Source of the DNA: Malacoraja senta
Lineage: Eukaryota
Assembly: GCA_038087875.1 (NCBI GenBank)
Contig: CM075990.1
Span: 18,416,001-18,480,000 of the forward strand
Direction of reading: 5' to 3'
DNA length: 64,000 nucleotides
Below are positions 1 to 64,000 of this stretch, one piece after another; within the stretch, counting starts at the first letter, position 1, and every line of letters begins with the position of its first letter. The position numbers and the translations under genes were made by a program. Under the pieces are notes generated by a model, which worked only from the letters and a program-made list of their open reading frames with translations, ran no database searches and was not told the origin of the DNA.

Positions 1-3000
1 TCGTCGTCGTCGTCTTCGTCGTCGTCGTCTTCGTCGTCGTCGTCTTCGTCGTCGTCTTCTTCGTCGTCGTCGTCTTCGTCGTCGTCGTCTTCGTCGTCGT
101 CGTCTTCGTCGTCGTCTTCTTCGTCGTCGTCTTCTTCGTCGTCGTCTTCTTCGTCGTCGTCTTCTTCGTCGTCGTCTTCTTCGTCGTCGTCTTCTTCGTC
201 GTCGTCTTCTTCGTCGTCGTCGTCTTCGTCGTCGTCTTCTTCGTCGTCGTCGTCTTCGTCGTCGTCTTCGTCGTCGTCCTCTTCGTCGTCGTCGCCTTCG
301 TCGTCGTCGTCTTCGTCGTCGTCTACTTCGTCGTCGTCTTCTTCGTCGTCGTCGTCTTCGTCGTCGTCGTCTTAGTCGTCGTCTTCTTCGTCGTCGTCGT
401 CTTCGTCGTCGTCGTCTTCGTCGTCGTCTTCTTCGTCGTCGTCGTCTTCGTCGTCGTCGTCTTCGTCGTCGTCTTCGTCGTCGTCATCTTCGTCGACGTC
501 TACTTCGTCGTCGTCTTCTTCGTCGTCGTCTTCTTCGTCGTCGTCTTCTTCGTCGTCGTCTTCTTCGTCGTCGTCTTCTTCGTCGACGTCTTCTTCGTCG
601 TCGTCTTCGTCGTCGTCTTCTTCTTCGTCGTCTTCTTCGTCGTCGTCTTCTTCGTCGTCGTCTTATTCGTCGTCGTCTTCTTCGTCGTCGTCTTCTTCGT
701 CGTCGTCTTCTTCGTCGTCGTCTTCTTCGTCGTCGTCTTCTTCGTCGTCGTCTTCTTCGTCGTCGTCTTCTTCGTCGTCGTCTTCTTCGTCGTCGTCTTC
801 TTCGTCGTCGTCTTCTTCTTCGTGGTCTTCTTCGTCGTCGACTTCTTCGTCGTCGTCTTCTTCGTCGTCGTCTTCGTCGTCATCGTCGTCGTCTTCGTCG
901 TCGTCGTCTTCGTCGTCGTCTTCGTCGTCGTCGTCTTCGTCGTCGTCGTCTTCGTCGTCGTCGTCTTCGTCGTCGTCGTCTTCGTCGTCGTCGTCTTCGT
1001 CGTCGTCGTCTTCGTCGTCGTCTTCTTCGTCGTCGTCTTCTTCGTCGTCGTCGTCTTCGTCGTCGTCGTCTTCGTCGTCGTCTTCTTCGTCGTCGTCGTC
1101 TTCGTCGTCGTCTTCGTCGTCGTCTTCTTCGTCGTCGTCGTCTTCGTCGTCGTCGTCTTCGTCGTCGTCTTCGTCGTAGTCGTCTTCGTCGTCGCCTTCT
1201 TCGTCGTCGTCTTCTTCGTCGTCGTCTTCTTCGTCGTCGTCTTCTTCGTCGTCGTCTTCTTCGTCGTCGTCTTCTTCGTCGTCGTCTTCTTCGTCGTCGT
1301 CTTCTTCGTCGTCGTCTTCTTCGTCGTCGTCTTCTTCGTCGTCGTCTTCTTCGTCGTCGTCTTCTTCGTCGTCGTCTTCTTCGTCGTCGTCTTCTTCGTC
1401 GTCGTCTTCTTCGTCGTCGTCTTCTTCGTCGTCGTCTTCTTCGTCGTCGTCTTCATCGTCGTTGTCTTCTTCGTCGTCTTCTTCGTCGTCGTCTTCGTCG
1501 TCGACTTCTTCGTCGTCGTCTTGTTCGTCGTCGTCTTGTTCGTCGTCGTCTTCTTCGTCGTCGTCTTCTTCGTCGTCGTCGTCTTCGTCGTCGTCGTCTT
1601 CGTCGTCGTCTTCATCGTCGTCGTCTTCTTCGTCGTCGTCTTCTTCGTCGTCGTCTTCGTCGTCGTCGTCTTCGTCGTCGTCGTCGTCGTCTTCGTCGTC
1701 GTCGTCTTCGTCGTCGTCTTCGTCGTCGTCGTCTTCGTCGTCGTCGTCTTCGTCGTCGTCGTCTTCGTCGTCGTCGTCTTCGTCGTCGTCGTCTTCGTCG
1801 TCGTCTTCTTCGTCGTCGTCTTCTTCGTCGTCGTCGTCTTCGTCGTCGTCGTCTTCGTCGTCGTCTTCTTCGTCGTCGTCTTCTTCGTCGTCGTCTTCTT
1901 CGTCGTCGTCTTCTTCGTCGTCGTCTTCTTCGTCGTCGTCTTCTTCGTCGTCGTCTTCTTCGTCGTCGTCTTCTTCGTCGTCGTCGTCTTCGTCGTCGTC
2001 TTCTTCGTCGTCGTCTTCTTCGTCGTCGTCTTCTTCGTCGTCGTCTTCTTCGTCGTCGTCTTCATCGTCATCGTCTTCTTCGTCGTCTTCTTCGTCGTCG
2101 TCTTCTTCGTCATCGACTTCTTCGTCGTCGTCTTCTTCGTCGTCGTCTTCTTCGTCGTCGTCTTCTTCGTCGTCGTCTTCTTCGTCGTCGTCGTCTTCGT
2201 CGTCGTCGTCTTCGTCGTCGTCTTCATCGTCGTCGTCTTCTTCGTCGTCGTCTTCTTCGTCGTCGTCTTCGTCGTCCTCTTCGTCGTCGTCGTCTTCGTC
2301 GTCGTCGTCTTCGTCGTCGTCGTCTTCGTCGTCGTCGTCTTCGTCGTCGTCGTCTTCGTCGTCGTCGTCTTCGTCGTCGTCGTCTTCGTCGTCGTCTTCT
2401 TCGTCGTCGTCGTCTTCGTCGTCGTCGTCTTCGTCGTCGTCGTCTTCGTCGTCGTCTTCTTCGTCGTCGTCTTCTTCGTCGTCGTCTTCTTCGTCGTCGT
2501 CTTCTTCGTCGTCGTCTTCTTCGTCGTCGTCTTCTTCGTCGTCGTCTTCTTCGTCGTCGTCGTCTTCGTCGTCGTCTTCTTCGTCGTCGTCGTCTTCGTC
2601 GTCGTCTTCGTCGTCGTCCTCTTCGTCGTCGTCGCCTTCGTCGTCGTCGTCTTCGTCGTCGTCTACTTCGTCGTCGTCTTCTTCGTCGTCGTCGTCTTCG
2701 TCGTTGTCGTCTTAGTCGTCGTCTTCTTCGTCGTCGTCGTCTTCGTCGTCGTCGTCTTCGTCGTCGTCTTCTTCGTCGTCGTCGTCTTCGTCGTCGTCGT
2801 CTTCGTCGTCGTCTTCGTCGTCGTCTTCTTCGTCGTCGTCGTCTTCGTCGTCGTCGTCTTCGTCGTCGTCTTCGTCGTCGTCATCTTCGTCGTCGTCTTC
2901 TTCGTCGTCGTCTACTTCGTCGTCGTCTTCTTCGTCGTCATCTTCTTCGTCGTCGTTTTCTTCGTCGTCGTCTTCTTCGTCGTCGTCTTCTTCGTCGTCG

Positions 3001-5500
3001 TCTTCTTCGTCGTCGTCTTCTTCGTCGTCGTCTTCTTCTTTGTCGTCTTCTTCGTCGTCGTCTTCTTCGTCGTCGTCTTCTTCGTCGTCGTCTTCTTCGT
3101 CGTCGTCTTCTTCGTCGTCGTCTTCTTCGTCGTCGTCTTCTTCGTCGTCGTCTTCTTCGTCGTCGTCTTCTTCGTCGTCGTCTTCTTCGTCGTCGTCTTC
3201 TTCGTCGTCGTCTTCTTCGTCGTCGTCTTCTTTGTCGTCGTCTTCTTCGTCTTCGTCTTCTTCGTCGTCGTCGTCTTTGTCGTCGTCGTCTTCGTCGTCA
3301 TCTTCATCGTCGTCGTCTTCTTCGTCGTCGTCTTCTTCGTCGTCGTCTTCTTCGTCGTCGTCTTCTTCGTCGTCGTCGTCTTTGTCGTCGTCTTCTTCGT
3401 CGTCGTCGTCGTCATCGTCTTCTTCGTCGTCGTTATCTTTGTCGTCGTCGTCTTCGTCGTCGTCTTCTTCGTCGTCGTCTTCTTCGTCATCTTCTTCGTC
3501 GTCGTCTTCTTCATCGTCGTCTTCTTCGTCGTCGTCTTCTTTGTCGTCCTCTTCTTCGTCGTCGTCTTCTTCGTCGTCGTCTTCTTCGTCGTCGTCTTCT
3601 TCGTCGTCGACTTCTTCGTCGTCGTCTTCTTCGTCTCGTCTTCTTCGTCGTCGTCTTCTTCGTCGTCGTCTTCTTCGTCGTCGTCTTCTTCGTCGTCGTC
3701 GTCTTCGTCGTCGTCGTCTTCGTCGTCGTCGTCATGTCGTCGTCTTCATCGTCGTCGTCTTCTTCGTCGTCGTCTTCTTCGTCGTCGTCTTCTTCGTCGT
3801 CGTCTTCTTCGTCGTCGTCTTCTTCGTCGTCGTCTTCTTCGTCGTCGTCTTCTTCGTCGTCGTCTTCTTCGTCGTCGTCGTCTTCGTCGTCGTCTTCTTC
3901 GTCGTCGTCGTCTTCGTCGTCGTCTTCGTCGTCGTCCTCTTCGTCGTCGTCGCCTTCGTCGTCGTCGTCTTCGTCGTCGTCTACTTCGTCGTCGTCTTCT
4001 TCGTCGTCGTCGTCTTCGTCGTCGTCATCTTAGTCGTCGTCTTCTTCGTCGTCGTCGTCTTCGTCGTCGTCGTCTTCGTCGTCGTCTTCTTCGTCGTCGT
4101 CGTCTTCGTCGTCGTCGTCTTCGTCGTCGTCTTCGTCGTCGTCTTCTTCGTCGTCGTCGTCTTCGTCGTCGTCGTCTCGTCGTCGTCTTCGTCGTCGTCA
4201 TCGTCATCTTCGTCGTCGTCTTCTTCGTCGTCGTCTACTTCGTCGTCGTCTTCTTCGTCGTCGTCTTCATCGTCGTCGTCTTCTTCTTCGTCGTCTTCTT
4301 CGTCGTCGTCTTCTTCGTCGTCGTCTTCTTCGTCGTCGTCTTCTTCGTCGTCGTCTTCTTCTTCGTCGTCTTCTTCGTCGTCGTCTTCTTCGTCGTCGTC
4401 TTCTTCGTCGTCGTCTTCTTCGTCGTCGTCTTCTTCGTCGTCGTCTTCTTCGTCGTCGTCTTCTTCGTCGTCGTCTTCTTCGTCGTCGTCTTCTTCGTCG
4501 TCGTCTTCTTCGTCGTCGTCTTCTTCGTCGTCGTCTTCTTCGTCGTCGTCTTCTTCGTCGTCGTCTTCTTCGTCGTCGACTTCTTCGTCGTTGTCTTCTT
4601 CGTCGTCGTCTTCTTCGTCGTCGTCTTCTTCGTCGTCGTCTTCTTCGTCGTCGTCGTCTTCGTCGTCGTCTTCTTCGTCGTCGTCGTCTTCGTCGTCGTC
4701 TTCGTCGTCGTACTCTTCGTCGTCGTCGCCTTCGTCGTCGTCGTCTTCGTCGTCGTCTACTTCGTCGTCGTCTTCTTCGTCGTCGTCGTCTTCGTCGTCG
4801 TCGTCTTAGTCGTCGTCTTCTTCGTCGTCGTCGTCTTCGTCGTCGTCGTCTTCGTCGTCGTCTTCTTCGTCGTCGTCGTCTTCGTCGTCGTCGTCTTCGT
4901 CGTCGTCTTCGTCGTCGTCTTCTTCGTCGTCGTCGTCTTCGTCGTCATCGTCTTCGTCGTCATCTTCGTCGTCGTCATCTTCGTCGTCGTCTTCTTCGTC
5001 GTCGTCTACTTCGTCGTCGTCTTCTTCGTCGTCGTCTTCTTCGTCGTCGTCTTCTTCGTCGTCGTCTTCTTCATCGTCGTCTTCTTCGTCGTCGTCTTCT
5101 TCGTCGTCGTCTTCTTCGTCGTCGTCTTCTTCGTCGTCTTCTTCGTCGTCGTCTTCTTCGTCGTCGTCTTCTTCGTCGTCGACTTCTTCGTCGTCGTCTT
5201 CTTCGTCGTCGTCTTCTTCGTCGTCGTCTTCTTCGTCGTCGTCTTCTTCGTCGTCGTCGTCTTCGTCGTCGTCTTCTTCGTCGTCGTCTTCTTCGTCGTC
5301 GTCTTCTTCGTCGTCGTCGTCTTCGTCGTCGTCGTCTTCGTCGTCGTCTTCTTCGTCGTCGTCTTCTTCGTCGTCGTCTTCTTCGTCGTCGTCTTCTTCG
5401 TCGTCGTCGTCTTCATCGTCGTCGTCTTCGTCGTCGTCTTCATCGTCGTCGTCTTCTTCGTCGTCGTCTTCTTCGTCGTCGTCTTCTTCATCGTCGTCTT
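1..5500. repeat. Satellite sub-domain, variant family Y (first block)
   Basis: Carries the TCC..CCT..ACT..TCTTAG cassette (TAG ends 375, 2715, 4033, 4809), TCGTAG..CCT (1177) and the TGT-TGT doublet (1522). Lacks GCGGCGGCT and TCAGCG. Confidence 0.7.
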
Positions 5501-8500
5501 CTTCGTCGTCGTCTCTTTGTCGTCCTCTTCTTCGTCGTCGTCTTCTTCGTCGTCGTCTTCTTCGTCGTCGTCTTCTTCGTCGTCGACTTCTTCGTCGTCG
5601 TCTTCTTCGTCGTCGTCTTCTTCGTCGTCGTCTTCTTCGTCGTCGTCTTCTTCGTCGTCATCGTCTTCGTCGTCATCGTCTTCGTCGTCGTCTTCATCGT
5701 CGTCGTCTTCTTCGTCGTCGTCTTCTTCGTCGTCGTCTTCTTCGTCGTCGTCTTCTTCGTCGTCGTCTTCTTCGTCGTCGTCTCCTTCGTCGTCGTCTTC
5801 TTCGTCGTCGTCTCCTTCGTCGTCGTCTTCTTCGTCGTCGTCTCCTTCGTCGTCGTCTTCTTCGTCGTCGTCGTCTTCGTCGTCGTCTTCTTCGTCATCG
5901 TCTACTTCGTCGTCGTCTTCTTCGTCGTCGTCTCCTTCGTCGTCGTCGTCTTCGTCGTCGTCGTCTTCGTCGTCGTCTTCTTCGTCGTCGTCGTCTTCGT
6001 CGTCGTCGTCTTCGTCAGCGTCTTCTTCGTCGTCGTCGTCTTCGTCGTCTTCGTCTTCGTCGTCGTCTTCTTCCTCGTCGTCGTCTTCGTCGGCGTCGTC
6101 TTCGTCGTCGTCTTCGTCGTCGTCTTCTTCGTCGTCGTCGTCTTCGTCGTCGTCGTCTTCGTCGTCGTCTTCTTCGTCGTCGTCGTCTTCGTCGTCGTCG
6201 TCTTCGTCGTCGTCTTCGTCATCGTCGTCTTCGTCGTCGTCTTCTTCGTCGTCGTCTTCTTCGTCGTCGTATTCTTCGTCGTCGTCTTCTTCGTCGTCGT
6301 CTTCTTCGTCGTCGTCTTCTTCGTCGTCGTCTTCTTCGTCGTCGTCTTCTTCGTCGTCGTCTTCTTCGTCGTCGTCTTCTTCGCCGTCGTCTTCTTCGCC
6401 GTCGTCTTCTTCGTCGTCGTCTTCTTCGTCGTCGTCTTCTTCGTCGTCGTCTTCTTCGTCGTCGTCTTCTTCGTCGTCTTCTTCGTCGTCGTCTCCTTCG
6501 TCGTCGTCTTCTTCGTCGTCGTCGTCTTCGTCGTCGTCTTCTTCGTCGTCGTCTCCTTCGTCGTCGTCTTCTTCGTCGTCGTCTCCTTCGTCGTCGTCGT
6601 CTTCGTCGTCGTCGTCTTCGTCGTCGTCTTCTTCGTCGTCGTCGTCTTCGTCGTCGTCGTCTTCGTCAGCGCGTCGTCTTCGTCTTCGTCGTCGTCTTCT
6701 TCCTCGTCGTCGTCTTCGTCGGCGTCGTCTTCGTCGTCGTCTTCGTCGTCGTCTTCTTCGTCGTCGTCGTCTTCGTCGTCGTCGTCTTCGTCGTCGTCTT
6801 CTTCGTCGTCGTCGTCTTCGTCGTCGTCGTCTTCGTCGTCGTCTTAGTCATCGTCGTCTTCGTCGTCGTCTTCTTCGTCGTCGTCTTCTTCGTCGTCGTA
6901 TTCTTCGTCGTCGTCTTCTTCGTCGTCGTCTTCTTTCGTCGTCGTCTTCTTCGTCGTCGTCTTCTTCGTCGTCGTCTTCTTCGTCGTCGTCTTCTTTCGT
7001 CGTCGTCGTCTTCGTCGTCGTCTTCTTCGCGTCGTCTTCTTCGTCGTCGTCTTCTTCGTCGTCGTCTTCTTCGTCGTCGTCTTCTTCGTCGTCGTCTTCT
7101 TCGTCGTCGTCTTCTTCGTCGTCGTCTTCTTCGTCGTCTTAGTCATCGTCTTCTTCGTCGTCGTCTTCTTCGTCGTCGTCTTCTTCGTCGTCGTCTTCTT
7201 CGTCGTCGTCTTCTTCGTCGTCGTCTTCTTCGTCGTCGTCTTCTTCGTCGTCGTCTTCTTCGTCGTCGTCTTCTTTCGTCGTCGTCTTCTTCGTCGTCGT
7301 CTTCTTCGTCGTCGTCTTCATCGTCGTCGTCTTCTTCGTCGTCGTCGTCTTCGTCGTCGTCGTCTTCGTCGTCGTCGTCTTCGTCGTCGTCTTCTTCGTC
7401 GTCGTCTTCGTCGTCGTCGTCTTCGTCGTCGTCTTCTTCGTCGTCGTCTTCTTCGTCGTCGTCGGCTTCGTCGTCGTCGTCTTCGTCGTCGTCTTCTTCG
7501 TCGTCGTCGTCTTCGTCGGCGGCGGCTTCGTCGTCGTCTTCGTCGTCGTCTTCTTCGTCGTCGTCTTCTTCGTCGTCGTCTTCTTCGTCGTCGTCTTGCT
7601 TCGTCGTCGTCTTCTTCGTCGTCGTCTTCTTCATCGTCATCTTCTTCGTCGTCGTCTTCTTCGTCGTCGTCTTCTTCGTCGTCGTCTTCTTCGTCGTCGT
7701 CTTCTTCGTCGTCGTCTTCTTCGTCGTCGTCTTCTTCGTCGTCTTCTTCGTCGTCGTCTTCTTCGTCGTCGTCTTCTTCTCCCCGTCGTCTTCTTCTTCG
7801 TCGTCGTCTTCTTCGTCGTCGTCTTCTTCGTCGTCGTCTTCTTCGTCGTCGACTTCTTCGTCGTCGTCTTCTTCGTCGTCGTCTTCTTCGTCGTCGTCTT
7901 CTTCGTCGTCGTCTTCTTCGTCGTCGTCGTCTTCATCGTCGTCTTCTTCGTCGTCGTCGTCTTCGTCGTCATCGTCTTCGTCGTCGTCGTCTTCGTCGTC
8001 GTCGTCTTCGTCGTCGTCTTCTTCGTCGTCGTCGTCTTTGTCGTCGTCGTCTTCGTCGTCGTCTTCTTCGTCGTCGTCGTCTTCGTCGTCGTCGACTTCG
8101 TCGTCGTCTTCTTCGTCGTTGTCTTCTTCATCGTTGTCTTCTTCGTCGTCGACTTCTTCGTCGTCGTCTTCTTCGTCGTCGTCTTCTTCGTCGTCGTCTT
8201 CTTCGTCGTCGTCTTCTTCGTCGTCATCGTCTTCGTCGTCATCGTCTTCGTCGTCGTCTTCATCGTCGTCGTCTTCTTCGTCGTCGTCTTCTTCGTCGTC
8301 GTCTTCTTCGTCGTCGTCTTCTTCGTCGTCGTCTTCTTCGTCGTCGTCTTCTTCGTCGTCGTCTTCTTCGTCGTCGTCTTCTTCGTCGTCGTCTTCTTCG
8401 TCGTCGTCTTCTTCGTCGTCGTCTTCTTCGTCGTCGTCTTCTTCGTCATCGTCGTCTTCGTCGTCATCGTCTTCGTCGTCGTCTTCATCGTCGTCGTCTT

Positions 8501-8524
8501 CTTCGTCGTCGTCTTCTTCGTCGT

Positions 8525-10846
8525 CGTCTTCTTCGTCGTCATCTTCTTCGTCGTCGTCTTCTTCGTCGTCGTCTCCTTCGTCGTCGTCTTCTTCGTCGTC
8601 GTCTCCTTCGTCGTCGTCTTCTTCATCGTCGTCTCCTTCGTCGTCGTCTTCTTCGTCGTCGTCGTCTTCGTCGTCGTCTTCTTCGTCGTCGTCTCCTTCG
8701 TCGACGTCTTCTTCGTCGTCGTCTCCTTCGTCGTCGTCGTCTTCGTCGTCGTCGTCTTCGTCGTCGTCGTCTTCGTCGTCGTCTTCTTCGTCGTCGTCGT
8801 CTTCGTCGTCGTCTTCTTCGTCGTCGTCTTCTTCGTCGTCGTCTCCTTCGTCGTCGTCGTCTTCGTCGTCGTCGTCTTCGTCGTCGTCTTCTTCGTCGTC
8901 GTCGTCTTCGTCGTCGTCGTCTTCGTCAGCGTCTTCTTCGTCGTCGTCGTCTTCGTCGTCTTCGTCTTCGTCGTTGTCTTCTTCATCGTCGTCGTCTTCG
9001 TCGGCGTCGTCTTCGTCGTCGTCTTCGTCGTCGTCTTCTTCGTCGTCGTCGTCTTCGTCGTCGTCGTCTTCATCGTCGTCTTCTTCGTCGTCGTCATCTT
9101 CGTCGTCGTCGTCTTCGTCGTCGTCGTCTTCGTCGTCGTCTTCGTCGTCGTCGTCTTCGTCGTCGTCTTCTTCGTCGTCGTCTTCTTCGTCGTCGTATTC
9201 TTCGTCGTCGTCTTCTTCGTCGTCGTCTTCTTCGTCGTCGTCTTCTTCGTCGTCGTCTTCTTCGTCGTCGTCTTCTTCGTCGTCGTCTTCTTCGTCGTCG
9301 TCTTCTTCGTCGTCGTCTTCTTCGTCGTCGTCTTCTTCGTCGTCGTCTTCTTCGTCGTCGTCTTCTTCGTCGTCGTCTTCTTCGTCGTCGTCGTCTTCGT
9401 CGTCGTCTTCTTCGTCGTCGTCTTCTTCGTCGTCGTCTTCTTCGTCGTCGTCTTCTTCGTCGTCGTCTTGTTCGTCGTCGTCTTCCTCGTCGTCGTCTTC
9501 TTCATCGTCATCTTCTTCGTCGTCGTCTTCTTCATCGTCGTCTTCTTCGTCGTCGTCTTCTTCGTCGTCGTCTTCTTCGTCGTCGTCTTCTTCGTCGTCG
9601 TCTTCTTCGTCGTCATCTTCGTCGTCGTCTTCTTCGTCGTCGTCTTATTCGTCGTCTTCTTCTTCGTCGTCGTCTTCTTCGTCGTCGTCTTCTTCGTCGT
9701 CATCTTCTTCGTCGTCGTCTTCTTCGTCGTCGTCTCCTTCGTCGTCGTCTTCTTCGTCGTCGTCTCCTTCGTCGTCGTCTTCTTCATCGTCGTCTCCTTC
9801 GTCGTCGTCTTCTTCGTCGTCGTCGTCTTCGTCGTCGTCTTCTTCGTCGTCGTCTCCTTCGTCGACGTCTTCTTCGTCGTCGTCTCCTTCGTCGTCGTCG
9901 TCTTCGTCGTCGTCGTCTTCGTCGTCGTCGTCTTCGTCGTCGTCTTCTTCGTCGTCGTCGTCTTCGTCGTCGTCTTCTTCGTCGTCGTCTTCTTCGTCGT
10001 CGTCTCCTTCGTCGTCGTCGTCTTCGTCGTCGTCGTCTTCGTCGTCGTCTTCTTCGTCGTCGTCGTCTTCGTCGTCGTCGTCTTCGTCAGCGTCTTCTTC
10101 GTCGTCGTCGTCTTCGTCGTCTTCGTCTTCGTCGTTGTCTTCTTCATCGTCGTCGTCTTCGTCGGCGTCGTCTTCGTCGTCGTCTTCGTCGTCGTCTTCT
10201 TCGTCGTCGTCGTCTTCGTCGTCGTCGTCTTCATCGTCGTCTTCTTCGTCGTCGTCATCTTCGTCGTCGTCGTCTTCGTCGTCGTCGTCTTCGTCGTCGT
10301 CTTCGTCGTCGTCGTCTTCGTCGTCGTCTTCTTCGTCGTCGTCTTCTTCGTCGTCGTATTCTTCGTCGTCGTCTTCTTCGTCGTCGTCTTCTTCGTCGTC
10401 GTCTTCTTCGTCGTCGTCTTCTTCGTCGTCGTCTTCTTCGTCGTCGTCTTCTTCGTCGTCGTCTTCTTCGTCGTCGTCTTCTTCGTCGTCGTCTTCTTCG
10501 TCGTCGTCTTCTTCGTCGTCGTCTTCTTCGTCGTCGTCTTCTTCGTCGTCGTCGTCTTCGTCGTCGTCTTCTTCGTCGTCGTCTTCTTCGTCGTCGTCTT
10601 CTTCGTCGTCGTCTTCTTCGTCGTCGTCTTGTTCGTCGTCGTCTTCCTCGTCGTCGTCTTCTTCATCGTCATCTTCTTCGTCGTCGTCTTCTTCATCGTC
10701 GTCTTCTTCGTCGTCGTCTTCTTCGTCGTCGTCTTCTTCGTCGTCGTCTTCTTCGTCGTCGTCTTCTTCGTCGTCATCTTCGTCGTCGTCTTCTTCGTCG
10801 TCGTCTTATTCGTCGTCTTCTTCTTCGTCGTCGTCTTCTTCGTCGT
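8525..10846. repeat. Tandem duplication, 1161-bp unit
   Basis: Marker pairs 8929/10090 (GCG), 9196/10357 (TAT) and 9646/10807 (TAT) are all offset by 1161. Confidence 0.9.
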
Positions 10847-13800
10847 CGTCTTCTTCGTCGTCGTCTTCTTCGTCGTCGACTTCTTCGTCGTCGTCTTCTT
10901 CGTCGTCGTCTTCTTCGTCGTCGTCTTCTTCGTCGCCGTCGTCTTCGTCGTCGTCGTCTTCGTCGTCGTCTTCTTCGTCGTCGTCGTCTTCGTCGTCGTC
11001 GTCTTCGTCGTCGTCGTCTTCGTCGTCGTCTTCTTCGTCGTCGTCTTCGTCGTCGTCGTCTTCGTCGTCGTCTTCTTCGTCGTCGTCTTCTTCGTTGTCG
11101 TCGGCTTCGTCGTCGTCGTCTTCGTCGTCGTCTTCTTCGTCGTCGTCGTCTTCGTCGGCGGCGGCTTCGTCGTCATCTTCGTCGTCGTCTTCTTCGTCGT
11201 CGTCTTCTTCGTCGTCGTCTTCTTCGTCGTCGTCTTGTTCGTCGTCGTCTTCCTCGTCGTCGTCTTCTTCGTCGTCGTCTTCTTCGTCGTCGTCTTCTTC
11301 ATCGTCGTCTTCTTCGTCGTCGCCTTCTTCGTCGTCGTCTTCTTCGTCGTCGTCTTCTTCGTCGTCGTCTTCTTCGTCGTCTTCTTCGTCGTCGTCTTCT
11401 TCGTCGTCGTCTTCTTCGTCGTCATCTTCTTCGTCGTCGTCTTCTTCATCGTCGTCTTCTTCGTCGTCGTCTTCTTCGTCGTCGTCTTCTTCGTCGTCGA
11501 CTTCTTCGTCGTCGTCTTCTTCGTCGTCGTCTTCTTCGTCGTCGTCTTCTTCGTCGTCGTCTTCTTCGTTGTCGTCTTCTTCGTCGTCATCGTCTTCGTC
11601 GTCGTCGTCTTCGTCGTCGTCTTCATCGTCGTCGTCTTCTTCGTCGTCGTCTTCTTCGTCGTCGTCTTCTTCGTCGTCGTCTTCTTCGTCGTCGTCTTCT
11701 TCGTCGTCGTCTTCTTCGTCGTCGTCTTCTTCGTCGTCGTCTTCTTCGTCGTCGTCTTCTTCGTCGTCGTCGTCTTCGTCGTCGTCTTCTTCGTCGTCGT
11801 CGTCTTCGTCGTCGTCTTCGTCGTCGTCCTCTTCGTCGTCGTCGCCTTCGTCGTCGTCGTCTTCGTCGTCGTCTACTTCGTCGTCGTCTTCTTCGTCGTC
11901 GTCGTCTTCGTCGTCGTCATCTTAGTCGTCGTCTTCTTCGTCGTCGTCGTCTTCGTCGTCGTCGTCTTCGTCGTCGTCTTCTTCGTCGTCGTCGTCTTCG
12001 TCGTCGTCGTCTTCGTCGTCGTCTTCGTCGTCGTCTTCTTCGTCGTCGTCGTCTTCGTCGTCGTCGTCTTCGTCGTCGTCTTCGTCGTCGTCATCTTCGT
12101 CGTCGTCTTCTTCGTCGTCGTCTACTTCGTCGTCGTCTTCTTCGTCGTCGTCTTCATCGTCGTCGTCTTCTTCGTCGTCGTCTTCTTCGTCGTCGTCTTC
12201 TTCGTCGTCGTCTTCTTCGTCGTCGTCTTCTTCGTCGTCGTCTTCTTCTTCGTCGTCTTCTTCGTCGTCGTCTTCTTCGTCGTCGTCTTCTTCGTCGTCG
12301 TCTTCTTCGTCGTCGTCTTCTTCGTCGTCGTCTTCTTCGTCGTCGTCTTCTTCGTCGTCGTCTTCTTCGTCGTCGTCTTCTTCGTCGTCGTCTTCTTCGT
12401 CGTCGTCTTCTTCGTCGTCGTCTTCTTCGTCGTCGTCTTCTTCGTCGTCGTCTTCTTCGTCGTCGACTTCTTCGTCGTCGTCTTCTTCGTCGTCGTCTTC
12501 TTCGTCGTCGTCTTCTTCGTCGTCGTCTTCTTCGTCGTCGTCGTCTTCGTCGTCGTCTTCTTCGTCGTCGTCTTCTTCGTCGTCGTCTTCTTCGTCATCA
12601 TCGTCTTCGTCGTCATCGTCTTCGTCGTCGTCTTCATCGTCGTCGTCTTCTTCGTCGTCGTCTTCTTCGTCGTCGTCTTCTTCGTCGTCGTCTTCTTCGT
12701 CGTCGTCTTCTTCGTCGTCGTCTCCTTCGTCGTCGTCTTCTTCGTCGTCGTCTCCTTCGTCGTCGTCTTCTTCATCGTCGTCTCCTTCGTCGTCGTCTTC
12801 TTCGTCGTCGTCGTCTTCGTCGTCGTCTTCTTCGTCGTCGTCTCCTTCGTCGACGTCTTCTTCGTCGTCGTCTCCTTCGTCGTCGTCGTCTTCGTCGTCG
12901 TCGTCTTCGTCGTCGTCGTCTTCGTCGTCGTCTTCTTCGTCGTCGTCGTCTTCGTCGTCGTCTTCTTCGTCGTCGTCTTCTTCGTCGTCGTCTCCTTCGT
13001 CGTCGTCGTCTTCGTCGTCGTTGTCTTCGTCGTCGTCTTCTTCGTCGTCGTCGTCTTCGTCGTCGTCGTCTTCGTCAGCGTCTTCTTCGTCGTCGTCGTC
13101 TTCGTCGTCTTCGTCTTCGTCGTTGTCTTCTTCATCGTCGTCGTCTTCGTCGGCGTCGTCTTCGTCGTCGTCTTCGTCGTCGTCTTCTTCGTCGTCGTCG
13201 TCTTCGTCGTCGTCGTCTTCGTCGTCGTCTTCTTCGTCGTCGTCATCTTCGTCGTCGTCGTCTTCGTCGTCGTCGTCTTCGTCGTCGTCTTCGTCGTCGT
13301 CGTCTTCGTCGTCGTCTTCTTCGTCGTCGTCTTCTTCGTCGTCGTATTCTTCGTCGTCGTCTTCTTCGTCGTCGTCTTCTTCGTCGTCGTCTTCTTCGTC
13401 GTCGTCTTCTTCGTCGTCGTCTTCTTCGTCGTCGTCTTCTTCGTCGTCGTCTTCTTCGTCGTCGTCTTCTTCGTCGTCGTCTTCTTCGTCGTCGTCTTCT
13501 TCGTCGTCGTCTTCTTCGTCGTCGTCTTCTTCGTCGTCGTCGTCTTCGTCGTCGTCTTCTTCGTCGTCGTCTTCTTCGTCGTCGTCTTCTTCGTCGTCGT
13601 CTTCTTCGTCGTCGTCTTGTTCGTCGTCGTCTTCCTCGTCGTCGTCTTCTTCATCGTCATCTTCTTCGTCGTCGTCTTCTTCATCGTCGTCTTCTTCGTC
13701 GTCGTCTTCTTCGTCGTCGTCTTCTTCGTCGTCGTCTTCTTCGTCGTCGTCTTCTTCGTCGTCATCTTCGTCGTCGTCTTCTTCGTCGTCGTCTTATTCG

Positions 13801-15540
13801 TCGTCTTCTTCTTCGTCGTCGTCTTCTTCGTCGTCGTCTTCTTCGTCGTCGTCTTCTTCGTCGTCGACTTCTTCGTCGTCGTCTTCTTCGTCGTCGTCTT
13901 CTTCGTCGTCGTCTTCTTCGTCGCCGTCGTCTTCGTCGTCGTCGTCTTCGTCGTCGTCTTCTTCGTCGTCGTCGTCTTCGTCGTCGTCGTCTTCGTCGTC
14001 GTCGTCTTCGTCGTCGTCTTCTTCGTCGTCGTCTTCGTCGTCGTCGTCTTCGTCGTCGTCTTCTTCGTCGTCGTCTTCTTCGTTGTCGTCGGCTTCGTCG
14101 TCGTCGTCTTCGTCGTCGTCTTCTTCGTCGTCGTCGTCTTCGTCGGCGGCGGCTTCGTCGTCATCTTCGTCGTCGTCTTCTTCGTCGTCGTCTTCTTCGT
14201 CGTCGTCTTCTTCGTCGTCGTCTTGTTCGTCGTCGTCTTCCTCGTCGTCGTCTTCTTCGTCGTCGTCTTCTTCGTCGTCGTCTTCTTCATCGTCGTCTTC
14301 TTCGTCGTCGCCTTCTTCGTCGTCGTCTTCTTCGTCGTCGTCTTCTTCGTCGTCGTCTTCTTCGTCGTCTTCTTCGTCGTCGTCTTCTTCGTCGTCGTCT
14401 TCTTCGTCGTCGTCTTCTTCGTCGTCGTCTTCTTCATCGTCGTCTTCTTCGTCGTCGTCTTCTTCGTCGTCGTCTTCTTCGTCGTCGACTTCTTCGTCGT
14501 CGTCTTCTTCGTCGTCGTCTTCTTCGTCGTCGTCTTCTTCGTCGTCGTCTTCTTCGTCGTCGTCTTCTTCGTCGTCATCGTCTTCGTCGTCGTCGTCTTC
14601 GTCGTCGTCTTCATCGTCGTCGTCTTCTTCGTCGTCGTCTTCTTCGTCGTCGTCTTCTTCGTCGTCGTCTTCTTCGTCGTCGTCTTCTTCGTCGTCGTCT
14701 TCTTCGTCGTCGTCTTCTTCGTCGTCGTCTTCTTCGTCGTCGTCTTCTTCGTCGTCGTCGTCTTCGTCGTCGTCTTCTTCGTCGTCGTCGTCTTCGTCGT
14801 CGTCTTCGTCGTCGTCCTCTTCGTCGTCGTCGCCTTCGTCGTCGTCGTCTTCGTCGTCGTCTACTTCGTCGTCGTCTTCTTCATCGTCGTCGTCTTCGTC
14901 GTCGTCATCTTAGTCGTCGTCTTCTTCGTCGTCGTCGTCTTCGTCGTCGTCGTCTTCGTCGTCGTCTTCTTCGTCGTCGTCGTCTTCGTCGTCGTCGTCT
15001 TCGTCGTCGTCTTCGTCGTCGTCTTCTTCGTCGTCGTCGTCTTCGTCGTCGTCGTCTTCGTCGTCGTCTTCGTCGTCGTCATCTTCGTCGTCGTCTTCTT
15101 CGTCGTCGTCTACTTCGTCGTCGTCTTCTTCGTCGTCGTCTTCATCGTCGTCGTCTTCTTCGTCGTCGTCTTCTTCGTCGTCGTCTTCTTCGTCGTCGTC
15201 TTCTTCGTCGTCGTCTTCTTCGTCGTCGTCTTCTTCTTCGTCGTCTTCTTCGTCGTCGTCTTCTTCGTCGTCGTCTTCTTCGTCGTCGTCTTCTTCGTCG
15301 TCGTCTTCTTCGTCGTCGTCTTCTTCGTCGTCGTCTTCTTCGTCGTCGTCTTCTTCGTCGTCGTCTTCTTCGTCGTCGTCTTCTTCGTCGTCGTCTTCTT
15401 CGTCGTCGTCTTCTTCGTCGTCGTCTTCTTCGTCGTCGTCTATTTCGTCGTCGACTTCTTCGTCGTCGTCTTCTTCGTCGTCGTCTTCTTCGTCGTCGTC
15501 TTCTTCGTCGTCGTCTTCTTCGTCGTCGTCGTCTTCGTCG
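9720..15540. repeat. Tandem duplication, 2988-bp period
   Basis: Marker pairs 9736/12724, 10090/13078, 11158/14146, 11925/14913 and 12466/15454 are all offset by 2988. Confidence 0.9.
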
Positions 15541-18480
15541 TCGTCTTCTTCGTCGTCGTCATCTTCGTCGTCGTCTTCGTCGTCGTCCTCTTCGTCATCG
15601 TCGCCTTCGTCGTCGTCGTCTTCGTCGTCGTCTACTTCGTCGTCGTCTTCTTCGTCGTCGTCGTCTTCGTCGTCGTCGTCTTAGTCGTCGTCTTCTTCGT
15701 CGTCGTCGTCTTCGTCGTCGTCGTCTTCGTCGTCGTCTTCTTCGTCGTCGTCGTCTTCGTCGTCGTCGTCTTCGTCGTCGTCTTCGTCGTCGTCTTCTTC
15801 GTCGTCGTCGTCTTCGTCGTCATCGTCTTCGTCGTCATCTTCGTCGTCGTCATCTTCGTCGTCGTCTTCTTCGTCGTCGTCTACTTCGTCGTCGTCTTCT
15901 TCGTCGTCGTCTTCTTCGTCGTCGTCTTCTTCGTCGTCGTCTTCTTCGTCGTCGTCTTCTTCGTCGTCGTCTTCTTCGTCGTCGTCTTCTTCGTCATCGT
16001 CTTCTTCTTCGTCGTCTTCTTCGTCGTCGTCTTCTTCGTCGTCGTCTTCTTCGTCGTCGTCTTCTTCGTCGTCGTCTTCTTCGTCGTCGTCTTCTTCGTC
16101 GTCGTCTTCTTCGTCGTCGTCTTCTTCGTCGTCGTCTTCTTCGTCGTCGTCTTCTTCGTCGTCGTCTTCTTCGTCGTCGTCTTCTTCGTCGTCGTCTTCT
16201 TCGTCGTCGTCTTCTTCGTCGTCGACTTCTTCGTCGTCGTCTTCTTCGTCGTCGTCTTCTTCGTCGTCGTCTTCTTCGTCTTCGTCTTCTTCGTCGTCGT
16301 CGTCTTCGTCGTCGTCTTCTTCGTCGTCGTCTTCTTCGTCGTCGTCTTCTTCGTCGTCGTCGTCTTCGTCGTCGTCGTCTTCGTCGTCGTCTTCATCGTC
16401 GTCGTCTTCTTCGTCGTCGTCTTCTTCGTCGTCGTCTTCTTCGTCGTCGTCGTCTTCGTCGTCGTCGTCTTCGTCGTCGTCTTCATCGTCGTCGTCTTCT
16501 TCGTCGTCGTCTTCTTCGTCGTCGTCTTCTTCATCGTCGTCTTCTTCGTCGTCGTCTTCTTTGTCGTCCTCTTCTTCGTCGTCGTCTTCTTCGTCGTCGT
16601 CTTCTTCGTCGTCGTCTTCTTCGTCGTCGACTTCTTCGTCGTCGTCTTCTTCGTCGTCGTCTTCTTCGTCGTCGTCTTCTTCGTCGTCGTCTTCTTCGTC
16701 GTCATCGTCTTCGTCGTCATCGTCTTCGTCGTCGTCTTCATCGTCGTCGTCTTCTTCGTCGTCGTCTTCTTCGTCGTCGTCTTCTTCGTCGTCGTCTTCT
16801 TCGTCGTCGTCTTCTTCGTCGTCGTCTCCTTCGTCGTCGTCTTCTTCGTCGTCGTCTCCTTCGTCGTCGTCTTCTTCGTCGTCGTCTCCTTCGTCGTCGT
16901 CTTCTTCGTCGTCGTCGTCTTCGTCGTCGTCTTCTTCGTCATCGTCTCCTTCGTCGTCGTCTTCTTCGTCGTCGTCTCCTTCGTCGTCGTCGTCTTCGTC
17001 GTCTTCGTCTTCGTCGTCGTCTTCTTCGTCGTCGTCGTCTTCGTCGTCGTCGTCTTCGTCAGCGTCTTCTTCGTCGTCGTCGTCTTCGTCGTCTTCGTCT
17101 TCGTCGTCGTCTTCTTCCTCGTCGTCGTCTTCGTCGGCGTCGTCTTCGTCGTCGTCTTCGTCGTCGTCTTCTTCGTCGTCGTCGTCTTCGTCGTCGTCGT
17201 CTTCGTCGTCGTCTTCTTCGTCGTCGTCGTCTTCGTCGTCGTCGTCTTCGTCGTCGTCTTCGTCATCGTCGTCTTCGTCGTCGTCTTCTTCGTCGTCGTC
17301 TTCTTCGTCGTCGTATTCTTCGTCGTCGTCTTCTTCGTCGTCGTCTTCTTCGTCGTCGTCTTCTTCGTCGTCGTCTTCTTCGTCGTCGTCTTCTTCGTCG
17401 TCGTCTTCTTCGTCGTCGTCTTCTTCGCCGTCGTCTTCTTCGCCGTCGTCTTCTTCGTCGTCGTCTTCTTCGTCGTCGTCTTCTTCGTCGTCGTCTTCTT
17501 CGTCGTCGTCTTCTTCGTCGTCGTCTTCTTCGTCGTCGTCTTCTTCGTCGTCGTCTTCTTCGTCGTCGTCTTCTTCGTCGTCGTCTTCTTCGTCGTCGTC
17601 TTCTTCGTCGTCGTCTTCTTCGTCGTCGTCTTCTTCGTCGTCGTCTTCTTCGTCGTCGTCTTCTTCGTCTTCTTCGTCGTCGTCTTCTTCGTCGTCGTCT
17701 TCATCGTCGTCGTCTTCTTCATCGTCGTCGTCTTCGTCGTCGTCGTCTTCGTCGTCGTCGTCTTCGTCGTCGTCTTCTTCGTCGTCGTCTTCGTCGTCGT
17801 CGTCTTCGTCGTCGTCTTCTTCGTCGTCGTCTTCTTCGTTGTCGTCGGCTTCGTCGTCGTCGTCTTCGTCGTCGTCTTCTTCGTCGTCGTCGTCTTCGTC
17901 GGCGGCGGCTTCGTCGTCGTCTTCGTCGTCGTCTTCTTCGTCGTCATCTTCTTCGTCGTCGTCTTCTTCGTCGTCGTCTTGTTCGTCATCGTCTTCCTCG
18001 TCGTCGTCTTCTTCATCGTCATCTTCTTCGTCGTCGTCTTCTTCGTCGTCGTCTTCTTCGTCGTCGTCTTCTTCGTCGTCGTCTTCTTCGTCGTCGTCTT
18101 CTTCGTCGTCGTCTTCTTCGTCGTCTTCTTCGTCGTCGTCTTCTTCGTCGTCGTCTTCTTCGTCGTCTTCTTCTTCGTCGTCGTCTTCTTCGTCGTCGTC
18201 TTCTTCGTCGTCGTCTTCTTCGTCGTCGACTTCTTCGTCGTCGTCTTCTTCGTCGTCGTCTTCTTCGTCGTCGTCTTCTTCGTCGTCGTCTTCTTCGTCG
18301 TCGTCGTCTTCGTCGTCGTCTTCTTCGTCGTCGTCGTCTTCGTCGTCATCGTCTTCGTCGTCGTCGTCTTCGTCGTCGTCGTCTTCGTCGTCGTCTTCTT
18401 CGTCGTCGTCGTCTTTGTCGTCGTCGTCTTCGTCGTCGTCTTCTTCGTCGTCGTCGTCTTCGTCGTCGTCGACTTCGTCG

Positions 18481-19320
18481 TCGTCTTCTTCGTCGTTGTC
18501 TTCTTCATCGTTGTCTTCTTCGTCGTCGACTTCTTCGTCGTCGTCTTCTTCGTCGTCGTCTTCTTCGTCGTCGTCTTCTTCGTCGTCGTCTTCTTCGTCG
18601 TCATCGTCTTCGTCGTCATCGTCTTCGTCGTCGTCTTCATCGTCGTCGTCTTCTTCGTCGTCGTCTTCTTCGTCGTCGTCTTCTTCGTCGTCGTCTTCTT
18701 CGTCGTCGTCTTCTTCGTCGTCGTCTTCTTCGTCGTCGTCTTCTTCGTCGTCGTCTTCTTCGTCGTCGTCTTCTTCGTCGTCATCTTCTTCGTCGTCGTC
18801 TTCTTCGTCGTCGTCTTCTTCGTCATCATCGTCTTCGTCGTCATCGTCTTCGTCGTCGTCTTCATCGTCGTCGTCTTCTTCGTCGTCGTCTTCTTCGTCG
18901 TCGTCTTCTTCGTCGTTGTCTTCTTCATCGTTGTCTTCTTCGTCGTCGACTTCTTCGTCGTCGTCTTCTTCGTCGTCGTCTTCTTCGTCGTCGTCTTCTT
19001 CGTCGTCGTCTTCTTCGTCGTCATCGTCTTCGTCGTCATCGTCTTCGTCGTCGTCTTCATCGTCGTCGTCTTCTTCGTCGTCGTCTTCTTCGTCGTCGTC
19101 TTCTTCGTCGTCGTCTTCTTCGTCGTCGTCTTCTTCGTCGTCGTCTTCTTCGTCGTCGTCTTCTTCGTCGTCGTCTTCTTCGTCGTCGTCTTCTTCGTCG
19201 TCATCTTCTTCGTCGTCGTCTTCTTCGTCGTCGTCTTCTTCGTCATCATCGTCTTCGTCGTCATCGTCTTCGTCGTCGTCTTCATCGTCGTCGTCTTCTT
19301 CGTCGTCGTCTTCTTCGTCG
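18481..19320. repeat. Apparently perfect tandem duplication, 420-bp unit (28 monomers)
   Basis: Sequence lines 18481-18900 read identically to 18901-19320, including the TTG/TCA/ACT variants. Confidence 0.9.
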
Positions 19321-22319
19321 TCGTCTTCTTCGTCGTCGTCTTCTTCGTCGTCGTCTTCTTCGTCGTCGTCTCCTTCGTCGTCGTCTTCTTCGTCGTCGTC
19401 TCCTTCGTCGTCGTCTTCTTCGTCGTCGTCTCCTTCGTCGTCGTCTTCTTCGTCGTCGTCGTCTTCGTCGTCGTCTTCTTCGTCGTCGTCTCCTTCGTCG
19501 TCGTCTTCTTCGTCGTCGTCTCCTTCGTCGTCGTCGTCTTCGTCGTCGTCGTCTTCGTCGTCGTCGTCTTCGTCGTCGTCTTCTTCGTCGTCGTCGTCTT
19601 CGTCGTCGTCTTCTTCGTCGTCGTCTTCTTCGTCGTCGTCTCCTTCGTCGTCGTCGTCTTCGTCGTCGTCGTCTTCGTCGTCGTCTTCTTCGTCGTCGTC
19701 GTCTTCGTCGTCGTCGTCTTCGTCAGCGTCTTCTTCGTCGTCGTCGTCTTCGTCGTCTTCGTCTTCGTCGTTGTCTTCTTCATCGTCGTCGTCTTCGTCG
19801 GCGTCGTCTTCGTCGTCGTCTTCGTCGTCGTCTTCTTCGTCGTCGTCGTCTTCGTCGTCGTCGTCTTCGTCGTCGTCTTCTTCGTCGTCGTCATCTTCGT
19901 CGTCGTCGTCTTCGTCGTCGTCGTCTTCGTCGTCGTCTTCGTCGTCGTCGTCTCTTCGTCGTCGTCTTCTTCGTCGTCGTCATCTTCGTCGTCGTATTCT
20001 TCGTCGTCGTCTTCTTCGTCGTCGTCTTCGTCGTCGTCTTCTTCGTCGTCGTCTTCTTCGTCGTCGTCTTCTTCGTCGTCGTCTTCTTCGTCGTCGTCTT
20101 CTTCGCCGTCGTCTTCTTCGCCGTCGTCTTCTTCGTCGTCGTCTTCTTCGTCGTCGTCTTCTTCGTCGTCGTCTTCTTCGTCGTCGTCTTCTTCGTCGTC
20201 GTCTTCTTCGTCGTCGTCTTCTTCGTCGTCGTCTTCTTCGTCGTCGTCTTCTTCGTCGTCGTCTCTTCGTCGTCGTCTTCTTCGTCGTCGTCTTCTTCGT
20301 CGTCGTCTTCTTCTTCGTCGTCGTCTTCTTCGTCGTCGTCTTCTTCGTCGTCGTCTTCTTCGTCGTCGTCTTCTTCGTCGTCGTCGTCTTCGTCGTCGTC
20401 TTCTTCGTCGTCGTCTTCTTCGTCGTCGTCTTCTTCGTCGTCGTCTTCTTCGTCGTCGTCTTGTTCGTCGTCGTCTTCCTCGTCGTCGTCTTCTTCATCG
20501 TCATCTTCTTCGTCGTCGTCTTCTTCATCGTCGTCTTCTTCGTCGTCGTCTTCTTCGTCGTCGTCTTCTTCGTCGTCGTCTTCTTCGTCGTCGTCTTCTT
20601 CGTCGTCATCTTCGTCGTCGTCTTCTTCGTCGTCGTCTTCTTCGTCGTCTTCTTCTTCGTCGTCATCTTCTTCGTCGTCGTCTTCTTCGTCGTCGTCTTC
20701 TTCGTCGTCGACTTCTTCGTCGTCGTCTTCTTCGTCGTCGTCTTCTTCGTCGTCGTCTTCTTCGTCGCCGTCGTCTTCGTCGTCGTCGTCTTCGTCGTCG
20801 TCTTCTTCGTCGTCGTCGTCTTCGTCGTCGTCGTCTTCGTCGTCGTCGTCGTCGTCTTCGTCGTCGTCTTCTTCGTCGTCGTCTTCGTCGTCGTCGTCTT
20901 CGTCGTCGTCTTCTTCGTCGTCGTCTTCTTCGTTGTCGTCGGCTTCGTCGTCGTCGTCTTCGTCGTCGTCTTCTTCGTCGTCGTCGTCTTCGTCGGCGGC
21001 GGCTTCGTCGTCATCTTCGTCATCGTCTTCTTCGTCGTCGTCTTCTTCGTCGTCGTCTTCTTCGTCGTCGTCTTGTTCGTCGTCGTCTTCCTCGTCGTCG
21101 TCTCTTCGTCGTCGTCGTCTTCTTCGTCGTCGTCTTCTTCGTCGTCGTCTTCTTCATCGTCGTCTTCTTCGTCGTCGTCTTCTTCGTCGTCGTCTTCTTC
21201 GTCGTCGTCTTCTTCGTCGTCGTCTTCTTCGTCGTCTTCTTCGTCGTCGTCTTCTTCGTCGTCGTCTTCTTCGTCGTCATCTTCTTCGTCGTCGTCTTCT
21301 TCATCGTCGTCTTCTTCGTCGTCGTCTTCTTCTTCGTCGTCTTATTCGTCGTCGTCTTCTTCATCGTCGTCTTCTTCGTCGTCTTCTTCGTCGTCGTCTT
21401 CTTCGTCGTCGTCTTCTTCGTCGTCTTCTTCTTCGTCGTCGTCTTCTTCGTCGTCGTCTTCTTCGTCGTCGTCTTCTTCGTCGTCGACTTCTTCGTCGTC
21501 GTCTTCTTCGTCGTCGTCTTCTTCGTCGTCGTCTTCTTCGTCGCCGTCGTCTTCGTCGTCGTCGTCTTCGTCGTCGTCTTCTTCGTCGTCGTCGTCTTCG
21601 TCGTCGTCGTCTTCGTCGTCGTCGTCTTCGTCGTCGTCTTCTTCGTCGTCGTCTTCGTCGTCGTCATCTTCGTCGTCGTCTTCTTCGTCGTCGTCTTCTT
21701 CGTTGTCGTCGGCTTCGTCGTCGTCGTCTTCGTCGTCGTCTTCTTCGTCGTCGTCGTCTTCGTCGGCGGCGGCTTCGTCGTCATCTTCGTCGTCGTCTTC
21801 TTCGTCGTCGTCTTCTTCGTCGTCGTCTTCTTCGTCGTCGTCTTCTTCGTCGTCGTCTTCTTCGTCGTCGTCGTCTTCATCGTCGTCTTCTTCGTCGTCG
21901 TCGTCTTCGTCGTCATCATCTTCGTCGTCGTCGTCTTCGTCGTCGTCGTCGTCTTCGTCGTCGTCTTCTTCGTCGTCGTCGTCTTTGTCGTCGTCGTCTT
22001 CGTCGTCGTCTTCTTCCTCGTTGTCGTCTTCGTCGTCGTCTTCATCGTCGTCCTCTTCGTCGTCGTCTTCGTCGTCGTCGTCTTCGTCGTCGTCGTCTTC
22101 GTCGTCGTCTTCTTCGTCGTCGTCGTCTTCGTCATCGTCGTCTTTGTCGTCGTCTTCTTCGTCGTCGTCGTCTTCGTCGTCGTCGTCGTCTTCGTCGTCG
22201 TCTTCTTCGTCGTCGTCGTCTTCGTCGTCGTTCTTCGTCGTCGTCTTCGTCGTCGTCTTCTTCGTCGTCGTCGTCTTCGTCGTCGTCGTCTTCGTCGTCG
22301 TCTTCGTCGTCGTCATCTT

Positions 22320-25300
22320 CGTCGTTGTCTTCTTCGTCGTCGTCTACTTCGTCGTCGTCTTCTTCGTCGTCGTCTTCTTCGTCGTCGTCTTCTTCGTCGT
22401 CGTCTTCTTCGTCGTCGTCTTCTTCGTCGTCGTCTTCTTCGTCGACGTCTTCTTCGTCGTCGTCTTCTTCGTCGTCGTCTTCTTCTTCGTCGTCTTCTTC
22501 GTCGTCGTCTTCTTCGTCGTCGTCTTATTCGTCGTCGTCTTCTTCGTCGTCGTCTTCTTCGTCGTCGTCTTCTTCGTCGTCGTCTTCTTCGTCGTCGTCT
22601 TCTTCGTCGTCGTCTTCTTCGTCGTCGTCTTCTTCGTCGTCGTCTTCTTCGTCGTCGTCTTCTTCGTCGTCGTCTTCTTCGTCGTCGTCTTCTTCGTCGT
22701 CGACTTCTTCGTCGTCGTCTTCTTCGTCGTCGTCTTCTTCGTCGTCGTCGTCTTCGTCGTCGTCGTCTTCGTCGTCCACTTCATCGTCGTCGTCTTCTTC
22801 GTCGTCGTCTTCTTCGTCGTCGTCTTCTTCGTCGTCGTCTTCTTCGTCTTCGTCGTCTTTGTCGTCGTCTTCTTCGTCGTCGTCGTCGTCGTCATCTTCT
22901 TCGTCGTCGTTGTCTTTGTCGTCGTCGTCTTCGTCGTCTTCTTCTTCGTCGTCGTCTTCTTCGTCGTCGTCTTCTTCGTCGTCGTCTTCTTCATCGTCGT
23001 CGTCTTCGTCGTCGTCTTCGTCGTCGTCTTCGTCGTCGTTGTCTTCGTCGTCGTCGTCTTCATCATCGTCTTCTTCGTCGTCGTCGTCTTCGTCGTCGTC
23101 GTCTTCGTCGTCGTCTTCTTCGTCGTCGTCGTCTTCGTCGTTGTCGTCTTCGTCGTCGTCTTCTTCGTCGTCGTCGTCTTCGTCGTCGTCTTCGTCGTCG
23201 TCTTCTTCGTCGTCGTCATCTTCGTCGTCGTCATCTTCGTCGTCGTCTTCGTCGTAGTCGTCTTCGTCGTCGCCTTCTTCGTCGTCGTCTTCTTCGTCGT
23301 CGTCTTCTTCGTCGTCGTCTTCTTCGTCGTCGTCTTCTTCGTCGTCGTCTTCTTCGTCATCGTCTTCTTCGTCGTCGTCTTCTTCGTCGTCGTCTTCTTC
23401 GTCGTCGTCTTCTTCGTCGTCGTCTTCTTCGTCGTCGTCTTCTTCGTCGTCGTCTTCTTCGTCGTCGTCTTCTTCGTCGTCGTCTTCTTCGTCGTCGTCT
23501 TCTTCGTCGTCGTCTTCATCGTCATTGTCTTCTTCGTCGTCTTCTTCGTCGTCGTCTTCTTCATCGTCGACTTCTTCGTCGTCGTCTTGTTCGTCGTCGT
23601 CTTGTTCGTCGTCGTCTTCTTCGTCGTCGTCTTCTTCGTCGTCGTCGTCTTCGTCGTCGTCGTCTTCGTCGTCGTCTTCATCGTCGTCGTCTTCTTCGTC
23701 GTCGTCTTCTTCGTCGTCGTCTTCGTCGTCGTCGTCTTCGTCGTCGTCGTCTTCGTCGTCGTCGTCGTTGTCTTCGTCGTCGTCGTCTTCGTCGTCGTCT
23801 TCGTCGTCGTCGTCTTCGTCGTCGTCGTCTTCGTCGTCGTCGTCTTCGTCGTCGTCGTCTTTATCGTCGTCGTCTTCGTCGTCATCTTCTTCGTCGTCGT
23901 CTTCTTCGTCGTCGTCGTCTTCGTCGTCGTCGTCTTCGTCGTCGTCTTCTTCGTCGTCGTCTTCTTCGTCGTCGTCTTCTTCGTCGTCGTCTTCTTCGTC
24001 GTCGTCTTCTTCGTCGTCGTCTTCTTCGTCGTCGTCTTCTTCGTCGTCGTCTTCGTCGTCGTCGTCTTCGTCGTCGTCTTCTTCGTCGTCGTCTTCTTCG
24101 TCGTCGTCTTCTTCGTCGTCGTCTTCTTCGTCGTCATCTTCGTCGTCGTCTTCTTCGTCGTCTTCTTCGTCGTCGTCTTCTTCGTCGTCGACTTCTTCGT
24201 CGTCGTCTTCTTCGTCGTCGTCTTCTTCGTCGTCGTCTTCTTCGTCGTCGTCTTCTTCGTCGTCGTCGTCTTCGTCGTCATCGTCTTCGTCGTCGTCTTC
24301 ATCGTCGTCGTCTTCTTCGTCGTCGTCTTCTTCGTCGTCGTCTTCATCGTCATCTTCGTCGTCGTCGTCTTCGTCGTCGTCGTCTTCGTCGTCGTCGTCT
24401 TCGTCGTCGTCGTCTTTGTCGTCATCGTCTTCGTCGTCGTCGTCTTCATCGTCGTCGTCTTCGTCGTCGTCTTCTTCGTCGTCGTCGTCTTCGTCGTCGT
24501 CGTCTTCGTCGTCGTCGTCTTCGTCGTCGTCTTCTTCGTCGTCGTCTTCTTCGTCGTCGTCTTCTTCGTCGTCGTCTTCTTCGTCGTCGTCTTCTTCGTC
24601 GTCGTCTTCTTCGTCGTCGTCTTCTTCGTCGTCGTCTTCTTCGTCGTCGTCGTCTTCGTCGTCGTCTTCTTCGTCGTCGTCGTCTTCGTCGTCGTCTTCG
24701 TCGTCGTCCTCTTCGTCGTCGTCCTCTTCGTCGTCGTCCTCTTCGTCGTCGTCGTCTTCGTCGTCGTCTTCGTCGTCGTCGTCTTCGTCGTCGTCTTCTT
24801 CGTCGTCGTCGTCTTCGTCGTCGTCGTCTTTGTCGTCGTCTTCTTCGTCGTCGTCGTCTTCGTCGTCGTCGTCTTCGTCGTCGTCTTCTTCGTCGTCGTC
24901 GTCTTCGTCGTCGTCTTCGTCGTCGTTTTCGTCGTCGTCTTCTTCGTCGTCGTCGTCTTCGTCGTCGTCGTCTTCGTCGTCGTCTTCGTCGTCGTCATCT
25001 TCGTCGTCGTCTTCTTCGTCGTCGTCTACTTCGTCGTCGTCTTCTTCGTCGTCGTCTTCTTCGTCGTCGTCTTCTTCGTCGTCGTCTTCTTCGTCGTCGT
25101 CTTCTTCGTCGACGTCTTCTTCGTCGTCGTCTTCGTCGTCGTCTTCTTCTTCGTCGTCTTCTTCGTCGTCGTCTTCTTCGTCGTCGTCTTATTCGTCGTC
25201 GTCTTCTTCGTCGTCGTCTTCTTCGTCGTCGTCTTCTTCGTCGTCGTCTTCTTCGTCGTCGTCTTCTTCGTCGTCGTCTTCTTCGTCGTCGTCTTCTTCG

Positions 25301-27600
25301 TCGTCGTCTTCTTCGTCGTCGTCTTCTTCGTCGTCGTCTTCTTCGTCGTCGTCTTCTTCGTCGTCGACTTCTTCGTCGTCGTCTTCTTCGTCGTCGTCTT
25401 CTTCGTCGTCGTCTTCTTCGTCGTCGTCTTCTTCGTCGTCGTCGTCTTCGTCGTCGTCGTCTTCGTCGTCAACTTCATCGTCGTCGTCTTCTTCGTCGTC
25501 GTCTTCTTCGTCGTCGTCTTCTTCGTCGTCGTCTTCTTCGTCGTCGTCGTCTTTGTCGTCGTCTTCTTCGTCGTCGTCGTCGTCGTCATCTTCTTCGTCG
25601 TCGTTGTCTTTGTCGTCGTCGTCTTCGTCGTCTTCTTCTTCGTCGTCGTCTTCTTCGTCGTCGTCTTCTTCGTCGTCGTCTTCTTCATCGTCGTCGTCTT
25701 CGTCGTCGTCTTCGTCGTCGTCTTCGTCGTCGTTGTCTTCGTCGTCGTCGTCTTCGTCGTCGTCGTCTTCGTCGTCGTCGTCTTCGTCGTCGTCGTCTTC
25801 GTCGTCGTCTTCTTCGTCGTCGTCGTCTTCGTCGTCGTCGTCTTCGTCGTCGTCTTCTTCGTCGTCGTCGTCTTCGTCGTCGTCTTCGTCGTCGTCTTCT
25901 TCGTCGTCGTCGTCTTCGTCGTCGTCGTCTTCGTCGTCGTCGTCTTCGTCGTCGTCTTCGTCGTAGTCGTCTTCGTCGTCGCCTTCTTCGTCGTCGTCTT
26001 CGTCGTCATCTTCTTCGTCGTCATCTTCTTCGTCGTCGTCTTCTTCGTCGTCGTCTTCTTCGTCGTCGTCTTCATCGTCGTCGTCTTCTTCGTCGTCGTC
26101 TTCTTCGTCGTCGTCTTCTTCGTCGTCGTCTTCTTCGTCGTCGTCTTCTTCGTCGTCGTCTTCTTCGTCGTCGTCTTCTTCGTCGTCGTCTTCTTCGTCG
26201 TCGTCTTCTTCGTCGTCGTCTTCTTCGTCGTCGTCTTCTTCGTCGTCGTCTTCTTCGTCGTCGTCTTCTTCGTCGTCGTCTTCTTCGTCGTCGTCTTCTT
26301 CGTCGTCGTCTTCTTCGTCGTCGTCTTCTTCGTCGTCGTCTTCTTCGTCGTCGTCTTCTTCGTCGTCGTCTTCATCGTCGTCGTCTTCTTCGTCGTCTTC
26401 TTCGTCGTCGTCTTCTTCGTCGTCGACTTCTTCGTCGTCGTCTTGTTCGTCGTCGTCTTGTTCGTCGTCGTCTTCTTCGTCGTCGTCTTCTTCGTCGTCG
26501 TCGTCTTCGTCGTCGTCGTCTTCGTCGTCGTCTTCATCGTCGTCGTCTTCTTCGTCGTCGTCTTCTTCGTCGTCGTCTTCGTCGTCGTCGTCTTCGTCGT
26601 CGTCGTCTTCGTCGTCGTCGTCGTCGTCTTCGTCGTCGTCGTCTTCGTCGTCGTCTTCGTCGTCGTCGTCTTCGTCGTCGTCGTCTTCGTCGTCGTCGTC
26701 TTCGTCGTCGTCGTCTTCGTCGTCGTCGTCTTCGTCGTCATCTTCTTCGTCGTCGTCTTCTTCGTCGTCGTCGTCTTCGTCGTCGTCGTCTTCGTCGTCG
26801 TCTTCTTCGTCGTCGTCTTCTTCGTCGTCGTCTTCTTCGTCGTCGTCTTCTTCGTCGTCGTCTTCTTCGTCGTCGTCTTCTTCGTCGTCGTCTTCTTCGT
26901 CGTCGTCTTCGTCGTCGTCGTCTTCGTCGTCGTCTTCTTCGTCGTCGTCTTCTTCGTCGTCGTCTTCTTCGTCGTCGTCTTCTTCGTCGTCGTCTTCGTC
27001 GTCGTCTTCTTCGTCGTCTTCTTCGTCGTCGTCTTCTTCGTCGTCGACTTCTTCGTCGTCGTCTTCTTCGTCGTCGTCTTCTTCGTCGTCGTCTTCTTCG
27101 TCGTCGTCTTCTTCGTCGTCGTCGTCTTCGTCGTCATCGTCTTCGTCGTCGTCTTCATCGTCGTCGTCTTCTTCGTCGTCGTCTTCTTCGTCGTCGTCTT
27201 CGTCGTCATCTTCGTCGTCGTCGTCTTCGTCGTCGTCGTCTTCGTCGTCGTCGTCTTCGTCGTCGTCGTCTTTGTCGTCGTCGTCTTCGTCGTCGTCGTC
27301 TTCATCGTCGTCGTCTTCGTCGTCGTCTTCTTCGTCGTCGTCGTCTTCGTCGTCGTCGTCTTCGTCGTCGTCGTCTTCGTCGTCGTCTTCTTCGTCGTCG
27401 TCTTCTTCGTCGTCGTCTTCTTCGTCGTCGTCTTCTTCGTCGTCGTCTTCTTCGTCGTCGTCGTCTTCGTCGTCGTCTTCTTCGTCGTCGTCTTCTTCGT
27501 CGTCGTCGTCTTCGTCGTCGTCTTCTTCGTCGTCGTCGTCTTCGTCGTTGTCTTCGTCGTCGTCCTCTTCGTCGTCGTCCTCTTCGTCGTCGTCGTCTTC
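22320..27600. repeat. Diverged tandem duplication, ~2.7-2.85 kb unit
   Basis: Same marker order (TCTACT, ACG, TAT, ACT, TAG, CCT, TGT-TGT, TCC). TAG ends 23257/25966 (offset 2709); the offset drifts by whole triplets or monomers. Confidence 0.8.
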
Positions 27601-29079
27601 GTCGTCGTCTTCGTCGTCGTCGTCTTCTTCGTCGTCGTCTTCTTCGTCGTCGTCTTCTTCGTCGTCGTCTTCATCGTCGTTGTCTTCTTCGTCGTCTTCT
27701 TCGTCGTCGTCTTCGTCGTCGACTTCTTCGTCGTCGTCTTGTTCGTCGTCGTCTTGTTCGTCGTCGTCTTCTTCGTCGTCGTCTTCTTCGTCGTCGTCGT
27801 CTTCGTCGTCGTCGTCTTCATCGTCGTCTTCATCGTCGTCGTCTTCTTCGTCGTCGTCTTCTTCGTCGTCGTCTTCGTCGTCGTCGTCTTCGTCGTCGTC
27901 GTCTTCGTCGTCATCGTCGTCGTCTTCGTCGTCGTCGTCTTCATCGTCGTCTTCGTCGTCGTCGTCTTCGTTGTCGTCGTCTTCGTCGTCGTCGTCTTCG
28001 TCGTCGTCGTCTTCGTCGTCGTCGTCTTCGTCGTCGTCTTCTTCGTCGTCGTCTTCTTCGTCGTCGTCGTCTTCGTCGTCGTCGTCTTCATCGTCGTCTT
28101 CTTCGTCGTCGTCGTCTTCGTCGTCGTCTTCGTCGTCGTCTTCTTCGTCGTCGTCGTCTTCGTCGTCGTCGTCTTCGTCGTCGTCTTCGTCGTAGTCGTC
28201 TTCGTCGTCGCCTTCTTCGTCGTCGTCTTCTTCGTCGTCGTCTTCTTCGTCGTCGTCTTCTTCGTCGTCGTCTTCTTCGTCGTCGTCTTCTTCGTCGTCG
28301 TCTTCTTCGTCGTCGTCTTCTTCGTCGTCGTCTTCTTCGTCGTCGTCTTCTTCGTCGTCGTCTTCTTCGTCGTCGTCTTCTTCGTCGTCGTCTTCTTCGT
28401 CGTCGTCTTCTTCGTCGTCGTCTTCTTCGTCGTCGTCTTCTTCGTCGTCGTCTTCATCGTCGTTGTCTTCTTCGTCGTCTTCTTCGTCGTCGTCTTCGTC
28501 GTCGACTTCTTCGTCGTCGTCTTGTTCGTCGTCGTCTTGTTCGTCGTCGTCTTCTTCGTCGTCGTCTTCTTCGTCGTCGTCGTCTTCGTCGTCGTCGTCT
28601 TCGTCGTCGTCTTCATCGTCGTCGTCTTCTTCGTCGTCGTCTTCTTCGTCGTCGTCTTCGTCGTCGTCGTCTTCGTCGTCGTCGTCTTCGTCGTCGTCGT
28701 CGTCGTCTTCGTCGTCGTCGTCTTCGTCGTCGTCTTCGTCGTCGTCGTCTTCGTCGTCGTCGTCTTCGTCGTCGTCGTCTTCGTCGTCGTCGTCTTCGTC
28801 GTCGTCGTCTTCGTCGTCGTCTTCTTCGTCGTCGTCTTCTTCGTCATCGTCGTCTTCGTCGTCGTCGTCTTCGTCGTCGTCTTCTTCGTCGTCGTCTTCT
28901 TCGTCGTCGTCTTCTTCGTCGTCGTCTTCTTCGTCGTCGTCTTCTTCGTCGTCGTCTTCTTCGTCGTCGTCTTCTTCGTCGTCGTCTTCTTCGTCGTCGT
29001 CGTCTTCGTCGTCGTCTTCTTCGTCGTCGTCTTCTTCGTCGTCGTCTTCTTCGTCGTCGTCTTCTTCGTCGTCGTCTTC

Positions 29080-32060
29080 GTCGTCGTCTTCTTCGTCGTC
29101 GACTTCTTCGTCGTCGTCTTCTTCGTCGTCGTCTTCTTCGTCGTCGTCTTCTTCGTCGTCGTCTTCTTCGTCGTCGTCGTCTTCGTCGTCGTCGTCTTCG
29201 TCGTCGTCTTCATCGTCGTCGTCTTCTTCGTCGTCGTCTTCTTCGTCGTCGTCTTCGTCGTCCTCTTCGTCGTCGTCGTCTTCGTCGTCGTCGTCTTCGT
29301 CGTCGTCGTCTTCGTCGTCGTCGTCTTCGTCGTCGTCGTCTTCGTCGTCGTCGTCTTCGTCGTCGTCGTCTTCGTCGTCGTCGTCTTCGTCGTCGTCTTC
29401 TTCGTCGTCGTCGTCTTCGTCGTCGTCGTCTTCGTCGTCGTCGTCTTCGTCGTCGTCTTCTTCGTCGTCGTCTTCTTCGTCGTCGTCTTCTTCGTCGTCG
29501 TCTTCTTCGTCGTCGTCTTCTTCGTCGTCGTCTTCTTCGTCGTCGTCTTCTTCGTCGTCGTCGTCTTCGTCGTCGTCTTCTTCGTCGTCGTCGTCTTCGT
29601 CGTCGTCTTCGTCGTCGTCCTCTTCGTCGTCGTCGCCTTCGTCGTCGTCGTCTTCGTCGTCGTCTACTTCGTCGTCGTCTTCTTCGTCGTCGTCGTCTTC
29701 GTCGTCGTCGTCTTAGTCGTCGTCTTCTTCGTCGTCGTCGTCTTCGTCGTCGTCGTCTTCGTCGTCGTCTTCTTCGTCGTCGTCGTCTTCGTCGTCGTCG
29801 TCTTCGTCGTCGTCTTCGTCGTCGTCATCTTCGTCGACGTCTACTTCGTCGTCGTCTTCTTCGTCGTCGTCTTCTTCGTCGTCGTCTTCTTCGTCGTCGT
29901 CTTCTTCGTCGTCGTCTTCTTCGTCGACGTTTTCTTCGTCGTCGTCTTCGTCGTCGTCTCTTCTTCGTCGTCTTCTTCGTCGTCGTCTTCTTCGTCGTCG
30001 TCTTATTCGTCGTCGTCTTCTTCGTCGTCGTCTTCTTCGTCGTCGTCGTCGTCTTCTTCGTCGTCGTCTTCTTCGTCGTCGTCTTCTTCGTCGTCGTCTT
30101 CTTCGTCGTCGTCTTCTTCGTCGTCGTCTTCTTCGTCGTCGTCTTCTTCGTCGTCGTCTTCTTCGTCGTCGACTTCTTCGTCGTCGTCTTCTTCGTCGTC
30201 GTCTTCGTCGTCATCGTCGTCGTCTTCGTCGTCGTCGTCTTCGTCGTCGTCTTCGTCGTCGTCGTCTTCGTCGTCGTCGTCTTCGTCGTCGTCGTCTTCG
30301 TCGTCGTCGTCTTCGTCGTCGTCGTCTTCGTCGTCGTCTTCTTCGTCGTCGTCTTCTTCGTCGTCGTCGTCTTCGTCGTCGTCGTCTTCGTCGTCGTCTT
30401 CTTCGTCGTCGTCGTCTTCGTCGTCGTCTTCGTCGTCGTCTTCTTCGTCGTCGTCGTCTTCGTCGTCGTCGTCTTCGTCGTCGTCTTCGTCGTAGTCGTC
30501 TTCGTCGTCGCCTTCTTCGTCGTCGTCTTCTTCGTCGTCGTCTTCTTCGTCGTCGTCTTCTTCGTCGTCGTCTTCGTCGTCGTCTTCTTCGTCGTCGACT
30601 TCTTCGTCGTCGTCTTCTTCGTCGTCGTCTTCTTCGTCGTCGTCTTCTTCGTCGTCGTCTTCTTCGTCGTCGTCGTCTTCGTCGTCGTCGTCTTCGTCGT
30701 CGTCTTCATCGTCGTCGTCTTCTTCGTCGTCGTCTTCTTCGTCGTCGTCTTCGTCGTCCTCTTCGTCGTCGTCGTCTTCGTCGTCGTCGTCTTCGTCGTC
30801 GTCGTCTTCGTCGTCGTCGTCTTCGTCGTCGTCGTCTTCGTCGTCGTCGTCTTCGTCGTCGTCGTCTTCGTCGTCGTCGTCTTCGTCGTCGTCTTCTTCG
30901 TCGTCGTCGTCTTCGTCGTCGTCGTCTTCGTCGTCGTCGTCTTCGTCGTCGTCTTCTTCGTCGTCGTCTTCTTCGTCGTCGTCTTCTTCGTCGTCGTCTT
31001 CTTCGTCGTCGTCTTCTTCGTCGTCGTCTTCTTCGTCGTCGTCTTCTTCGTCGTCGTCGTCTTCGTCGTCGTCTTCTTCGTCGTCGTCGTCTTCGTCGTC
31101 GTCTTCGTCGTCGTCCTCTTCGTCGTCGTCGCCTTCGTCGTCGTCGTCTTCGTCGTCGTCTACTTCGTCGTCGTCTTCTTCGTCGTCGTCGTCTTCGTCG
31201 TCGTCGTCTTAGTCGTCGTCTTCTTCGTCGTCGTCGTCTTCGTCGTCGTCGTCTTCGTCGTCGTCTTCTTCGTCGTCGTCGTCTTCATCGTCGTCGTCTT
31301 CGTCGTCGTCTTCGTCGTCGTCATCTTCGTCGACGTCTACTTCGTCGTCGTCTTCTTCGTCGTCGTCTTCTTCGTCGTCGTCTTCTTCGTCGTCGTCTTC
31401 TTCGTCGTCGTCTTCTTCGTCGACGTTTTCTTCGTCGTCGTCTTCGTCGTCGTCTTCTTCTTCGTCGTCTTCTTCGTCGTCGTCTTCTTCGTCGTCGTCT
31501 TATTCGTCGTCGTCTTCTTCGTCGTCGTCTTCTTCGTCGTCGTCGTCGTCTTCTTCGTCGTCGTCTTCTTCGTCGTCGTCTTCTTCGTCGTCGTCTTCTT
31601 CGTCGTCGTCTTCTTCGTCGTCGTCTTCTTCGTCGTCGTCTTCTTCGTCGTCGTCTTCTTCGTCGTCGACTTCTTCGTCGTCGTCTTCTTCGTCGTCGTC
31701 TTCGTCGTCATCGTCGTCGTCTTCGTCGTCGTCGTCTTCGTCGTCGTCTTCGTCGTCGTCGTCTTCGTCGTCGTCGTCTTCGTCGTCGTCGTCTTCGTCG
31801 TCGTCGTCTTCGTCGTCGTCGTCTTCGTCGTCGTCTTCTTCGTCGTCGTCTTCTTCGTCGTCGTCGTCTTCGTCGTCGTCGTCTTCGTCGTCGTCTTCTT
31901 CGTCGTCGTCGTCTTCGTCGTCGTCTTCGTCGTCGTCTTCTTCGTCGTCGTCGTCTTCGTCGTCGTCGTCTTCGTCGTCGTCTTCGTCGTAGTCGTCTTC
32001 GTCGTCGCCTTCTTCGTCGTCGTCTTCTTCGTCGTCGTCTTCTTCGTCGTCGTCTTCTTC
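29080..32060. repeat. Tandem duplication, ~1497-bp period
   Basis: Marker pairs 29102/30598, 29716/31212 and 30495/31992; offsets are 1496-1497 because of a 1-bp deletion near 29959. Confidence 0.85.
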
Positions 32061-35000
32061 GTCGTCGTCTTCTTCGTCGTCGTCTTCTTCGTCGTCGTCT
32101 TCTTCGTCGTCGTCTTCTTCGTCGTCTTCTTCTTCGTCGTCGTCTTCTTCGTCGTCGTCTTCTTCGTCGTCGTCTTCTTCGTCGTCGTCTTCTTCGTCGT
32201 CGTCTTCTTCGTCGTCGTCTTCTTCGTCGTCGTCTTCTTCATCGTCGTCTTCATCGTCGTTGTCTTCTTCGTCGTCTTCTTCGTCAACGTCTTCGTCGTC
32301 GACTTCTTCGTCGTCGTCTTGTTCGTCGTCGTCTTGTTCGTCGTCGTCTTCTTCGTCGTCGTCTTCTTCGTCGTCGTCGTCTTCGTCGTCGTCGTCTTCG
32401 TCGTCGTCTTCATCGTCGTCGTCTTCTTCGTCGTCGTCTTCTTCGTCGTCGTCTTCGTCGTCGTCGTCTTCGTCGTCGTCGTCTTCGTCGTCGTCGTCGT
32501 CGTCTTCGTCGTCGTCGTCTTCGTCGTCGTCTTCGTCGTCGTCGTCTTCGTCGTCGTCGTCTTCGTCGTCGTCGTCTTCGTCGTCGTCTTCTTCGTCGTC
32601 GTCTTCATCGTCATCGTCTTCTTCGTCGTCTTCTTCGTCGTCGTCTTCTTCGTCGTCGACTTCTTCGTCGTCGTCTTCTTCGTCGTCGTCTTCTTCGTCG
32701 TCGTCTTCTTCGTCGTCGTCTTCTTCGTCGTCGTCGTCTTCGTCGTCGTCGTCTTCGTCGTCGTCTTCATCGTCGTCGTCTTCTTCGTCGTCGTCTTCTT
32801 CGTCGTCGTCTTCGTCGTCCTCTTCGTCGTCGTCGTCTTCGTCGTCGTCGTCTTCGTCGTCGTCGTCTTCGTCGTCGTCGTCTTCGTCGTCGTCGTCTTC
32901 GTCATCGTCGTCTTCGTCGTCGTCGTCTTCGTCGTCGTCTTCTTCGTCGTCGTCGTCTTCGTCGTCGTCGTCTTCGTCGTCGTCGTCTTCGTCGTCGTCT
33001 TCTTCGTCGTCGTCTTCTTCGTCGTCGTCTTCTTCGTCGTCGTCTTCTTCGTCGTCGTCTTCTTCGTCGTCGTCTTCTTCGTCGTCGTCTTCTTCGTCGT
33101 CGTCGTCTTCGTCGTCGTCTTCTTCGTCGTCGTCGTCTTCGTCGTCGTCTTCGTCGTCGTCCTCTTCGTCGTCGTCGCCTTCGTCGTCGTCGTCTTCGTC
33201 GTCGTCTACTTCGTCGTCGTCTTCTTCGTCGTCGTCGTCTTCGTCGTTGTCGTCTTAGTCGTCGTCTTCTTCGTCGTCGTCGTCTTCGTCGTCGTCGTCT
33301 TCGTCGTCGTCTTCTTCGTCGTCGTCGTCTTCGTCATCGTCGTCTTCGTCGTCGTCTTCGTCGTCGTCTTCTTCGTCGTCGTCGTCTTCGTCGTCGTCGT
33401 CTTCGTCGTCGTCTTCGTCGTCGTCATCTTCGTCGTCGTCTTCTTCGTCGTCGTCTACTTCGTCGTCGTCTTCTTCGTCGTCATCTTCTTCGTCGTCGTT
33501 TTCTTCGTCGTCGTCTTCTTCGTCGTCGTCTTCTTCGTCGTCGTCTTCTTCGTCGTCGTCTTCTTCGTCGTCGTCTTCTTCTTTGTCGTCTTCTTCGTCG
33601 TCGTCTTCTTCGTCGTCGTCTTCTTCGTCGTCGTCTTCTTCGTCGTCGTCCTCTTCGTCGTCGTCTTCTTCGTCGTCGTCTTCTTCGTCGTCGTCTTCTT
33701 CGTCGTCGTCTTCTTCGTCGTCGTCTTCTTCGTCGTCGTCTTCTTCGTCGTCGTCTTCTTCGTCGTCGTCTTCTTCGTCGTCGTCTTCTTCGTCGTCGAC
33801 TTCTTCGTCGTCGTCTTCTTCGTCGTCGTCTTCTTCGTCGTCGTCTTCTTCGTCTTCGTCTTCTTCGTCGTCGTCGTCTTTGTCGTCGTCGTCTTCGTCG
33901 TCATCTTCATCGTCGTCGTCTTCTTCGTCGTCGTCTTCTTCGTCGTCGTCTTCTTCGTCGTCGTCTTCTTCGTCGTCGTCGTCTTTGTCGTCGTCTTCTT
34001 CGTCGTCGTCGTCGTCATCGTCTTCTTCGTCGTCGTTGTCTTTGTCGTCGTCGTCTTCGTCGTCGTCTTCTTCGTCGTCGTCTTCTTCGTCGTCGTCTTC
34101 TTCGTCGTCGTCTTCTTCATCGTCGTCTTCTTCGTCGTCGCCTTCTTTGTCGTCCTCTTCTTCGTCGTCGTCTTCTTCGTCGTCGTCTTCTTCGTCGTCG
34201 TCTTCTTCGTCGTCGACTTCTTCGTCGTCGTCTTCTTCGTCGTCGTCTTCTTCGTCGTCGTCTTCTTCGTCGTCGTCTTCTTCGTCGTCGTCTTCTTCGT
34301 CGTCATCGTCTTCGTCGTCGTCGTCTTCGTCGTCGTCTTCATCGTCGTCGTCTTCTTCGTCGTCGTCTTCTTCGTCGTCGTCTTCTTCGTCGTCGTCTTC
34401 TTCGTCGTCGTCTTCTTCGTCGTCGTCTTCTTCGTCGTCGTCTTCTTCGTCGTCGTCTTCTTCGTCGTCGTCTTCTTCGTCGTCGTCGTCTTCGTCGTCG
34501 TCTTCTTCGTCGTCGTCGTCTTCGTCGTCGTCTTCGTCGTCGTCCTCTTCGTCGTCGTCGCCTTCGTCGTCGTCGTCTTCGTCGTCGTCTACTTCGTCGT
34601 CGTCTTCTTCGTCGTCGTCGTCTTCGTCGTCGTCATCTTAGTCGTCGTCTTCTTCGTCGTCGTCGTCTTCGTCGTCGTCGTCTTCGTCGTCGTCTTCTTC
34701 GTCGTCGTCGTCTTCGTCGTCGTCGTCTTCGTCGTCGTCTTCGTCGTCGTCTTCTTCGTCGTCGTCGTCTTCGTCGTCGTCGTCTTCGTCGTCGTCTTCG
34801 TCGTCGTCATCTTCGTCGTCGTCTTCTTCGTCGTCGTCTACTTCGTCGTCGTCTTCTTCGTCGTCGTCTTCATCGTCGTCGTCTTCTTCGTCGTCGTCTT
34901 CTTCGTCGTCGTCTTCTTCGTCGTCGTCTTCTTCGTCGTCGACTTCTTCGTCGTCGTCTTCTTCGTCGTCGTCTTCTTCGTCGTCGTCTTCTTCGTCATC

Positions 35001-36199
35001 GTCTTCTTCGTCGTCGTCGTCTTCGTCGTCGTCTTCTTCGTCGTCGTCGTCTTCGTCGTCGTCTTCGTCGTCGTCCTCTTCGTCGTCGTCGCCTTCGTCG
35101 TCGTCGTCTTCGTCGTCGTCTACTTCGTCGTCGTCTTCTTCGTCGTCGTCGTCTTCGTCGTCGTCGTCTTAGTCGTCGTCTTCTTCGTCGTCGTCGTCTT
35201 CGTCGTCGTCGTCTTCGTCGTCGTCTTCTTCGTCGTCGTCGTCTTCGTCGTCGTCGTCTTCGTCGTCGTCTTCGTCGTCGTCTTCTTCGTCGTCGTCGTC
35301 TTCGTCGTCATCGTCTTCGTCGTCATCTTCGTCGTCGTCATCTTCGTCGTCGTCTTCTTCGTCGTCGTCTACTTCGTCGTCGTCTTCTTCGTCGTCGTCT
35401 TCTTCGTCGTCGTCTTCTTCGTCGTCGTCTTCTTCGTCGTCGTCTTCTTCGTCGTCGTCTTCTTCGTCGTCGTCTTCTTCGTCGTCGTCTTCTTCGTCGT
35501 CGTCTTCTTCGTCGTCGTCTTCTTCGTCGTCGTCTTCTTCGTCGTCGTCTTCTTCGTCGTCGTCTTCTTCGTCGTCGTCTTCTTCGTCGTCGTCTTCTTC
35601 GTCGTCGTCTTCTTCGTCGTCGTCTTCTTCGTCGTCGTCTTCTTCGTCGTCGTCTTCTTCGTCGTCGACTTCTTCGTCGTCGTCTTCTTCGTCGTCGTCT
35701 TCTTCGTCGTCGTCTTCTTCGTCCTCGTCTTCTTCGTCGTCGTCGTCTTCGTCGTCGTCTTCTTCGTCGTCGTCTTCTTCGTCGTCGTCTTCTTCGTCGT
35801 CGTCGTCTTCGTCGTCGTCGTCTTCGTCGTCGTCTTCATCGTCGTCGTCTTCTTCGTCGTCGTCTTCTTCGTCGTCGTCTTCTTCGTCGTCGTCGTCTTC
35901 GTCGTCGTCGTCTTCGTCGTCGTCTTCATCGTCGTCGTCTTCTTCGTCGTCGTCTTCTTCGTCGTCGTCTTCTTCATCGTCGTCTTCTTCGTCGTCGTCT
36001 TCTTCGTCGTCCTCTTCTTCGTCGTCGTCTTCTTCGTCGTCGTCTTCTTCGTCGTCGTCTTCTTCGTCGTCGACTTCTTCGTCGTCGTCTTCTTCGTCGT
36101 CGTCTTCTTCGTCGTCGTCTTCTTCGTCGTCGTCTTCTTCGTCGTCATCGTCTTCGTCGTCATCGTCTTCGTCGTCGTCTTCATCGTCGTCGTCTTCTT

Positions 36200-39100
36200 C
36201 GTCGTCGTCTTCTTCGTCGTCGTCTTCTTCGTCGTCGTCTTCTTCGTCGTCGTCTTCTTCGTCGTCGTCTTCTTCGTCGTCGTCTCCTTCGTCGTCGTCT
36301 TCTTCGTCGTCGTCGTCTTCGTCGTCGTCTTCTTCGTCATCGTCTCCTTCGTCGTCGTCTTCTTCGTCGTCGTCTCCTTCGTCGTCGTCGTCTTCGTCGT
36401 CGTCGTCTTCGTCGTCGTCTTCTTCGTCGTCGTCGTCTTCGTCGTCGTCGTCTTCGTCAGCGTCTTCTTCGTCGTCGTCGTCTTCGTCGTCTTCGTCTTC
36501 GTCGTCGTCTTCTTCCTCGTCGTCGTCTTCGTCGGCGTCGTCTTCGTCGTCGTCTTCGTCGTCGTCTTCTTCGTCGTCGTCGTCTTCGTCGTCGTCGTCT
36601 TCGTCGTCGTCTTCTTCGTCGTCGTCGTCTTCGTCGTCGTCGTCTTCGTCGTCGTCTTCGTCATCGTCGTCTTCGTCGTCGTCTTCTTCGTCGTCGTCTT
36701 CTTCGTCGTCGTATTCTTCGTCGTCGTCTTCTTCGTCGTCGTCTTCTTCGTCGTCGTCTTCTTCGTCGTCGTCTTCTTCGTCGTCGTCTTCTTCGTCGTC
36801 GTCTTCTTCGTCGTCGTCTTCTTCGCCGTCGTCTTCTTCGCCGTCGTCTTCTTCGTCGTCGTCTTCTTCGTCGTCGTCTTCTTCGTCGTCGTCTTCTTCG
36901 TCGTCGTCTTCTTCGTCGTCGTCTTCTTCGTCGTCGTCTTCTTCGTCGTCGTCTTCTTCGTCGTCGTCTTCTTCGTCGTCGTCTTCTTCGTCGTCGTCTT
37001 CTTCGTCGTCGTCTTCTTCGTCGTCGTCTTCTTCGTCGTCGTCTTCTTCGTCGTCGTCTTCTTCGTCTTCTTCGTCGTCGTCTTCTTCGTCGTCGTCTTC
37101 ATCGTCGTCGTCTTCTTCGTCGTCGTCGTCTTCGTCGTCGTCGTCTTCGTCGTCGTCGTCTTCGTCGTCGTCTTCTTCGTCGTCGTCTTCGTCGTCGTCG
37201 TCTTCGTCGTCGTCTTCTTCGTCGTCGTCTTCTTCGTTGTCGTCGGCTTCGTCGTCGTCGTCTTCGTCGTCGTCTTCTTCGTCGTCGTCGTCTTCGTCGG
37301 CGGCGGCTTTGTCGTCGTCTTCGTCGTCGTCTTCTTCGTCGTCGTCTTCTTCGTCGTCGTCTTCTTCGTCGTCGTCTTGTTCGTCATCGTCTTCCTCGTC
37401 GTCGTCTTCTTCATCGTCATCTTCTTCGTCGTCGTCTTCTTCGTCGTCGTCTTCTTCGTCGTCGTCTTCTTCGTCGTCGTCTTCTTCGTCGTCGTCTTCT
37501 TCGTCGTCGTCTTCTTCGTCGTCTTCTTCGTCGTCGTCTTCTTCGTCGTCGTCTTCTTCGTCGTCTTCTTCTTCGTCGTCGTCTTCTTCGTCGTCGTCTT
37601 CTTCGTCGTCGTCTTCTTCGTCGTCGACTTCTTCGTCGTCGTCTTCTTCGTCGTCGTCTTCTTCGTCGTCGTCTTCTTCGTCGTCGTCTTCTTCGTCGTC
37701 GTCGTCTTCATCGTTGTCTTCTTCGTCGTCGTCGTCTTCGTCGTCATCGTCTTCGTCGTCGTCGTCTTCGTCGTCGTCGTCTTCGTCGTCGTCTTCTTCG
37801 TCGTCGTCGTCTTTGTCGTCGTCGTCTTCGTCGTCGTCTTCTTCGTCGTCGTCGTCTTCGTCGTCGTCGACTTCGTCGTCGTCTTCTTCGTCGTTGTCTT
37901 CTTCATCGTTGTCTTCTTCGTCGTCGACTTCTTCGTCGTCGTCTTCTTCGTCGTCGTCTTCTTCGTCGTCGTCTTCTTCGTCGTCGTCTTCTTCGTCGTC
38001 ATCGTCTTCGTCGTCATCGTCTTCGTCGTCGTCTTCATCGTCGTCGTCTTCTTCGTCGTCGTCTTCTTCGTCGTCGTCTTCTTCGTCGTCGTCTTCTTCG
38101 TCGTCGTCTTCTTCGTCGTCGTCTTCTTCGTCGTCGTCTTCTTCGTCGTCGTCTTCTTCGTCGTCGTCTTCTTCGTCGTCCTCTTCTTCGTCGTCGTCTT
38201 CTTCGTCGTCGTCTTCTTCGTCATCATCGTCTTCGTCGTCATCGTCTTCGTCGTCGTCTTCATCGTCGTCGTCTTCTTCGTCGTCGTCTTCTTCGTCGTC
38301 GTCTTCTTCGTCGTCGTCTTCTTCGTCGTCGTCTTCTTCGTCGTCGTCTCCTTCGTCGTCGTCTTCTTCGTCGTCGTCTCCTTCGTCGTCGTCTTCTTCG
38401 TCGTCGTCTCCTTCGTCGTCGTCTTCTTCGTCGTCGTCGTCTTCGTCGTCGTCTTCTTCGTCGTCGTCTCCTTCGTCGTCGTCTTCTTCGTCGTCGTCTC
38501 CTTCGTCGTCGTCGTCTTCGTCGTCGTCGTCTTCGTCGTCGTCGTCTTCGTCGTCGTCTTCTTCGTCGTCGTCGTCTTCGTCGTCGTCTTCTTCGTCGTC
38601 GTCTTCTTCGTCGTCGTCTCCTTCGTCGTCGTCGTCTTCGTCGTCGTCGTCTTTGTCGTCGTCTTCTTCGTCGTCGTCGTCTTCGTCGTCGTCGTCTTCG
38701 TCAGCGTCTTCTTCGTCGTCGTCATCTTCGTCGTCTTCGTCTTCGTCGTTGTCTTCTTCATCGTCGTCGTCTTCGTCGGCGTCGTCTTCGTCGTCGTCTT
38801 CGTCGTCGTCTTCTTCGTCGTCATCGTCTTCGTCGTCGTCGTCTTCGTCGTCGTCTTCTTCGTCGTCGTCATCTTCGTCGTCGTCGTCTTCGTCGTCGTC
38901 GTCTTCGTCGTCGTCTTCGTCGTCGTCGTCTTCGTCGTCGTCTTCTTCGTCGTCGTCTTCTTCGTCGTCGTATTCTTCGTCGTCGTCTTCTTCGTCGTCG
39001 TCTTCTTCGTCGTCGTCTTCTTCGTCGTCGTCTTCTTCGTCGTCGTCTTCTTCGTCGTCGTCTTCTTCGCCGTCGTCTTCTTCGCCGTCGTCTTCTTTGC

Positions 39101-42100
39101 CGTCGTCTTCTTCGCCGTCGTCTTCTTCGTCGTCGTCTTCTTCGTCGTCGTCTTCTTCGTCGTCGTCTTCTTCGTCGTCGTCTTCTTCGTCGTCGTCTTC
39201 TTCGTCGTCGTCTTCTTCGTCGTCGTCTTCTTCGTCGTCGTCTTCTTCGTCGTCGTCTTCTTCGTCGTCGTCTTCTTCGTCGTCGTCTTCTTCGTCGTCG
39301 TCTTCTTCGTCGTCGACTTCTTCGTCGTCGTCTTCTTCGTCGTCGTCTTCTTCGTCGTCGTCTTCTTCGTCGTCGTCTTCTTCGTCGTCGTCGTCTTCAT
39401 CGTTGTCTTCTTCGTCGTCGTCGTCTTCGTCGTCATCGTCTTCGTCGTCGTCGTCTTCGTCGTCGTCGTCTTCGTCGTCGTCTTCTTCGTCGTCGTCGTC
39501 TTTGTCGTCGTCGTCTTCGTCGTCGTCTTCTTCGTCGTCGTCGTCTTCGTCGTCGTCGACTTCGTCGTCGTCTTCTTCGTCGTTGTCTTCTTCATCGTTG
39601 TCTTCTTCGTCGTCGACTTCTTCGTCGTCGTCTTCTTCGTCGTCGTCTTCTTCGTCGTCGTCTTCTTCGTCGTCGTCTTCTTCGTCGTCATCGTCTTCGT
39701 CGTCATCGTCTTCGTCGTCGTCTTCATCGTCGTCGTCTTCTTCGTCGTCGTCTTCTTCGTCGTCGTCTTCTTCGTCGTCGTCTTCTTCGTCGTCGTCTTC
39801 TTCGTCGTCGTCTTCTTCGTCGTCGTCTTCTTCGTCGTCGTCTTCTTCGTCGTCGTCTTCTTCGTCGTCCTCTTCTTCGTCGTCGTCTTCTTCGTCGTCG
39901 TCTTCTTCGTCATCATCGTCTTCGTCGTCATCGTCTTCGTCGTCGTCTTCATCGTCGTCGTCTTCTTCGTCGTCGTCTTCTTCGTCGTCGTCTTCTTCGT
40001 CGTCGTCTTCTTCGTCGTCGTCTTCTTCGTCGTCGTCTCCTTCGTCGTCGTCTTCTTCGTCGTCGTCTCCTTCGTCGTCGTCTTCTTCGTCGTCGTCTCC
40101 TTCGTCGTCGTCTTCTTCGTCGTCGTCGTCTTCGTCGTCGTCTTCTTCGTCGTCGTCTCCTTCGTCGTCGTCTTCTTCGTCGTCGTCTCCTTCGTCGTCG
40201 TCGTCTTCGTCGTCGTCGTCTTCGTCGTCGTCGTCTTCGTCGTCGTCTTCTTCGTCGTCGTCGTCTTCGTCGTCGTCTTCTTCGTCGTCGTCTTCTTCGT
40301 CGTCGTCTCCTTCGTCGTCGTCGTCTTCGTCGTCGTCGTCTTTGTCGTCGTCTTCTTCGTCGTCGTCGTCTTCGTCGTCGTCGTCTTCGTCAGCGTCTTC
40401 TTCGTCGTCGTCATCTTCGTCGTCTTCGTCTTCGTCGTTGTCTTCTTCATCGTCGTCGTCTTCGTCGGCGTCGTCTTCGTCGTCGTCTTCGTCGTCGTCT
40501 TCTTCGTCGTCATCGTCTTCGTCGTCGTCGTCTTCGTCGTCGTCTTCTTCGTCGTCGTCATCTTCGTCGTCGTCGTCTTCGTCGTCGTCGTCTTCGTCGT
40601 CGTCTTCGTCGTCGTCGTCTTCGTCGTCGTCTTCTTCGTCGTCGTCTTCTTCGTCGTCGTATTCTTCGTCGTCGTATTCTTCGTCGTCGTCTTCTTCATC
40701 GTCGTCTTCTTCGTCGTCGTCTTCTTCGTCGTCGTCTTCTTCGTCGTCGTCTTCTTCGTCGTCGTCTTCTTCGCCGTCGTCTTCTTCGCCGTCGTCTTCT
40801 TTGCCGTCGTCTTCTTCGTCGTCGTCTTCTTCGTCGTCGTCTTCTTCGTCGTCGTCTTCTTCGTCGTCGTCTTCTTCGTCGTCGTCTTCTTCGTCGTCGT
40901 CTTCTTCGTCGTCGTCTTCTTCGTCGTCGTCTTCTTCGTCGTCGTCTTCTTCGTCGTCGTCTTCTTCGTCGTCGTCTTCTTCGTCGTCGTCTTCTTCGTC
41001 GTCGTCTTCTTCGTCGTCGTCTTCTTCGTCGTCGTCTTCTTCGTCGTCGTCTTCTTCGTCGTCGTCTTCTTCGTCGTCGTCTTCTTCGTCGTCGTCGTCT
41101 TCGTCGTCGTCTTCTTCGTCGTCGTCTTCTTCGTCGTCGTCTTCTTCGTCGTCGTCTTCTTCGTCGTCGTCTTGTTCGTCGTCGTCTTCCTCGTCGTCGT
41201 CTTCTTCATCGTCATCTTCTTCGTCGTCGTCTTCTTCATCGTCGTCTTCTTCGTCGTCGTCTTCTTCGTCGTCGTCTTCTTCGTCGTCGTCTTCTTCGTC
41301 GTCGTCTTCTTCGTCGTCATCTTCGTCGTCGTCTTCTTCGTCGTCGTCTTCTTCGTCGTCTTCTTCTTCGTCGTCGTCTTCTTCGTCGTCGTCTTCTTCG
41401 TCGTCGTCTTCTTCGTCGTCGACTTCTTCGTCGTCGTCTTCTTCGTCGTCGTCTTCTTCGTCGTCGTCTTCTTCGTCGCCGTCGTCTTCGTCGTCGTCGT
41501 CTTCGTCGTCGTCTTCTTCGTCGTCGTCGTCTTCGTCGTCGTCGTCTTCGTCGTCGTCGTCTTCGTCGTCGTCTTCTTCGTCGTCGTCTTCGTCGTCGTC
41601 GTCTTCGTCGTCGTCTTCTTCGTCGTCGTCTTCTTCGTTGTCGTCGGCTTCGTCGTCGTCGTCTTCGTCCTCGTCTTCTTCGTCGTCGTCGTCTTCGTCG
41701 GCGGCGGCTTCGTCGTCATCTTCGTCGTCGTCTTCTTCGTCGTCGTCTTCTTCGTCGTCGTCTTCTTCGTCGTCGTCTTGTTCGTCGTCGTCTTCCTCGT
41801 CGTCGTCTTCTTCGTCGTCGTCTTCTTCGTCGTCGTCTTCTTCATCGTCGTCTTCTTCATCGTCGTCTTCTTCGTCGTCGTCTTCTTCGTCGTCGTCTTC
41901 TTCGTCGTCGTCTTCTTCGTCGTCTTCTTCGTCGTCGTCTTCTTCGTCGTCGTCTTCTTCGTCGTCATCTTCTTCGTCGTCGTCTTCTTCATCGTCGTCT
42001 TCTTCGTCGTCGTCTTCTTCTTCGTCGTCTTCTTCGTCGTCGTCTTCTTCATCGTCGTCTTCTTCGTCGTCTTCTTCGTCGTCGTCTTCTTCGTCGTCGT

Positions 42101-45100
42101 CTTCTTCGTCGTCTTCTTCTTCGTCGTCGTCTTCTTCGTCGTCGTCTTCTTCGTCGTCGTCTTCTTCGTCGTCGACTTCTTCGTCGTCGTCTTCTTCGTC
42201 GTCGTCTTCTTCGTCGTCGTCTTCTTCGTCGCCGTCGTCTTCGTCGTCGTCGTCTTCGTCGTCGTCTTCTTCGTCGTCGTCGTCTTCGTCGTCGTCGTCT
42301 TCGTCGTCGTCGTCTTCGTCGTCGTCTTCTTCGTCGTCGTCTTCGTCGTCGTCGTCTTCGTCGTCGTCTTCTTCGTCGTCGTCTTCTTCGTTGTCGTCGG
42401 CTTTGTCGTCGTCGTCTTCGTCGTCGTCTTCTTCGTCGTCGTCGTCTTCGTCGGCGGCGGCTTCGTCGTCATCTTCGACGTCGTCTTCTTCGTCGTCGTC
42501 TTCTTCGTCGTCGTCTTCTTCGTCGTCGTCTTGTTCGTCGTCGTCTTCCTCGTCGTCGTCTTCTTCGTCGTCGTCTTCTTCGTCGTCGTCTTCTTCATCG
42601 TCGTCTTCTTCGTCGTCGTCTTCTTCGTCGTCGTCTTCTTCGTCGTCGTCTTCTTCGTCGTCGTCTTCTTCGTCGTCTTCTTCGTCGTCGTCTTCTTCGT
42701 CGTCGTCTTCTTCGTCGTCTTCTTCTTCGTCGTCGTCTTCTTCGTCGTCGTCTTCTTCGTCGTCGTCTTCTTCGTCGTCGACTTCTTCGTCGTCGTCTTC
42801 TTCGTCGTCGTCTTCTTCGTCGTCGTCTTCTTCGTCGTCGTCTTCTTCGTCGTCGTCGTCTTCATCGTCGTCTTCTTCGTCGTCGTCGTCTTCGTCGTCA
42901 TCATCTTCGTCGTCGTCGTCTTCGTCGTCGTCGTCTTCGTCGTCGTCTTCTTCGTCGTCGTCGTCTTTGTCGTCGTCGTCTTCGTCGTCGTCTTCTTCGT
43001 CGTCGTCATCTTCGTCGTCGTCGACTTCGTCGTCGTCTTCTTCGTCGTTGTCTTCTTCATCGTTGTCTTCTTCGTCGTCGACTTCTTCGTCGTCGTCTTC
43101 TTCGTCGTCGTCTTCTTCGTCGTCGTCTTCTTCGTCGTCGTCTTCTTCGTCGTCATCGTCTTCGTCGTCATCGTCTTCGTCGTCGTCTTCATCGTCGTCG
43201 TCTTCTTCGTCGTCGTCTTCTTCGTCGTCGTCTTCTTCGTCGTCGTCTTCTTCGTCGTCGTCTTCTTCGTCGTCGTCTCCTTCGTCGTCGTCTTCTTCGT
43301 CGTCGTCTCCTTCGTCGTCGTCTTCTTCGTCGTCGTCTCCTTCGTCGTCGTCTTCTTCGTCGTCGTCGTCTTCGTCGTCGTCTTCTTCGTCGTCGTCTCC
43401 TTCGTCGTCGTCTTCTTCGTCGTCGTCTCCTTCGTCGTCGTCGTCTTCGTCGTCGTCGTCTTCGTCGTCGTCTTCTTCGTCATCGTCGTCTTCGTCGTCG
43501 TCGTCTTCGTCAGCGTCTTCTTCGTCGTCGTCGTCTTCGTCGTCTTCGTCTTCGTTGTCGTCTTCTTCATCGTCGTCGTCTTCGTCGGCGTCGTCTTCGT
43601 CGTCGTCTTCGTCGTCGTCTTCTTCGTCGTCGTCATCTTCGTCGTCGTCGTCTTCGTCGTCGTCTTCTTCGTCGTCGTCGTCTTCGTCGTCGTCGTCTTC
43701 GTCGTCATCGTCTTCGTCGTCGTCTTCGTCGTCGTCGTCTTCGTCATCGTCTTCTTCGTCGTCGTCTTCTTCGTCGTCGTATTCTTCGTCGTCGTCTTCT
43801 TCGTCGTCGTCTTCTTCGTCGTCGTCTTCTTCGTCGTCGTCTTCTTCGTCGTCGTCTTCTTCGTCGTCGTCTTCTTCGTCGTCGTCTTCTTCGTCGTCGT
43901 CTTCTTCGTCGTCATCGTCTTCGTCGTCATCGTCTTCGTCGTCGTCTTCATCGTCGTCGTCTTCTTCATCGTCGTCTTCTTCGTCGTCGTCTTCTTCGTC
44001 GTCGTCTTCTTCGTCGTCGTCTTCTTCGTCGTCGTCTTCTTCGTCGTCGTCTCCTTCGTCGTCGTCTTCTTCGTCGTCGTCTCCTTCGTCGTCGTCTTCT
44101 TCGTCGTCGTCTCCTTCGTCGTCGTCTTCTTCGTCGTCGTCGTCTTCGTCGTCGTCTTCTTCGTCGTCGTCTCCTTCGTCGTCGTCGTATTCGTCGTCGT
44201 CGTCTTCGTCGTCGTCTTCTTCGTCGTCGTCGTCTTCGTCGTCGTCTTCTTCGTCGTCGTCGTCTTCGTCGTCATCGTCTTCGTCGTCGTCTTCTTCGTC
44301 GTCGTCGTCTTCGTCGTCGTCGTCTTCGTCAGCGTCTTCTTCGTCGTCGTCGTCTTCGTCGTCTTCGTCTTCGTCGTCGTCTTCTTCATCGTCGTCGTCT
44401 TCGTCGGCGTCGTCTTCGTCGTCGTCTTCGTCGTCGTCTTCTTCGTCGTCGTCGTCTTCGTCGTCGTCGTCTTCGTCGTCGTCTTCTTCGTCGTCGTCGT
44501 CTTCGTCGTCGTCGTCTTCGTCGTCGTCGTCTTCGTCGTCGTCTTCGTCGTCGTCGTCTTCGTCGTCGTCTTCTTCGTCGTCGTCTTCTTCGTCGTCGTA
44601 TTCTTCGTCGTCGTCTTCTTCGTCGTCGTCTTCTTCGTCGTCGTCTTCTTCGTCGTCGTCTTCTTCGTCGTCGTCTTCTTCGTCGTCGTCTTCTTCGTCG
44701 TCGTCTTCTTCGCCGTCGTCTTCTTCGCCGTCGTCTTCTTCGCCGTCGTTTTCTTCCTCGTCGTCTTCTTCGTCGTCGTCTTCTTCGTCGTCGTCTTCTT
44801 CGTCGTCGTCTTCTTCGTCGTCGTCTTCTTCGTCGTCGTCTTCTTCGTCGTCGTCTTCTTCGTCGTCGTCTTCTTCGTCGTCGTCTTCTTCGTCGTCGTC
44901 GTCTTCGTCGTCGTCTTCTTCGTCGTCGTCGTCTTCTTCGTCGTCGTCGTCTTTGTCGTCGTCTTCTTCGTCGTCGTCGTCGTCGTCATCTTCTTCGTCG
45001 TCGTTGTCTTTGTCGTCGTCGTCTTCGTCGTCTTCTTCTTCGTCGTCGTCTTCTTCGTCGTCGTCTTCTTCGTCGTCATCTTCTTCATCGTCGTCGTCTT

Positions 45101-48100
45101 CGTCGTCGTCTTCGTCGTCGTCTTCGTCGTCGTTGTCTTCATCGTCGTCGTCTTCATCGTCGTCTTCTTCGTCGTCGTCGTCTTCGTCGTCGTCGTCTTC
45201 GTCGTCGTCTTCTTCATCGTCGTCTTCTTCGTCGTCGTCGTCTTCGTCGTCGTCGTCTTCGTCGTCGTCTTCTTCGTCGTCGTCGTCTTCGTCGTTGTCG
45301 TCTTCGTCGTCGTCTTCTTCGTCGTCGTCGTCTTCGTCGTCGTCTTCGTCGTAGTCGTCTTCGTCGTCGCCTTCTTCGTCGTCGTCTTCTTCGTCGTCGT
45401 CTTCTTCGTCGTCGTCTTCTTCGTCGTCGTCTTCTTCGTCGTCGTCTTCTTCGTCGTCGTCTTCTTCGTCGTCGTCTTCTTCGTCGTCGTCTTCTTCGTC
45501 GTCGTCTTCTTCGTCGTCGTCTTCTTCGTCGTCGTCTTCTTCGTCGTCGTCTTCTTCGTCGTCGTCATCTTCGTCGTCGTCGTCTTCGTCGTCGTCGTCT
45601 TCGTCGTCGTCTTCGTCGTCGTCGTCTTCGTCGTCGTCTTCTTCGTCGTCGTCTTCTTCGTCGTCGTATTCTTCGTCGTCGTCTTCTTCGTCGTCGTCTT
45701 CTTCGTCGTCGTCTTCTTCGTCGTCGTCTTCTTCGTCGTCGTCTTCTTCGTCGTCGTCTTCTTCGTCGTCGTCTTCATCGTCGTCGTCTTCTTCGTCGTC
45801 GTCTTCTTCGTCGTCGTCTTCTTCGTCGTCGTCTTCTTCGTCGTCGTCTTCTTCGTCGTCGTCTCCTTCGTCGTCGTCTTCTTCGTCGTCGTCTCCTTCG
45901 TCGTCGTCTTCTTCGTCGTCGTCTCCTTCGTCGTCGTCTTCTTCGTCGTCGTCGTCTTCGTCGTCGTCTTCTTCGTCGTCGTCTCCTTCGTCGTCGTCTT
46001 CTTCGTCGTCGTCTCCTTCGTCGTCGTCGTCTTCGTCGTCGTCGTCTTCGTCGTCGTCGTCTTCGTCGTCGTCTTCTTCGTCGTCGTCGTCTTCGTCGTC
46101 GTCTTCTTCGTCGTCGTCTTCTTCGTCGTCGTCTCCTTCGTCGTCGTCGTCTTCGTCGTCGTCGTCTTCGTCGTCGTCTTCTTCGTCGTCGTCGTCTTCG
46201 TCGTCGTCGTCTTCGTCAGCGTCTTCTTCGTCGTCGTCTATCTTCGTCGTCTTCGTCTTCGTCGTTGTCTTCTTCATCGTCGTCTCTTCTTCGTCGTCGT
46301 CGTCTTCGTCGTCGTCTGTTCTCTTCGTCGTCGTCGTCTTCTCGTCGTCGTCGTCTTCGTCGTCGTCTTCTTCGTCGTCGTCATCTTCGTCGTCGTCGTC
46401 TTCGTCGTCGTCGTCTTCGTCGTCGTCGTCTTCGTCGTCGTCTTCTTCGTCGTCGTCTTCTTCGTCGTCGTCTTCTTCGTCGTCGTATTCTTCGTCGTCG
46501 TCTTCTTCGTCGTCGTCTTCTTCGTCGTCGTCTTCTTCGTCGTCGTCTTCTTCGTCGTCGTCTTCTTCGTCGTCGTCTTCTTCGTCGTCGTCTTCTTCGC
46601 CGTCGTCTTCTTCGTCGTCGTCTTCTTCGTCGTCGTCTTCTTCGTCGTCGTCTTCTTCGTCGTCGTCTTCTTCGTCGTCGTCTTCTTCGTCGTCGTCTCT
46701 TCGTCGTCTTTCGTCGTCGTCTTCTTCGTCGTCGTCTTCTTCGTCGTCGTCTTCTTCGTCGTCGTCTTCTTCGTCGTCGTCTTCTTCGTCGTCGTCTTCT
46801 TCGTCGTCGTCTTCTTCGTCGTCGTCTTCTTCGTCGTCGTCTTCTTCGTCGTCGTCTTCTTCGTCGTCGTCTTCTTCGTCGTCGTCGTCTTCGTCGTCGT
46901 CTTCTTCGTCGTCGTCTTCTTCGTCGTCGTCTTCTTCGTCGTCGTCTTCTTCGTCGTCGTCTTGTTCGTCGTCGTCTTCCTCGTCGTCGTCTTCTTCATC
47001 GTCATCTTCTTCGTCGTCGTCTTCTTCATCGTCGTCTTCTTCGTCGTCGTCTTCTTCGTCGTCGTCTTCTTCGTCGTCGTCTTCTTCGTCGTCGTCTTCT
47101 TCGTTGTCGTCTTCGTCGTCGTCTTCTTCGTCGTCGTCTTCTTCGTCGTCTTCTTCTTCGTCGTCGTCTTCTTCGTCGTCGTCTTCTTCGTCGTCGTCTT
47201 CTTCGTCGTCGACTTCTTCGTCGTCGTCTTCTTCGTCGTCGTCTTCTTCGTCGTCGTCTTCTTCGTCGCCGTCGTCTTCGTCGTCGTCTTCTTCGTCTTC
47301 GTCGTCGTCTTCTTCGTCGTCGTCGTCTTCGTCGTCGTCGTCTTCGTCGTCGTCGTCTTCGTCGTCGTCTTCTTCGTCGTCGTCTTCGTCGTCGTCGTCT
47401 TCGTCGTCGTCTTCTTCGTCGTCGTCTTCTTCGTTGTCGTCGGCTTCGTCGTCGTCGTCTTCGTCGTCGTCTTCTTCGTCGTCGTCGTCTTCGTCGGCGG
47501 CGGCTTCGTCGTCATCTTCGTCGTCGTCTTCTTCGTCGTCGTCTTCTTCGTCGTCGTCTTCTTCGTCGTCGTCTTGTTCGTCGTCGTCTTCCTCGTCGTC
47601 GGTCTTCCTCGTCGTCGTCTTCTTCGTCGTCGTCTTCTTCGTCGTCGTCTTCTTCATCGTCGTCTTCTTCGTCGTCGTCTTCTTCGTCGTCGTCTTCTTC
47701 GTCGTCGTCTTCTTCGTCGTCTTCTTCGTCGTCGTCTTCTTCGTCGTCGTCTTCTTCGTCGTCGTCTTCTTCGTCGTCATCTTCTTCGTCGTCGTCTTCT
47801 TCATCGTCGTCTTCTTCGTCGTCGTCTTCTTCTTCGTCGTCTTCTTCGTCGTCGTCTTCTTCATCGTCGTCTTCTTCGTCGTCTTCTTCGTCGTCGTCTT
47901 CTTCGTCGTCGTCTTCTTCGTCGTCTTCTTCTTCGTCGTCGTCTTCTTCGTCGTCGTCTTCTTCGTCGTCGTCTTCTTCGTCGTCGACTTCTTCGTCGTC
48001 GTCTTCTTCGTCGTCGTCTTCTTCGTCGTCGTCTTCTTCGTCGCCGTCGTCTTCGTCGTCGTCGTCTTCGTCGTCGTCTTCTTCGTCGTCGTCGTCTTCG

Positions 48101-50500
48101 TCGTCGTCGTCTTCGTCGTCGTCGTCTTCGTCGTCGTCTTCTTCGTCGTCGTCTTCGTCGTCGTCGTCTTCGTCGTCGTCTTCTTCGTCGTCGTCTTCTT
48201 CGTTGTCGTCGGCTTTGTCGTCGTCGTCTTCGTCGTCGTCTTCTTCGTCGTCGTCGTCTTCGTCGGCGGCGGCTTCGTCGTCATCTTCGTCGTCGTCTTC
48301 TTCGTCGTCGTCTTCTTCGTCGTCGTCTTCTTCGTCGTCGTCTTGTTCGTCGTCGTCTTCCTCGTCGTCGTCTTCTTCGTCGTCGTCTTCTTCGTCGTCG
48401 TCTTCTTCATCGTCGTCTTCTTCGTCGTCGTCTTCTTCGTCGTCGTCTTCTTCGTCGTCGTCTTCTTCGTCGTCGTCTTCTTCGTCGTCTTCTTCGTCGT
48501 CGTCTTCTTCGTCGTTGTCTTCTTCGTCGTCTTCTTCTTCGTCGTCGTCTTCTTCGTCGTCGTCTTCTTCGTCGTCGTCTTCTTCGTCGTCGACTTCTTC
48601 GTCGTCGTCTTCTTCGTCGTCGTCTTCTTCGTCGTCGTCTTCTTCGTCGTCGTCTTCTTCGTCGTCGTCGTCTTCATCGTCGTCTTCTTCGTCGTCGTCG
48701 TCTTCGTCGTCATCATCTTCGTCGTCGTCGTCTTCGTCGTCGTCGTCTTCGTCGTCGTCTTCTTCGTCGTCGTCGTCTTTGTCATCGTCGTCTTCGTCGT
48801 CGTCTTCTTCGTCGTCGTCATCTTCGTCGTCGTCGACTTCGTCGTCGTCTTCTTCGTCGTCGTCTTCTTCATCGTTGTCTTCTTCGTCGTCGACTTCTTC
48901 GTCGTCGTCTTCTTCGTCGTCGTCTTCTTTGTCGTCGTCTTCTTCGTCGTCGTCTTCTTCGTCGTCATCGTCTTCGTCGTCATCGTCTTCGTCGTCGTCT
49001 TCATCGTCGTCGTCTTCTTCGTCGTCGTCTTCTTCGTCGTCGTCTTCTTCGTCGTCGTCTTCTTCGTCGTCGTCTTCTTCGTCGTCGTCTCCTTCGTCGT
49101 CGTCTTCTTCGTCGTCGTCTCCTTCGTCGTCGTCTTCTTCGTCGTCGTCTCCTTCGTCGTCGTCTTCTTCGTCGTCGTCGTCTTCGTCGTCGTCTTCTTC
49201 GTCGTCGTCTCCTTCGTCGTCGTCTTCTTCGTCGTCGTCTCCTTCGTCGTCGTCGTCTTCGTCGTCGTCGTCTTCGTCGTCGTCTTCTTCGTCATCGTCG
49301 TCTTCGTCGTCGTCGTCTTCGTCAGCGTCTTCTTCGTCGTCGTCGTCTTCGTCGTCTTCGTCTTCGTTGTCGTCTTCTTCATCGTCGTCGTCTTCGTCGG
49401 CGTCGTCTTCGTCGTCGTCTTCGTCGTCGTCTTCTTCGTCGTCGTCATCTTCCTCGTCGTCGTCTTCGTCGTCGTCTTCTTCGTCGTCGTCGTCTTCGTC
49501 GTCGTCGTCTTCGTCGTCATCGTCTTCGTCGTCGTCTTCGTCGTCGTCGTCTTCGTCATCGTCTTCTTCGTCGTCGTCTTCTTCGTCGTCGTATTCTTCG
49601 TCGTCGTCTTCTTCGTCGTCGTCTTCTTCGTCGTCGTCTTCTTCGTCGTCGTCTTCTTCGTCGTCGTCTTCTTCGTCGTCGTCTTCTTCGTCGTCGTCTT
49701 CTTCGTCGTCGTCTTCTTCGTCGTCTTCGTCTTCGTCGTCATCGTCTTCGTCGTCGTCTTCATCGTCGTCGTCTTCTTCGTCGTCGTCTTCTTCATCGTC
49801 GTCTTCTTCGTCGTCGTCTTCTTCGTCGTCGTCTTCTTCGTCGTCGTCTCCTTCGTCGTCGTCTTCTTCGTCGTCGTCTCCTTCGTCGTCGTCTTCTTCG
49901 TCGTCGTCTCCTTCGTCGTCGTCTTCTTCGTCGTCGTCGTCTTCGTCGTCGTCTTCTTCGTCGTCGTCTCCTTCGTCGTCGTCGTATTCGTCGTCGTCGT
50001 CTTCGTCGTCGTCTTCTTCGTCGTCGTCGTCTTCGTCGTCGTCGTCTTCGTCAGCGTCTTCTTCGTCGTCGTCGTCTTCGTCGTCTTCGTCTTCGTCGTC
50101 GTCTTCTTCATCGTCGTCGTCTTCGTCGGCGTCGTCTTCGTCGTCGTCTTCGTCGTCGTCTTCTTCGTCGTCGTCGTCTTCGTCGTCGTCGTCTTCGTCG
50201 TCGTCTTCTTCGTCGTCGTCGTCTTCGTCATCGTCGTCTTCGTCGTCGTCGTCTTCGTCGTCGTCTTCGTCGTCGTCGTCTTCGTCATCGTCTTCTTCGT
50301 CGTCGTCTTCTTCGTCGTCGTATTCTTCGTCGTCGTCTTCTTCGTCGTCGTCTTCTTCGTCGTCGTCTTCTTCGTCGTCGTCTTCTTCGTCGTCGTCTTC
50401 TTCGTCGTCGTCTTCTTCGCCGTCGTCTTCTTCGCCGTCGTCTTCTTCGCCGTCGTCTTCTTCGTCGTCGTCTTCTTCGTCGTCGTCTTCTTCGTCGTCG
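36200..50500. repeat. Satellite sub-domain, variant family X (second block)
   Basis: TCAGCG (36460, 38704, 40393, 43513, ~44332, ~46219, 49325, ~50054), GCGGCGGCT (37300, 41701, 42454, 47497, 48266), TCTCCT series and CCG triplets. Confidence 0.7.
37575..40810. repeat. Tandem duplication, 1689-bp period
   Basis: Marker pairs 37627/39316 (ACT) and 38704/40393 (GCG) are offset by 1689, with matching intervening variants. Confidence 0.88.
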
Positions 50501-51100
50501 TCTTCTTCGTCGTCGTCTTCTTCGTCGTCGTCTTCTTCGTCGTCGTCTTCTTCGTCGTCGTCTTCTTCGTCGTCGTCTTCTTCGTCGTCGTCTTCTTCGT
50601 CGTCGTCGTCTTCGTCGTCGTCTTCTTCGTCGTCGTCGTCTTCTTCGTCGTCGTCGTCTTTGTCGTCGTCTTCTTCGTCGTCGTCGTCGTCGTCATCTTC
50701 TTCGTCGTCGTTGTCTTTGTCGTCGTCGTCTTCGTCGTCTTCTTCTTCGTCGTCGTCTTCTTCGTCGTCGTCTTCTTCGTCGTCATCTTCTTCATCGTCG
50801 TCGTCTTCGTCGTCGTCTTCGTCGTCGTTGTCGTCATCGTCGTCGTCTTCATCGTCGTCTTCTTCGTCGTCGTCGTCTTCGTCGTCGTCGTCTTCGTCGT
50901 CGTCTTCTTCATCGTCGTCTTCTTCGTCGTCGTCGTCTTCGTCGTCGTCGTCTTCGTCGTCGTCTTCTTCGTCGTCGTCGTCTTCGTCGTTGTCGTCTTC
51001 GTCGTCGTCTTCTTCGTCGTCGTCGTCTTCGTCGTCGTCTTCGTCGTAGTCGTCTTCGTCGTCGCCTTCTTCGTCGTCGTCTTCTTCGTCGTCGTCTTCT
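40000..51100. repeat. Tandem duplication, ~5.7-5.8 kb period
   Basis: Marker pairs 41701/47497, 42454/48266, 43513/49325 and 45354/51049 occur in the same order with offsets 5695-5812. Confidence 0.85.
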
Positions 51101-54100
51101 TCGTCGTCGTCTTCTTCGTCGTCGTCTTCTTCGTCGTCGTCTTCTTCGTCGTCGTCTTCTTCGTCGTCGTCTTCTTCGTCGTCGTCTTCTTCGTCGTCGT
51201 CTTCTTCGTCGTCGTCTTCTTCGTCGTCGTCTTCTTCGTCGTCGTCTTCTTCGTCGTCGTCTTCTTCGTCGTCGTCTTCTTCATCGTCGTCTTCATCGTC
51301 GTTGTCTTCTTCGTCGTCTTCTTCGTCGTCGTCTTCTTCGTCGTCGACTTCTTCGTCGTCGTCTTGTTCGTCGTCGTCTTGTTCGTCGTCGTCTTCTTCG
51401 TCGTCGTCTTCTTCGTCGTCGTCGTCTTCGTCGTCGTCGTCTTCGTCGTCGTCTTCATCGTCGTCGTCTTCTTCGTCGACGTCTTCTTCGTCGTCGTCTT
51501 CGTCGTCGTCGTCTTCGTCGTCGTCGTCTTCGTCGTCGTCGTCGTCGTCTTCGTCGTCGTCGTCTTCGTCGTCGTCTTCGTCGTCGTCGTCTTCGTCGTC
51601 GTCGTCTTCGTCGTCGTCTTCGTCGTCGTCGTCTTCGTCGTCGTCGTCTTCGTCGTCGTCTTCTTCGTCGTCGTCTTCTTCGTCGTCGTCGTCTTCATCG
51701 TCGTCGTCTTCGTCGTCATCTTCTTCGTCGTCGTCTTCTTCGTCGTCGTCTTCTTCGTCGTCGTCTTCTTCGTCGTCGTCTTCTTCGTCGTCGTCTTCTT
51801 CGTCGTCGTCTTCTTCGTCGTCGTCGTCTTCGTCGTCGTCTTCTTCGTCGTCGTCTTCTTCGTCGTCGTCTTCTTCGTCGTCGTCTTCTTCGTCGTCGTC
51901 TTCATCGTCATCGTCTTCTTCGTCGTCTTCTTCGTCGTCGTCTTCTTCGTCGTCGACTTCTTCGTCGTCGTCTTCTTCGTCGTCGTCTTCTTCGTCGTCG
52001 TCTTCTTCGTCGTCGTCTTCTTCGTCGTCGTCGTCTTCGTCGTCATCGTCTTCGTCGTCGTCTTCATCGTCGTCGTCTTCTTCGTCGTCGTCTTCTTCGT
52101 CGTCGTCTTCGTCGTCATCTTCGTCGTCGTCGTCTTCGTCGTCGTCGTCTTCGTCGTCGTCGTCTTCGTCGTCGTCGTCTTCGTCGTCGTCGTCTTCGTC
52201 GTCGTCGTCTTCGTCGTCGTCGTCTTCGTCGTCGTCTTCTTCGTCGTCGTCGTCTTCGTCGTCGTCGTCTTCGTCGTCGTCGTCTTCGTCGTCGTCTTCT
52301 TCGTCGTCGTCTTCTTCGTCGTCGTCTTCTTCGTCGTCGTCTTCTTCGTCGTCGTCTTCTTCGTCGTCGTCTTCTTCGTCGTCGTCTTCTTCGTCGTCGT
52401 CTTCTTCGTCGTCGTCGTCTTCGTCGTCGTCTTCTTCGTCGTCGTCGTCTTCGTCGTCGTCTTCGTCGTCGTCCTCTTCGTCGTCGTCCTCTTCGTCGTC
52501 GTCCTCTTCGTCGTCGTCACCTTCGTCGTCGTCGTCTTCGTCGTCGTCGTCTTCGTCGTCGTCTTCTTCGTCGTCGTCGTCTTCGTCGTCGTCGTCTTTG
52601 TCGTCGTCTTCTTCGTCGTCGTCGTCTTCGTCGTCGTCGTCTTCGTCGTCGTCTTCTTCGTCGTCGTCGTCTTCGTCGTCGTCTTCGTCGTTGTCTTCGT
52701 CGTCGTCTTCTTCGTCGTCGTCGTCTTCGTCGTCGTCTTCGTCGTCGTCGTCTTCGTCGTCGTCTTCGTCGTTGTCTTCTTCGTCGTCGTCTACTTCGTC
52801 GTCGTCTTCTTCGTCGTCGTCTTCTTCGTCGTCGTCTTCTTCGTCGTCGTCTTCTTCGTCGTCGTCTTCTTCGTCGACGTCTTCTTCGTCGTCGTCTTCG
52901 TCGTCGTCTTCTTCTTCGTCGTCTTCTTCGTCGTCGTCTTCTTCGTCGTCGTCTTATTCGTCGTCGTCTTCTTCGTCGTCGTCTTCTTCGTCGTCGTCTT
53001 CTTCGTCGTCGTCTTCTTCGTCGTCGTCTTCTTCGTCGTCGTCTTCTTCGTCGTCGTCTTCTTCGTCGTCGTCTTCTTCGTCGTCGACTTCTTCGTCGTC
53101 GTCTTCTTCGTCGTCGTCTTCTTCGTCGTCGTCTTCTTCGTCGTCGTCTTCTTCGTCGTCGTCGTCTTCGTCGTCGTCGTCTTCGTCGTCAACTTCATCG
53201 TCGTCGTCTTCTTCGTCGTCGTCTTCTTCGTCGTCGTCTTCTTCGTCGTCGTCTTCTTCGTCGTCGTCGTCTTTGTCGTCGTCTTCTTCGTCGTCGTCGT
53301 CGTCGTCATCTTCTTCGTCGTCGTTTTCTTTGTCGTCGTCGTCTTCGTCGTCTTCTTCTTCGTCGTCGTCTTCTTCGTCGTCGTCTTCTTCGTCGTCGTC
53401 TTCTTCATCGGCGTCGTCTTCGTCGTCGTCTTCGTCGTCGTCTTCGTCATCGTTGTCTTCGTCGTCGTCGTCTTTGTCGTCGTCTTCTTCGTCGTCGTCG
53501 TCTTCGTCGTCGTCGTCTTCGTCGTCGTCTTCTTCGTCGTCGTCGTCTTCGTCGTAGTCGTCTTCGTCGTCGTCTTCTTCGTCGTCGTCGACTTCGTCAT
53601 CGTCTTCGTCGTCGTCTTCTTCGTCGTCGTCGTCTTCGTCGTCGTCGTCTTCGTCGTCGTCTTCGTCGTAGTCGTCTTCGTCGTCGCCTTCTTCGTCGTC
53701 GTCTTCTTCGTCGTCGTCTTCTTCGTCGTCGTCTTCTTCGTCGTCGTCTTCTTCGTCGTCGTCTTCTTCGTCGTCGTCTTCTTCGTCGTCGTCTTCTTCG
53801 TCGTCGTCTTCTTCGTCGTCGTCTTCTTCGTCGTCGTCTTCTTCGTCGTCGTCTTCTTCGTCGTCGTCTTCTTCGTCGTCGTCTTCTTCGTCGTCGTCTT
53901 CTTCGTCGTCGTCTTCTTCGTCGTCGTCTTCATCGTCGTTGTCTTCTTCGTCGTCTTCTTCGTCGTCGTCTTCTTCGTCGTCGACTTCTTCGTCGTCGTC
54001 TTGTTCGTCGTCGTCTTGTTCGTCGTCGTCTTCTTCGTCGTCGTCTTCTTCGTCGTCGTCGTCTTCGTCGTCGTCGTCTTCGTCGTCGTCTTCATCGTCG

Positions 54101-57100
54101 TCGTCTTCTTCGTCATCGTCTTCTTCGTCGTCGTCTTCGTCGTCGTCGTCTTCGTCGTCGTCGTCTTCGTCGTCGTCGTCGTCGTCTTCGTCGTCGTCGT
54201 CTTCGTCGTCGTCTTCGTCGTCGTCGTCTTCGTCGTCGTCGTCTTCGTCGTCGTCATCTTCGTCGTCGTCGTCTTCGTCGTCGTCGTCTTCGTCGTCGTC
54301 TTCTTCGTCGTCGTCTTCTTCGTCGTCGTCGTCTTCGTCGTCGTCGTCTTCGTCGTCGTCTTCTTCGTCGTCGTCTTCTTCGTCGTCGTCTTCTTCGTCG
54401 TCGTCTTCTTCGTCGTCGTCTTCTTCGTCGTCGTCTTCTTCGTCGTCGTCTTCTTCGTCGTCGTCTTCTTCGTCGTCGTCTTCTTCGTCGTCGTCGTCTT
54501 CGTCGTCGTCTTCTTCGTCGTCGTCTTCTTCGTCGTCGTCTTCTTCGTCGTCCTCTTCTTCGTCGTCGTCTTCATCGTCGTCGTCTTCTTCGTCGTCTTC
54601 TTCGTCGTCGTCTTCTTCGTCGTCGACTTCTTCGTCGTCGTCTTCTTCGTCGTCGTCTTCTTCGTCGTCGTCTTCTTCGTCGTCGTCTTCTTCGTCGTCG
54701 TCGTCTTTGTCGTCGTCGTCTTCGTCGTCGTCTTCATCGTCGTCGTCTTCTTCGTCGTCGTCTTCTTCGTCGTCGTCTTCGTCGTCATCTTCGTCGTCGT
54801 CGTCTTCGTCGTCGTCGTCTTCGTCGTCGTCGTCTTCGTCGTCGTCGTCTTCGTCGTCGTCGTCTTCGTCGTCGTCGTCTTCGTCGTCGTCTTCTTCGTC
54901 GTCGTCGTCTTCGTCGTCGTCGTCTTCGTCGTCGTCGTCTTCGTCGTCGTCTTCTTCGTCGTCGTCTTCTTCGTCGTCGTCTTCTTCGTCGTCGTCTTCT
55001 TCGTCGTCGTCTTCTTCGTCGTCGTCTTCTTCGTCGTCGTCTTCTTCGTCGTCGTCTTCTTCGTCGTCGTCGTCTTCGTCGTCGTCTTCTTCGTCGTCGT
55101 CGTCTTCGTCGTCGTCTTCGTCGTCGTCCTCTTCGTCGTCGTCGCCTTCGTCGTCGTCTTCTTCGTCGTCGTCTTCTTCGTCGTCGTCTTCTTCGTCGTC
55201 GTCTTCTTCGTCGTCGTCGTCTTCGTCGTCGTCGTCTTCGTCGTCAACTTCATCGTCGTCGTCTTCTTCGTCGTCGTCTTCTTCGTCGTCGTCTTCTTCT
55301 TCGTCGTCGTCTTCTTCGTCGTCATCGTCTTTGTCGTCGTCTTCTTCGTCGTCGTCGTCGTCGTCATCTTCTTCGTCGTCGTTTTCTTTGTCGTCGTCGT
55401 CTTCGTCGTCTTCTTCTTCGTCGTCGTCTTCTTCGTCGTCGTCTTCTTCGTCGTCGTCTTCTTCATCGGCGTCGTCTTCGTCGTCGTCTTCGTCGTCGTC
55501 TTCGTCGTCGTTGTCTTCGTCGTCGTCGTCTTCGTCGTCGTCTTCTTCGTCGTCGTCGTCTTCGTCGTCGTCGTCTTCGTCGTCGTCTTCTTCGTCGTCG
55601 TCGTCTTCGTCGTAGTCGTCTTCGTCGTCGTCTTCTTCGTCGTCGTCGTCTTCGTCATCGTCTTCGTCGTCGTCTTCTTCGTCGTCGTCGTCTTCGTCGT
55701 CGTCGTCTTCGTCGTCGTCTTCGTCGTAGTCGTCTTCGTCGTCGCCTTCTTCGTCGTCGTCTTCTTCGTCGTCGTCTTCTTCGTCGTCGTCTTCTTCGTC
55801 GTCGTCTTCTTCGTCGTCGTCTTCTTCGTCGTCGTCTTCTTCGTCGTCGTCTTCTTCGTCGTCGTCTTCTTCGTCGTCGTCTTCTTCGTCGTCGTCTTCT
55901 TCGTCGTCGTCTTCTTCGTCGTCGTCTTCTTCGTCGTCGTCTTCTTCGTCGTCGTCTTCTTCGTCGTCGTCTTCTTCGTCGTCGTCTTCATCGTCGTCGT
56001 CTTCTTCGTCGTCTTCTTCGTCGTCGTCTTCTTCGTCGTCGACTTCTTCGTCGTCGTCTTGTTCGTCGTCGTCTTGTTCGTCGTCGTCTTCTTCGTCGTC
56101 GTCTTCTTCGTCGTCGTCGTCTTCGTCGTCGTCGTCTTCGTCGTCGTCTTCATCGTCGTCGTCTTCTTCGTCATCGTCTTCTTCGTCGTCGTCTTCGTCG
56201 TCGTCGTCTTCGTCGTCGTCGTCTTCGTCGTCGTCGTCGTCGTCTTCGTCGTCGTCGTCTTCGTCGTCGTCTTCGTCGTCGTCGTCTTCGTCGTCGTCGT
56301 CTTCGTCGTCGTCGTCTTCGTCGTCGTCGTCTTCGTCGTCGTCGTCTTCGTCGTCGTCGTCTTCGTCGTCGTCTTCTTCGTCGTCGTCTTCTTCGTCGTC
56401 GTCGTCTTCGTCGTCGTCGTCTTCGTCGTCGTCTTCTTCGTCGTCGTCTTCTTCGTCGTCGTCTTCTTCGTCGTCGTCTTCTTCGTCGTCGTCTTCTTCG
56501 TCGTCGTCTTCTTCGTCGTCGTCTTCTTCGTCGTCGTCTTCTTCGTCGTCGTCGTCTTCGTCGTCGTCTTCTTCGTCGTCGTCTTCTTCGTCGTCGTCTT
56601 CTTCGTCGTCGTCTTCTTCGTCGTCGTCTTCATCGTCGTCGTCTTCTTCGTCGTCTTCTTCGTCGTCGTCTTCTTCGTCGTCGACTTCTTCGTCGTCGTC
56701 TTCTTCGTCGTCGTCTTCTTCGTCGTCGTCTTCTTCGTCGTCGTCTTCTTCGTCGTCGTCGTCTTCGTCGTCGTCGTCTTCGTCGTCGTCTTCATCGTCG
56801 TCGTCTTCTTCGTCGTCGTCTTCTTCGTCATCGTCTTCGTCGTCATCTTCGTCGTCGTCGTCTTCGTCGTCGTCGTCTTCGTCGTCGTCGTCTTCGTCAT
56901 CGTCGTCTTCGTCGTCGTCGTCGTCGTCTTCGTCGTCGTCGTCTTCGTCGTCGTCTTCGTCGTCGTCGTCTTCGTCGTCGTCGTCTTCGTCGTCGTCATC
57001 TTCGTCGTCGTCGTCTTCGTCGTCGTCGTCTTCGTCGTCGTCTTCTTCGTCGTCGTCTTCTTCGTCGTCGTCGTCTTCGTCGTCGTCGTCTTCGTCGTCG

Positions 57101-60100
57101 TCTTCTTCGTCGTCGTCTTCTTCGTCGTCGTCTTCTTCGTCGTCGTCTTCTTCGTCGTCGTCTTCTTCGTCGTCGTCTTCTTCGTCGTCGTCTTCTTCGT
57201 CGTCGTCTTCTTCGTCGTCGTCTTCTTCGTCGTCGTCGTCTTCGTCGTCGTCTTCTTCGTCGTCGTCTTCTTCGTCGTCGTCTTCTTCGTCGTCGTCTTC
57301 TTCGTCGTCGTCTTCATCGTCGTCGTCTTCTTCGTCGTCTTCTTCGTCGTCGTCTTCTTCGTCGTCGACTTCTTCGTCGTCGTCTTCTTCGTCGTCGTCT
57401 TCTTCGTCGTCGTCTTCTTCGTCGTCGTCTTCTTCGTCGTCGTCGTCTTCGTCGTCGTCGTCTTCGTCGTCGTCTTCATCGTCGTCGTCTTCTTCGTCGT
57501 CGTCTTCTTCGTCGTCGTCTTCGTCGTCATCTTCGTCGTCGTCGTCTTCGTCGTCGTCGTCTTCGTCGTCGTCGTCTTCGTCGTCGTCGTCTTCGTCGTC
57601 GTCGTCTTCGTCGTCGTCGTCTTCGTCGTCGTCTTCTTCGTCGTCGTCGTCTTCGTCGTCGTCGTCTTCGTCGTCGTCGTCTTCGTCGTCGTCTTCTTCG
57701 TCGTCGTCTTCTTCGTCGTCGTCTTCTTCGTCGTCGTCTTCTTCGTCGTCGTCTTCTTCGTCGTCGTCTTCTTCGTCGTCGTCTTCTTCGTCGTCGTCTT
57801 CTTCGTCGTCGTCGTCTTCGTCGTCGTCTTCTTCGTCGTCGTCGTCTTCGTCGTCGTCCTCTCGTCGTCGTCGCCTTCGTCGTCGTCTTCTTCGTCGTCG
57901 TCTTCTTCGTCGTCGTCTTCTTCGTCGTCGTCTTCTTCGTCGTCGTCGTCTTCGTCGTCGTCGTCTTCGTCGTCAACTTCATCGTCGTCGTCTTCTTCGT
58001 CGTCGTCTTCTTCGTCGTCGTCTTCTTCGTCGTCGTCTTCTTCGTCGTCATCGTCTTTGTCGTCGTCTTCTTCGTCGTCGTCGTCGTCGTCATCTTCTTC
58101 GTCGTCGTTTTCTTTGTCGTCGTCGTCTTCGTCGTCTTCTTCTTCGTCGTCGTCTTCTTCGTCGTCGTCTTCTTCGTCGTCGTCTTCTTCATCGGCGTCG
58201 TCTTCGTCGTCGTCTTCGTCGTCGTCTTCGTCGTCGTTGTCTTCGTCGTCGTCGTCTTCGTCGTCGTCTTCTTCGTCGTCGTCGTCTTCGTCGTCGTCGT
58301 CTTCGTCGTCGTCTTCTTCGTCGTCGTCGTCTTCGTCGTAGTCGTCTTCGTCGTCGTCTTCTTCGTCGTCGTCGTCTTCGTCATCGTCTTCGTCGTCGTC
58401 TTCTTCGTCGTCGTCGTCTTCGTCGTCGTCGTCTTCGTCGTCGTCTTCGTCGTAGTCGTCTTCGTCGTCGCCTTCTTCGTCGTCGTCTTCTTCGTCGTCG
58501 TCTTCTTCGTCGTCGTCTTCTTCGTCGTCGTCTTCTTCGTCGTCGTCTTCTTCGTCGTCGTCTTCTTCGTCGTCGTCTTCTTCGTCGTCGTCTTCTTCGT
58601 CGTCGTCTTCTTCGTCGTCGTCTTCTTCGTCGTCGTCTTCTTCGTCGTCGTCTTCTTCGTCGTCGTCTTCTTCGTCGTCGTCTTCTTCGTCGTCGTCTTC
58701 TTCGTCGTCGTCTTCATCGTCGTTGTCTTCTTCGTCGTCTTCTTCGTCGTCGTCTTCTTCGTCGTCGACTTCTTCGTCGTCGTCTTGTTCGTCGTCGTCT
58801 TGTTCGTCGTCGTCTTCTTCGTCGTCGTCTTCTTCGTCGTCGTCGTCTTCGTCGTCGTCGTCTTCGTCGTCGTCTTCATCGTCGTCGTCTTCTTCGTCGT
58901 CGTCTTCTTCGTCGTCGTCTTCGTCGTCGTCGTCTTCGTCGTCGTCGTCTTCGTCGTCGTCGTCGTCGTCTTCGTCGTCGTCGTCTTCGTCGTCGTCTTC
59001 GTCGTCGTCGTCTTCGTCGTCGTCGTCTTCGTCGTCGTCGTCTTCGTCGTCGTCGTCTTCGTCGTCGTCGTCTTCGTCGTCGTCGTCTTCGTCGTCGTCT
59101 TCTTCGTCGTCGTCTTCTTCGTCGTCGTCGTCTTCGTCGTCGTCGTCTTCGTCGTCGTCTTCTTCGTCGTCGTCTTCTTCGTCGTCGTCTTCTTCGTCGT
59201 CGTCTTCTTCGTCGTCGTCTTCTTCGTCGTCGTCTTCTTCGTCGTCGTCTTCTTCGTCGTCGTCTTCTTCGTCGTCGTCTTCTTCGTCGTCGTCGTCTTC
59301 GTCGTCGTCTTCTTCGTCGTCGTCTTCTTCGTCGTCGTCTTCTTCGTCGTCGTCTTCTTCGTCGTCGTCTTCATCGTCGTCGTCTTCTTCGTCGTCTTCT
59401 TCGTCGTCGTCTTCTTCGTCGTCGACTTCTTCGTCGTCGTCTTCTTCGTCGTCGTCTTCTTCGTCGTCGTCTTCTTCGTCGTCGTCTTCTTCGTCGTCGT
59501 CGTCTTCGTCGTCGTCGTCTTCGTCGTCGTCTTCATCGTCGTCGTCTTCTTCGTCGTCGTCTTCTTCGTCATCGTCTTCGTCGTCATCTTCGTCGTCGTC
59601 GTCTTCGTCGTCGTCGTCTTCGTCGTCGTCGTCTTCGTCGTCGTCGTCTTCGTCGTCGTCGTCTTCGTCGTCGTCGTCTTCGTCGTCGTCTTCTTCGTCG
59701 TCGTCGTCTTCGTCGTCGTCGTCTTCGTCGTCGTCGTCTTCGTCGTCGTCTTCTTCGTCGTCGTCTTCTTCGTCGTCGTCTTCTTCGTCGTCGTCTTCTT
59801 CGTCGTCGTCTTCTTCGTCGTCGTCTTCTTCGTCGTCGTCTTCTTCGTCGTCGTCTTCTTCGTCGTCGTCGTCTTCGTCGTCGTCTTCTTCGTCGTCGTC
59901 GTCTTCGTCGTCGTCTTCGTCGTCGTCCTCTTCGTCGTCGTCGCCTTCGTCGTCGTCGTCTTCGTCGTCGTCTACTTCGTCGTCGTCTTCTTCGTCGTCG
60001 TCTTCGTCGTCGTCGTCTTAGTCGTCGTCTTCTTCGTCGTCGTCGTCTTCGTCGTCGTCGTCTTCGTCGTCGTCTTCTTCGTCGTCGTCGTCTTCGTCGT

Positions 60101-63100
60101 CGTCGTCTTCGTCGTCGTCTTCGTCGTCGTCTTCTTCGTCGGCGTCGTCTTCGTCGTCATCGTCTTCGTCGTCGTCTTCGTCGTCGTCATCTTCGTCGTC
60201 GTCTTCTTCGTCGTCGTCTACTTCGTCGTCGTCTTCTTCGTCGTCGTCTTCTTCGTCGTCGTTTTCTTCGTCATCGTCTTCTTTGTCGTCGTCTTCTTCG
60301 TCGTCGTCTTCTTCGTCGTCGTCTTCTTCGACGTCGTCTTCTTCTTCGTCGTCTTCTTCGTCGTTGTCTTCTTCGTCGTCGTCTTCTTCGTCGTCGTCTT
60401 CTTCGTCGTCGTCTTCTTCGTCGTCGTCTTCTTCGTCGTCGTCTTCTTCGTCGTCGTCTTCTTCGTCGTCGTCTTCTTCGTCGTCGTCTTCTTCGTCGTC
60501 GTCTTCTTCGTCGTCGTCTTCTTCGTCGTCGACTTCTTCGTCGTCGTCTTCTTCGTCGTCGACTTCTTCGTCGTCGTCTTCTTCGTCGTCGTCTTCTTCG
60601 TCGTCGTCTTCTTCGTCTTCGTCTTCTTCGTCGTCGTCGTCTTCGTCGTCGTCGTCTTCGTCGTCATCTTCATCGTCGTCGTCTTCTTCGTCGTCGTCTT
60701 CTTCGTCGTCGTCTTCTTCGTCGTCGTCTTCTTTGTCGTCGTCTTCTTCGTCGTCGTCGTCGTCGTCGTCTTCTTCGTCGTCGTCGTCTTCTTCGTCGTC
60801 GTCGTCTTTGTCGTCGTCGTCTTCGTCGTCGTCTTCTTCGTCGTCGTCTTCTTCGTCGTCGTCTTCTTCGTCGTCGTCTTCTTCATCGTCGTCTTCTTCG
60901 TCGTCGTCTTCTTTGTCGTCCTCTTCTTCGTCGTCGTCTTCTTCGTCGTCGTCTTCTTCGTCGTTGTCTTCTTCGTCGTCGACTTCTTCGTCGTCGTCTT
61001 CTTCGTCGTCGTCTTCTTCGTCGTCGTCTTCTTCGTCGTCGTCTTCTTCGTCGTCATCGTCTTCGTCGTCGTCGTCTTCGTCGTCGTCTTCATCGTCGTC
61101 GTCTTCTTCGTCGTCGTCTTCTTCGTCGTCGTCTTCTTCGTCGTCGTCGTCTTCGTCGTCGTCGTCTTCGTCGTCAACTTCATCGTCGTCGTCTTCTTCG
61201 TCGTCGTCTTCTTCGTCGTCGTCTTCTTCGTCGTCGTCTTCTTCGTCGTCGTCGTCTTTGTCGTCGTCTTCTTCGTCGTCGTCGTCGTCGTCATCTTCTT
61301 CGTCGTCGTTTTCTTTGTCGTCGTCGTCTTCGTCGTCTTCTTCTTCGTCGTCGTCTTCTTCGTCGTCGTCTTCTTCGTCGTCGTCTTCTTCATCGGCGTC
61401 GTCTTCGTCGTCGTCTTCGTCGTCGTCTTCGTCGTCGTCGTCTTCGTCGTCGTCGTCTTCGTCGTCGTCTTCTTCGTCGTCGTCGTCTTCATCGTCGTCG
61501 TCTTCGTCGTCGTCTTCTTCGTCGTCGTCGTCTTCGTCGTAGTCGTCTTCGTCGTCGTCTTCTTCGTCGTCGTCGTCTTCGTCATCGTCTTCGTCGTCGT
61601 CTTCTTCGTCGTCGTCGTCTTCGTCGTCGTCGTCTTCGTCGTCGTCTTCGTCGTAGTCGTCTTCGTCGTCGCCTTCTTCGTCGTCGTCTTCTTCGTCGTC
61701 GTCTTCTTCGTCGTCGTCTTCTTCGTCGTCGTCTTCTTCGTCGTCGTCTTCTTCGTCGTCGTCTTCTTCGTCGTCGTCTTCTTCGTCGTCGTCTTCTTCG
61801 TCGTCGTCTTCTTCGTCGTCGTCTTCTTCGTCGTCGTCTTCTTCGTCGTCGTCTTCTTCGTCGTCGTCTTCTTCGTCGTCGTCTTCTTCGTCGTCGTCTT
61901 CTTCGTCGTCGTCTTCATCGTCGTTGTCTTCTTCGTCGTCTTCTTCGTCGTCGTCTTCTTCGTCGTCGACTTCTTCGTCGTCGTCTTGTTCGTCGTCGTC
62001 TTGTTCGTCGTCGTCTTCTTCGTCGTCGTCTTCTTCGTCGTCGTCGTCTTCGTCGTCGTCGTCTTCGTCGTCGTCTTCATCATCGTCGTCTTCTTCGTCA
62101 TCGTCTTCTTCGTCGTCGTCTTCGTCGTCGTCGTCTTCGTCGTCGTCGTCTTCGTCGTCGTCGTCGTCATCTTCGTCGTCGTCGTCTTCGTCGTCGTCTT
62201 CGTCGTCGTCGTCTTCGTCGTCGTCGTCTTCGTCGTCGTCGTCTTCGTCGTCGTCGTCTTCGTCGTCGTCTTCTTCGTCGTCGTCTTCTTCGTCGTCGTC
62301 GTCTTCGTCGTCGTCGTCTTCGTCGTCGTCTTCTTCGTCGTCGTCTTCTTCGTCGTCGTCTTCTTCGTCGTCGTCTTCTTCGTCGTCGTCTTCTTCGTCG
62401 TCGTCTTCTTCGTCGTCGTCTTCTTCGTCGTCGTCTTCTTCGTCGTCGTCTTCTTCGTCGTCGTCGTCTTCGTCGTCGTCTTCTTCGTCGTCGTCTTCTT
62501 CGTCGTCGTCTTCTTCGTCGTCGTCTTCTTCGTCGTCGTCTTCATCGTCATCGTCTTCTTCGTCGTCTTCTTCGTCGTCGTCTTCTTCGTCGTCGACTTC
62601 TTCGTCGTCGTCTTCTTCGTCGTCGTCTTCTTCGTCGTCGTCTTCTTCGTCGTCGTCTTCTTCGTCGTCGTCGTCTTCGTCGTCGTCGTCTTCGTCGTCG
62701 TCTTCATCGTCGTCGTCTTCTTCGTCGTCGTCTTCTTCGTCGTCGTCTTCGTCGTCATCTTCGTCATCGTCGTCTTCGTCGTCGTCGTCTTCGTCGTCGT
62801 CGTCTTCGTCGTCGTCGTCTTCGTCGTCGTCGTCTTCGTCGTCGTCGTCTTCGTCGTCGTCTTCTTCGTCGTCGTCGTCTTCGTCGTCGTCGTCTTCGTC
62901 GTCGTCGTCTTCGTCATCGTCTTCTTCGTCGTCGTCTTCTTCGTCGTCGTCTTCTTCGTCGTCGTCTTCTTCGTCGTCGTCTTCTTCGTCGTCGTCTTCT
63001 TCGTCGTCGTCTTCTTCGTCGTCGTCTTCTTCGTCGTCGTCGTCTTCGTCGTCGTCTTCTTCGTCGTCGTCGTCTTCGTCGTCGTCTTCGTCGTCGTCCT

Positions 63101-64000
63101 CTTCGTCGTCGTCGCCTTCGTCGTCGTCGTCTTCGTCGTCGTCTACTTCGTCGTCGTCTTCTTCGTCGTCGTCGTCTTCGTCGTCGTCGTCTTAGTCGTC
63201 GTCTTCTTCGTCGTCGTCGTCTTCGTCGTCGTCGTCTTCGTCGTCGTCTTCTTCGTCGTCGTCGTCTTCGTCGTCGTCGTCTTCGTCGTCGTCTTCGTCG
63301 TCGTCTTCTTCGTCGTCGTCGTCTTCGTCGTCATCGTCTTCGTCGTCGTCTTCGTCGTCGTCATCTTCGTCGTCGTCTTCTTCGTCGTCGTCTACTTCGT
63401 CGTCGTCTTCTTCGTCGTCATCTTCTTCGTCGTCGTTTTCTTCGTCGTCGTCTTCTTCGTCGTCGTCTACTTCGTCGTCGTCTTCTTCGTCGTCATCTTC
63501 TTCGTCGTCGTTTTCTTCGTCGTCGTCTTCTTTGTCGTCGTCTTCTTCGTCGTCGTCTTCTTCGTCGTCGTCTTCTTCGACGTCGTCTTCTTCTTCGTCG
63601 TCTTCTTCGTCGTTGTCTTCCTCGTCGTCGTCTTCTTCGTCGTCGTCTTCTTCGTCGTCGTCTTCTTCGTCGTCGTCTTCTTCGTCATCGTCTTCTTCGT
63701 CGTCGTCTTCTTCGTCGTCGTCTTCTTCGTCGTCGTCTTCTTCGTCGTCGTCTTCTTCGTCGTCGTCTTTTTCGTCGTCGTCTTCTTCGTCGTCGTCTTC
63801 TTCGTCGTCGACTTCTTCGTCGTCGTCTTCTTCGTCGTCGTCTTCTTCGTCGTTGTCTTCTTCGTCTTCGTCTTCTTCGTCGTCGTCGTCTTCGTCGTCG
63901 TCGTCTTCGTCGTCATCTTCATCGTCGTCGTCTTCTTCGTCGTCGTCTTCTTCGTCGTCGTCTTCTTCGTCGTCGTCTTCTTCGTCGTCGTCGTCTTTGT
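51000..64000. repeat. Satellite sub-domain, variant family Y (third block), 2.1-3.2 kb higher-order units
   Basis: TGT-TGT doublets at ~51365, 54002, 56060, 58786 and 61987. Private markers are TCATCGGCG, GTTTTCTTTG and a second TCGTAG (ends 53557, 55615, 58341, 61542). Confidence 0.75.

Follow-up and report, generated by a model that had tools for sequence, protein, structure and literature searches.

A 64-kb CpG-rich array of a 15-bp GAC/GAA satellite with layered duplications and a spectrum of CpG decay

Results

A 15-bp satellite fills the window

The DNA analysed here, a stretch of 64 kb referred to as the window, consists of a single tandem repeat. TRF places it at 1-63997 with a period of 15, 4311 copies and 92% matches, and the array continues past both window ends (Table 1). 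The window contains 28,251 T, 21,289 C, 13,813 G and 647 A. Among its 21,321 in-phase triplets, 13,419 are TCG and 6,783 are TCT, giving 20,202 canonical triplets, which on the minus strand read as GAC (the majority triplet) and GAA (32%). Even the lowest-scoring window of 10 triplets retains 5 canonical ones. CpG dinucleotides number 13,527 (O/E 2.94), equivalent to 3.17 per 15 bp, and 42% of the bases of the array fall in CpG. Neither an inverted copy nor foreign DNA or a transposon insertion was found within the 64-kb window, and an Rfam search of the array returned no match at gathering score. The array is confirmed as a real satellite block filling the whole window.

An earlier sequence-only reading had described an unbroken (GAC)/(GAA) array with 3-4 CpG per 15 bp. 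Its extent, unit and CpG density are all borne out, with the amendment that GAC and GAA belong to the minus strand. Its further statement that the array has no insertions is true of foreign DNA but not of single bases, as we count 22 single-base phase shifts. Twenty of these are grouped at 3636-7780, 19953-22232 and 46241-47603, the 24-base context is unique in the window for 18 of the 22, and the shift is confined to one copy in each of five columns that align 3 to 10 copies. Because of this clustering and unique context, the phase shifts are probably consensus errors, and the three clusters patches of low consensus quality.

Table 1 Coordinates of the satellite array, its internal domains and duplications, and of short runs of the same unit in metagenome contigs
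Feature	Coordinates	Strand	Evidence or remarks
Satellite array, 15-bp monomers (GAC)3(GAA)2 and (GAC)4(GAA)	1..63997	minus	Monomer and triplet counts, TRF
Stretch with 11 of the 22 single-base phase shifts; probably lower consensus quality	3636..7780	.	Phase-shift positions
Sub-family Y domain (approximate limits)	1..5000	.	Marker motifs per kb
Sub-family X domain, first copy, limits approximate; higher marker load, at 5.8% of triplets	5001..22000	.	
Sub-family Y domain (approximate limits); marker load 4.6%	22001..35500	.	
Sub-family X domain, second copy (approximate limits); marker load 6.3%	35501..50600	.	
Sub-family Y domain (approximate limits); marker load 4.8%	50601..64000	.	
Head-to-tail super-duplication of ~30 kb	277..59976	.	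Collinear chain, 22 anchored segments, 11,268 bp aligned
Very recent tandem duplication	8539..10809	.	1.1 kb, offset 1161, zero mismatches between anchors
Recent tandem duplication	9736..15456	.	2.7 kb aligned, offset 2988, 6 triplet mismatches; contains the 959-bp exact repeat
Recent tandem duplication	29102..32010	.	1.4 kb, offset 1496, 2 triplet mismatches
Recent tandem duplication	37627..40806	.	1.5 kb, offset 1689, 5 triplet mismatches
Duplication	41794..49762	.	2.2 kb, offset 5812, 10 triplet mismatches
Short run of the 15-bp unit, metagenome contig L001	3601-3696		Stop-free 847 codons
Short run of the 15-bp unit, metagenome contig L002	41-115		Stop-free 118 codons
Short run of the 15-bp unit, metagenome contig L003	1307-1390		Stop-free 179 codons

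The array is amplified in 15-bp units

The array can be divided into 4308 monomers, of which 2512 (58%) are (GAC)3(GAA)2 and 1172 (27%) are (GAC)4(GAA), two forms that differ by a single base; a 12-bp form occurs 332 times. By length, 3706 monomers (86%) measure 15 bp and 387 measure 12 bp. Independent run lengths would give an expected 15-bp share of 52%, whereas the observed GAC and GAA runs are coupled and sum to five triplets. The main monomer variants occur in clusters rather than scattered: runs of at least eight a-type monomers occur 109 times, whereas no more than 39 were seen in any of 200 shuffles. Because the register is conserved and the variants are clustered, the 15-mer is the unit of amplification. 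The description as a compound microsatellite, offered in the sequence-only reading, requires pure runs that vary independently and is ruled out by the conserved register and by longest pure runs of (TCG)7 and (TCT)3; the term fits the origin of the array, not its present behaviour.

The alternation of a-rich and b-rich stretches has broad spectral power at 530-990 bp, and monomer autocorrelation peaks at 41-45 monomers and is close to 0 at lags 10-12. Beneath the kilobase blocks described below there may be an older unit of about 650 bp.

Duplications are layered at several scales

About 5% of triplets bear a marker substitution, by which paralogs can be traced. Our own marker-anchored, ungapped alignment in this low-complexity DNA yielded 211 segments, and 77% of triplets lie inside an anchored paralogous segment. 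Diagnostic marker motifs, binned per kb, distinguish two sub-families in the alternating order Y-X-Y-X-Y. A collinear chain maps 277-33210 onto 31114-59976 at an offset of 26.5-30.8 kb, and both sides of this ~30-kb duplication were remodelled afterwards. Nested inside it are local copies of 0.7-6 kb. Between chained paralogs, 12 of 23 indels are multiples of five triplets. This multi-level structure is absent from the sequence-only reading.

The pooled divergence between paralogs is 0.58% (45 segments of at least 600 bp), ranging from 0.39% at offsets under 3.5 kb to 0.83% at 28-33 kb (60 differences in 7,254 bp, 8 segments of at least 600 bp). At a grass-like substitution rate near 1e-8 per site per year, which may not be that of the host, the duplications would be at most a few hundred thousand years old, and younger still in view of the hypermutability of CpG. 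The longest exact repeat in the window is 959 bp, none reaching 1 kb, and 97% of 1-kb words are unique in the window.

Folding of the array DNA predicts weak GAC hairpins (30-base repeat, z -2.7 to -4.1) whose centroids are largely open; these would be compatible with slippage but are not evidence for it.

Substitutions are dominated by CpG transitions

The mutation spectrum was drawn from 3,501 aligned columns containing a canonical triplet; the 4,976 triplets without a paralog and exchanges between the two canonical triplets were excluded, and event counts are approximate. CpG transitions make up 95 of 127 substitution events (75%), against 14.8% expected under uniform substitution. Per site, 2.0% of CpG positions underwent a transition, compared with 8 non-CpG transitions in 5,845 sites (odds ratio 15, p=8e-25). 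The excess is not sequencing error, since it persists among events common to at least two copies (44 of 58), outside indel-rich stretches (88 of 115) and where carriers lie more than 10 kb apart (21 of 27). Because CpG transitions run at about 15 times the rate of non-CpG transitions, the array is most likely CpG-methylated. The large heterochromatic satellite proposed in the sequence-only reading stands as a satellite, given an array of tens of kb with a conserved monomer, and its heterochromatic part gains indirect support from this spectrum.

The changed C lies in an ACG context 70 times and in a TCG context 25 times (2.8:1, p=4e-6). This order agrees with the available excerpt of PMC11564873, in which unrepaired 5mC deamination follows ACG > CCG > GCG > TCG in MBD4-deficient human cells; the cited order is that of human cells, and the 70:25 asymmetry could be due to the strand as well as to the context.

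The array contains 370-491 decayed CpGs and 13,419 intact ones, a decayed share of about 3%, and we infer that the CpG richness is due to the youth and repeated recopying of the array. Among 83 columns of at least four copies in which the marker is in the majority, 11 contain a single canonical copy. Six of these 11 canonical singletons are nested among the carriers, together with younger markers common to a subset of carriers, a pattern that indicates exchange between copies or marker erasure.

It is also conceivable, but in our judgement distinctly improbable, that CpG density is actively kept beyond what youth provides, through GC-biased conversion or through selection for a platform for methyl-CpG or protein binding. 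In its favour, 9 of the 11 canonical singletons lie in TCA or TTG columns, which account for 43 of the 83 at risk, and CpG transitions are under-represented among fixed markers, at no more than 35 of the 86 marker columns fixed in all aligned copies, versus 75% of polymorphic events. However, the singleton counts are small, and the same pattern would arise where young CpG columns have kept their ancestral state and where old markers are split over several columns, as may happen in an ungapped paralog alignment. The low share at fixed markers could be explained by biased erasure or by column splitting. This low share runs against a simple clock.

The array is non-coding

One minus-strand frame of the array reads as Asp and Glu, and the commonest variant is synonymous in it. 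From 35170 to 46240 this frame runs for 11 kb, or 3,690 codons, without stops or phase breaks, and short arrays of the unit also lie in open frames rich in D/E on three metagenome contigs. These features could be taken to mark a giant poly-Asp/Glu exon of EEDDD repeats on the minus strand, in which synonymous selection produces the excess of GAC>GAT, a reading to which we give next to no credence. The frame has no Met codon and 26 stops in 11 columns, and in 4 of these 11 the stop was copied by duplication, with 10, 3, 3 and 3 copies. Moreover, the non-synonymous CpG transition is also elevated, 7-fold (p=2e-7), while non-CpG synonymous changes are not in excess (1/1172 versus 4/3501, both small numbers). 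On the stops and substitutions in this frame, the coding reading is largely refuted and the array is non-coding. Gene finders could nevertheless predict a spurious giant acidic protein at 35170-46240, a stretch without Met.

Sequences matching the array occur in other datasets

The part of the window at 5600-15500 (9.9 of 64 kb) was compared with public sequencing runs by means of 212 sampled words, with 24 runs listed. Fourteen non-RNA runs, from 9 studies and 8 organism labels, contain 0.43-0.76 of these words. Among distinct 31-mers of this part, 9.7% are marker-free, 54% carry one marker and 36% carry two or more. Because marker-free words are so few, shares of 0.43-0.62 require many marker-bearing words, as a large array of the same satellite supplies, if the sampled words are representative. 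Two runs at 0.72-0.76 probably contain some two-marker words as well; they may derive from the source organism and would then not be independent. Apparently, the 15-bp satellite is present in several organisms. Six RNA runs contain 0.12-0.15 of the words, close to the marker-free share, and we therefore take them to say nothing about expression or habitat.

A query of four consecutive monomers (60 bases) found no match in prokaryote genome contigs and none in viral contigs. Its three matches in metagenome contigs are all runs of 75-96 bp in D/E-rich open frames; we rejected them as relatives of the satellite, regarding them as short, unrelated acidic-frame look-alikes.

We consider it very unlikely that the array is an assembly artefact, in which a short repeat was inflated or mis-tiled by the assembler and sequencing errors appear as variants. 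Consensus quality is indeed uneven, with phase shifts that are clustered and mostly private, and modified bases can give base-calling errors at CpG. Yet the longest exact repeat stays below 1 kb and nearly all 1-kb words are unique, 27 events are derived variants shared by copies more than 10 kb apart, and marker-bearing words of the array are present in runs from several studies. The order and number of blocks in the assembly could still be partly wrong.

Discussion

Our preferred explanation, with a probability of roughly three in four, is that a eukaryote with a large genome carries the array as a CpG-methylated, non-coding satellite of its heterochromatin, a passive block kept by turnover. 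The host may be a plant such as a Triticeae grass, a conjecture to which we give about even odds. As the conserved register shows, the 15-bp unit arose from a GAC/GAA trinucleotide repeat and then became what is amplified. At the smallest scale of turnover, one or a few monomers would be gained or lost by slippage; at larger scales, turnover would proceed by tandem duplications of kilobase size and at least one of ~30 kb. The structure of these duplications is observed directly, and unequal exchange or break-induced replication may have caused them. The observed spectrum suggests deamination of methyl-CpG about 15 times faster than other transitions, and the decay of only ~3% of CpGs suggests that the array is young and that its copies overwrite each other. 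Its role is most likely passive, within silenced chromatin, probably as a pericentromeric or interstitial band, and turnover rather than selection on the sequence would keep it in place.

Several known satellites resemble the array in part. The AAGAC and AAGAG simple satellites of Drosophila form very long arrays of 5-bp units with a purine-rich strand, in a genome largely without CpG methylation. The array shares with them a short monomer, a purine-rich strand and great length, but it differs in its 15-bp unit and in its strong CpG-transition signature. Since its CpGs are largely unmethylated, the fly invoked in the sequence-only reading is a poor fit as a model of the host. The Triticeae GAA-satellite represented by the barley clone pHvG38 is composed of (GAA)m(GAG)n. 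It has in common with the array a polypurine/polypyrimidine strand asymmetry and GAA-containing units; identity was rejected on the minority share of GAA triplets and on a best (GAA)10 match with 4 mismatches in 30. The clone is named in the consulted part of PMC6288319.

Further parallels come from trinucleotide arrays of the Triticeae, as described in excerpts of the papers cited here. In barley, AAC, AAG, ACT and ATC arrays exceed 20 kb, the longest measuring 153 kb in one ONT read, and AAC and AAG are most abundant in pericentric regions (PMC9241371). Such arrays resemble ours in being trinucleotide-derived, tens of kb long and in having an AAG component, but ACG is absent from the barley motifs given in that excerpt, whereas our array has a period of 15 bp and GAA runs of at most three. 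On wheat chromosomes, FISH with (ACG)n produces strong signals (PMC7809806), and (ACG)n co-maps pericentromerically with AAG in tetraploid Agropyron cristatum (PMC5646661). Flow karyotyping of Aegilops comosa uses (GAA)7 and (ACG)5 (PMC8240756), and (ACG)n and (GAA)n are named as probes in PMC4263106. Large ACG-rich blocks are thus already known cytologically in Triticeae, and the generalization in the sequence-only reading that ACG arrays are rare and short fails there on FISH evidence (PMC7809806, PMC5240503, PMC5646661, each in part).

In silico, the array contains 47 perfect (ACG)5 sites and 4,978 within one mismatch, and no perfect (ACG)10 site but 2,286 within two mismatches. With so many near-perfect sites, an (ACG)5 probe could light up the array. 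The Triticeae (ACG)n clusters also form large ACG-rich blocks in heterochromatin, sometimes together with AAG; in the excerpts cited, those clusters are known by probe signals without target sequence, and the comparison with the array is in silico only. In full-text literature, with most subscription journals, supplements and repeat databases outside the search, six rotations of the 15-mer retrieved no description of the repeat, nor is the 15-bp repeat described in the parts consulted of PMC12771760, PMC9621091, PMC11687632, PMC13393857, PMC11655362, PMC13513846 and PMC13668677. The array behaves as a heterochromatic simple-sequence satellite would, and for now it contributes one more family to a well-known class.

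A functional centromeric satellite, carrying CENH3/CENP-A and with layered duplications reflecting centromere-type turnover, seems unlikely to us. The array is young, free of insertions and has higher-order structure; in the excerpts available, (ACG)10 labels mainly the centromeres of Hordeum bogdanii (PMC5240503) and barley has a centromeric satellite with the short unit AGAGGG (PMC9241371). Set against this are three arguments, each of them weak: spectral power at 140-200 bp is lacking (mean 596 versus 894 in neighbouring bands), no centromeric retrotransposon is found in the 64 kb, and the long trinucleotide arrays of barley are mostly pericentric in the same excerpt of PMC9241371. The array shows no nucleosome-length monomer and no peak at 140-200 bp, features that are typical of centromeric satellites but not obligatory. 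Its higher-order structure, consisting of irregular kilobase blocks and the ~30-kb duplication, is of a kind also found in non-centromeric satellites.

A wider proposal, which we hold to be doubtful, is that the array belongs to an undescribed multi-species satellite family behind ACG-positive (peri)centromeric FISH bands, a family that hosts CENH3 or keeps its extreme methyl-CpG density by a conversion that removes decayed CpGs preferentially. If that were true, the array, with its high proportion of bases in CpG, would be a natural gauge of deamination against homogenization.

Long trinucleotide-type arrays, whose inner structure is rarely described, count among the chief gaps still left in large plant assemblies; in barley, 58 of 147 assembly gaps lie close to pericentromeric AAG, according to the excerpt of PMC9241371. 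The window illustrates that a block of this kind can be a genuine 15-bp satellite duplicated at three levels and, because its kilobase words are unique, that long reads can be placed within it. As every CpG stands in the same two contexts, the array offers a clean readout of methyl-CpG decay, of its asymmetry between contexts and of its balance with recopying. The array would matter more if it proved to be centromeric or to have biased upkeep of its CpGs.
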